DNA from: Lytechinus pictus
Taxonomy: Eukaryota
Reading direction: 5' to 3'
Length of the DNA stretch: 64,000 nucleotides
Assembly (NCBI RefSeq): GCF_037042905.1
Contig: NC_087263.1
Span: 2,046,001-2,110,000 of the forward strand
Below the pieces are notes generated by a model. That model searched no databases. It was given only the letters and a program-made list of their open reading frames with translations, and had not been told where the DNA came from. Each line of letters starts with the position of its first letter. Position 1 is the stretch's first letter. This document shows, in pieces, positions 1 to 64,000 of the stretch. A program made the position numbers and the translations under genes.

Positions 1-635
1 CATCGCTCAAGATGATAAACAGAGTTTCTGCCTTTAAAACGCACTGTAATGTTTATAGATAGTGGAATTGCTAATGCTAGTTTTTGATGAAAATACCAAT
101 ACATTAATAAGAGACATCTACAAAAAAATCGCGAAACATAATTGATTTCCTATGTAGTTTATTGTTTTTTTATTAATATGGACCTGGTCCTATCTTTGAT
201 CTGAAACATTACCATTCTATAGCCCACGACTATAATTATGCTTTTTCTTCTGTTTTCAAAATTTCTGAGGGGCAACGATCTTGAAAAGGGGGAAGCCCAA
301 AGTCTCCTCCCTCTTGGTGCCGCCACTCAGTGGCGGTGATAATTTGTTTTCACCGCTCCAGGAACACTCCAGCAAAGTTCTGGCGGTGTGAGTCGGCCTT
401 AAAGGAATTACGGGTTTGATGATAATAATAGTTGCATTTATGTAGCGCCTCATACTTTGTGCTTCTAAAGGCTTGACATGTTATTATTAATACCTCAGTC
501 ATTGGATCCATCACTGTTCCACTTATGAAGTGCACCATCTTTACTCCCTGGGGAACATGCTATGCAGGCACCCCCCCCCCCCCTGGGAGCACGAGTGATA
601 AACACATTGAAGTTCACATCCTATCGTGAAGCTAT

Positions 636-915
636 TAAAGGAAAAGTCCACCCCTACAAACAAGTTGATTTGAATAAAAAGAGAAAATTCCAAAAAGTCT
701 AACACTGAAAATTCATCAAAATCGGGTGTAAAATAAGAAAGTTATGACAATTTAAAGTTTCGCTTAATGTCACAAAACAGTCTATATGCAAAATAATGAG
801 GGGACTGATGACGTCACCATTCACTAATTCTTTATTATTTTATCATATGAAATATTCGAATTTTCTCCTCATTGTCATGTGAAACAAAGTTTTATTCCTC
901 CCTGAATATGTGCTA
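636..915 (+). mobile_element. Truncated copy of the TTAA-flanked Kolobok-like MITE family (full copy at 61400-61988)
   Basis: TTAA|AGGAAAAGTCCACCCC...TTGATTTGAATAAAAAGAGAAAA...CATCAAAATCGG, collinear with 61400-61690. Confidence 0.75.
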
Positions 916-2267
916 TTAAGAATCCTTTCTCAAAGAATTTAAACATTTTCTCCTGAAGTAAAACTGATCATTTTTGTACCATAGAGAAGTGAAAATATAC
1001 TGGTCATTTGTTTCGAATAAACTATTTTGATAAATAAGTAGATATCGGGCCTGAAAGATGCCCCAAACGGAATTTTCTTTCTCTGTCTTCTCTTGCAAAT
1101 TGTGCAAAACTTTTTGTTTTTAGCACAAATACTATGTATATCATCAGAAAGCTCAAAATCTGTACTTTGTTAAAATGTCACTCTTGATATGTGGCATCTT
1201 TTATATGGGTCAGCAGCCAGCTTTTTCCATCGAGATAAAAGACTAGATTTCTGAAATTTCTGAGTAGCATAAAATCCCGAGTTCTGATTGGCTGAGTAAT
1301 GTATTCAAAACAAAAGGCGTGGATAATTTGAAGAGATTACCACATTGTGAGTGTGACCTTGCAGTGGCCCAGTGTGGAAAAAATGGAATTCGCGTGGGTG
1401 TGTTGTCTCTTGACCAATTAGAGAGCAGTATTCTTGTTTTTAAACTGCTAAATGTACTTGGCCTATGAAAAGCTGGCTGTGACCCATCTAAAATATCTCT
1501 TCTTATTAAACTTATATCATATTTAAGCGTAGATCTTTAGCTTTATCATAATTTAAAATATCATTTGGGCAACTTTTGTTGCATGAAAATAATCACTTTG
1601 TACCATGTTGTAGGTCAAAGGTTTCACCTATATCACAAAATCCTTTTAAAAACCCAGACACGGATTGAAAGAATCATTTTTCTTCTTTATAAAGATACCA
1701 AAACCATGAAATTTTGTCAATATTTAAAGCAGCAATGGTCGAATACAAAGAGGTGTTTTCGTCCTCACCAAGCTCATTAACACTGCAAAAACCCTCTAGC
1801 CATGAATATCAGATAAACATGATAAAAGAGGTTACTTTTTGCTGTTCGGCTCACTGAACGCTGTTCTCAAACATGACAAAGTGTTGCAAAGCTGCTTTGA
1901 AATTGTTCAATGACTGTCTCAGAAGATTTATTATGTTTAATTTAGAGAGTACAGTGCCCATTCCTCAATCAACCCTAAAGTATGCTTTTTTGTCTTTCAG
2001 CTGAAAAGGGCTCAATGTTTTTCTTTTCATTGTTTGGTTGTACGTTTTTGTAGAGGAACTTGAAAGGTTTGTTTCATTCAACTGTTCAAGGACTAGCAAA
2101 TCGAAAATTATAATCTGTAAAACACAAATACACTCACTCATCATTCATATGTGGTTTACGAGATTGGAAATGTTTGGTGCTGTGATGTCAAACGTCATTT
2201 TGAGGAGTTGGACTTATTCTTGCTTAATCTTGTTTCTAGTTAATCAACTAGTTTATCACGGACGCCC

Positions 2268-5200
2268 ATGGCATCTATTAGAATGCGATCGCAGAGAGCC
2301 GGCCCGGAGAACGGGGCCAAATGTGTTCATCAGGAGTCTTCGAATTCCCTGGGGAAAGGGTTTTTGTTATTTGATACAGAATCGACCATTTCATTACTGA
2401 GAACAAAAACTGACGAAGATGACAGCAACGGAGAAAGGTAGGAGAATAAAGAAATATGTGTTCTAGAGTGTGTTCTAACAACTGAAAACACATCACAAAA
2501 GTCTGAGTCGACAACAATATTATTGGATACTACTTTGGACAGCCCCCCCCCCCCGGGGGCACTTACATTGTTGTTATGGGGACGTTCGTGCCTCTTTGAT
2601 GACCACCCTTTTCAGACCTAATGTTCAATTCTCTAGATACTTTGAACGACAAAAGTTCCGGTTAGAGGCCGCCCCGCTCGCAAGACTCCCGTTACGAAAC
2701 ATCTTAGTTCCCCATATCTCAACCCCAGATAACCTGATTTCCTTTTTACCCAGGTTACATTGTTACTACTAAAAAAACTTCATAGCACCGGAGTTTGCAA
2801 TAACACCCTCCAGTGGATAGATTCGTTTTTGACAAATCGTCAACCAGCAAGTTATCGTACAGGGTGAAACCTACGACAAGTGTGATGTAACATCAGGCGT
2901 CCCGCAAGGGACGGTCATCGGACCTCTCCTATTCCTCGCGTACAGTATATCAACGATAATCCTTCTTGGATGTACTCCAACGTTCGGCTTTTTGCAGATG
3001 ACTGTATTGTATACCGAGATATACATAATTATACTGGGACACAGAAATCTTACAAGGTGATCTGAACAAATTAACTACATGGGAAAAGGATTGGCATATG
3101 TCATTCAATGCCTCTAAATGCTTCAAAATGAGAATCACACATATAGAAAACCAATTCAAGTCAACAATAGGCTCAGTAATGTCACATCAGAAGAAGTGCA
3201 ACATTATTTCTATGGGTGTGGAGTTATCTAAGGACCTATGTTGGTTAACTAATATTGACCATATCTCACCAAAGGCCAATAAGATGTTGCGACTTTTAAA
3301 GAGAAATATGCACCCTTGCAACAGTGGTACAAAGGACATTGCGTACAAATCTCTAATACGACCAAGGCTGGAATACCGCGCAGCAGTTTTGGATCCACAA
3401 CACAAATAACATCAGGACAAGTTAGAACGGGTTCAACATAGGGCAGCAAGATTCACATTGAAAGATTACAGCAGGAAGTCTAGTGTCACCAAGATGCTAC
3501 AAAAGCTAAATTGTGATACAATGAAAGTCCGCAGAAGTAAGGCTGGGCTGGCAACCTTGTACAAAGAGACACATGGATTTTTACCCTCAAACATATTACC
3601 CATCTTCAATCTCAAACCCAACCAGCTGTAGATATCAAACTAGACAAAAGGGAACTCTAAAATACAACGTTATAAGACCAAATAGAGACTGCTACCGACA
3701 ATCCCTGTATCCCAAGACCATCCCAGAATAGAACCTTCTTGGTGAGGATGTCAGAAATTCCAGACATAGGAGTATTCAAACTCAAAACTTGAAAATGTGG
3801 ATATCAACACCCTTGTCTCAAAAGCACATTACCAAAATAAACTGTGTTTAACGATTGACCCAAACGTAAGCGACAACCAGATTGGTGATTGTACAGTTGT
3901 AGGTCAACGGACAGATACAGATTATATTAATTTTCTCTGTTCCTCCCACGTCCCTATCTTTTCTTGATTTTTATTTTAAACTGCAGATTCGGAGGTTCGT
4001 GGAAATGCTGTATTATACTCACGGTGGGACTACTAGTAGCGATTGTTTTTACAATCGTCGTGGCACTGCTTAGTAGTAATAACGCACATCATAAGCAGGG
4101 CATGCCATCAGAGGGCGCTTCAGACCCGATGTCCAGTGTATACCAACATGCAGCTGTTGTGACGGATACAGAGATATGTTCAATCATGGGGAAGTAAGTA
4201 GCGATGTTCTGTATATTTACTACTAGCATAAATTGAAAAAATGTCTATTTGATGCCAAGCGTATAATCCACCAAAACAACTATTTTTTAAAGTATACAAA
4301 TGATAGCCTGCCTTCATTTTATTTGTATGTCATTTGCTTTTCGTATGAATTAGGTAAACTGATAATGTGAATGCGTTCAAGTTGGGTCATTTAGGAAAAG
4401 CCCGTTGTGACTATAGGGTATTAACACACAACGGTGTACAAGACAGTTTTCTCTATGACAAAATATACCTGTGTTTGGCCATCGATATTTGATAATGTTG
4501 CATTTTCAGAAGTTTCGTAATTGTATCCCGTCAATGATTCCTGTATGACTTCACTGAGGGGCCCCGTTTAATGAAAGTGCCATCTCGATGCCATCTACAT
4601 AGAAAGCCAAACTGCCATGGGTGCAGACGCGTGGATTTTGCACGTAGAAAACATGGTCGATTATTGTCTAGCTTGGCTTTCCATAGTGACGGCGTCTGTG
4701 GTTATTCATTATTTTGTTGATTTCACCATGTAAAATTTTCACATTCAAAATACTTACAGTAGGAGCAAAGTATATATTCATAAACAAAAGATAATTGAAG
4801 CGTAGAGTCCTCTGATTATCACAATTATTAAGAAGAATGCACTTTCTTGAAACGGGCCCCAATTTATTCGAGCCACCCCACCCCCTGAAAAAAAATGCAA
4901 CAAATCCGATATCGTTAAAGTAACATTTTAAAGTTGTGTAGTTGGCCAATTGTGGCCTAAATTAACATGAAATATGAATATTCTCACGATTTCACAATAA
5001 ATCAACTTCCTGCATGCCCCGTGAAACCCGATAATTCTTTCGAATCAATTTTTTTTCTTACTCGTCTGCACACAGGGAAATCTTGGAGCGGGGTGGCTCG
5101 GCTGTGGACGCTCTCATTACATCGCAGCTATGTATCGGCCTTGTGAATGCGCAGAGCTCCGGTCTGGGCGGCGGCTTCTTCATGGTCATTTATGACGCAG

Positions 5201-8200
5201 CCAGCCAATCGTCTCACTTCATCGATGCCAGAGAGACGGCGCCCTCAGGGGCCAATTGGGGTTTCGTCACTCATCGACTTGCAACTGGCTCGCAGACAGG
5301 TAATTATTTGAAGGGTCTACAGTTTCAGATTTATCCATTAAGAGTGCTACTACCATACTGTCATTTGAGCTGATGATTGTTTTAGGATATGTGATATTAA
5401 AGTTTGAAAATAATCAATCAATAAATGTGTAACGTGAATGACCCTTCTGTGGAAGACCAGTGATTTTTAACGAACGTTTTGTGTAATTTGACTTTTTTTT
5501 TTTCATAAAGCTGAACTGGCTACTCTGTTATATATAATAATAACTTACATATAGGATTGTAAATTGTTGCATCTTTATTTAAGGTATCAATTCAACAGCC
5601 ATTCCTGGTGAAGTGCGCGGTCTATGGGACGCTCACCAAAAGTATGGAAAGCTACCGTGGGAGGATCTGTTTAAACCAATAATTGAGCTGGCTGACAAGG
5701 GATACCGTGCTACTTCGCATCTCGAGGATACGTTACGGAAGATGGTAGCGGTTAAACCGCTAAGCGAATATGAGGGACAATGGTATGTAATCAATTGGCA
5801 CCTGAATATCTTAATAATACCATCAAATTATACACACCCTCTCGTAATCTTCGTTCAATCACTGACACATGCAGACTTTGCATTCCCTTGTCAAAACTCT
5901 CCTCTGCCGAAAAACGTTTTGCTGTAGCAGCTGCCAAGACGTGGAATGCTATCCCTCTTTCAATAAGAAATGCTTCCAGTGTTCTTGGCTTCAATACCTC
6001 CTTCCTCAATAATTAATTTCCCTTTGTATCTTGAATATTGTAGTTAAATTATTATTCATGTTAAATTATTATTCATACATTGTACGCGCTATGGTACTTT
6101 TTGTTTTTAGCGCCTCTAAATATCCATTATTATTATTGTTATTATCTGCTCTGTAAAAATCACAGTGTGTCCAGTGTGTCCAATGTGTTCATAGTGTGTC
6201 CAGTGTGTTCACCGTGTATCCAGTGTGTACACAGTGTATCCAGAATGTGCTCAGTGTGTCCTGTGTGGTAACAATGTGTTCAGTGTGTACAGTGTGTTCA
6301 CAGTGTGTTCAGTGTGTCTACGGTGTGTGTTCACAGTGTGCCAAGTGTGTGTCCAGTGTGTTCACAGTGTGTCCAGTATGTGCAAAGTGTGTACCAAGTG
6401 TATCTGGTGTGTCAGTGTGTTCACAGTTTGTCCAGTGTGTTCAGTGTGTATCCGGTGTGTCCAGTGTGTTCAGTGTGTGTCCAGTGTGTTCACAGTGTGT
6501 CAAGTGTGTACATTGTGTGTCCAGTGTGTTCGGGAGTGTAACATAGTGTGACATCATCTTGACATTTGTTATTTCAAGAATTTTAACCATATGAATGACA
6601 TTTTCACATAGTGTAATCCGTAAACAAACTGTGAAAACTCACATTATAGAGGTGTCAATAGTGTGGATCACCTTCACACTGTTCAATTTTAATTTTTTAA
6701 CAGTATGAATTACATTTGTACATGATCCACAGTGTAAACACACTGCGAATGCTCACACTGTATAGTTGAACACAGTGTAGAAATGTATTCACACTGTTGA
6801 AAGTTTGAGTATCAGCGTAAAGCACCTCTTCACAGATCAGTTCACTAAGCGAAAACTGTGAAAACACTGCGGGACACTGTGTTGTGCTTTATGTTTTTTT
6901 TTTTTTTTAATCAGAATAGTCTTTAAATTAATTCAAGAGAATGCATTTTCACTTCATTACTGGGTATCTATTCATCTTCGATTGAACAATATTACAGGAT
7001 AAAAAGCCATTCCTACACGAAGTTGCACCATACAAATCAATATCCGAAAACGCCATCAACGTAAGAAGAAAATGAAATGGGGAAGAAAAAGGAGGAGAAA
7101 GCGATTGTACTCCGTATTTTAGAAAAAAAAATACACAATTTAAACTTAGGAAGTAATTTAATTATTGATATGACTGCACAGTGCGTCCCTAAAAATATCC
7201 TTCTGACATAGGGCTGAATTAATTCCAAAATGTGGTAGTATTCTCAATTAAATGTACAAGAACGGAAAGCTCATTTCATGCTCTAACTTCGATGGAAATT
7301 GTCACTTTTCTCAGTTCAGCGGTTTTGAATACACATTCTATTATGTAGCAGTGATGCACTTCATGTATTCACATCAATTGAATTGGTTTTGTAATATTAT
7401 TCTTGCATCGAGTATGTTTTCACCAAATTGAAAAGAAAGTCGTGTAATACGGAAAGCCATGTATGTAAATCTCGGCTATTATCATGACTGTATAAATCAT
7501 TCCCCTTTATTTATATAATTTATGTATCATTCATTCTTCTTGATCCTTTTTCAAAGGGACATCTACTTAAATGAAGATGAAAGCTATAAACGCGAAGGGG
7601 ATCTAGTAAAAAATATCGCCTTGGCAAACACACTGCGTGCAATATCAGTGAATGGATCAGACGAATTCTACACCGGAGCGACGGCAATGAAAATGGTTGA
7701 CGAAGTGCAGGAATTAGGTAGGATTTGAGAAATATACAGATAGAAGTAAAGAGCGAGGGGAGGGAAAGACAGAAAGAGAGAGAGAGGGGGGTGGGTGAAA
7801 GAGAGAGGGGGAGACCTGCAGAGGGGGTGAATGGGGACAAGGGAAATGATAGTGATCGCGCGTTAAAGAAAAAGTTTGTTGTAAAAATGGCAGAAAAAGT
7901 TATTAAAAAAAAAAAATAATAATATTCCGCATTTATATAGCGCTTAACACATCGGAACGACGTCTCTAAGCGCTTTACAGATATATTATTACCCCGGTCA
8001 TCGGATCCTTGCATGCCCGCATTCAATGTAAGCACCTTCTCCACTCCCTGGGGAGCATTCCAACAAGAGTTCCAAGACTCAATTGCTAGGCATACTACAT
8101 AGGCTTTCGCATCCTACCGGGTACCCATTTAACACCTGGGTGGAGAGTGGCAAATTGTGGATTGACGCCTTGCCAAAGGACGTTAGGCCATGGTGGGATT

Positions 8201-11200
8201 CGAACACACGACCCTCTGATTACAAGGTAAAGGTTTGAGGAAAATCTATTTAATAAAAAGAAAGTTATTATAATTTTTGGTTTTGGATTCGTAGCGTCAT
8301 ACACGAGCGGGTGCCCCATATGTTATTTAATATATAATGCATACATTTCAATCTTTTAATTGTTCGTGATGACTAATTTATGTTTTCGCCTTAGGAACGG
8401 GTGTGAAATGATTTGTCTATTGATATTCTGAAGGTACAGTAAAAATCAATTTCAATTTTCTGAGAAAGTGACTTTTCATTGATTTTTTTACCATACGATA
8501 TGCCTATGGAGAAAAGCGTCTCGCATATGACGTCACAAATCAAATAATTAAAATTCAACTAATTTTTTTATTCTTTCATGGATTTTTCTCAAGCCTTCGG
8601 CAATATTTTAAAGTATTTTTTCTGCTATTTTTACAATAAACTTTTTGTCGGGGTTAGCTTCCCCTTTAACTTAACCCTCAATGGCAACTGAGGACTCACA
8701 CAAACTAAACTTTCGAACGAGGACGCACCGCACATTGCTGACAAATACCCGGTAAGCGGACCATTGCAAAAGGTCCTGAATTGTACACTTTTGCTTATAG
8801 GGGTACTTCATACCAATACTTCGATTCCCCAAAAACTTGTATGAAACATTTGTGGTTGTACAACCAGGGCACTGGGAACAATGAGGATGTAAATATGACA
8901 TGCAAAAAAAGTGTTTACTACAAAAATGAAGGTTATTTCGTTTAGAGAAATTGGACGAGCCAAAAAAAAAAATCGTTTTTAACAGAGGGAAATATTATAG
9001 GCCCCAATCTCAACTGTAGAGTCACGTTGGATAAGCACCAACGTTGATATTTTTAAGCACTTATATTTATGCTCGTTTGATTTTTTTAGGCGGTATCCTG
9101 ACAATGAGGGATCTTGGCAGTTATTCAACCCGATCAGGTCCGGCAGTGACGTCACCTGTCGGTGAAGATATGATATTACTAGCGCCCCCATCGCCGTCAG
9201 GGGGTCCAGTGCTACAGTTTATTGTCAACGTCATGCAGTGTAAGTGTCAAAGACTTCTCAGACATATACACTGCAAAAGCGCTGGTGTTAATTTAACACC
9301 ATCCTGGTATTTATATCGGAAAGACCAAGGAAGTGTTAAAAGAACACCAGTTAAAAATCAAACCGATATTGTTTTAACACTAATTGGTGTTGCTTAAATC
9401 CCTATCCGGTGTTAGCCTTACGCCAGTCTGGTGTTGTTTCAACACCTCTCTGATGTTTTCCTATATACTCGTAGATACATGGGTGGTGTTAAATGAACAC
9501 CAGTGTTTTCGCAGTGTAGGAGGCTTCCGACGGTGCATTTTCGGAAAGCATGTCAGTCATCCTTCATCAACACTATTGTGTTGGGATTATTTGCTCCACG
9601 GCGCACGACGGATTCAAGAACGTAGAAAATGTATTGTTAAATGCCCTTCATGACAATGAACTACCAAGGAGTCTTGCCGAAAATTGGTGAATCAAAACGG
9701 AGGTTTTGCCCCAGAGTCCGGAAAAACGACACTTATGCATTGTTTCGTCAGCTCCGAAACTCAGGAGGAAACTGCTGTTCCGGTTGACCAATTTCGACAA
9801 AGAACTCCTAGTTGTTTTTGTCATTTGATGGGCATGTTCAATGTCTTTACTATGTTCATGAATCCGTCACTCGTTGCAGTGTGACAACTACTTTAAAATA
9901 TCTACTCAACGCCGCACAGAGTGGCACAATCACTTTATTTTTTTGATGTTGACACTTAAACGTGTTAATGTATGATGTAACTGCTTGATCATTTTCAGAT
10001 CGAATATTTTCAGCTTTCCCTTCATCCTCCTATTGTGCATTAACTTTTTTTACTCCTTTCCGCAGCATTTAATTTAACACACGAAGATTTCAAACCTGGT
10101 CCGAATCTGGTTAGAACTTATCACCGATTTCTAGAAGCTAGTCGCTTTGCGTTCGGGCTAAGAAGTAGGATAGGGGACAAAGAAACCCCGGATGTACAGC
10201 AGGTAAGTCATTTCAGCTAGTGCAAAGCTAATAGCGCATTTTCGCACTACAACGCATAACGAGTTCAAGAATACAGTAAATGTATTGAAATTACATGTAT
10301 TTGTCAGCTAAAAATAAACAGCTGGGATGCCTTTGTCGGAAATTGATGAACCGGAACAGCAGTTTCATATTTTGTTTAGGAAGTGACAGAAAATGCAAAA
10401 TATGTCGTTTGTCCAGACTCCAGGACGAAACTGCTGTTTTGATTAACCAATTTTCGACAAAAACTTCTTGGTGGTTCATTGTCACGAAGTGCATTCGACA
10501 ATAGATTTTTAATGTTCTGGAATCCGTCATGCTTTGTTGAAGCGAAAACTCTCTATTGCGACACTCGCAACTCTATTTTGCAAAATTAATGACAATGATT
10601 GTTTTTAATTTCCGGAATTTGAAACGTCCTTTTACCTGTTTTGGGGGAAAATTAAGTTTCAAAGTTCATTCACACGTGAAATACTATTTTGATTGTCATC
10701 ATTATCATCATCTTCTTCTTCTACATCACCATCATCGTCATCATCATTACTATCACCACTGCCTTCATCATCACCATCATTCTTATCATGATCGTGATTA
10801 CCATCATCACTTCCTCCGTCCGTTCATTCATTCGCCATCATTACCATCATCATATCACATCATTATCACCATCATCACCATTATCATACCACCATCATCA
10901 TCGTCACTCTTACCATAAGCATTATCATGGTCGTCATCCAGTGGCGGACCGTGACCCGGATGAGACAATGATTGGAAGGGCACTGTGTTGTCTGTGAACA
11001 ATGCTGTGCTCCTCCAAAGCTTTGTCTCCTCCGGGTTACGGTCATCATCACCATCACTACCACAANNNNNNNNNNNNNNNNNNNNNNNNNNNNNNNNNNN
11101 NNNNNNNNNNNNNNNNNNNNNNNNNNNNNNNNNNNNNNNNNNNNNNNNNNNNNNNNNNNNNNNNNNNNNNNNNNNNNNNNNNNNNNNNNNNNNNNNNCAT

Positions 11201-14200
11201 GCGCGCCGTCACCATCATCACTTCTTTGTTTAATGTCATCACCTTTTTCAAACTTTTTTTTTTTCAGGCATTAGGTGCCCTTGGATCTCTTGAGTATGCC
11301 CGTCAAGTAGCGGCTTCAATTCCTACTAACCGTGTTTATTCTACGAACTCGAGCTATTACAACGTCATACCCCAAGTTACTACTACCCTAGGCGGTACGA
11401 GTCACGTTAGTGTACTCGCAGAAAATGGCGATGCGGCATCATCCACAACGTCCGTCAATTACAGGTTATCCATTTTCTCTTTCTCTCTTCGACTCCCCTC
11501 CACTGAACTGAGAGAGCCGATTGCCCATATCATTCTGTCTCCCTACCAATCTGGTCTCTCAATCACTGTTGTGCCAAAGGCCAAGGTCAAGAACAGAATG
11601 GCCGAGGTCAAGATCAAATCAAAGGACTAGACTACCGAGACCAAAGACAAGGACTCGACTTTCAAGACCCAAACCAATGAGAAGACGATACCAATACCAA
11701 ATACTCGACTCCCAAGACCAAAGGCAAGACCTATATGTCCGGGTCCAAAGCCAAGGACAACACGTCCGAGACCAAAGGCAAGGCCAAGTTCACATAGTTT
11801 TTGTGAATACCAAGGCCAAGTCTCGAGAAACACAACACTGCTCTTTGTTACTCTCACCCACCCCCCCCCCTCTCTCTCTCTTTCTCTCTCTCTCTCAGTT
11901 CATCCTCATATGTTTGTGACGTTATGCTATTTTGTCAATACGAATATGTCAATAGCACTCGTTACAATCTATTGGAATCATTGGACTTGCTTGACTCAGG
12001 AACTTTGGTCAGCGAAGACCACCGACATAGCTAACCATTCGCTCTCAAGAGCAAAGTAAAAACTGATTCTCAGTCAATGTGGATAGCATGAAATGATTTT
12101 GAATGATTATGCATATTATTATTGACAACTCATTTTCATTCGGTGTTTTTTATTTTTTTTTATTTGTCACAATAATTATTGAGATTATATGGAAAAGTAC
12201 AAAACTTATTTAAACACCAGGATGGTATGTGGTATTGCTGTCGACATCTCAAAGTCAACTCAGATCTTGCATAACCTTTTTTTAAACACTTTATTATGGA
12301 ACACCCGCTGTGAGACAAAATAGAAAACGTTGACCCGGTATTTAAGATTGATTTTATTTTATTGCTCGAGTTGCTAATTTATATAAATATAAATATTTTA
12401 AATCATTATGCCCTTTTTTTATGCATGATAATTGTACAGTACTCTGGCAGAGAAACCTATGTTAGTACGTTCAATTTAATGCAATTTTTGTCCTCCATAC
12501 AGATTTGGGAGTAAGGTCCGCTCACCGTCTACAGGCATCATTTACAACAACGACATGTCCGATTTTAGCTACGATCTTGCTTCCCCTAATTATGTCGCTC
12601 CTGGGAAGCGCCCTCTCTCGTCGATGTGTGGTTCTATAGTTATCGGCAAAGATGGTCACGTGAGGTTGGTGGAGGGGAGCGCGGGAAGCAAGAAAATCAT
12701 TACAATGAATGCGTGGGTAAGGGGATCACTCATTATCTGTATGGCAAGGTCACCCAAGTCTGCGCAGTCCCCCATGTCTGCGCATACGTATATCGGCGCG
12801 ATTCTATTAAAAGAATATACGCAACGAACACAAACTTTGCACATGCAATGCATAGACAGATGTTCATTAAAAAGAATCCGACTAAAAATGGGGGGGGGGG
12901 GAATAATGAATTTTGGGCATTTCATGTGACGGCCTCAAAATGCAGCCTTTCTCATTAAAATCCCCGAGTCGCGTACAAAGTAAACGGGTGCGGAGACACG
13001 GGGCACTATTTTTCTGTTCAATCTGAAAATGACTGCCCGAGGTTTTTTCCAAGAAAATCATACATTTCTTTCAATTTTCATGAGATATTTGGCACGCTTA
13101 CTCATAATAATATAGAAAACATCAACTGAAAGATTTTGTGAAATAAAAAAAAATCATGTTAAATCTTAACTTAAATCGTTAGGTGCGCAGTCTTGGTGAC
13201 CACCTTCATACCTATGATACGATATCCAACAGTAGCAAATGGTTAAGACCTAACATAAACTAATTTAATTCTATGGAGGACTATTCCGTGTACTTGACCA
13301 AACGTCCTTGTACTTCCAACATTTCAGTAACAATTTTCGGGGAAGGAATCGTGTCAGGGGGGGGGGGACAAAAAGGATTGGTCATTTGAATATGTCAGCC
13401 AATAAAGCAGTTCAATTTAAGGAGATTTTTGTTTCATTGACATTGATCAATTTTTTCTTTTTAATGTACGATCCATCAGGTTATTTTAAGTACGATGCTA
13501 GGTCAGATGCCACTCTCGCAAGCAATCGACGGAAAGCTGATTCACGCTGAGCTGAGACCCGAAATATATGAAGTTTATGAGAGTGGTTTTGATCAGGTAT
13601 GTTGTGTTCGAAATGTTTTATTCCTTTTTTACTTTGATCCTCTTTTTTTTTTTTTTTTACTTTGGTAGAGATCTATGCCCATAATTATGGTCATGGTAAA
13701 ATATACCCGCCCAGTTTAAGATATACATTTTTATTTTCATTCATTCGTTTGCATTGCCAAACTCAAATCGTACCGGATTTTTATCGTATATGCTCTCTTA
13801 CTAAATAATTTGGAAGATATACATAAACTTTGGTTGATATGACGCTATTCTATCCATATCTGATTGAGTGAATATTTAATAATTTAATGAACATGAAAGA
13901 TGTGAAACATTGTCCTATTTGAGTTTTTTGAAACTGTCTAGTAGTTGTCGATAATCTCTCTCTGAGGGATTATATTTTCTTGTACACTGTCAATGTGCAA
14001 TAGAAAACAAACACAGGCCCTAATTCAACTTAAAACTTAAGATTGAACATCGATAATGCCTTGTTTCTACTAAATTTTCTTCAGGAAAGAATTCAAAGAT
14101 GATTTTGATTGAACAAAGTTCACCAATTTGTATTATATCTAGGACATGATTGATCAGCTGACGACACTAGGCCATGGCTTGATCGAACAGACAACCATAT

Positions 14201-14289
14201 TTGGCGTTATTCAAGGTATACTGAAATCAGACGAAACCATTTTTGCGTATTCAGACCCTCGGAAAGGAGGAAAATCTTCAGGCTACTGA
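2268..14289 (+). CDS. GGT: Gamma-glutamyltranspeptidase / glutathione hydrolase (GGT1-like), type II membrane protein, 11 coding exons, 640 aa
   Basis: Exons 2268-2437, 3987-4193, 5076-5299, 5584-5782, 7557-7717, 9090-9239, 10066-10202, 11268-11464, 12503-12716, 13480-13596, 14143-14289. All introns are GT-AG, phases match, total 1923 nt. Motifs: TM anchor IILTVGLLVAIVFTIVVALL; GGSAVDA..SSGLGGGFFM; DARETAP; AIPGEVRG..YGKLPW; autocleavage/nucleophile G|TSHVSV; FGSKVRSP; PGKRPLSSM; C-terminal SDPRKGG..GY*. An acceptor at 2238-2239 suggests an upstream non-coding exon. Confidence 0.93.
2742..3922 (+). mobile_element. Degenerate 5'-truncated CR1/L2-group LINE (reverse transcriptase remnant) in GGT intron 1
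   Basis: Frameshifted RT motifs GVPQGTVIGPLLFL..YIND, VRLFADDCIVYR, W.MSFNASKC, AYKSLIRPRLEY. Short ACAGAT repeat at the 3' end. Confidence 0.88.
5785..6137 (+). mobile_element. 3' end of an L2/Crack-type LINE at the start of GGT intron 4
   Basis: Translates as LAPEYL..Y.PSRNLRS....RFAVAAAKTWNAIPLSIR, typical of an L2 ORF2 C-terminus. Followed by an AGCGC..AAAT..(TAT)n tail. Confidence 0.75.
6157..6550. repeat. Minisatellite of about 9-11-bp CAGTGTGT(T/C)C units
   Basis: Directly visible tandem array; degenerate units continue to about 6890. Confidence 0.9.
7915..8228 (-). mobile_element. tRNA-derived SINE (5'-truncated)
   Basis: B-box GTTCGAATCCC, core CCACCCAGGTG..AAATGGGTACC, tail TGTAAAGCGC..AAGCGCTATATAAAT..TATTATTA. 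Related fragments at about 440-625, 20920-21200, 49000-49085 and 52022-52150. Confidence 0.8.
9270..9515. mobile_element. MITE with CACTG termini and TA flanks
   Basis: TA|CACTGCAAAA...TTTTCGCAGTG|TA with internal AACACC subrepeats. Partial relative at about 35333-35505. Other CACT-ended MITEs at 25844-26060 and 37775-37983 (same family, opposite orientation) and 28041-28233. Confidence 0.7.
9600..9885. mobile_element. Imperfectly palindromic dispersed repeat of about 280 bp (MITE-like), multi-copy family
   Basis: GACGGATTCAAGAAC...GTTCATGAATCCGTC ends. Further copies at about 10250-10545, 19790-20075, 26085-26500, 40495-40730, 42130-42410 and 63450-63710. Confidence 0.75.
10695..11225. repeat. 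(CAT)n-type microsatellite with an assembly gap
   Basis: Degenerate CAT/CAC/TAT triplets; N-run at 11065-11197. Confidence 0.9.
11564..11840. mobile_element. hAT-like non-autonomous element with CCAAGG/CCAAGA subrepeats
   Basis: Termini CA(C)TGTTGTG...CACAACACTG with tandem GGCCAAG(G/A)C units inside. Confidence 0.6.
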
Positions 14290-14483
14290 GAACGGACTGA
14301 ATTAGAAACGTATACTTCTTCTTTGCCATTTTTCTTGTCATTTTAGCTGAGGGTGGGGCCGGGGGGGGGTGAGGAGTTTCACAAAGAGCCAATCAAGTCA
14401 TGCTCAAGAGCTAGCGCGTAAATGATATGAGGCTCGTTATTGATGAATGCGCGATTCAAGCGCGCATTCCCTAATGTTTTGAC

Positions 14484-15668
14484 CAACGAACGTAGAGGGC
14501 AGCAACACACAAGCGTATTGCTATAAGGAAGGTCAACTCGATACGCGCATGCAGCTGAGCTGCGCGCGTATTTTATTGTTCATGCCAACGAAATCAAATG
14601 CCGATCCAATACAACAACAAATTAGTAGCGATCAAAAAACGAATATGAAGGAATATGACTACAACAATATCAAAGATAACTTTAAAAATATGTTGAGGAA
14701 TATACATACATATAAAAACATACTTTGATATTTAAAACTTTACAAATATAAGTTTCAGGAAACTAAAATCATTACCAAATCGGTGATTGTTGTTATCAGC
14801 GATTTCACCAGACGGCTGTATTAGGTGATTTGCGTCGAGACGATTTTGTGACCACTCGCAAAGCATTTCGGGATTGAATATAACCACCTTATTTTCTCTG
14901 AGCTCTTCGCTGAACCCATCATCACAGTGCAGCTGCAGCGCAGCGCGCAGCCAATGCAATGCATCCGATGCATGGGTTGTTTTTTCGCCGTCCATGCCAT
15001 GGTCTCGGACTCAGAGTTGAAATTTAGACCCGGATTTCGGGGATACAGCGCCTTTATTTCAGATTTATAGACTTAAAAGTCAAATGACATTTAAAGGTTG
15101 AAATCTAACCTTGAACAATCATCGTTGATAAACATCAGCCCTGAAGCCATGACACTTCAAATCAGGCCAGGCAAATTAGACGTCATTGTCTAAGTTGCTA
15201 GATCTATGACGAGTCGCCTGAAGCCCCAGCGCATCATCAACGTCACTAGCTAGCTGCGCGACCGGCCCAGACTCGGCGCACCCAGGCCAGAAAAATGACC
15301 TCGATTATTACGGTGGTTGTCTATGCATTTATTAGTGGTGCAGCGAAATTCAGCAGAAGAAAATAAGAGATATGAGGTATCCTCGTCACAGGCTTAATAT
15401 TCCAAAATGAGGAAAAATGTCAAAATCATGATTATTTAAGCTAAATATTTTCTTTAAAAATGAAAGTAATATTTTTAATATTTATACCCAGAATAACCGA
15501 TCTAATAATTGCTCATTAAAAAATATTTGAAATTAACAAATGAAAAAAAATCAACTCGACAAATTTCCCAAAACCCCACCTTATTTTTTAAAGTGGTCAC
15601 AAAATTCGAGCGGAGTTGACCTTCCTTAGAGCAACACGCTTGTGTGTTGCTGCCCTCTACGTTCGTTG
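14484..15668. mobile_element. Non-autonomous P-element-like DNA transposon, 1185 bp
   Basis: TIRs of about 56 bp (CAACGAACGTAGAGGGCAGCAACACACAAGCGT...; 14484-14539 and 15613-15668, 2 mismatches). Perfect 8-bp TSD GTTTTGAC at 14476-14483 and 15669-15676. Confidence 0.85.
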
Positions 15669-15767
15669 GTTTTGACCAACGTGATGATGCGTTGCATACC
15701 GCAGCACAGTTTGGGATTTGACTGCGATTTTACGTCTTATTTGAGCTCTGCAAAACAATATCTGGGA

Positions 15768-16282
15768 CCCGGGGGGGGGGGCACTCGACCAAAAAAGTGG
15801 TAGGGGTGTGCCGCGGGCGAGACAAAAAACGGGGGCCTTGGAGCGGGCGAATTGTAAAAAGGAGGGTCCTCGGAACGGGCTTCGGAACTACAAATGTTTG
15901 TGAAAACGGGGGTCCTTGGAACGGGTCGCCTGCGTGCGAGTGCGAATGCATCCCTATGGAACGTGCATGCAGCTAGCCCGGCGGCACGACTGACGGGCGC
16001 GCTAGCGCAGAGGCGATGGTCGGACAGCGAGCTGCGGCCGCTTTTCACCAAAATTGCGACCGGAACGGCGTACCGGAAAATATGCGAAGCCCTGGAGCGG
16101 ATTTTTTTTCTTCTTTTTTCTCGAGAAGAAGAAAATGCTATGCTTTGGAGCGGCTTTCTTTGTTCTTTTTCTCAATAAGACAAAAATGCTATGCCTCGGA
16201 ACGGAAATTTGAGTGTAAAAATGGGGGTCCCCTCCGCGGCACATACCCACTATGCATTATATACTGAGTGCCCCCCCCCGGG
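15768..16282. mobile_element. Non-autonomous DNA transposon with CCCGGG(G)nCACTC termini, 515 bp
   Basis: Perfect 8-bp TSD ATCTGGGA at 15760-15767 and 16283-16290. Related single ends at about 2543-2570 and 39820-39865. Confidence 0.85.
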
Positions 16283-16589
16283 ATCTGGGACGTGTGAGAT
16301 GTTTTATCTTGCTCCGTTAAAGAAAGCTGTGATCAAGTATGGACTGTTCGGAAGAGCTGATCGTGATTATCTTTCAATGAATTTATGTGTGATTCCTTTT
16401 GGGAAGATTTTGGTTTGAAATTTGCCATGGCTACTCCGCCATTTACGCCCGAACAAGTACAGTAGATCTATAGAGGAATAACACGTATAACAAAGCATAG
16501 GTGATGAAAAGCAGGAATTTTGATTTGACCTCGATAATGGACAATTTCAGTGCCAGTAGAAACGGTGATATTACAGTTAACAGTGGATT

Positions 16590-16625
16590 TAGTAGTAGTA
16601 GTTACTGTAGTAGTAGTAGTAGTAG

Positions 16626-16682
<57 letters not shown>

Positions 16683-16895
16683 GAGTAGTAGTAGTAGGAN
16701 NNNNNNNNNNNNNNNNNNNNNNNNNNNNNNNNNNNNNNNNNNNNNNNNNNNNNNNNNNNNNNNNNNNNNNNNNNNNNNNNNNNNNNNNNNNNNNNNNNNN
16801 NNNNNNNNNNNNNNNNNNNNNNNNNNNNNNNNNNNNNNNNNNNATATAGTAGTAGTAATATAGTAGTAGTAGGAGTAGCAGTAGTAGTAGTAATA

Positions 16896-16934
<39 letters not shown>

Positions 16935-17290
16935 GAGTAGTAGTAGTAGTAGTAATATAGTAGTAGTAATACAGTAGTAATAGGAGTAGTAGTAGTAGTA
17001 ATATAGTAGTAGTAGTAGTAGTAGTAGTAATATAGTAGTAGTAATACAGTAGTAGTAGGTGTAGTANNNNNNNNNNNNNNNNNNNNNNNNNNNNNNNNNN
17101 NNNNNNNNNNNNNNNNNNNNNNNNNNNNNNNNNNNNNNNNNNNNNNNNNNNNNNNNNNNNNNNNNNNNNNNNNNNNNNNNNNNNNNNNNNNNNNNNNNNN
17201 NNNNNNNNNNNNNNNNNNNNNNNNNNNNNNNNNNNNNNNNNNNNNNNNNNNNNNNNNNNNNNNNNNNNNNNNNNGGCAAGAATAGTAGAA
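16590..17290. repeat. (TAG)n microsatellite with two assembly gaps
   Basis: Directly visible. Confidence 0.95.
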
Positions 17291-17983
17291 TTGGGAAGAG
17301 AAGCATTATAGTGATGAGGAGTTAGTAGTATTTGTGTAAGTGTTTAACTAATAAATTGTATGATGTGTTATGGGATGAGTGATTTTTATTTCTTTATATT
17401 TTTTATCTTTATATTTTTTACTTGTGAAATAATGCATATGAAATCCTTAAGGAAATGATATTTCCATACGTATACGATGGAAACAATTTATGAAAATGTA
17501 ATTTTAAAGGAAATGTCAGATGGCTATCGATTTATCAAATTAATTATTCATTACGTAATAGCCTACCTCATTGTCACACATGTACTTGCATAATTATTTC
17601 CAAAATCAATTGGAATTTTAATATACAGATATTGAATATGCTTTGAGTGACAACTTATAGAAAAAAGAACATTTCACAGAGAGGACTGGTTTATTACCAT
17701 AAAGGTTGAAATATGATGCAAGTAATAGATAACGTTTTGATATAACATTTAGAAGATTTGATGAACTAGTCAAAGTAGATGTATAGATAAAGCATGATGA
17801 AATCCCATATATCCGTGACTCGTATATTATTTTGTATCATATCATGTGCTATTAAATATTTCATATTGTACGTATTCAAAACTGACCACACCTCATGAAG
17901 TGTACTTCATTCGAATCCATGCAAAGCGTACTCATAATTACAAGTAGATTTTGTATGCCATTATATAGTCATTTATTCCGCAT

Positions 17984-18286
17984 TTTTCGCATTATACGGG
18001 GAAACTCTACACAACGCACCAATTCCATTGAAAATGCAGGTCAAATCAAAATGGAGAGCTGAGAGGCTTTTGTCGAAAGTTGGTGGACTGGGACAGCATC
18101 GAAATCCCTTGACTCTGTACAACGATATATTTGCAATTGTTCGTCCGGTGCAAAATCTTCGGATGATCTGCTGCCCCAGTCCACCAACTTTCGATAAAAG
18201 CCTCTCAGCTCTCCGTTGTGATTTTAATTACATTTTATAAGGGATCGATGCGTTGTAGAGCGTTCCCCCGTAGTAAATGCGAAAAG
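17984..18286. mobile_element. Foldback MITE of about 300 bp with TIRs of about 115 bp
   Basis: TTTTCGCAT...GTCGAAAGTTGGTGGACTGGG / CCCAGTCCACCAACTTTCGA...ATGCGAAAA. Second copy at 41792-42089 (inverted); disrupted copy at about 61030-62120. Confidence 0.85.
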
Positions 18287-18769
18287 CCTCCCATTTATAC
18301 AGTCACACCAACGAAATCGACTCCAAACCAAGTGTTGGTATGCCATTGGTAATAACGTAATAGCGTTTGTGTATGCTTGGGTTTGTTTTCGCGGTGTAAC
18401 TGAAGCATCACCAGTAATTAGTCTGCAAGCACAGACTCATATTTGAAACCATAACCAATTATACCATGTCTAGAGTAGAGACTACACGCCTAACTCTCCG
18501 TCTATGTCAAATAAAATTGGTACAGCCAGCCACGGTACATAGTGAGTCTAGTCTCACTGCTTCAGACTCTGCATTGTGCACTATGCGAAATGCGAAAACC
18601 AGGTGTCTGTGCCTGCAGACTAACCGATGATCATAATTAATGTTACTTGTATTATTTTCATTCACAGTAGGGCCTACACGCCATGAATGTATGATTAAAT
18701 ATATATATGTATGTGAATGAAAATGTAAATAGACATTTGACGCGGATAAAAACTAAACGTAACAAAATC

Positions 18770-18775
18770 TTTATT
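18770..18775 (-). terminator. Candidate polyadenylation signal of TG-A
   Basis: AATAAA on the minus strand about 800 nt after the stop, at the end of an AT-rich 3'UTR-like stretch. Confidence 0.4.
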
Positions 18776-19578
18776 GTTCCAAAATAACAAATATTCTATA
18801 TTTCAGTACTGAAATCATAATATAATACATTCGAAAATACATTTGTCATAAAAACTGTCGGTAGATTACGTATTCCTCAAAATAAAGACAATATAAAAAA
18901 TACGTTTGTTGGAGTTAAGACCACAAGCACATTCTGATATAATTGTCAAATAAATTGTGCATACCACAATTATTGAACACTTAGTTCCGAACCGGAAAAA
19001 TAATGGAAGGGCGAAGACGATCCTGAATTCCTAATATAACAAAATGAAATTCTAAAATCATGGCAAATATATCTATAAATACAAATCAAATAACAAAATA
19101 ATAATACATCACTTAGTATAAAAATTATGCGTTGATAAAAAATTAATGTACAGAGCAGATATTGGAATAAATATTTACATATATTTACATAATATTATTC
19201 ACATACAGTATTACAAGAAATATAGTTTTAAAATATCAGAGAAATAAATGTCAAGAATTATCGTTTTATGACGATTAACATGATCTAAAATATAGCGTTC
19301 CAAAATCCTTTTCAGACATGTCTTTAAAAGAAACTTCTGATATGCATAGTCAGTTTACAAATCACCGCACCTGATTTGTTTAAACTTGAATAGATTACAT
19401 GAAAATATTTTTTGTCAAGACACTGACTGATAAATTATTGCAGCATTTTGATTATTTCTCTTTAACACATTTAATTGACACTATTTGTGAGAGATATTCC
19501 ATATCAGGACGGTTGTGACTGTTATACTCTGTACGCATTTCTTCTTTGTTCTTGAGGCTTAGTGATGTCTTAGACTCC

Positions 19579-22500
19579 TTAGACTTCCTTGACATGTACG
19601 ACAACGGACCCGGTGACGTCTTTGAGGTACTGCGAGTCGAACTCGACGAGGACTTCCTTTCGTCCTCGAGCTCTTGCCTTGAATTTTATCTCCTTCGATA
19701 TCGTTTCACCAGCTTGTATGTTTCTGAAAAACATACAATTTTTTTTAAATAACTGCTTATTACATGTACGATGTACCGAGGTACAACACCATACGGATGA
19801 TTCAAGAACATAGAAAATGTATTGTCGAATGCTCTTCATGAAAAGAACAACCTATACGTCTTTGTCGAAAATTGGTGAATACAAAAGCAGCGTTACGACC
19901 TGGAATCTTGACAAAATGACATGATTATTTGCATTTTTTTTCGTCAGCTCCAAATCTTCGAACGAAACTGATGTTTTTGTTCATCGATTTCCGACAAAGC
20001 CCTCCCTGCTCATTGTCATTTGAAGGGTATTTTCAATACATGAACTATATTTTTTTATTCGTTCTGCGTCGCGATGCGAAAACTGTTTTCTTGTTTTCCT
20101 CTCGTGATGGATGCATTTCTTCCACTCTCTTAGAAGCATTTCAGTAAGTATACCAGTTCTAAATCCCTTAGTAGACTACAAGGACTTATGGCGGTTGTCC
20201 CTTAAATCAATGGTGGCATAGACCAACGTCCTGCCAAATGGTGCCCTGATGGGTTTCAAACACACGGCCATCTGATTGTAAACTCGGGGGTTTGTCAGAG
20301 TATGGCGAGCAATGTGTTCCAAAATAACCTGACTTCAATCGGAGTTTCATATCAAAACCCCTTCACGACGACTGTTACACTTCTGAATAAATTACAATGT
20401 CGAACATGTTCATTTTTTTCTTCTTCTTCTTCTTTTTCGTCTTCTTTTTCTTTTTGTCTTCTTCTTTTCTCTTTCTTCTTCATCATCATCATCTTCTTTT
20501 TTTTTTTCTTCTTCTTCTTCTTCTTTGTCTCTTTACTCATTTCTTATAAAGCGTAAATATACTTACTGATGTTTTACGGTGAATGGTTTGACAAGTTTCG
20601 GAGCTTCCACAACAAACTCGCAATCGGTCAGTGTCCTTTGAAGAGGGTTCTTGAACCCTACCGTAAGGCAGACCTCTGACCCGTTGACCTCACCTTTGAC
20701 CTCTAGGTCAGGTATCTTGAGTCGGATCTCATCAAGAATCGTTGCAGTCTTGCTTGATTCCTGTATAGGAAATAGATAAAGCGAAGCAATGACATGTTTT
20801 TCAAGGTAGAGGTTGCGTCGTCACGGTCGGAAACGTGGCTCCTATCCTATAGTTTTCTTGCTATAGCTGTCTCTATCTTCAGACTAGATTAATTCTCTCA
20901 AGATCACATTTGTGGGTTAATAATAATAATAACAATATGCACCATTAATATAAAAGTTCATACGTTTTGAAGCACTGCTTACTAATATCCCGGCTTTAGC
21001 AAGGTCACACTGATTGGACATTTGATTCGAGTATTCATGGAATTCCCTTCTACCGAGTACCATTTTACTACCCGTTGGTGGAAAGTGGGAAATTGAGACA
21101 AATGCTTTGCTATAAGGACGCGAGTGCTGCGGGGAGGGGATTTGAACCCCACACCTTGTGGTTCAAATTTTGAAGACATCCGCTAATCCACAACACCATA
21201 ATCAGATAATAATGGCTCTTCCCTCCAACTTACTATACAGATGGTCCGTGGAATCATTCGTTTTGCCCAAACATGATGGTACCTCTGCTGGCGAGATACT
21301 GAATCAGAAACATGAATTCCAATCCGTTTAAAGGTTCAGTGATCTCTGATGCAATCAAGGCAGATCTAATTTATTTTCAACAGCGCCACCTTGTGGTTTC
21401 GTCGTGCACAGTTGCTATATTCCTCAAGATTTGAAGAATTTGGAGCACTAAATCCATTGACTGTAGCATTTTAATAATTTCTTGGCCTTTACAAACCTTA
21501 CCTTGACCGAGACGATCCCGAACACTGAGATTAATGCCTGGTCGTCGATCTTGTCGAGGTAGTCATCGACCTCGATGCTAATGTTCTTCTCGAGCGTTTC
21601 CCCGGGACCAATCTTGAAGGTCAACTTCTCCCTCTTTATAGATTCCAGCGCAATACCTTTAAAGAAATAAACAAACATTAAAGTAGTTTCGATTTGATAA
21701 TAAAGAAACATGAAGCCTATTTTTTAATAGTCCTAATAACATGAATTATCGCTTCGCATTTCCATTTCATTATCACCCCCCTTCAGTCTATTTTACATTT
21801 AAATCTTACATCTTTAAATCTTTCTAGCAAATTTTGTAGCAAACCTTCATTCTTTCTCATATTTTTTTTCCTTTTATCTACATTAACCACTCTCCACCCA
21901 ATCGTTAGGAAGGAATTCTTAGAATACTCGATGCGCCCGATCAGGGAAGCCGAGCTAAAGCCGGGGTTAATATGCAACGCTTAGAAAAACTGTATTAAGT
22001 GCTAAACAAATGTTGCATATTATTGTATCTGTTTTAGTTGTATAAATATTTTATTTTGTTATATTTATAAAAGTTGATGCTATTATTTTAATGGCAAAAA
22101 GAAGCTGCATATTAACCCAGGCTTTAGCTCGGCTTCCCTGATCGGGCGCATCGAGCATTCTAAGAAATCCTTCCTACCGATTGGGTGGAGAGTGGTTAAT
22201 GTAGATAAAAAGAAAAACAATTATGAGAAAGAATGAAGGTTTGCTACAAAATTTGCTAGAAAGAAAGCTATTATTTTAACATGGAATGGAACAAAATAAA
22301 TTGAAAATTGAAATGAATGATATTCAGTTTATGATATCTACCGATCTTTTGGCAACATTGCATCCTAATATTTGCAAATTAACATGCGCACCTGTATAAT
22401 AGCAGCTTTCAACATTCAACTTCATGAAAATTGTTCGGTCCTTGTCGCATTTATTCGTAGCCTTGACGCTGACTCGGAATGGGTCGCCGATCCAGACGTC

Positions 22501-25500
22501 ACTGATGTCATCGACGACGAAGACGACATCGTCAACCGACCCGTCTTCGCGGTAAACACCGCGGCTCATCCCCTTGTTGACCGCGTTCATGACCGCTGCA
22601 CGTTCCTCCGCAGATCCTACGAGAACATGAATTTCGAAGTAAAAGTTTTACGTGCGTAAAAGTGACAAGTTATCACGCTCCTAACTGAAGCAAGGCATTC
22701 AACATTCTCTCAAACAACTTTTCTGAGAATAGAATAAAACACTTATCCTTTTTGATGCAGGAAATTAATAAAATAGAACATAATGTCACCGAAGGTATGA
22801 TCGTTTATGTGCTAAATGACGGTTATCTTTCTAAAAGTTTCCGACCAGCGTAACAAAATGGTGCACTAATCAGCTCTAAAATCTAGTCATATAACTTTTG
22901 GGAAGCAAATTGCCCCTATCTATATGGCGCTCTACTACTCTGTACCGTTTTTTTAGGGGGTGAGTTGTTTGTGCTTGTCATTTTGAATATACATGTTGGC
23001 AAATTTAGTTTCTGTCATTCTCAAAATCGAGAACTTGTAACGCGAAGAAGTAGCAAACCGTTTTTGCGACTTACCTTCAGGAAACTTATACTCCGACGTT
23101 ACGTCATTCCTGGCATCACTCCCCACGGCTTTGGTGCTTATGTTCTTGCCCACTGAGTTATTGGAGAGACCAATGTGTTTGAAGCTTGCTGACATGGGGT
23201 CATCGGGGTTATGCTTCCGCTTCCGAACCTCCCAGGTAACCCTGTCAGCATTGACCTCCGCGAATACGAACCTGATGAAAGGAGAAGGCAGGTAACACAT
23301 CTCCTCAACCATGTCAACATTTTGACCTTGTCAAGGGCAACCAATAATTGTTTGAATTGTGATAACCACGGTCTGCAACTCGCGGAATGACTGTGGTTAT
23401 TATTTTCATCATTAGATATAATCTGATTATTAAAACGACAAGATTGGTATTCACTACCCCCGGAAAGTTTAAATCTCCTCTTGATGGATGAAAGGTTAAA
23501 TATATTATTCGTTAAAATCTCATTGAGGTACACTGTAGTTGCGAACATGCGTTTAAAAAATAATTGTGATCTTCCTATATCATATTTATACGCAAAAAGA
23601 TGCACATACCATTTTAAAGGTCAGGGGAGTGTTTCATGAAGGACTTGATTGTCGGACGTTTTATCCGACAAATCCTGTTTTATCCGACAGTTACCATAGT
23701 AACAGTGCCTCTCAGCCAATCAGATTCAAGGAATGCTGTCAGATCTGACAACTTGTCGGACAAAACTGTTGACGAAACAACACTCCCCTGAACTCAGTGT
23801 TACAAAGAGTTGCGATTGATCCGGTCACCCTCAGTTGTATGGAAATCCACCAATGTCATAATTTCTACTACGGTAGATTTGCACAATGTCATTTTGTAAA
23901 TAAAGAAAAGCACACTGAATTTTCAGGAAAATAATAAATGTATAAATATGCATGACATTTTGAACAAAGTATGCATTTTAGATATTACCCTGGCTGGTTT
24001 TTCATTGTTGTGGTTGATCGCTTCAATCGCAACACTTTATAAGACGAGGCCCTGGTATTATTTCAAAGAGAGGAAAAGTGCGAATAGGTAATTCAGAATA
24101 CATCCATCATATCCATGGAGAAGAGTGGTTGTCAATGTCTGAAATTTCCTGATATATGACAAAAAATGGCGTCTGAATCCTGTTTAATGGAGATGAGTAG
24201 CAGCTCGATGAACATGCATACATGTACACGTCGCGAAACATCTTACAAAATTGTGTTTAAATCATAGGTTGTCGTCACTTACCTAAAAGGAAAGGCGCCC
24301 CGATTCCCACAACCTTGTTGGAATGAGTACTAGTATCACTCATACTTTACCGAAGAGGTAATGATATGAGCCCGTTTACTTACCGGGTGTCATGTCCCTG
24401 GTTCACCAAACCTCGTTTGACCGCAATCACAGGGGCAGGGCCACACTGGAATTGCCCTGTTAATAAGAAAATACACCTGGGGCCTGTTGCATAAAACTTT
24501 TTACCTGAGAAAACTCTGGTAAAAACTGAAAACTAAGGTTAGTCTGATTTCTGCCATTGACTTTAACACACCGCAAAAACTCCGGTAAAAACAACCTGAG
24601 TTTTCTCAGGTAAAAAGTTTTATGCAACGGGCCCCTTTTGTTAGACCCTTCCCTCACTCATTGGCATTTTCACAACTAGGCCTTTTTAAAGATAACTTTC
24701 TGAAGGTTGACAAGAAACTTGATATCGTACATTATTAGATAATTTCGAGATTCCGTTTAAACGAATAATATCTTGCAAATTTGAATATCCGAAATACAGA
24801 GTAGAGAGAATTTGTATACCATCACTAGTTTCCTGAGGCGTAGCGTCCACAGCCTGCCACCCTCCTAGTCCAGGATCTAGATCCGGTCTTGTCATCCAGG
24901 CCTCGTTCCAGACGTGGAAGTTCCACACCGAATCGTGACCTCTCTTGAGGTCGTTCCCCCAGAGGTCAACGTACTTATCGATGGTCATATTGTCGTCGGT
25001 GTCATGGGCTGAAGCGAAGTTGGTGACGCTCCGTGCGGGTATACCAAGGCAACGCAGGATGGTGGTGAAGACTCCAGAGAAGACCCAACATTGTCCGTAC
25101 CTGCGTGAGGGCGGGCGACACATTAAACAGCCATATATATTAATAGAGAGAGATCGGCCAACCCGTTTGGGTTAACAAAATGGCGCAATTTATTAGTGAA
25201 TTGGGTTTGCCTAACAAAGCGGCATGCGCCACGTTGGTAACCCACTGAAACCGGGTTGGCCGAACTCTCTATCAAATATGGCTTTGTGAACAGTATTAGA
25301 CATGTGAGTGTCGTACTTTAGGAGACTTAGGCCAAGCCGCGATGAGTTAGTAAACATGTATCAAATTATGCTTTAGTAGGCACTTCACAGTATATCATCA
25401 TAATGATAATAATGGTGATGTCTTATTGAGCGCATACACCGTCCAGAGATGCTCTTGGCGCTAGCGCAGCAACAGTTAATTTGGATATATATAAACAACT

Positions 25501-28500
25501 ACAAATATAAATTTAAACGAAGTCAATAAAGAGATCATTGATGGTACCACTGCAAATTAGAAGAAATACTGTACTAACACTCTAAAGTAATTTGCACCAA
25601 AAAGACAAGAATGAAAAATCAAGATTTTGTAAGTCCATCGTCATTCATTTCGATAAACAAATGACGTCGATAACACTTTAATTGCATTTCCAATAAAATG
25701 GACTGTCATCGATCAATGTTTTCCTGGAGAATGATAAAATCTTATTAACCAATTTTTCTTTGAAAAAAACCCCGATACTTAACACTAGGTAGTGGGATCG
25801 AAAGCAGGAGTCAAACTCAAAACATAACGGGCTGGAGTTAATACACTCTAAAAACCAATCAGTTAAAAAATGATCAGTTAATAGGGTCAGGTGGGTGCAA
25901 ATGTTATTCTAGTCATATTTGACTATTTTCTAGTCATATTTTACCAGAACAAGAGTTGTTATTTTTTTACACGAAAAAATGTCGGAAATGTGATCAGACA
26001 TATTCGTTACACCCAACTGACTACTGGTCTAGTCAATTTGACTGATTTGCTTTAAGAGTGTAGTAAACAGAAAGTTTTCGGTTCCACGACGCACGAAGCC
26101 TTTGGGAACAGGACAATTTATTGTCAATTGCCTTTCATAAACTAGAGCAGTCTTTGTCAAAGGTTAGTGATTCAGAGAAGCAGTTTCGTCCTTGACTCTT
26201 GACAAAGTTCATATTGCTATTTTTCGTCAGTTCAGAAACTGACCATGAACTGCTGTTTGGTTCACCAATTCAAGGTTCAAGAATAAACCTTGAACCTTGC
26301 AGAAAGACCCTTTCACGGCGGCCATTTTGAAAAATCCAAGATGGCGGCCATATAGGGGTCGGTGCAGATGAATCATTGGTTCACCAATCAAAAACCTTGA
26401 ACTTTGAATTTTCGCAAAGACATCTTAGCAGTATATTGCTATTTGACGGGTGTTTTCAATCCATTTGTTGTTTTCTTGATTCCTTCCCGTTGCGAAAGTC
26501 CCTATCATTGTGTATAATGCATTATCATGAAGATTAAATGGGATATACAATACATATTGCCATGATGCCATGGCGAACTTACAGAACAGGACTTCCTGTT
26601 TCTTTATACTCCTCTAGGATCGCCACACTGCCGTTCCACTTGGTGGGACTAGTACCATCATCATAGGATCCACTCCAGTTACCGACCAGTATGCCTGTAA
26701 GACCTCGACCAGATTCATTAATGATCGAAGACATCACCCGAGATACCTTAAAAAACACACAGAAGAGAAGACAATCAATTTGTACCTATGTACCGATATC
26801 AAGCCGTTATTAATTTTGAAGAAGCAAGAGTAAACAACGATAAAAACATTTTTCAACACTTTTTGGAAGTTCCCTTTGGCAGCAAAGCTGTTGGGGGCAA
26901 TATTGGTACACCATACAGAGTTTATTATCATTATTATTATTATTTAGGCCTGTAGATCACCATAGATAAAGCCGAAAGGCAGCGTCCACTCGTCTCAGAG
27001 CAAGGACAACATTTCTAAACTTCTGTATCTTTTGATAACTCACCTTAACGGGATTCCACCTGTCTTCCGCTTTGATATGATCCTCAAGAAGCTGAAAGAC
27101 CACTTCTCTGACATCAAGGTCGAACTGTCCAAAGTTCCATTTCTTGGCGTGGAAGTTCTTATAGGATCCACGCCAGATAAGACCCATGTCCTCCATGACA
27201 TATTCCTGTCTCTCGTCTTCGCTCTCGAGGAACACCGAGTCCTTTTCACACCAAGGGTTGAAGAGCATGTTGATTTTGTTTTTCCTTTGGGCAAACTCTC
27301 GTCGCACGCCAGACTTGAGGTACTTGACAATGACGGTCAGCATGTAGCAGCCAACAATGGCTGTGGGGGCGCTCTTCACCTTTACCTGCAGGTGCATGTC
27401 CAAGATAATTGTACAAATAATTATCGTCTTATTTTAGACCTTAGCAGTAAAATAATCGAATTATATACCAACACAGATAATATAATCTTAGAAGATTAAT
27501 TCCCAACAAATATGAATTTGTTTCTGGATATTCAATATCCCTTTCAAGGGAGGTATGCAAAGCTTTGGAATGAGATCAAATTGGTTGTGTGTCAACATTG
27601 CCTCCAGTAGGCCTACCCCTTGGTAATGTTGGCATTCACTAACTCGCATAGAAGGTTGTCATTGAAGGGCCTATTGCAGTACTGGCCTATTGCATTGTAG
27701 TAATGCAAGGAATGTCCGAGGATAGAACTAATATTAGAGGAAGTAAGAAGAAAGCAGGTAAAAGGCATTGATAAAGGCTAAGGACCATACCAATTAACTA
27801 TGTGACATTATACCTTCACAGATTTTTCCTCGATCGATTCAACATTGACACTCCATTCTCCTTCTTCATTTGGACCGTTCAGAGGAAGGGTTATCATGGT
27901 TCCATTCGTAGGTCGGGGAATCTTTGCTACAATAAAAAAAAAAGCAATTAAAAAGCGAATGTGAACAGACGGTGAACAACCCTAATAGATAATGTCGGAT
28001 CACTCTTGGTTAAAGGCAACGCTATACCTGCAGAAGGTGACACTCTTAAAAATGTTGGGCAACATACTGTCCACACAACAAGTGGTTAAAACTTGATCCA
28101 ATTCTGGGTAGTTTTAAACCAATAATGTGTGCTTTGGTTGAAAACTAGACACAGTATTGATTGAAAACTACCCAGAGTTAGATGATTTTTTTAACCAGTT
28201 GTTAGACAGTATGTTACCAAACATTTAAAAGTGTACCGTCTACCCATTTACTTGGATATCGTAATGCAGCAAAAAAGAAAGATTCAGAGCTAAAAACAAT
28301 AAATATTGCAAGAAAGTTAATTACCTTGGGTGCAGCATACATAAAGTTTTGTGTGAATATAAGTCAATTTTGTAAATGAATTCCACTATTATATCACAAA
28401 TTCATCTTTTGGAAACATTCTTACTGTTTACAGCAAATCGTAGAAGTATCTTTTCTATTTCTGGACAGTACTTCCGGTTAAGATTGACCTCCATGGTGAA

Positions 28501-29739
28501 TTCTTGACCTCTCCTGACAATCAAGCAAGGGTTTCCACTCGCGTCCTGTTCAAACTCATCGGTATGATGTGCTTTCGCATTTTCTAATTCCTAAGGATCA
28601 TTAAGGACATAGAGAAAGCAGGGAGTCATGTTCAGTTTACATCGGTCTAATCTACCTTCCTAATGAACCTGACATGTATTACAAACTAAAAAAAAAAGAG
28701 ATAGATTCCCGTATGATGGATCAAAATCGGACAATAACCTTGAATTTAATTGTGTGATTGGGTTTAATTATGAAGCATAATGCGGACCTTGGTATTGCAA
28801 CAACACCACTACCATTCTCATTCTAATGGGCGCAACAACAACATATCAATAATACATGATGATGTTGATAATGATGATGACGGTGATGATGTTGGTGTTT
28901 ATGCTTAAAACTTAGTCATTACCGGCACCACCATCATCAAAACCATATTCTTATTATTATTCTCGTTTATTTGGTTTTTTTTCTTTCCTCCTCCTACCCC
29001 TTATCAATCTTTATCATTATTAACCACGTCATCATCATTATCATTATCACTATCTTAATTATTATCTAATTTTTATCATTTTTGCTGATGTCATTTTAAT
29101 CAATTGAGTAATAAGATAACAATAAAATGAACAAATTCGCTTTTACAGGAGTTTGCTACATCTGTTGCAATGATCATTTATTTCAAATTCATCGCACGCC
29201 ATTACAAGCATATATATACTTACAAATAGATTAACCCCAGTAACGGAGAGTGATGGCAGATTGGAGAGATCAGGGGCCGCAGGAGCTGGAACAGGAGCAG
29301 GGGTCGATTCGGAGGCATTGGCAGGGGCTGGTTCAGGCTTCGCAGCTGGATCGCTTTCCGCCACAGCAGGATCCGATTCTCCTGGAGATGGATCCACTGT
29401 CTCTTCCACTGGGGGCATATTAGCTCCACCAGCTCCTCCACTGGCTGCAGAATCAGCAGCTGTACCCGGGTCTTCCGTAGGTGCTGTTCCACCTCCATCC
29501 TCCCCGGCTACCTCAGGTCCAGGAGACATAGGGGAAGTATCCGCAGGAGGAGCATCATCACCAGCATCCCCTTCATCATCGGAATCGAATCCTAGTTCCA
29601 TGGAGCTGAAGTTGATCTCAAACCACTCCCATCCTGTTTTCTTGGGGTCTGAAGAAGAGGAGCTCCGTCCATCACCTGATCTGTTGACTGTACCGGCCGG
29701 AGCTTGGCCGGAACTTGATCGGCTTGAACCTGAACCCAT
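19579..29739 (-). CDS. TGM: Transglutaminase TG-A (protein-glutamine gamma-glutamyltransferase), 12 coding exons, 856 aa
   Basis: Exons 29739-29224, 28590-28425, 27926-27814, 27385-27044, 26746-26583, 25100-24820, 24456-24384, 23271-23075, 22616-22392, 21656-21502, 20760-20567, 19723-19579. Total 2571 nt, GT-AG, in phase. Motifs [33 protein letters not shown] (Cys), WNFHVWNE (His), [11 protein letters not shown] (Asp), [27 protein letters not shown]. Confidence 0.95.
20920..21200 (-). mobile_element. tRNA-derived SINE in a TG-A intron
   Basis: Degenerate A/B boxes (GGTTCAAATCCC), same core and tail as the other copies. Confidence 0.7.
21819..22264. repeat. Long inverted repeat in a TG-A intron (arms of about 158 bp, spacer of about 130 bp)
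   Basis: 21819-21976 is the near-perfect reverse complement of 22106-22264. Confidence 0.9.
24481..24634. mobile_element. Palindromic PIF/Harbinger-like MITE next to a TG-A acceptor
   Basis: GGGCCTGTTGCATAAAACTTTTTACCTGAGAAAACTC / GAGTTTTCTCAGGTAAAAAGTTTTATGCAACGGGCCC. Other short-TIR MITEs at 23624-23788, 23790-24053, 25144-25272, 43585-43755, 55377-55525 and 57450-57690. Confidence 0.7.
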
Positions 29740-30314
29740 CGTTGAAAATCTTTGAAAGGAGAAATATATTCTTAATCAAAGCACACGACCATCCCTTTAA
29801 ATAATTACTTTTTGGAACGTCTACTTTGATAAGATGCAATAGACAGCATTTTACTGACATTGAACTGATGACGGTAGGCCCCAGAGGCGGATCCAGGATT
29901 TTCCCAAAGGGGCACATGAAAATTTGACAAGCAAAAAAAATATATAAATATATATTTTTTTACCTAAAATTGAAGGTCATTTCGCTCGCGGAAAATTTGA
30001 CAAGCCAAAAAAAATGTAATCAAACTCAAAAGGGGGCACACTTGGGTAGAAACGGTATATTATTTACATTACAAATTTCGATTATGTCTGTCAAAAGGGG
30101 AGCACGCCCCCCCCCCCCCCCCCCATCCCTGGATCCGCCATTGGTAGGCCCTACAAGTTATTCTACTTTTCCTTCTGCAACGATAATGTTAACACTTTAC
30201 CTCACTTGTTAGTAATGGTAATGGAAGTAATCAAACCTATATACTAACCGATACGAGTAGAGAGGAATAATAAAACTCACATTATTGTTACGAACATAAA
30301 ATTGCGGTACTTAC

Positions 30315-30480
30315 ATTTTATTTGCAGAAACCAGTTAAAAGCAAGAAATCCATGTGATGATTGTTGTTTACTATGTGTTACTACTAGGCGATTGTAAACA
30401 GGAGACCGTGACAACTCGACCAACCAATCATTCACCCCATCAAAACCTGGACCAATTCGTCCATGTCCGAAGTGGAACCG
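30315..30480 (-). other. Candidate non-coding 5' exon of TG-A
   Basis: Strong minus-strand donor gtaagt at 30314-30309. The ATG exon begins at an acceptor (29750-29751), so an upstream exon is required. The 5' boundary is unknown. Confidence 0.4.
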
Positions 30481-31685
30481 AATGTACTCTGTGTTTTCTC
30501 ATTGCCTTATATCATGTTTTGAAACTTAAAATTAATGTGTCTCATCATAATTACGCATGACAAGGGACTAGAAATCATGATCTGTCTAACTTTCATTCAT
30601 TGAAAATATTGTTTTGTTTATATTTGAACCATAGGTTATATTGGATTCGACCTTGCGGAAAGGCCGAAGTTTCTATGAGCGAGTTGGCAGCCAACCCATG
30701 ACTGGCCACTCGCACGTTGAATTGTGTCTTTTCAAAGAAATCCAATGGCCTCCTTCCTTTTGGTGTAAGAGAAAATCGATTTCTATTGAAAGGACAAATC
30801 TGTCAATAAAGGTACCCCTTTTAGGATCAGCGGTGAAGTCGAGGCATGCGTAGGAGAGGAGTTTGAGCACCCATGCGTAGTTGACAGACGAGATATCAAC
30901 TCAACAATGTGTTTGTTTTTGATTGACGACATCGAATGATGATAAAGGAGTGAGTATATAAATGGAAAAATGTATGGATGAATATTGATTCATTGGTAAA
31001 TATGACCATTATATTATTGATTAGAGTATTTTTTTTCTTAATTTGGAAAGTATTGATCAGCCAGATATTTCGAACTTTCAAATCCCACTCACAATGTGCC
31101 ATATTATAACCTTAATGAGAGAAGTGGCATATTATAATTAAGGAGGCCGTGATTCGAACATATTAGATGCTATCCTAAAAATCATCGAGCATACATGGCA
31201 CAATGACCCTAATTGGAAATAAGCCATATCGGCTTATTGGGCTCTCCTGTCAAGGTATTTCCATACGTTAGTTACACTTCCACCTGTTGTATCATACATG
31301 AAAAATCAAATCGAATCAATCAATCTACCTTGGGCTCTTCAAAGTGTGTCCCGGTTGCCTAAATTTTATTTTCTTGGCTGTTTGAATTTGAATCAAGAGA
31401 AATACTGACAGAGGCGTTCGGATGCCAATGGGATTCTTCGCACGGCCGGTACGTACGATGCATACGACTTTAAGAACGACTGGTAAACCTTTCTGACCCT
31501 CTAAATAATACTAATGAACATTTAATAGTGAGTATCATTTACCACACACAAGAACAGATCACCAATCGTTCTTAAATTCACTCTTAACTTACGAACGACC
31601 CCCTGTAAATCTTATCAACAGTAGCAATTATTAAAATATATTTCATGGTTAAATGAACCACCATAAGCCACAATTAACCAAGTTA

Positions 31686-31750
31686 TTGTTACCTCTCGCT
31701 TGGCGTCCCGTTGCCATAGCTACATAACGCGTTGCCGGTAAACAACGGAG
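31686..31750 (-). promoter_or_regulatory. X-box-like element upstream of TG-A
   Basis: GTTACC at 31688, then GCGTCCC-GTTGCCATAGCTAC (X-box at 31710-31723), with the same 22-bp spacing as TG-B/C. Further GTTGCC at 31731 and forkhead-like GTAAACA at about 31738. Confidence 0.5.
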
Positions 31751-32083
31751 TTGGTTGCCGACCTCTATTATATATGTGCAATCATAGGAAAATAACAGAT
31801 AACTATCACACTATTATTTCGATATTCAACTTGGACGGAAAATAGGCCTAATCTCAAGAAAAAATATACGACAGCATATAGTTTTTTCTATTCATATGGG
31901 GCTGAAATATGACTGAGTTCTTTTTTACAGAGGTTGGGTGCTGAAAATTTTTTAATCAAATGCAAATCAAATTGATTATGGAGATAAAGTTGTTTTGAAA
32001 TTGTATAAAATTTTTATCTCCATCGCCCCAAGGAACGTGATGGTGGGATGAAAACAATGGCGGTAAATTTATGACCTGGTTAC

Positions 32084-32507
32084 GGTTTATTTTCAATTGG
32101 TCTAATGCCAATTCAGCAAATTACCAACTCGTGTACTATTATTAGGTCTATACCATCAGTTCGTCCACTATCCTCATGGTCTAATTGCCATTTGGTCCAC
32201 TTACCATTTCGTCTAGTAACCAGTTGTTACAATAGCCATTGAGTCCGTATACCATTTGTTCTACTTGGACCAAGTGTTAATTCGGCGAAATAAATGAAAA
32301 TACAATAGATATTAGACCAACTGGTTGTGTGACGAAATGGTTATAGACGAACTGGTGATTATACGAAATGATGATTGAACCAAATGGTTATTGGACCACA
32401 TGGTTGACGAAATGTTGATGGACAGAATCGCATTAGACTAAATGAAGGTATACTGTAGACAAAGTGATGAGTGGACGAGTTGGCAATAGACGAATTGGCA
32501 ATTTACT
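32084..32507. mobile_element. Subrepeat-rich non-autonomous element (GTCTAA/GTCCA units)
   Basis: Near-perfect 8-bp TSD CTGGTT(A/G)C at 32076-32083 and 32508-32515. Family copies at about 34720-35095 and, in the opposite orientation, 39503-39810, 40131-40313 and 40760-41143. Confidence 0.75.
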
Positions 32508-32624
32508 CTGGTTGCGACCCCCTTTGGCACTATTTATCTGCTTTATTTTTATAATTTATTGTTTACACAGATGACTTATCGATCATCGGCAGGTCGGTCG
32601 CTGGCTGGTCATACATTATCTCCT

Positions 32625-33865
32625 TTATCATCATCACCATCGTCGTCGTTACCATGATTATAATAACCATCACCGTCTACATCATCATCATCACCATCAT
32701 CATCATCGCCATATCACCATCGTTATAATCCCCATCACCATCATCATTATCATCTCCATTGCCATCATAATCACAACCGTTACCATCTTCATATAAAGCA
32801 TCATTACTGTCAAAATCATCATCACTGTTATCATCNNNNNNNNNNNNNNNNNNNNNNNNNNNNNNNNNNNNNNNNNNNNNNNNNNNNNNNNNNNNNNNNN
32901 NNNNNNNNNNNNNNNNNNNNNNNNNNNNNNNNNNNNNNNNNNNNNNNNNNNNNNNNNNNNNNNNNNNNNNNNNNNNNNNNNNNNNNNNNNNNNNNNNNNN
33001 NNNNNNNNNNNNNNNNNNNNNNNNNNNNNNNNNNNNNNNNNNNNNNNNNNNNNNNNNNNNNNNNNNNNNNNNNNNNNNNNNNNNNNNNTATCATAATCAT
33101 CATCAACAACATCATCACCGTCACCATTATCATCCCCATCGCCATAATAACCATCACCGTCATCATCATTATACNNNNNNNNNNNNNNNNNNNNNNNNNN
33201 NNNNNNNNNNNNNNNNNNNNNNNNNNNNNNNNNNNNNNNNNNNNNNNNNNNNNNNNNNNNNNNNNNNNNNNNNNNNNNNNNNNNNNNNNNNNNNNNNNNN
33301 NNNNNNNNNNNNNNNNNNNNNNNNNNNNNNNNNNNNNNNNNNNNNNNNNNNNNNNNNNNNNNNNNNNNNNNNNNNNNNCATCGCCATAATAACCATCACC
33401 GTCATCATCATTATANNNNNNNNNNNNNNNNNNNNNNNNNNNNNNNNNNNNNNNNNNNNNNNNNNNNNNNNNNNNNNNNNNNNNNNNNNNNNNNNNNNNN
33501 NNNNNNNNNNNNNNNNNNNNNNNNNNNNNNNNNNNNNNNNNNNNNNNNNNNNNNNNNCATCGCCATAATAACCATCACCGTCATCATCATTATANNNNNN
33601 NNNNNNNNNNNNNNNNNNNNNNNNNNNNNNNNNNNNNNNNNNNNNNNNNNNNNNNNNNNNNNNNNNNNNNNNNNNNNNNNNNNNNNNNNNNNNNNNNNNN
33701 NNNNNNNNNNNNNNNNNNNNNNNNNNNNNNNNNNNNCATCGCCATAATAACCATCACCGTCATCATCATTATACTAGTAATTACCATTACCGTCATCATC
33801 ATCATCATCATCTCCATCCCCATCATCACCATCCTCTTCCTCATCATCATCATTATCATCATCAT
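32625..33865. repeat. (CAT)n micro/minisatellite, poorly assembled (several N gaps)
   Basis: The same 37-mer recurs between N-runs. Confidence 0.9.
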
Positions 33866-35584
33866 GAAGTCATGGATAATGATAATGAAACATGTTTTCA
33901 TAGTGCAAATACGTAGGCGCAAGTGCATGATTGCAGGATTAAATCAAATGCAATTATCAGAGAAAAAATGTTTCAGTTAAACACGTTTTATAATTTAATG
34001 TACAGCACATATTTTCGGAATCAAATTTATCATACACATTTACTCAGGGGGGGAAACAATGAAGTGCTAAATAATTGAGCACTCTGGGAGCTTGTATAGG
34101 GACTGCACCTCGTGACTGACTTGATTTAGTAATTCAAATTCGAATTAACACTCCAAAGTACAGTCAATATACAAGCTATATATTGTGATAAATAAGCACT
34201 TTATATTTTTGAGTGTTCGTGTATGATGTTTACACACGCACGGACGTTATACATTGTAGGCCTACAAACACACTGCAATTCTGCAAATGAGTTTATATTA
34301 TGTTTCGCAGTAATCAACATCAACAGACGTTAAAATACACGGTCCATGAACTTGGTACAAAAAAAAAAGATAATTAAGGGTGAAGAAATGTCGATTTTAC
34401 ACTTACTCTGAATTCCTTTTGGCTTTGATACATACTTTCTGAAAAAAAATAAAACATACTACTTAAACTGGACGGATATTTTCGTTTTCCTAATATCGAC
34501 AGGCAATGACAGTGCTACACAACTTTCGTGGAACAATCACGCATCAATGTAATTAATAAAATCATGATAAAACTCCTAACTTAGAATAAGCATAAAATAT
34601 TTACAGTTCACATAAATTGACAGTAAGACAATGACCATCCATCGTTTTAGCCACACACCTCAAGTTCTGAAAAAAACAATTCTTAATGCCTCAGTAAATC
34701 CCGGCACACGTAAATTAAACGGTTTATTTTCAATTGGTCTAATGCCAAAAGATGAATTACCAACTCGTCTACTATCATTTGGTCTACAATCAATTCGTGA
34801 ACTAACCACTCGGTTTAATTGCCATTTCATTCAATACTCATCATTTCGTGTAATAACCAGTTGGGCCAATGGCCATTTAGTCCATATACCATTTGGCATG
34901 TTTGGTGTAAATGGCCGAAATGTGAATTGGGCGAAATGAATGAAAATCAAATGGATATAAGACCAACTGGTTATGAGACAAAATGGTCATAGACGAACTG
35001 GTGATAAGACGAAATGATGATTGGTCCAAATGGTTATTGGATCAAATGGTTGTTAGACGAAATGTTGATGGATGGAATAGCATTTGACTAAATGAAATAT
35101 TTGAATATCCCATGAAAACGCAGGCCTATATGCCTACCCTGTATATAAAGAGCCTGAATTATCTGAATCTCTATCGTTAATTTTCTTTCGAATCTATACC
35201 GTGATATCTATACTCCAAAACGTGTCAAATGCATAATTTCAAACGCCTGTATCCATGGTGATATCAATTTACCTTGATTTATTGCAGTGTTGCTCTATGG
35301 AGTCCTAGAACTCATTTTATAACAAAAGCAACTCTAAAGCCCAGTGTTAAAATCGACATGTGGTGTCCCTATTGAGAACCAACCGTGAGGTGTTGATTTA
35401 CACCCTTGAGATTGATAACAACACCAAAGGGTGTCACAGTAATATCCTAATGTGTTGTAAAACACCAATATATGTTCAACTAACACCAAAATTTTAACAC
35501 CAGAATAAATGACTGAATGTGGCTCTCCCTGTACATCAATCAGCATAAAAGTGACATTCGTGATCATTGATGTTGATTAAAGAT

Positions 35585-38500
35585 CTAGACTTCTACTTTG
35601 ACCGAGCCAGTGACGTCCTTGATTAGGTTTGTATCGAGTTCGACGATCACCGTCTTACGTCCAGACGATCTCGATGGGAATCGGATTTCTCTCTCGATCA
35701 TCTCGTTAGGTTCAATATCCCTGAATCAAAAGGTAAATTATGACGTGTTTTGATTTAAAAAGAAAATGGAAAATATATTCATTACCGCTAGAAAATATTT
35801 CTGATATAATAATAACACAGCAGCAACAACATTAATAATAATAATAGTAAGAAGAAGAAGAAGAATAAAAAAAAAACGAAGAAGTAGAATTATAATATCA
35901 CCACTTTTCTTTTCTATGTTATTACATGAAGTGATAACTATTTCATTTCTTCATACATAATGTGTAAATATTATATCTCTCTCAGTATGCAGCAATACTT
36001 ATCTTATATATAAAATCAGTTGTCAGCCCATTTTGTTTTCAGTCTTGGCAGAGAGAATAATGTAATTTCATGTATGAATAACATAGAAAAGATTAAATGG
36101 GGATATGGCATCATCAATTCGCTCACAACATATTTATGAAGACATTCATGGAAATGTTTCATCGAAATAATGCAAAACTTCGAAATGTCATATCTTTGTT
36201 ATTCCCTGTCCGATATTGATTAAAATTGCATTGTTTTGTTTGTCTGATTTTACCTATCTGTTTAAATCATATGGTCTTCTGCCTGGTGTACTCATTTGAT
36301 ATGCCAGCTGGCTTGCTATGTGGCGTGCTAACGGGAGGGCTTGGGGACTCTTGCTCCCCCCCCAAAAAAAAAAAAATAATAATAATAATAATAATAAATG
36401 AATAAATAAATGAAAAAAAATAAAATAAATCACGACCAAGAAAAAAAAAGAGAAAAGGAAAGAGAGATAGGTGTAATAAAATATTATTTTCTGGATATGA
36501 TGTCAAAATCTAACACAAAATTTGATATTTTTTAAATAAAAAAAAATGTTTGCTCGCTTGCTTCGCTCACTTGATTAGTTTTTTTTTACGCGATATGCCA
36601 TATCCAACCCCTTAAAAAAAATGGCTCATTACGCCACGGCTTGCTACTCACTCCGTGTTGACACTGAAAGGTCTGACGAGCTTTGGTGCTTCGACAGTAA
36701 ATGTACAACCAGTCAGGCGTTTATTCAGAGGATTCTTGAACTTAACCGTCAGTTTGACCTCTTTCCCATTGACGTCACCTTTGACCTCGAGGTCAGGCTG
36801 CTTGAACCTGAAAATCTCCTTACAGATAACTGGAGTTTTGCTGCCCTAGACGGATCAAAATAAATAGAAAGTAATAATAATCAACCACTGCGCAACTAAT
36901 ATGGATACAAACATAGAACAAAAAAAAATACCCATCAATCAAAATAGTTTAACTTTCCATAAGCAGGAGAAAGACAAGCAAAGGAAATGCGAAAAGGGCT
37001 TCATTCTTTCCTCTCTTGTTTTGTTTGTCTTTTCTTTCCTGTTTTATCATTTTCTTTCCCCTTCTTCCTTTTCGCTTTATATCGTGATCAATTATTTGCT
37101 ACATATTATTTAAATAACTTAAACTGTATAAATACATAAATCGAACCTTGACAGTCGCGATTGCTCTGACTTGAAACATTCCTTCATCATCAAGCTTATC
37201 CCCATAATCCTCTTCGTATGTGAGATGAATTGACTGGCTTATGCTTTCCTTGTCATTAACGATATATTTCATTTCATCTTTTTTGATAATGTCCTTCGGC
37301 AAACCTGTAGGGAGATGACGATTCGGGGAAATAAGACACAGAAATACAGAGAAAGAGAGGGAGGGAGAGAAGGGGGAAGAGGAAAGGGATTACTTCTGAT
37401 TTCCATGAAAATCATGAAAAATTACAATATTCATAAATAATTATCGCTCGATCAGAGTTCAAAATCACAGAAAAAAAAGAAAAAATTAATTATGAAAAAT
37501 TGCAGAGCAAATACTAAAGCATGCTAATGATTGTTTATCGTCGGAGGCAACCTTTGTTGCCATGGTTACAGGCCACACCTTCAAGCTTACCTGTGTAAAG
37601 AATACTTCTAATCTCTATATCAAGCTCAATCTCCTTTGGATACTCAAACTCATTTTTCGTTTCAACCTGGACACTGGCGGACTTTCCGATCCACAGGTCA
37701 TCCTAGTGTTAGAAATAAAGAGAAAGATACAGAAAAAGAAGCATAAATGATTATAAAGCAATATTCAGAAACTACACTCTTAAAACAAATCAGTCAAATT
37801 GACTAGACAAGTAGTCAGCTGGGTGCAACTGATATGCTAGTTACATTTCTGACATACATTCTACTTAGAAATAACTCTTTTCTAGTAAAATACGACTAGA
37901 AAAATAGTCAAATATGACTATAATAACAGTTGCACCCAGCTGACCCTATTAACTAGTCATTTTTGACTGATTTTTTTAGAGTGTAGGGTGTTAGAATTTA
38001 TACCAGGTGGTGTCCCTAAAGGAACACACCCTTAAAGTGAAGGAATTATACTCTAAAGTGGTTTAAACATATCAAAGAAAGTGTTGAAGTAATAACATGG
38101 GTATTTTGAACATGCTAAACACGCCCATGCCACTAATATAAGTATAATATTGACCACGTAAGTGACTCGTATTCTCATTGGTACTAGGTCATATTATCAT
38201 CTTGAAGGTATACAAATTTCAAAAGTTTAAGAATTTTCCACAGGACACGGCAGTGTCTTTTTATAACCCGACAAAATATACAAAAATTCGTAAATTCTTC
38301 TTACGAATGACTTGGAAATTGCACGGCAGCATACAACACAAATCGTAAATTGACCGTACGTCTGACGAAAGAACAGCTGCAATTCTTACCATTGCTTACG
38401 AAAGACGTAATAATTTTATGGCCATTCTATAACAGAAAATCATTTTGTTTCTTAAGACGGACTTTATCTATTCTTGCGATTTAAACAGCATTCGCGCGAA

Positions 38501-41500
38501 TCTGTAAGAACTCCCTAATTCGTAAGAACTGTCAGATTCATTCGAGCGCATCGTTCGTACGAATCTTCGTGACCATAGCTTACTTTGTGCTTAATCAGTC
38601 AAATGCAAGGATTTCAATTAGCGTAGAACAGCAGTCAGTGAAAATAAGTGTTTTGTTCACTTGTTAAAAAATCGCCATATTGTTATTTCATCCTTTACCT
38701 TGCATTCGATAGCCAATGATACAAGTTCGGGTTTATCATCTGCGTCGTAAAGGCCGCGGTTGATCCCCATGCTGACCGCTCTTTCAACCGCAGCGCGTTC
38801 CTCGGGAGAGCCTAAACATCGGAGAAACGAGGGGTAAAGCCTTGTAATTTTTATCTTAATTCATTGATTAATCTATTTATTCATTGTGATATTTATTTGT
38901 TTATTTATTTCTTACTTTATTATTTTGCATTCATTTATCATTTAATTCATTTATTATTTTGTCACGTTACTGTTTTGTCATGCTTGTGAAGATCGAATCA
39001 AGCTCAAATTTTCAATCATATATTCATCACAAATCGTCAAATTGATTTTTGATAAGGCAACGGGCGAATACTGTAAAACCATTGAGAAAGACGCTCAAAA
39101 CTTTTGAAGTCCATCCTAAAATTATGGGAAGCCGAATATTGTAAAAATTTTGTTTAAATTCATGTTCCATATTGTAATAAGTGCACTTTCGTCATGCTAT
39201 ATAATAACGAAAAAAAAAAACATTTCTTTGTCATTCCTTAACAGTTGAACAGATGAGCTGATAAAAGCAACATGCCACGGTCATGACGGTTAGAGATTTG
39301 TATCACAATAAGCTTTCTTTAATTAAACCAATACTTGAGACCAGAGCACCGAATGAATTTTGCAGCTCCCATATGATTCGTACAGGGACATCCCCGCTCT
39401 AACAGGCTATGGTTTAATCAAACCCAGGTTCACAATAATAGCGTTTCTGAATCCCGGATTGCTCAATGATTTGTCTGAAGGCAAATGTGAAGATAAATGA
39501 TGGTAAACTGCCGATAGTCTATTGCCAACTCGTCCACTCATCGCATGGTCTAACTGCATTTAGTCTAATGCCATTCAGTCCATCAACATTTCGTCTAACA
39601 GCCATTTGGTCCAATAACCATAATCACTTCGTTTTATCACCAATTCGTCTATAAACATTTCGTCTAATAGCCAGTTGGTCTAATACCCATTTTATTTTAA
39701 TTAATTTTGCCTATTAACACTTATTCCAGTTAGACCGAATGGTATAGAGACTAAATGGCTATTGGACCAATGCGTTATCAGACGAAATGGTAATTACATG
39801 TGGATAGTGGACACGCATGATACCCATTTTGTCAATGGAAGTGCCCCCCCCCCCCCCGCCAGGGATTATACCTTCTGAATATTTGTAGTCCAGTGTGACG
39901 TCATTTCTCTCAGCATACCTAAGATCGGGATCGGATCCTACTTTCAACGTACTAATCTTCTTGCCCACGGTGTTTCTGTGACGTGACAGTAGCGTGTAGA
40001 TTAATGAGTGCCGATGAGTCCGGTACGGGGTCACGAGCCATCTTGCCTCGTCAGCATTCACCTCAGCGAAAACAAATCTTGAAGTGAGAGGAAATAGAAA
40101 GACTGATGATGATTCAGTGTGATCGACACAGTAAATTGCCAATTCGTCTACTGCCAACTCGTCCACTCACCAAATGGTCTACTTTCATTTAGTCTAATGC
40201 CATTCCGTCCACCAACATTTCGTCTAACAACCATTTGGTCCAAGAACCATTTGGTCAAATCATCACATCGTCTAATCACCTTTTCCTCTAAGACCATTTC
40301 GTCTCACAACCAGTGAATACTTGCATTTCTAGGAATACGCAAGAAGACGAAATCAAGATACATAAAACGAATGTCAAAGTCAAAATGAATATAGAACAGT
40401 GGTGTGAGTTTGTGATAGAATGTAACGGTAAACTTAGCTTAAGTACGAAAATGATTTAGAGAGCCATGACAATAGGGAGTATTAGCTTTCACCAAGCACG
40501 ACGGATTCAAGAACATAGAAAATGAATTGCCAAATGCCCTTCATGGCAAAGCACAGCCATTAAGTCTTTATCGAAAATCGGTGAATCAAAACCGCAGTTT
40601 CGGACAACCATGACATACTTGTAAGTTTTCGTCAGATCCGAAACTTAGGACAAACTGTTGTTCTTGTCACTTTACGGGCATTTTAAATACAGATACTTTG
40701 TTCTTGAATCTGTCCCTGTTGCAGTTGCAACAACTCTCTACTGATGCTCATCTAAAAGGGGAAATTGCTGATTCTTCCACTGCCAACTCGTCTACTCACC
40801 ACATGGTCTACCTACATTTAGTCTAATGCCATTCCGTCCATATCAACATTCGTCTAACAACCATTTGGTCCAATCATCACTTCGTCTAATCACCAGTTCG
40901 TCTATGACGATTTTGTCTCATAACCAGTTGGTCTAATATTGGTTTTACTTTCATTCATTTTGCCCAATTAGACCTAGTCTCAGAGCAAATTTTTATTGGG
41001 CCAACTGGTTATTCGACGAAATGGTGAGTGGACGAAATTGCAATTAGACAATGTGGATATTGGACGAGCTGATGGTAGACCAAATGATAGTAGACGAGTT
41101 GGCAATTGGACGAATTGGCATTGGACGAAATGAAAATAAACCATTTAAAGGAACTGTGTATTTTGAGCATGGTGGGGTTGCTTACCCTGAATCATAAGGT
41201 ATGTCCACGATTCCGCGTTTTATCGCCTTTACTGGGGCCGGACCGCACTGGTATATACCTAAAAGATATATGTTTATATATATTTATTTACATATTTTTA
41301 GACAACGTAAAAAAAGTGAACAATGAAACATCCAACGATTACATAGAGTAAAAAAAAAAGCACTGAAATATGTGACGGGTTATTATAATAATGATATACA
41401 GACATCATGGACATGACAGAGGGCATTCGGCAGCTTGCAACTTCCAGAGCAGCTCAAATCGCCACTATTTCCCCCTCTCTATCTTCTGTATACTCGCCCC

Positions 41501-44500
41501 TTAAAGGTACAGCAGACTTGGTACAGTGGAATGGGAAAAATCCTCTGTACTTAAAATAATGTTCATGATTGATGTGCCTATTTGCATTCCCGGGCTGATT
41601 TTATACATACGCATGCAAGAGTGATTATATCGCGTGGATTTTACTTCCACCCTTTGATAATTCGACAACGGCGACCTAAACCACTGCTGTTGCTGCACCA
41701 ACAAAATATTGAAATACAATCATGACAATGAATACCACTCCATATAAAGGAACGGTGATCCTAAATGGCGCGATGGCAAGATACTAGGTAGATTTCGCAT
41801 TTACTTCGGGGAAACTCTCTACAACGCATCGATTCCTTTGAAAATGTAATTAAAATCACAATGGAGAGCTGAAAAGCTTTTGTCGAAAGTTGGCTTCCTG
41901 GGGCAGATCATCCGAAGATTTGCACCGGACGAACACTTGCAAATATGTCTTTGTCTAGAGTCAAGAGATTCATATGCTGTCCCAGTCCACCAACTTTCGA
42001 TACAAACCACTCAACTCTCCGTTGTGATTTAACTTGCATTTTAAAAGGGATTGGTGCGTTGAGAGTTTCTCCGTAGTAAATGCGAAAAGTCCAGAGTATA
42101 TCATAAGAAAGTATGGAGTTTCCGCACCATGACGTACGTCGGATTGAAGAACGAAGAAAATCTACATGTATTGTCAAATGCCCTTCATCAAGAGCAACCA
42201 AGAAATCTTTGTCGAAATTTGGTAAATCATATAAGCAGTTTCGTTCTTGACTCTAGGCTAAAACAATTTTCGTCAGCTCCGAAAATTAGGACGAAGCTAC
42301 TGTTCCGGTTCAGCACTTTACGACAAATAACTTTTTCACTGTCTTTGTCATTTGGCGCTTGTTCTCAGTACATTTACATTTTTCTTGAAACCGTTGTACA
42401 TCGCGAAGCAAAAACTCTGCAAGTCGACGGTGTGAAAGGGGTCTAGCCAAGTAGGCGTTTATGTGTCGTCATGGTGAATTGGCATTGTCGCAGAGATGAT
42501 ATTGAGTCAGAGACTTAGAGCGAGAAGCGTTATTTCGGCATATTCGGTATGCCAACTTACAAATTCATTTTTGGCGATATGATGCACCTACTGAGTTGAC
42601 TTGATTAAACCAATATCTTGCCATATCATCAATGCCATCTTAAACAATAATGCCAATAAGCCATGGTGACGCTTCGTGAACCAAAGAAATGAATCACATA
42701 CCACCGCTCATCTCTTGTGGAGTTGAATCGACGACTTGCCAGCCGTCAAAGTCTTCGTCTAGCCCATGCAGGTCTTTTCTCGTCATCCATGATTCGTTCC
42801 AAACGTGGAAATTCCAGATAGAATCCCTCCCAGTCCTTTCGCCATCGTTTCCACTCCGACCGTAGAAAAATTCATCCTTCAGCGACTTCCCCTTGCTGTC
42901 CACGTACTCGTCTATCGTCTTGTTCCTCTCGGTGTCATGGGCAGAGTCAAAGTTGGTGACGCTACGGGTTGGTATCCCAACGCAGCGAAGGAACGTGGTA
43001 AGGAGTCCTGAGAAAACCCAGCATTGGCCGTATCTGTGAACATACAGAAGTAGGTTTTTCATAAGATATCTTTTTAGCAAGTATGAAACTGTAACATCTA
43101 TATCAAACAGACTGGTTCGTAATCTGCTTTCTATTGAAAGCCACAGTATTGCTGGCCACCAAGCACATATAAAGTGTGGTTATAACTTTATTTGTAAAAA
43201 ATCTTGAAAATTATACATACATAGGACTAAATGTGATGCTATGAGCTGAGCGTTCATGCGGATTTAATTTTCCATGAATTTTCACCCAGGGATTGTGACA
43301 TTTTTTTTTAGAATGACACATCCATGCCTATGGTACTGAGAACCAATACATTTGTGTGTAGTATTGGATTTTGTAGCTCGAGTGAAACAAGTTAATATTA
43401 CAAGATGTAAAGTTAGATAAAAGGCGAGATACAAGAGTTTCCTTGACAACACTTTTTTTCCGGATTGCTAAGTTTTGAGTGAACCCAAAATTCATACTTG
43501 CTTTCCCGTTATTCTTGAAAGCTCTCGCGGAATTTTTTTTCTACTTTCAATAAAGCATTTGTGTCGGTCATCATTATTGACCAGTGGGTGTTTCCTAAAG
43601 CTGTTCCAAAAGTTACGAACATCGTTACGCACGACTGGAACATGTTCTTAGGTCATAAACTCAATTACATATGGATATCACATAGCACAAGAAAGTATCA
43701 CCAGTCGTGCGTAAAGTCATTCGTATCTTACGAACAGCTTTATGAAACACCCACCAGTTCTTACAAGTTACATATCATTTTAAAGCTAAGGGTATTTCTT
43801 TTCAAGCTTGATGAAAATGTCGGGGGAATTGTTGGTTTTGAGATGGCTTTTAATACATGCTAGTGATATTGGTAGGTAAAACACAACTTAATCAGACAGC
43901 CGTTAATGTGTGTCAGATATTTGTTTCAATGAAGGGGAGGAATAAGCACTCGGCCACTCCAACCGATCTGCCCTTTCCTTTTTTCAGTCCACGTTCACCG
44001 ATCAGTATAATCATATATACATGTAATTTCAAGCGAGTACGGGCAAAATGGTTACAATGCCGTTAGTAAGGAATTTGTCCTAAAGATAATGTCTTGAAAG
44101 CTCCTACTGAGACGAATATGAGAATTGTAAGCCCTAATCGCAGTAATAGCTAAGTAAAGAAAGTCCTATTTTGTTTCATTCCAATTCATATCCTTATATA
44201 TAATGTCTTGCCCCTGGTCTAAAATCGTGCGTTACACTATTAAATACATCAAAATCAAACAAAGAACATTCAAGCGTGCATTTGCTTCTGTAGGAGCCTA
44301 TCCCCCCTTTTTTTTTTGGGGGGGGGGTAAACTAAAGAAGGAGTGTACTCTTACTTAACGGGTTCTTTGGTGTTTCCATACTCTTCAATTATCCTCACAC
44401 TGCCTGTCCATCTAGTGGGACGCGTACCACCCTCGTAATTGCCACTCCAGTTTCCTAATAAGACCTTCGCATAGATGATATTGGTGAACCACCTTGACAC

Positions 44501-46697
44501 CCTGGCCGCACTTTCCCTGTCTTGGGGAAGTCGTATCTCCTCCTCCATGAGCTCAAGGACCACTCGATAGACGTCAATGTCAAATTGTCCAAATGTCCAA
44601 GCCGTTGATCGGTTGCTAAACGCACTGCCTCTCCAAATCGCCCCGGTGTCTGCCATGACGTATTCTTCTCGCTCGGCCCTGTTTTCCATATACACTGTAT
44701 CCTTTTCGCACCAAGGGTTGAAGAGAACTATGATGTTTTTATCTTGAGGGAATAACCTCTCAATTCGACTCGCACGACTTTCCACCTTGACAAAGAACTT
44801 ATATGTCCCGACAATGGCATTGGGGGCGCTGTTCACCATGACCTTGATGGAGTTGCCTTCGGCTGACTCCAGCTTTGCGCTCCAGCTGCCCTCTTTGTAC
44901 GTGCCTTCGATGTCCAAATCGATAAGAGTGCCATCCATTGGCCGGGGGGTCTTGACTGCAAGAAAATCAACATAGACTTCACATCAGATATTTTTTAACA
45001 ATTGGGCATCGTGCATTAAACCATAGACAGTTTCTTTTAATATCACAATCGCTTATATTTTTTGATCACCCCTCCATTTGCAAGCGCTCTCACATTATCG
45101 ATCTTTAAGTACCCTCTTCTCTCCTTGTTACCTTTTTTACATTTCCTCACTTTATGTCCACTGTTTATTCGTGTTTAACCCTTTGGACTTTTGTAAATTT
45201 TTAGATATTTTCATTGAGTATTACATCAATCATAAATAACGTAAAAAGGAAGAAAGTTATGGCGTTATATAGTTTTACTACAATCCCATAACAGGATATA
45301 CGCAGCAAACATTATATTCAAATAAGTAAACGGTAATATTACCGTCTATACGTATTCATGTTGTTTGTATACCGCCATACGCTAACTATTTTCGTGTACT
45401 GTTTCGTCTGAATTAAGATGTATTTCATTTTCTCCAGAAGATGTTGTAATTATGAAATTGACTGATATCGTCATGACACCATTGTAATCTTAATTCAATG
45501 CAATAAAGGCTATCTTTATATTTATAAAAATCTTGGAACAAAATGAATGGTGTTTGTGTGTCTGCACGTACCACTTGCAACGGTAAACTGAAGGAACAGC
45601 CTTTCCCTCTTTGGCTTGAAAGGCCTGTTGAGATGGAGGTCGATTTGAAACTCCTGACCGCGTCTTAAGATGACGCCTATAGATTCGTCATTTTCGTACT
45701 CATCGGTGTGATGCATGGAACCATTGGAATTACGCTATAAATGAACGAAATGGGAGAAGAATAAACATCAATTTCAATTACTGTCATTTATGGAACGCAT
45801 ATCGAATAGGTGAGCAAGAACAATTCATGAACAAGAAGAAGTAAGCGAATCTGGCCAATTAATTCACAAGCGTGATAGACTGTCATCTGGAATGAATAAT
45901 GAATAAACACATTAGTGACATTTCCATATAGCTTCTTCTTGTTTAAAAACATTTTAGGAGGAGTTTATCAATTTCTTTCCGTGACACTGGAATCCCATAT
46001 TAACACCTCAGTTACATGTATATAGGTATAGCTTTATCTTATATGTCAAACTGTTCAATTGGTCAAAACCTTACATTGAGATCGACATCGGTGACCTTGA
46101 GGGATGATATCCGAGGTGCGGGGGGATGTTCTCCGCTAGAATTACCCCTATTGGTTGGTATTCCTGTATCAAAAACAACATTTAGAAGAACTATAATTTA
46201 TTCACAAAAAACGAAATTGACAGTAATGGTGTAAATACGAGGAGCAAATATTCCTAGTTATGAATTTGAATCGGTGTTTAGATTCATTGGCGTTCGTGAC
46301 AACCTAGTAAAGAGCATTGCAAACATTTCAGGTTTCAAGAAAATGTAACTTGTCTATAGGTGTGAAATTCAATCAACAATGATTGAAAATCTCCCTCCCA
46401 TGAGTGGATTATTCACTCGTAATTTTTTAAGATAGTACCTGATCCACCGGCTCCTGCTGCGGCATCTTCTCCTCCTTCTGGTACAGGACTTTCGTCAACA
46501 TCCTCCTCCTCAAGCTCTTCTGGCGGTGGGAGACTGTTTATCCAATTGCGAAGCCACTCTGAAAAAAGATCATCGGTTGAACGCCCTCCTGGCCCTCCTC
46601 CTCCTCGGACACTGTCAGTTCTTCCGTCACTCCTCACTCCTCCTCCTGTTCCTCCTCTTGCACTGCCTCTCCCTCCCCTGCTTGTACCGGTACCCAT
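35585..46697 (-). CDS. TGM: Transglutaminase TG-B, 12 coding exons, 811 aa
   Basis: Exons 46697-46439, 46163-46075, 45734-45572, 44955-44355, 43033-42702, 41258-41186, 40077-39872, 38811-38699, 37702-37591, 37304-37147, 36845-36652, 35720-35585. Total 2436 nt, in phase. Motifs [45 protein letters not shown]. Confidence 0.95.
41792..42089. mobile_element. Second copy of the 300-bp foldback MITE (TG-B intron)
   Basis: Collinear reverse complement of 17984-18286. Confidence 0.85.
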
Positions 46698-47319
46698 ACT
46701 GAAATTGAAAAAAGCATCAGAGCTCAAGAGTATGATATAGTGTTTGTGTATATATATATATTTATAGGCCTATAATAACAAGCAATATTCACAATCAAAT
46801 GAAAGTTTCTCTGCATTGGTGAAATGAGGTTTTTTTCTTAAAGGTTTCTTCTTACACAATCATCTAGTGAATGAATATCAAAAAAGTATTTACCTGCCTA
46901 GCACCTTCCCTGATGTTTTCGTCAAATTATGAGAGAAAGAAAGACATTTCATGAAGTTTTGAAATAAGTTTGTTTTAAATGAATGTTTTACAGCTTAAAT
47001 TTCACGATTTCACAACGTTAAGTTAATGTAACTTTGGCAAAAACAAGCTGCTGAAAACAGCTTATCTAATAAAAGAGAGCCAATGGAGTAGATTAGAAAG
47101 TCAAAAGGGGCCTAAGCTTTCGATCCTAGCAGAATCTTCGTCGGAGGCATAATGTAACTTTACCAGATCTAGATCCAAGATGGCAGTAACTTTTCAGCTC
47201 TATGCCTATTTGACGTTTCTCTAATTATTCTAATAAACTCTTCTTGGGATGGAGTTTCCCTCTAAACATGCTAAACCTCATCTTGGAACTTACGGTGGCG
47301 TTTGAGAGTGGGTCTAATC

Positions 47320-47980
47320 ATGGACCTATTACAAATACCCCATGGACATCGACCTGGACATCCCAACCCTTCGGACATCAACCCTCCGCACATCTACATG
47401 TTTTTCTCTGGACATCCATCCTCCGGACAATTAGGGCCTACCCCTAGGGTGATATTCTAGGATAAGTACCCCTTAGGACAACTACTCTAAATGATAAATT
47501 CCCCCAGGCATGATTCACCCCGGATAATTTAACCTCGGACATTTACCATGGACAGCTCGTCCATGGTCTAATAGTGTTCGGATGTTTCGACTGTGGTTTG
47601 ACCATGGACCTATTACCATGCACACGAGGGTAGACAATGGTAGGTGTCAGGGGAAAGCTGTCCTAAAATATCACCCTAGGGGTAGGCCCTAATTGTCCGG
47701 AGGATGGATGTCCAGAGAAAACATGTAGATGTGCGGAGGGTGGATATCCGAAGGGTCGGGATGTCCAGGTCGATGTCCAGGGGGTATAGGTCCTGGGGTA
47801 GATGACCGGGTTAGATGTCCGATGATGGATGTCCAGGGATGGCTGTCCAAGGGGTAGATATCCTGCGGGGCCGTAATCCTATATAGGGCCTAGGGTGATT
47901 GTCCTACTAGGGTTTACTTATCCTAGTTACCCTACCTTGTCCAGAGGGTGGATGCCCAGGGGTAGATGTCCTAGAACCGT
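47320..47980. repeat. GGACAT/CCC-subrepeat element with an internal inverted repeat of about 128 bp, upstream of the TG-B ATG exon
   Basis: 47335-47462 is the reverse complement of 47661-47787; subrepeats continue to about 47980. Confidence 0.8.
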
Positions 47981-48479
47981 TCGGCAGGGCACCACGTACT
48001 GTACACACACACACACTACCCCGCACACACGAGCACATCCTAGCACACTGCCAACATACACCTGCTCACACACACACACACCTCCACACACACACCCATT
48101 AATTTACTATCGCTGACACACAAACACACGCACACTCACTTCATCGAAGAAGACGCGCACACATATTTGAAAGGCACCTCCAGAACTTGTGTTCGTAAAT
48201 AATTTGTGTTCAAATACATGCTTGCTTTGTGAAAAGTTCCATAAAAATTGCATACGGTAAAATGAAAACATTTCCCTACACAATTATCATTCAAGTTGGA
48301 GTAGATGTATATATTTAAAAAAAAACTTACATTGCACTCCCAGACAAAATCCCGCAGAACGCTCACTATTCCACAGTCGTTTGTTTATCAAAATAAAATC
48401 AGGAGGTCACGTGCACTAAGTAGATAATGTATGATAGCTAACACATTAGTCCACCCACGATGCCTTTACTTGATGTTAA

Positions 48480-48668
48480 GCGCAGCTGCTATATGAAACA
48501 AACCCTATCCAAAAATATACCTTTCCGATCTATACAATATATGCCATTATCAATAATAACCTTTCAATTTGTTCATAATGGCGAAGGCCGATTCGCCACA
48601 AACATCAAGTTCATTTAGATTGTTGCTATGAATGCGCGTCCCCGTTGCCAAGTGTAGATGGAAGACTC
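48480..48668 (-). promoter_or_regulatory. Putative TG-B promoter: conserved element with RFX X-box-like sites and a TATAGCAG box
   Basis: Aligns in inverted orientation to 50373-50580. 48591-48656 is 58/66 identical to the TG-C copy. GTTGCT at 48622 and GTTGCC at 48644. Candidate 5'UTR donor (gtaagt, minus strand) at 48330. Confidence 0.65.
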
Positions 48669-49737
48669 GGGCTGATTAGCCTAACTGAATACATCACATT
48701 ATTATTATTTCATGCCAGCAGTCTGATGTTACTGTATGTTATCACGTGGGACGGGGGTATGTGTATGTGCCGAGTGAATGGGGGAGATTTTCACTGGAAT
48801 AATATATTATATCTCTACTGATATATAATAAATATGGTTAGGAAGATATAATGATAGTAAAACCATATTAGCGAGCGAGAATCTAGATAGGGGTCTCTTG
48901 GGGGTACGACGTGTCCCCATTCATACTAAAGTGGTACCCTGCACACAATATATACACCCCCCCTTGAAGCAATCATCTTAATTGATCCCTGCAATAATAA
49001 TAATAATAATTATATAGGGTATTTATATTGCGCACATATCCACCTTGTTATGTGCTCAAGGCGCTCCTATATTACCCGGCTAAGCTGTATTGAGTAAGCA
49101 CCCATTTTGTTCATGGTGATAGGATGGTATGGGATCAGAGAGAGAGAGAGAGGAAGAGAGAGAGAGAGAGAGAGGGGGGGGGAGAAGGGAGAAAGATCAT
49201 ATCTATCTATAAACATATTGACTTTCGACAATACATTACCATGGTGCAAGGTCATATAACCTGAATAAACACAATAATATTCAGAAGCTGTCTTACCCTT
49301 CGATTACTATACGTGATATAGGCACAGCAGCGATGGTATCACCCCCCTGAAGTGTATGCATCCATTTCTAAGCGCCCCCCCCCCTCTCCCGTCCATGCAG
49401 GGTCTGAATACATTTGGTAGGCCTATACATGTATTATGGATATCAGGAAACCCCGATTCGAAACGAACTTATCTATTATTAGAGAAGTCCTTTATCCGTC
49501 TCTCATCATATTTCTAGGTTAGAAACATGAAAGACAATAGCTTTAATATAAATCGCTCATCAACCCCCCCCCCCCCACTCACCCCTCTCTTTGTCTGGAT
49601 ATCCTAATTCTTACTCCCATCTCTGTGCTACTATTGCTTTTATTTTACCCTCCTCCCCTTCCCCTCATCTCCCCCTCTGTCTCTTGGTCTCTCTTCTCTG
49701 CCAATAAATTGTCCTTCAGAGTTATTATCCCCATACC

Positions 49738-49980
49738 ACTGGCGGATCCAGGCCGGCCCGTGCCCCCTCCCCCCCTTTGAGAAGCAAAATTAAAATTTGT
49801 GATGTAAAAATGTCATTTGAACAGAGGTGTTTCCCTCTTTTTCTTTGCTTGTCAATTTTTTCGGGTACGAAGTAATCTTAATTTTTTGTTAACCTTTATT
49901 CTATTTATTCTGGGGGGCTTGTCAAAATTTTCCTCCGAAAAAATGGGTCCCCATTTTGGAAAATCCTGGATCCGCCCCTG
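49738..49980. mobile_element. GGCGGATCCAGG-terminated MITE
   Basis: CTGGCGGATCCAGG...CCTGGATCCGCCCCTG. Another copy at 29882-30143. Confidence 0.7.
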
Positions 49981-50372
49981 CCCCATACCCTTACCTATCA
50001 TTCTCAAACTATAACATATCAAACACCATTTCACTAATTCTCTTCAGTTTTCATCAGAAGGCTTCTATTTTTGACTCATTACATCTCTTGCACACTATCC
50101 CGGACCAACTACCATCCATCTCCACTGTTTCTCCGTGTACAATACTCACTCACACACTATACCTTCTTCCAGGGTTTTGATGTTGTGGCTGTTGCTGTTG
50201 TTAATTAATCTTTGAATGTTACCCCTGGCCCACCCCCCACCCCCCCCCCCCCCCCCCCCATCCTCCAGGCTGTAATACCCAGCATGCACGTGATCTCTCT
50301 CGCGTGATGCCTTAGCCCTGACAGGACAAAATCTAATGTTATGATTCACTCATTGTCGTCTGCGTCTATTCT

Positions 50373-50580
50373 GAGGCTCCCCCAATTACACTTCGCAACG
50401 GGGACGCGCTTCCATAGCAACAACCCAAATGAACTTGGTGTTGGTAGCGAATGCGTTTTTTTTTTTCGCCAATGTGCACAAATTGAACGCTCATATTGAT
50501 AATGATAGCATTGATTGTATGAGCGAGAATTGTTTTTTTTTTTCATATCAGGTTTTATGTTGTATTATAGCAGGTGAACT
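50373..50580 (+). promoter_or_regulatory. Putative TG-C promoter: paralogous copy of the TG-B element
   Basis: Reverse complement reads TTGTTGCTATGGAAGCGCGTCCCCGTTGCGAAGTGTA. TATTATAGCAGGTG near 50563. Candidate non-coding first exon ending at the donor gtaagt at 50740. Confidence 0.65.
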
Positions 50581-53500
50581 GTGCATACAGTTGCCAGCGC
50601 CAGGTTTGGATATTTGAAAGGGTGTCATTATTGAGGTAGCCAGATAGCATTTGAATCCCGAAGCACTGGTTGGTCTAAAGAATTAATTAAGGATTGTGCA
50701 TCATTTCATTACACAAACACCTCTCAACTACTAGTACAAGTAAGTTGTGTTGAATATACATCATTTTTATGATAACTACTAATTATTGTGGATAAATTCA
50801 GACTGTGTTAAATCGATATTCGAACGACTGTGATCACGACTGTGTGTAAATGCACACACATTTAGCAATATTTACCTGCTGACAATAGTGGAAATTAGAT
50901 AGCGATCTGTCACTTTGAACTTGCGATTTTCCGAATCGAATTACATACAATGTTTCCCGATGCTGTGCTCATGAAATCGAATTTAAATGTGTATGTGTGA
51001 GGTAGGGCGGGTGTGTGTGTGTGTGTGTGGATGGGTTAGGGTTAGCTTGATGTTGAAGCTTGATTTAAAATGGGATGCAATGATAATACATTTAGGTTGA
51101 TTTCTGTTTTCCTGCAAATCATTTATATAGCCATTTAACATTAATTATTATTGAAATACATAGAGGGTTGGGGACTCACTTGAGTTATTTTCTTTTTTCA
51201 GATATAAAAGTATAATTTTAAGGAGTTTCATTCCGTCCTTATTTGCTTTAGTTCTTGGTAAATATATATGTACTTTTTTTGCATATCCTTGTTGATATGA
51301 AATGAAGATTTGTATTTTGTTTTGTATTTATCTGCAGTTTATGTAATTCATTTGAATGAAATCCTTAATAAAAACATATTGAAAAAAAAAAAAAAAAAAT
51401 GGGTGTCAGGTTGTAGGATGTATGTGATGGTGTGTATGTGTGTGTGATGGTGTGTATGTGTGTATGTGTGTGTGTGCAGGCGTTTGTATGTATGTATGGT
51501 CAACGCTTTGGACTAGTGGAAGATTGCACACGGTCCACGTTTTATATATACGATTCGCAAATTGGTAACTTCGCCATTATCGTAAGTACGAGGAAATCTT
51601 TGATTTTGATTGATCCTTAGCCCTACTACCATCGTAGCTACAATAAACGCAAATTTATTAAGATAGTGATTATTTGTGAAAGGAGGGCCCCCGGGAGGTC
51701 AATATAATCTCAAAATTTTCAGCATTTGACTTCATAATATTTGCAAAGCAAATTTATTATATTTACATTCTCTAAGCTAAATAGAATAACAAAGTTATTG
51801 ATTCCTTCATGATATAAAAGTTTATCTTAAGCAAACTGTATATCTTTCCCACATGTTTAATTTGCACCATAATTTATATACGTGAACATGCGGCATGATG
51901 TGCCGAAACTGCACGTGTGGAATGGTTATTGATGTATAGTTGGCATATCTGTAGCTCCTTTTCCATGAGATACAGAGGGCTATGAGATACCATTCCTGGT
52001 CAGTATAGGAGATAACGGGTAGAGGTGTTGTGGTTCAGTGAATAAGTCTTTGGACTCTAAACCACAGGGTCTGGTGTTCAAATCCCACCGCGACACGCTC
52101 GTTCTTTGGCAAGACGTTTAGCTATACTTATGCCACTCTCCACCCGATTCTTAATTCCTTATTAATTGATTAATAGATTGATTAATATTTTATTGAACTA
52201 TATCTGAAATTTTTTTATTTAGCGTTTCTCTTCACAGAAACCCCACAACAATTTGACTTTTAGATATAAAAAACAAGAAAAATTAAAAAATAAGACAGAT
52301 CAGTCAAGCATCATGAATGATACATAAAATGTGATAAAATATCGACTTACCAAAACAATTATATACACAAAGTAGACAATATGAAAATAATAATGATGAC
52401 ACTACATGTTAATGATTTGTGATACAGGAAATACATTTAAGTGCCTCTGTTTAATTTGCCCCTTTGCAATGTAAACTATTTCTAGATACACCTGATCAGC
52501 AATATTGTAACTATTAGAATCGATAAAAAGTCTTCTTATTATCAGATATACACATACGAAGTTGTTTGATATTTCTTACAATAAAATACACAATATAACG
52601 AGTTATATTACCCGCGTACGTTGTGCAGGTAACTCAACTTTGAAATGTAACTTTCTAAAGTTTACATTCCATATTCAGTTTTAATTTTGTTTTATTTAAC
52701 TCATCATTCAGTTGGGGGTGTCCTTGACCTTTAACCTATACAAGCATGTAGTCAGCGATCGATGAATGGGAGCACAACAGGGGGCGGGGCTTTATGATTT
52801 CATGGGGGTGGAATCATGTGAGCAAATTTTTTTTTGGGGGGAGGGGGTAAGCGCATACGCGTAGGCCTATCTGGTATGTCAGGAAAAGGGGGGTGATACA
52901 CAAATATGCATATATACGGTGCTTATAAAAATACACTTTGACAATCTCAGATAAAATAAAAAAATTTCATGACATATTTTAACATTTAGATATAATTGGC
53001 ATAATTATATAAGTCATTTTAAGCGAATGGCGGTATGATGACAACAAAAATTCTGCTTGAATGACCACCACTTACTTCAAAAAAGGTTCGTGAAAATGGC
53101 TTGCGCCCCCAAAATTGGAAAGAACTTGTTTATCATGAAGACCACATGTACTTAAGCTAAGAAGATTGATTTGAAGATATTTTACCCCCTTTTTAACCCT
53201 TTCCCCTGCAAACTTGCCAAACACGATCCATCAAGCCCCTCCCATTCCCACCTACATGTAGACCATTGTGACATATCTGCTTTAATAGGAGCTGTGAACC
53301 ACATGGAAATAGGTTTTATTTTGTGTCTTGTCATTCCTTTGTTTCAATTTTCTTGTCATAATTGAGAAAGTGCGGAGAAATGTGAATAAAATGTAAACCC
53401 CATCTCAAAGTACAAAACGCAATCAAGAAAAACCGCTTGAGATTTAAAATGAATATTAAGTTTTGTTTTCTTTGATATGTTTCATTTCATGCCCCCTCAG

Positions 53501-54781
53501 ATCCAGTTGTCAAAACAACTTGGGGTTCTAAATTACTTAGGGATAAAATTTTAATTTCCGTAGTAAAGTTGTTCAAACAATCTATAACGTTACATTTTTA
53601 TTTTCATGGATCAGAAAATACAGGGAAATAATTAAAAAAATGTACTGCGTGGCGAATTCGCTTTATTCTCTTATTCTTTGCATGGACCTATAGGTCCATG
53701 TTCTTTGACACAGCGTGAAAATCAGCACTTTTGCGCAAACCAATTTCTACATGCTTTACAAAAGGAGGCAGTCAAGCATGATATTCGGGCAATAATCAAG
53801 CTGGCATCTGACAGAAGAGACCGAAATCAAAGAGTTTATGTGGAAAAATATCACCATATTGTATTTTTTTAATTCAAGGACCTTTTCAAAGTATTAACTT
53901 TTTATTGATGTGCACTGTATACCCTCATTTACTTGCGCAGATCACAAAACATTCAATATTCTGACTTTGAGAGCGAGCAATGTGAGCGAGATAAAATAGT
54001 TGATATAAATTATACAATATAATTATGAGCGCGAAGCGAAAACCTATTACTTGTGAGATATAGATGACATGCAAGGGATGTTTAAAGCACAGTTAGGAGT
54101 TTTCATTTATCAGAAATTCTGAAGAAAAAAATTCTTACTGTTTTAATATGATATACATGAAATAATGCCGAAGACAGAATGTAAATGAAGTTATTGCGAC
54201 TGTCTGAAAAGGGCTCACCTGTCTTGTTTCATTTACTTACGAGTCAAAGTCACTTCAATTCATATCGGTTCCCTTATACTATCTTCAATTTCTATGTACA
54301 TAAATATTATGATTGACTTCGAACTTTGTGATATTTGACAATGCAATGCTAATTTTGTAAAATAAATTTAGAAAGAAATATCAAATAGCAAAAGGGGTAT
54401 ACTAATAACATTTCGACGGAGTTCCATTCTGCGCATGATCAGAAAAAGGTCATCTGTACTAATCAAAAGTGACATGGCGGTATAATATTTAATGAGACAA
54501 GCACCAACTTTGATGTCGTAATTATTCAAATATTTTTTTTGATTTGGGCTTTTCATTAGATCCACAAAAACAACAATGCGTCCACTAGCGACTGGTATTT
54601 CACAGTTAGCCAAGTACATTGATGTAACAACATGATAATGCGTTCATAGCAGAAATGCAACAAATACCTTCATAGAGTGTTTATTGTGTACTATTTTAGT
54701 CACCTGGTCTATGCGATTTCTGCATCCTGCTATGTAAGGCGTGCTTACATAATATCTTGCTTTGAAATTTGCCTTTCATAA

Positions 54782-55310
54782 TGAAAGAAATGAAAGGTCA
54801 TTTAACCGAAAAAAGCATATGAGATAACTCCAAACTGGTCTATTATTGTGCGGGGGGGGGGGGGTTAAATGTAATGAAAATGAAAATCACTAATTCAGAG
54901 TTACATGTAGAACTGATTGACGTGAAAGCAACGATATTCCTTTTATTCCCTTTTTGTTATGTTCAAAGCTTCCAGGGATGGCTGACAAAGTGTTTTGGTT
55001 TTTAAACGGGTTTATTTACATCATTGGTGTCTGTATGGTGTCTGTTGAAAGAAATGAAAGGTCATTTAACCGAAACAAAGCATATGAGATAACTCCAAAC
55101 CGGTCTATTATTGTGCGGGGGAGGGGGGTTAAATGTGATGAAAATGAAAATCACTTTCAGAGTTACATGTAGAACTGATTGACGTGAAAGCAACGATATT
55201 CCTTTTATTCCCTTTTTATTATGTTCAAAGCTTCCAGGGATTGTTGACAAAGTGTACCATCACGTCGTTCTGGTTTTTGAAATGGTTTTATTTACATCAT
55301 TGGTGTCTGT
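54782..55310. repeat. Direct tandem duplication, unit of about 264 bp, two copies
   Basis: TGAAAGAAATGAAAGGTCATTTAACCGAAA...CATCATTGGTGTCTGT starts at 54782 and again at 55046. Confidence 0.92.
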
Positions 55311-56557
55311 TGTTACCAGTTGCTAAGGACACATTAGTTGTTTGAGTTCTGTGTTGATGGATACAACATAATATAATGGCGCAGTCACATTTCCCCCGAC
55401 GACGGCCGTACGAAGAGTCGAAAACAGCCGGTTTATTGATTTATTTTTTCAAACCACCTATATGTATCTGGTACAAATAATGTTTAAACGGCTGTTTTCG
55501 ATCGTAGGGGGAATGTAACTGCAGCATCAGCTAGCCAGTGCACTTGACTCACTAACGCAACAAGCACACAAATTAAAAGGACCCCAAACCGACCGATGGT
55601 ATTCCATTGATTATAACGTTTTAACTTTGGTCTGCCTGGTGTCCGTTGTGTCAGTGTGACATGGGCATATCACCGCGCTGCTGCAGGAATTATGTGGAAA
55701 TAATTGATTGAGAAATAGCTCGCTGATTATTCACCCTTTTGAATGTGCTCCGTGATTGCCATGTTTATCCGGAGAATGTCGAACCAGATCAAGCGGATTC
55801 AAGAGAATGATAGAGAAAGGGAGGGAGATAAAGGGCCGGGGCGCTCTAAATCTTTGTTTTTGTATATTAAAACATAGCATATGGCGGCATATCAGCTACA
55901 TGGCTTTTCTATGCTTTCCGTCCGCCTAATTTCGAGGTAGACCTTTCTGCAGAGGTTCCTTTGACATCAGGGGGGGGGGGGGGGGCTAGGAGGCAATGGA
56001 CCCCCCCAAAAAAAAATAATAAAAAAAAAAATTAATAAAAAATGGTAATGATGATAATAATCACCACCAAGAAAAAAAGGATATTTTGGAAGACCATGAA
56101 GGAGAAAATGGATTACATGATATATATATTTTTTTTAATATTATCATGTCAAAATCTATTACAAATTTAGATGTTTGTGTTAGAAATGTGAAAAAAGTTA
56201 TCAAGTTTTTTGCTTGGTCGCAACATTTTTTTTACAAATAAGTCTCTCAATATGAGAGTTTCAGTTTTAGATTCAGCTTCATATAATTTCTCATTTATCA
56301 TAGTACAAAATACGAACGAATTCAACATAGTTAAGAAAGACAGTTTAGAAAGACATCAAATGATGCATACATAAACGCAGCATGTGGATAATACATTTAA
56401 AAAGGAGGGGTGGAATGACAGGATATCAACCCAAACCCCCTGCCTAAACAATGTTCAGAAAAAAAATGACAGCGAATTACTAGATTAGTAATACCGTGGA
56501 CCTACTACAGTAGTAGGTCCATGGTAATACCAATGCATTCTATTTTTTTCCACCAGT

Positions 56558-59500
56558 ATGGGCACCGGGACTAGCAAGGGGAGAAGAGCGGAAGGAAGCG
56601 GGCATAGCGGAGGAGGAGGAGGAGAAGGAGGTGGTCATGGTGGTGGAGGTGGAGGAGGAGGTGGATATGGTAGCGAACGGCCGACTGATGACATCTATTC
56701 AGAGTGGCTGATCTCGTGGATGAATCACTTAGGGCCTGTGGAGACCTTTGAAGAGGAGAACGATTTAGACGACGATCCCGTACCTGACGGGGGAGAAGGC
56801 GGAGGAGGAGCTGAAGGAGGAGGAGCAGCAGCAGCAGGAGGAGGAGATGGAGAGGCAGCAGGATCGGGTGGAACAGGTATGATCATCATGTTATTGAAAT
56901 ATCTTTTATACAGTAATAGAGCAACATAATAAATACGGAATACATTTACTTTGAAACACACTGCACTTTTGAAGACATTCATTCCTCAGACTAAAATCTT
57001 GTATTAAATAGATATGTCACACTTTCAGAAGACACGATTTGAGGACCTCACAAATAGGTTTTTGCAAGACATTTCTGCATTTATGGAGACAATCAAATAT
57101 AAGAATATAATGTTAACGTTACAAAATTGATTTAAAGAGGCGTGTGACAATTAATGATAACCTAATTCATATCAAAATCAACATCATATAAAAACGAATT
57201 AGATTACAAATCAATTGAATAAAAAGACAAATGCAGAGGAAGTAGCCTAATTTTTTATTGACCAGTTCGGTTTGGTTGCTATTTTTATGATAATTTCTAA
57301 CGGGGGGGGGGGGGGGTCGTCAGTGGCTTGAGGTATTCCTAACGAAAGATCATGTATTCATTACATACCCATTGAAAATGTTTTTTAGTCTTCTTTGGAA
57401 GACCCCCCCCCCCCCCCTCCAGTTATGGCCGCCATAAGTTGCGGTGATCTGGGCCCCGTCTTACAAACAATTACGATTGACATGATTGATCCAGTGCACT
57501 ACAACTATGGAAGCCAGCAACGCCAACATCTAAGATACATGTTTGTTCGAAATAGTTTCTGGATATATTCATACAATCATAGTTTTCTTGAAAACTCAGT
57601 GTGCTTCTTTTTGTTACAAAGGACATTAATGTGTAAATTTCCTGACGAAAATATTATGACGTTAATGGATTTCCATGTACTTGAGGTTGATCGGATCGGA
57701 GAGCTAGAAATTAAAGCAGAAGAAAAGTTCCTTGTACATGTAACCGTCATTTTTATAGCAATAAATCCCCACTATTAGTACTTTTCAATAATGAGAATGA
57801 ACCTGTCCCTGTGTATGCATACTGAATGGTATTGTTCATACAGGAGAAACTCCAGCTGCAGGTGGAAATGCAGGCGGGGGACAACCGGAGCGTCCAAAGG
57901 TGTCATCGCTCAAGATTACCGGTGTTGAACTCAATGTAAGATAAAGTTCGTTGTTAACACCATCATTTTAAGTTGAAGTTATCGACATGGTGAAATTTCA
58001 TTTAGTAATTTACTGAATAAAATGATTAATATTTATATCGGTCTTATGCATTTGAGTTGCACAGTTTGAAATGCCAAGTTAATCAATTTCTAGATTGTTA
58101 AGAAACATTATCTAACATCGCTGGGTATACTTATATTTTTCCTCTTCAATATCGGATCTTGTATTCCTCCTTTTAGCACTTATTCTTTGCATGTGCAGAT
58201 TTGCTTTGAACGCGTGTGTAAAAATACAGCCCATTAAAACATTTCATTTTATTATTATTATCACCATTATTATCATCATCATTATTATCAATATTATCAT
58301 TATTATTAATATTATCATCATCATCATCAACACCACAATTAAGAAAAAAAGGGGACGGGTACAAGAATCAGTCTTAGGATATTTGTCTCGGATTTTCACC
58401 ATTTGAATTGTTTGGTGCTTCGAATTCATGGTGTACCGTGAATAATATGTTTTGATTCTCTCTCTGCCATTCGAACCTAAAATGATATTGCATATTTAAA
58501 AAAAATGCATGTCAACGGCTGCAATGAACTATATGATTGGGAACACAGTTAATTGTCTCTTGCTTACCTTTATTCTCTTTATTTGTTTATTCGCTCTCTG
58601 CCTTTGAAACCTTAAATGATATTTCATACAAAAAATGCTAATCATGAGCTCCAATTAGGAATGACTGTTGCTTACTTTTTTCTTTGGATTTCTAGTCAAG
58701 TTCTAATGGCTTCTTGCACATGACGGATGAGTATGAATATGACGATAAAACCGGTCGAGAACTCATCATCCGGAGGGGCCAGGAGTTCAAAATAGACATC
58801 AACCTGAGCAGACCATTCAAACCAAACAAGGAACGCATCATCCTCCAGCTAACAGCTTCTGGTAAACATCAATCTACAGTCCATTATCAGAGTCTTTCTT
58901 TCTTTCTTTTTCTTATGCGTCTCTCCTTTTTAGGATATTGATCAGTGTAAAATATAAGTTTTGATCATGTGAAATATGAAGACTTCGCAAAGGCTCGAGG
59001 TCAGGTTCGAGGCAAATAATAATTTAGTCTACACATAATTGTATAACTCTTAGCTGTTCGATCAGCATTCATTAGTGTTAGTATGGTGTTTTCCTATCCA
59101 ATGCTGAATTATAGAAACAATAAAAATTATAATGATCGTGGTTGTTCTTTTGCAGCCAAGTGTCCAAGACCAACGGACGGTACTGTCATAAATCTGGACA
59201 TCAACGGCACGTACAAAGACGAAAATTGGAGCGCTAAGATGGAATCCTCCGAAGACAAATCCATCAAGGTCACAGTGAACAGCGCCCCCAATGCTATAGT
59301 CGGCACTTACAAGGTAACTGTCAAAGTCGAAAATAGCGCCAATGGAATGGAGACGGTGTTCCCTCAAGCGAGAAAGGTCTGGCTTCTCTTCAACCCATGG
59401 TGCAAACAAGATGCAGTGTACATGGAAGACAAGGCCGAACGAGATGAGTACGTCATGGCTGACACGGGAAGAATCTGGAGAGGCAGTGAGCGGAACAACC

Positions 59501-62500
59501 GACCTAAACCCTGGGTTTTTGGCCAGTTTGACCTGGACGTTCACCGGGTGGTCTTTGAGCTCTTGGAGGCACACGTAAAACCGAAGGACAGGCGCAGCGC
59601 TGTTAAGGTATCGAGGTGGTTCTCTTACATCATCAATGAGTTTGTCCTGGTGGGCAACTGGAGTGGGAACTACGAAGGGGGGACCAGACCAACGGCATGG
59701 AAAGGAAGCGTGAAGATCATCGAAGAGTATGGAACCACCAAGAAGCCTGTCAAGTAAGCTTAATATGTCATGTGTCTTTATGTATATTCAATTTTATGGC
59801 CCTATTTTGTGCTCCACTGAACGGCAACGGAGACATGGATTTTTCGACCAATGGATTTCAATATTTCAAACATGTTAATACTAGCTTTAGTCGTGAAATT
59901 TTATAATATTTTAAATCTAAATTTGATACCCTTGCCAATGGTTTAAAATGTCCTCATACCGAGTGGTCTAAAACATCTGACTTCATACATGCTAAGCCTT
60001 GGGTTCGATTCCCACAACGGCACTATGTCACGTGAAGTGACTTTTTATTATTATTTATTTACCATGTTTACTGCTACTTGAGACACCAAATAAGGGATAC
60101 ATAAACAAGTTATATTTCTTCCCTGACACACTACCTCCTGAACATGACATTCTATCAACATTGTTGTTTTATTGACGAACGGAAAATAATGTTTTAGGCA
60201 TGATTGATACTACCGTGTACATGTGTTATCTTAAAAAAAGAAAGAAAGTGGGCGCGTCGTGGTCTAGTGGTTCTAACTCTCGCCTTTCAAACAGAGGGTC
60301 GTGGGTTCGAATCCTAACCATGGCGTGTTTTCCTTCAGCAAGAAATTTATCCACACTGTGCTGCACTCGACCCAGGTGAGGTGAATAGGTACCCGGCAGG
60401 ATTAATTCCTTGCATGCACTGAGCGCCAGTGATGGTAGCTCGAGCTAAAGCCGGTGTAATAATAGCAGCGCTTTGTATTATCTGGCAAAAAGCGCTTTAT
60501 AAATCCAGCTTTTATTATTATTATTATCATTATTAAAGATCGCGAATTCTGTTTATTCCTTGTTTGCAGGTTCGGCCAGTGTTGGGTGTTCTCAGGGGTC
60601 TTGACCACCTTCCTTCGCTGTGTTGGGATACCGACCCGTAGCGTCACAAACTTCGACTCAGCTCATGACACAGAACTCAACATGACGATCGACAACTATC
60701 AAGACGCCGAAGGCAACGAACTGAGTTCTTCATTTTTCGCCTTTAGGGTAGGAGAAAAGGATAGGGAGAGGTCAACAGCAGATTCTATCTGGAATTTCCA
60801 CGTTTGGAACGAGTCATGGATGACGAGGAAAGACCTCCATGGCAGTGACTTTGATGGCTGGCAGGCTGTCGATTCAACCCCGCAGGAACTAAGCGAAGGT
60901 AGGCCTTGATTTTGTGATACCCTGAAAATTATATACATATGAATTTGTAGCTGAGTCGTGGTAGACCTAATAGTCACGATAGTAGCAGAAATAGTAGTAG
61001 TCGTGGCAGTTAGTAATTCAGCATTCACCTCGCAGACGCTTTCTACAACGCACAAATTCATTTGAAAATTCAGGTCATATCACAATGGATACACTGTTAA
61101 AAACAGTTATTATTACTGGCAGCTGGGACTCACAAACAGTAGAAACTGTTTTCTTACAATGGGTTAAAAATGAAAGAAAAAACTATCCGGATAACTGTTA
61201 AAAAAATTAATAACATTCATTTAACATGAACATCGCCATTATTTTGCAAATACGAACACTATTTATTCGAAAGATACACTGCAATCAATGTAAAACACGA
61301 TAGTTCGTTGGTATTTTAACAAATACATTTTACTTTGATTTACATTTAACTTGTAATTCTACGTTATATATCACTGCATAAATATGTTTGGTTTGTTAAA
61401 GGACAAGTTCACCTCAACAAAAATTTGATTTGAATAAAAAGAGAAAAATCCAACAAGCATACACTGAAAATTTCATCAAAATCGGATGTAAAATAAAAAA
61501 GTTATGACATTTTAAAGTTTCGCTTAATTTCACAGATTAGTTATATGCACATCCTGGCTGGTATGCAAATTAGGAGACTATGACGTCATCCACTCTATTT
61601 ATTTTGTATTTTATTATATGAAATATGAAATATTCTAATTTTTCCCTCATTTTCAAGTGATACAACGATTAATTCATCCCTGAATATGTGGAATTAACAT
61701 TGTTTAATACTAAATGGTTCAGTCAAGTTGGTCCTTATTGTCAAATCTATAAAAAAAATGAAATATTGTATAATTCAAACAATAAAAAACAAAAGAAATA
61801 GTGAGTGATGGACATCATCGACTGACTCACCTAGTAATGCATATCACTGTTTTGTGAAAAATAACCGAAACTTTAAAATGTCATAACTTTCTTATTTTAC
61901 ATCCGATTTTGATGAAATTTTCAACACTCTGCTAGTTTGAGTTTCTCTATTTATTCAAGTCAGCATTTTCCTGGGGTGGACTTGACCTTTAAATAAATGT
62001 GTCGTCTGTTTTTAAAAGGTAAACATCCTGTAAATTGACGATTTTCTTTGTTAATTTAATAATATTTTTTACGGTGCAGATTAGAGGTTATTGTCTAACG
62101 TTGGTGGACCGGAACAGCACGCCGTCTTGAAATTCGGACCGGAAGGAAAATAATTGCAAATATGTGTATGTCTTTTGTTCCAGAGTCCAGTACGACCCTG
62201 ATTTCCGACAAAGGCTGCTTTGTTATGAAGGGATTTTGACAAAAGATTATCAGGTTATAGAAACCGTTCATAATTTCAGAGTGAAATTTTTATTCAAAAG
62301 TTATTTTTATTCAAAAGTATTTTTTAAAGATTTGTCGTTTATCTTTCCCTGATACGATCATGGACCTATCCACGGAAGATTATTCTATTGTTACTGGGGG
62401 TGATGAGTATAAGCCAGTTCACGGTTAGCTCATGATCAACTTTTCTCAAATGACCTTTGTGATTTTTCATTAGGATAAGCACTATCATTTTCAAATGTAG

Positions 62501-64000
62501 ATGTTGCGTAAGCTTTACCGGTAGAGTATTCAAATTCTAAGAACAAAAGGCATTGTATAGACCAGGTGACTAGAATAGTACATCAGGGATAAAGTTTGGA
62601 AATCTGTTTTATTGTCTGCCTTTGGCACATTTGACTATTGTTTAGGCTACTGTCAAATACCAGTGATTATGAAGGCTCTATTTATTACTCTTCAGCTTGG
62701 ATGTGATAAATATTTTGAAAGGAATACACGAATAATCATCAAATCACAAATGCCTATGTCAGTGAATTTGAAAGCCACCTTCATGGTTGTCTCCAATGAC
62801 CCTTTTCTGCTCGTGCGCAGTTTACAACCGTGAACAGGCTTATTGTCACAGCACCCCCAGTAACAATAGATAATCCTCTGTGGCCAGGTCCATGTATACG
62901 ATTGTTTTTTTTTTCAAATAATAATCACATTTTTCCACAGGTAAATACCAGTGTGGCCCAGCTCCTCTGAATGCAATCAAACGTGGAATTGTGAACGTAG
63001 GATATGATGCAGGGTACGTAAAAATATTCATTTTTTTTCCATATAATATTAAAAAATGTTAAAGAGTAGGTGTGCACTTTGTAGTCATATTCCATCGACT
63101 TCTAACTCATCTGCCGGGGGGGGGGGGGAGCTAGAGAATTTATATAATTTCTCTTCGCACTGCGGTTTTATGTAGTTTTATTTGTTTTTCATTTTAATAT
63201 GTATGTTTTTTATGTGTTACTGTAATACTTTAAAATGTTTTCGTATTGTCTTACTTTAACATGTTTTTTTATGTTCACGGACTTGCTGAAAAGCAGTCTA
63301 TGATGACTGAATGTAAGTTTTACCGTGATTAAATGAATACAGTACAATATTGTACTAGATTACCTGATAAGATCTTTTCCCGCTATTCAAAGAACCAATT
63401 TTACATATAGGCCTACGATCATAACAATGAGAGTGAGTTTTGGCACTGCAACGCAGAATCAATTCTCTCATGCAGAAAATTCATTGAGAAAGTATGTCAA
63501 ATTACAATGAAAAAAAACTGGTAAGTCTTTGTCAAAAATTGGTGAATCGTAACATCAGGTTTCGAAGCTGAGGAAATATTACAAATATGCCGTTTGTCCA
63601 TATTCGAGGACGAAGCTGCTGTTTCAATTCATCGATCATCGACAAAGACCTCATTGTCATAAAGGGCATTGGACAATAGATTATCTACGTTCCAGAAAGC
63701 GTATGCGTAACTGATATGAAAATGATCTATTATACATTCAAAATTAGGCGTCTTTGATACACGAGTAGTATTTAGATATAATGATAAAAATCCCCAGGGT
63801 TAATAATGATATTACTATATCCTCTGGGGGAAGGCGCTATGAGATAATGACGTCATATCTGTTGACTGGTTAACCGTGCAATGTAATTGTTTTTCCTCTT
63901 CAAGATTTGTCTTCGGCGAAGTGAATGCAGACAGAGTAACCTGGCTAGTTGAAGCTTACCCTAATCATCGTGAAGGATTGAAATACACACAACTGTCTTG
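56558..64000 (+). CDS. TGM: Transglutaminase TG-C (3' part outside the window), closest to TG-B
   Basis: Exons 56558-56876, 57844-57935, 58696-58861, 59156-59753, 60570-60898, 62941-63013, 63905->64000, in phase. Motifs [40 protein letters not shown]. Intron positions match TG-B. Confidence 0.93.
60251..60532 (+). mobile_element. Near full-length tRNA-derived SINE in a TG-C intron
   Basis: A-box TGGTCTAGTGG, B-box GGTTCGAATCC, CCCAGGTG..GGTACCCGG core, AGCGCTTTATAAAT..(TAT)n tail ending about 40 nt before the catalytic-exon acceptor. Confidence 0.85.
61400..61988. mobile_element. Kolobok-like non-autonomous transposon, nested inside a CACTG-ended element (61092-62076)
   Basis: TTAA TSD at 61396-61399 and 61989-61992. 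AGG...CCT termini (AGGACAAGTTCACC / GGTGGACTTGACCT). Long internal inverted repeats. Confidence 0.82.

Follow-up and report, generated by a model that had tools for sequence, protein, structure and literature searches.

The window, a 64,000-nucleotide stretch of Lytechinus pictus DNA, contains three annotated transglutaminase (TG) genes, TG-A, TG-B, and TG-C, and a fourth paralog, TG-D, lies ~100 kb away, outside it (Table 1). NCBI models of the three genes map into the window, confirming the cluster that the first-pass annotation had described. Pfam Transglut_N and Transglut_core domains lie on exons of the window, and PF00868, PF01841, and PF00927 are all present on the full-length TG proteins (P0167-P0171), in keeping with the animal TG layout of a beta-sandwich, a papain-like core, and two C-terminal barrels. 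Exon 7 of TG-C spans base 64000, with five further exons past the window and the gene end ~3.9 kb beyond it; over the window and the adjoining DNA, the TG-C model matches the genome at 93-100% identity. Four assembly gaps, flanked by ATC/ATCATCACC microsatellites, lie in the spacer that separates the final TG-B exon (35588) from the TG-A upstream element (31686-31760); they miss every mapped TG exon, reading frame, and promoter element, leaving the length of this spacer alone uncertain. A foldback repeat at 47335-47787, detected in an inverted-repeat search, sits inside TG-B intron 1.

Table 1. Coordinates of the transglutaminase genes and associated features in the window
Feature	Position	Strand	Details
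Window	C19:2046001-2110000		Lytechinus pictus
TG-A coding region	19582..29739	-	~12 exons; XP_063969739.1 (P0169), 856 aa; tblastn
TG-A catalytic-core exon	24818-25099	-	
TG-A first ORF	29143-29739	-	carries N-terminus
TG-A codons 1-6, MGSGSS	29722..29739	-	N-myristoylation consensus, small residues at positions 3-5
TG-A upstream element	31686..31760	-	four GTTRCC half-sites on one strand: 31688, 31710, 31731, 31754
Four assembly gaps (N runs)	32836..33736	.	intergenic ATC-type microsatellite tract
TG-B coding region	35588..46697	-	12 coding exons; XP_063970039.1 (P0168), 811 aa, all mapped
TG-B catalytic-core exon	42697-43035	-	
TG-B ATG exon	46698-46438	-	transcript contig piece 46438-46698
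TG-B intron 1	46699..48330	-	1632 nt, GT..AG; between non-coding first exon and ATG exon
TG-B non-coding first exon	48331..48554	-	at least 224 nt; contigs of 1470 and 1575 nt (X1, X11)
TG-B proximal promoter element	48511..48661	-	GGCAAC 48644-48649, AGCAAC 48622-48627
TG-B X-box-like 14-mer	48622-48635	-	GCATTCATAGCAAC; 1 mismatch from consensus
TG-C proximal promoter element	50382..50541	+	inverted copy of TG-B element; CGCAAC 50394-50399
TG-C X-box-like 14-mer	50408-50421	+	GCTTCCATAGCAAC; 1 mismatch from consensus
TG-C coding region	56558..64000	+	first 6.5 of 12 coding exons; model P0286, 827 aa
TG-C exon 1	56558-56878	+	MGTGTSKG
TG-C core exon	60568-60903	+	

Human factor XIII-A is the best structure match of TG-B, with an end-to-end alignment (residues 108-810, E=4e-115), and the human TGM3 and TGM2 structures also match over their full length. 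The urchin enzymes share identical catalytic motifs with these three proteins, whose structures have no counterpart of the urchin N-terminal extension (~110-170 residues). All four urchin paralogs carry the Cys-His-Asp triad motifs GQCWVF, [FY]HxWNE, and WQxVDxTPQ, which line up with the factor XIII-A active-site motifs, so that the catalytic integrity claimed earlier for the window genes extends to TG-D. We predict that TG-A to TG-D are most likely catalytically competent cross-linking enzymes. In the tree, the urchin TGs with MG starts form a separate echinoid clade, and B/C-type genes are missing from Diadema; judged by sequence, TG-A to TG-D make up a tandemly arranged clade of classical animal TGs that is specific to echinoids. 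Relatives bear automatic names such as 'hemocyte' TG and 'coagulation factor XIII-like', which are names only.

No signal peptide or transmembrane segment is found in TG-A to TG-D: the maximum Kyte-Doolittle value (12-residue window, first 80 residues) is at most 0.67, and the enzymes are, as had been proposed, leaderless. Their N-termini read MGSGSS (TG-A), MGTGTS (TG-B and TG-C), and MGSGTS (TG-D), and the MG(S/T)G(S/T)S start noted for the three window enzymes thus holds for the fourth as well. M1, G2, G4, and S6 are invariant in eight orthologs and paralogs from five echinoid species, including Lytechinus, Strongylocentrotus, and Diadema, within an otherwise divergent low-complexity extension. 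PS00008 matches at Gly2, and the N-myristoyltransferase consensus G-{EDRKHPFYW}-x(2)-[STAGCN]-{P} is present in all four (GSGSSR in TG-A, GTGTSR in TG-B, GTGTSK in TG-C, and GSGTSL in TG-D). On this motif, the urchin TGs are most likely N-myristoylated on Gly2.

The first-pass annotation had presented the cluster as a candidate undescribed system. This description goes too far, as the genes are annotated and the Gly2 consensus occurs in 37 of the 233 TG homologs found; leaderless, N-acylated TGs are already known, with N-myristoylated Drosophila TG-A/annulin as the example. Drosophila TG-A and grasshopper annulin resemble the urchin enzymes in their classical domains, lack of a signal peptide, Gly2 consensus, and N-terminal extension ahead of the beta-sandwich domain, and arthropod and mollusc 'annulin-like' homologs also have MG starts. 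At positions 3 and 5, however, the urchin enzymes have Ser/Thr in place of Cys. TGM1 is likewise lipid-anchored via an N-terminal extension, but its anchoring chemistry is different, namely thioester acylation of a Cys cluster.

Drosophila TG-A is reported to reach the cell surface by unconventional vesicle export from a myristoyl anchor, and the urchin TGs could similarly be cell-surface or matrix cross-linkers that harden the fertilization envelope, hyaline layer, and cuticle-like coats, with the X-box-like motif of their promoters bound by RFX in a non-ciliary setting or irrelevant. We consider this rather unlikely. Drosophila TG-A export uses palmitoyl acylation as a second lipid, and the first 20 residues of the urchin TGs contain no Cys and thus no palmitoylation site for such a second acylation. 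Matrix cross-linking is favored by the arthropod annulin-type homologs, which start MGN[AC]xSS with nearby Cys residues, as in the TG-A pattern, by the high Ca2+ requirement of TGs, which sea water and not the cytosol would supply, and by S. purpuratus fertilization-envelope assembly, which reportedly needs egg-surface TG activity (PMC2115685). It leaves both the invariant G4 and the conserved X-box unexplained.

G4 is apparently dispensable for N-myristoyltransferase. The UNC119A-specific cargo motif adds to the myristoylation consensus a requirement that positions 3, 4, and 5 each hold a small or medium residue (PMC6179904). High-affinity UNC119 binding, which depends on the lipid, and release through ARL3-GTP alone characterize such cargo. 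The urchin residues at these positions, S-G-S, T-G-T, and S-G-T, fit this motif and bear out, at the motif level, the UNC119-type N-terminus suggested earlier. UNC119/ARL3 cargo (cystin, NPHP3, and GNAT1, as well as LCK and FMNL1) carries the same motif, a likeness that extends to motif-level fit only, and mutation of G4 in LCK lowers affinity. Because LCK and FMNL1 use the motif at the immune synapse, it is not cilium-specific, and cilia are not implied by the motif alone. The L. pictus genome contains two GMP_PDE_delta (UNC119/PDE6-delta type) genes.

Upstream of their coding regions, TG-B and TG-C share an element of 157 nt at 76% identity (E=3e-24; 48511-48656(-) versus 50387-50541(+)), which has just two copies in the 812-Mb genome. 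TG-B contigs from RNA runs X1 and X11 join 48554-48331 to 46698 over a GT..AG intron, the joint 46698/48331 supporting intron 1, and TG-C contigs start at 50493. These contigs put the element ~70 nt ahead of a spliced 5'UTR exon and so identify it as a proximal promoter. The paired sites precede the 5'-most transcript evidence by ~70-95 nt and the X-box-like 14-mers precede it by ~70 nt, the length of the TG-B first exon being a minimum with the real 5' end possibly slightly further upstream. A CCAAT follows ~45 nt downstream of the TG-C 14-mer. In S. purpuratus the element is 94% identical over 50 nt, compared with ~68% at the protein level for a coding exon, and two copies in S. purpuratus have the same 14-mer as L. 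pictus TG-C. Diadema shows no trace of the element by blastn.

All three window genes had been described as sharing an element with paired GTTRCY sites. Such an element is real for TG-B and TG-C, whereas TG-A shares only a core of ~35 nt (GGCAACGGGACGC, 8-9 nt, GGTAACAA); two sites are present, but the first one in TG-C is GTTGCG, which departs from GTTRCY by one base. The paired sites form direct repeats with a 22-nt spacing and not a palindromic pair, and TG-B and TG-C have C at the strongly conserved base 2 (GC, not GT); judged by the Drosophila consensus, the TG-B site is also off at base 3. Half-sites of the TG-A element are spaced 21-23 nt, its 14-mer at 31710-31723 is a full X-box consensus fit, and a GTAAGT donor ~100 nt downstream suggests a 5'UTR exon. 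The Diadema counterpart is one base off the consensus; S. purpuratus has no counterpart in the 10 kb upstream of TG-A, where there is only a 1-mismatch X-box site, at -82. TG-D has a perfect X-box in both L. pictus (-3204 relative to the ATG) and Diadema (-3315), species that diverged early in the echinoid radiation. The perfect X-boxes of TG-A and TG-D are placed relative to genes, transcription starts being mapped for TG-B and TG-C only. A CCAAT box follows the X-box-like motif in TG-B, TG-C, and TG-D.

How much weight an X-box carries depends on its background in this genome. The window holds no excess of GTTRCY hexamers (85 observed versus 94 expected), and the strict palindrome GTTRCYNNRGYAAC, allowing at most one mismatch, has 4 matches against 1.2 expected, just one of them at a promoter. 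With at most one mismatch allowed, the window has about one X-box match per 2.4 kb. Perfect X-boxes number 5 strand matches, compared with 0.53 in shuffles; the genome-wide density, at ~3.2 per 64 kb, is close to the window count and 4.3 times that of a reversed-pattern control, and we therefore rejected a locus-specific excess. The genome-wide excess arises because transposons and repeats carry X-box palindromes, as illustrated by the perfect intronic X-box at 23690, which belongs to a repeat whose candidate copies exceed 3000. Since repeats spread these palindromes, a lone match is weak evidence. A transposon origin of the promoter elements themselves was rejected: the B/C element is two-copy, and the regions around the X-boxes of TG-A and TG-D each occur once. 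The practical warning for the L. pictus genome is that only single-copy X-boxes conserved between species carry weight.

In a rival reading, the conserved core would bind non-RFX factors, namely a Myb-like factor at CAACGG within GCAACGGGG, a factor at the GC-rich GACGCGC, and NF-Y at CCAAT, and the TG genes would be active in cells that lack cilia, for instance oocytes or, in clotting, coelomocytes. In its favor, conservation among TG-B, TG-C, and S. purpuratus covers the entire 47-nt core, beyond its X-box-like part; the half-site hexamers show no excess in the window; the X-box excess across the genome is transposon-driven; and the automatic names of relatives, as names only, recall hemocytes and coagulation. 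Against this stand the X-box as the sole block that aligns between B/C-type promoters and those of the older paralog TG-D, and the perfect palindromic X-box of TG-D at near-equal ATG distances in L. pictus and Diadema. We judge this non-RFX reading rather improbable.

RFX target promoters of ciliary genes carry a 14-bp motif near the transcription start that is conserved between species, and the X-box-like motifs of the urchin TGs are candidates for such a site. The site of TG-C and S. purpuratus fits GYTDYY N2 RRNRAC; those of TG-D conform to its restricted form GYTRYY N2 RRHRAC (PMC2375033). Of 25 Drosophila genes tested, 16 bore out the RFX targets predicted from X-boxes conserved between species (PMC2375033), and two-site X-box promoters are known in C. 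elegans (PMC3245922). Conservation in distant orthologous promoters is seen for TG-C (S. purpuratus) and TG-D (Diadema), with TG-A similar in Diadema, although these X-boxes were located by a motif scan followed by alignment around them, a procedure that favors finding them. Unlike RFX ciliary targets, the urchin TGs have a product that is not a known ciliary component, a C at base 2 in TG-B and TG-C, and paired direct repeats. RFX DNA-binding-domain genes are present in the L. pictus genome. The RFX-type element of the first-pass annotation thus survives as a conserved X-box-like motif in a single-copy proximal promoter, tempered by its consensus mismatches and the high genomic background, and RFX-type regulation of the TG cluster is plausible, a little short of an even prospect.

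We propose, with about even confidence in the explanation as a whole, that the cluster encodes leaderless, myristoyl-tethered transglutaminases under RFX-type control, together with NF-Y. Lacking a signal peptide, the enzymes would be synthesized in the cytosol, and a Gly2 myristate would tether them to the cytoplasmic face of membranes. Each gene would be transcribed from its own single-copy promoter, which for TG-B is shown by contigs to drive a non-coding first exon that splices onto the ATG exon, and an RFX-type factor with NF-Y would act through the X-box-like motif and CCAAT. A carrier of the UNC119 type may deliver them to the plasma or ciliary membrane, or they may be exported to the cell surface. 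We infer myristoylation, RFX binding, cell type, and final destination from the features described above.

Together, the conserved lipid-anchor signal and the RFX-type promoter motif make a connection to ciliated cells plausible, but ciliary localization is speculative and, in our estimation, improbable. Larval single-cell data from S. purpuratus list the transglutaminase Sp-TransglutL 'etg' (SPU_005702), along with enkurin and Armc4, as a marker of the ciliary band, albeit a weak one (PMC8683087); etg was not matched to paralogs A-D, and no protein of that name is among the homologs found. A Ciona TG was described as a branchial-cilia-specific 2D-gel spot. TGs go unmentioned in the main text of a sea-urchin cilia proteome preprint, and two further sea-urchin single-cell studies added nothing. 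Wong and Wessel (2009) reportedly described the S. purpuratus transglutaminases eTG and nTG. In two raw RNA runs (X14 and X15), no read falls on an exon of TG-B or TG-C, as would fit matrix cross-linkers used at certain stages or in certain tissues; the sample types are coded, so that the zero depth counts neither for nor against a ciliary role.

A dedicated ciliary role is, to our knowledge, not established for the transglutaminase family. It is a minor prospect that echinoid MG-clade TGs are driven by RFX and carried by UNC119 to the ciliary membrane or compartment, where they would cross-link or polyaminate axonemal or membrane-skeleton proteins, speculatively in motile-ciliated epithelia such as the ciliary band or in sperm. 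Were both the RFX and UNC119 readings true, covalent cross-linking or polyamination would join the known cilium-stabilizing modifications, and L. pictus, a species amenable to genetics, would supply four tractable genes for study. Without cilia, too, a lipid-anchor motif and a 14-bp promoter motif have survived several duplications while the coding and non-coding sequence around them diverged.

The window, Lytechinus pictus C19:2046001-2110000, holds three transglutaminase (TG) genes, TG-A, TG-B and TG-C; a fourth paralog, TG-D, lies outside it. Exon translations match Transglut_N and Transglut_core, in the full models the set of three TG domains is complete, and TG-B residues 108-810 align with factor XIII-A (E=4e-115) as well as with TGM3 and TGM2. 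The Cys, His and Asp catalytic motifs were found in all four paralogs, and a search of TG-A to TG-D for a hydrophobic N-terminus or transmembrane segment found none. Each opens with MG[ST]G[ST]S, which fits the PROSITE myristoylation pattern at Gly2, so the first-pass annotation was right to describe three intact, leaderless paralogs starting MG(S/T)G(S/T)S. Every residue of the TG-B model could be placed in the window at 96-100% identity, and TG-C has five further exons within 4 kb past the window end. Checked against the exons, splice junctions and promoter elements of the window, the N runs touch none of them, and spacer length between TG-B and TG-A is the sole uncertainty they cause. Adjacency of TG-A to the gamma-glutamyltranspeptidase (GGT) gene is also kept in S. 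purpuratus (stretch L011), and the first GGT coding ORF is preceded, at a distance of about 1.4 kb, by a perfect match to the X-box consensus (2570-2583). Single large exons of TG-B (44354-44959) and TG-C (59152-59754) each equal three TG-A exons (27951-26582), and a 915-nt TG-D exon spans residues 168-472, a pattern that indicates stepwise intron loss in the family.

Genes and assembly gaps at the locus (window positions unless prefixed; protein models by working identifier)
Feature	Position	Strand	Protein model	Remarks
Gamma-glutamyltranspeptidase gene	about 4-13 kb (coding approx. 3964-12900)	+		window neighbour of TG genes
TG-A	ATG 29739, last exon ends 19582	-	P0169 = XP_063969739.1, 856 aa	
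TG-B	ATG 46697, last exon ends 35588	-	P0168 = XP_063970039.1, 811 aa	
TG-C	ATG 56558, exon 7 spans window end	+	P0286, 827 aa	
TG-D	C19:2204763-2212176		P0171, 798 aa	XP_054775150; about 100 kb rightward of window
Four N runs	32836-33736			ATC-type microsatellite DNA between last TG-B exon and TG-A upstream element

A maximum-likelihood tree places TG-A, TG-B, TG-C and TG-D in one echinoid-specific clade (100/100), with TG-D, which Diadema also has, as its first branch. TG-B and TG-C are restricted to camarodonts, and their split is older than the divergence of L. pictus and L. variegatus. The echinoid sister clade, that of the 'K-like' TGs, lacks the MG start; it is found in TGs of a hemichordate, two starfish and a brittle star and likewise in arthropod and mollusc annulin-like proteins, and 37 of 233 near-full-length TG homologs match the Gly2 consensus. 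The Gly2 lipid-anchor motif is therefore old and widespread in TGs, and not novel at this locus. Both the TG annotations and N-acylated leaderless TGs as a protein kind are already known, and the description of the cluster as an undescribed system goes too far.

We regard as solid a tandem clade of TGs that are intact and leaderless and that strongly conserve a putative lipid-anchor motif at Gly2. Eight N-terminal extensions were aligned, taken from L. pictus, L. variegatus, S. purpuratus and two Diadema species; the positions that never vary are M1, G2, G4, S6 and one Trp, and the remainder is low-complexity and divergent. This Trp belongs to an 'EW..F/I' motif with an acidic run behind it, conserved in every paralog and species (alignment A6 of these extensions), and Arg-Gly-rich tracts occur in the extensions of TG-B and TG-C. 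The first 20 residues of the urchin TGs hold no Cys, making a second (palmitoyl) anchor unlikely. N-myristoyltransferase is not known to need G4, and the invariance of this residue goes beyond the known requirement of that enzyme. The UNC119A-specific cargo motif combines the myristoylation consensus with small or medium residues at positions 3, 4 and 5 (Stephen et al., PMC6179904); it is common to cystin, NPHP3 and GNAT1 and also to LCK and FMNL1, and in LCK affinity is lowered by G4Q (PMC6179904). All four urchin TGs fit this motif and resemble these cargoes at positions 3-5, and the L. pictus genome contains two UNC119/PDE6-delta family genes. The likeness lies at the level of the motif only, and the motif is not cilium-specific. 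One of the two main rival readings would make these TGs surface or matrix cross-linkers that act after unconventional export.

Upstream of the coding exons, TG-B (48511-48656, minus strand) and TG-C (50387-50541, plus strand) have 157 nt in common at 76% identity (E=3e-24), inverted so that each copy points the same way with respect to the gene it precedes. The 812-Mb genome holds it in two places only (126-nt query; a composite pattern agrees), and it is not a dispersed repeat. A B/C-type gene of S. purpuratus has two copies upstream, 94% identical over 50 nt, versus about 68% protein identity for the coding exon beside the element; the near-invariant 47-nt core reads CACTT-xGCAAC-GGGGACGCGC-xTxCATAGCAAC-AAxCxAAATGAAC. 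These copies (L003:3702-3751 and 5510-5606, on an S. purpuratus stretch) stand 1.8 kb apart and point the same way, at distances of 4.4-6.3 kb ahead of that gene, which is annotated only in fragments; they could be alternative promoters or the relic of a second gene. Transcript contigs of TG-B (Logan; coded RNA studies X1 and X11) cover 48554-48331, skip 1632 nt with GT..AG borders and resume at 46698-46438; by this junction the first exon is non-coding and the ATG exon opens one base ahead of the ATG. The 5'-most contig base lies about 70-95 nt downstream of the paired sites (48649-48622), and TG-C contigs start at the homologous position, 50493, 72 nt past the second site, so that the element comprises the proximal promoter and the beginning of exon 1. 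Intron 1 of TG-B contains nested inverted repeats (47335-47462 / 47661-47787; arms 61-70 nt, 94-98% complementary) that resemble an inserted foldback element or MITE, and one repeat is common to 29882-30100, upstream of TG-A, and 49771-49980, between TG-B and TG-C. TG-A has only a short core in common with TG-B and TG-C, and the GTTRCY hexamer as such is not enriched in the window, its count being at expectation. Four same-strand GTTRCC half-sites spaced 21-23 nt (about two helical turns) lie upstream of TG-A at 31688-31759; one of the four belongs to a full X-box.

The second paired site is GCTTCCATAGCAAC in TG-C and both S. purpuratus copies and GCATTCATAGCAAC in TG-B. Both forms have one mismatch to GTHNYYATRRNAAC, the C. 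elegans X-box consensus, and the TG-A 14-mer GTAGCTATGGCAAC at 31710-31723 is a full consensus match. The TG-C form fits GYTDYY N2 RRNRAC, one of the consensuses used to search for X-boxes in Drosophila (PMC2375033). Upstream of TG-D stands the palindrome GTTGCCATGACAAC, at -3204 relative to the ATG, with CCAAT about 50 nt later; at -3315 the Diadema setosum ortholog has GTTGCCATGGAAAC. Of the conserved runs in their pairwise alignment the X-box is the longest, and it is essentially the sole block common to B/C-type and D-type promoters. The Diadema TG-A ortholog carries TTAGCCATGGCAAC about 5.1 kb upstream, the best-conserved block there. In S. purpuratus, the 10 kb upstream of TG-A contain nothing that corresponds to the L. 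pictus TG-A element, only a one-mismatch X-box site 82 nt ahead of the ATG. The X-box regions of TG-A and TG-D are single-copy in the L. pictus genome. Orthologous X-boxes were located by motif scanning, which is biased toward finding them; the strongest arguments are that the TG-D sites lie at nearly equal distances and that the context is single-copy.

If up to one mismatch is allowed, the window has a site about every 2.4 kb. Five perfect matches there, against 0.53 in shuffles, might suggest a local excess, and this is ruled out by genome density: 40,701 perfect strand matches genome-wide versus 9,447 for the reversed pattern (4.3-fold) average about 3.2 per 64 kb, so that five is ordinary. 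The genome-wide excess arises because repeats carry X-boxes, such as the perfect palindrome GTTACCATAGTAAC at 23690-23703 in a TG-A intron, within a repeat of about 160 nt that has more than 3000 candidate copies at 88-93% identity. A further perfect match, GTAACCATGGCAAC at 37556-37569, occupies nt 20-33 of the intron that follows TG-B coding exon 9 and adjoins, but falls outside, a moderately repeated segment. According to Laurençon et al. (PMC2375033), an X-box in a single species is not predictive and conserved X-boxes are (16 of 25 tested). Each TG gene appears to have its own single-copy promoter, in which the block conserved most deeply resembles an X-box. RFX DNA-binding-domain genes are present in L. 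pictus, and we give RFX-type control of the TG genes a little under an even chance; in the other main rival reading, the promoter core would be read by other factors.

TG-B and TG-C exons had zero depth in two deep L. pictus raw RNA runs, of each of which about 6% was covered; low-depth contigs from two further studies do contain their transcripts. Tissues are coded in all of these data. Heavy RNA-read pile-ups on short stretches, including 46900-47299 and 48900-49099, continue into unlike sequence and thus come from repeats transcribed elsewhere. 'Sp-TransglutL / etg' (SPU_005702), which is not tied to any A-D paralog, is a larval ciliary-band marker in S. purpuratus, its fold change of 0.29 being close to the values for enkurin (0.35) and Armc4 (0.33) beside it in the table (PMC8683087), and in Ciona a transglutaminase is among the proteins of branchial cilia absent from sperm flagella (PMC4427456). 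Enrichment of the urchin TGs in ciliated cells is a tentative reading, closer to one chance in three than to an even one, and true ciliary localisation is unlikely. Two observations are new and deserve a test at the bench, the conservation of the X-box promoter and the cargo-type N-terminus; they do not yet amount to a new system.
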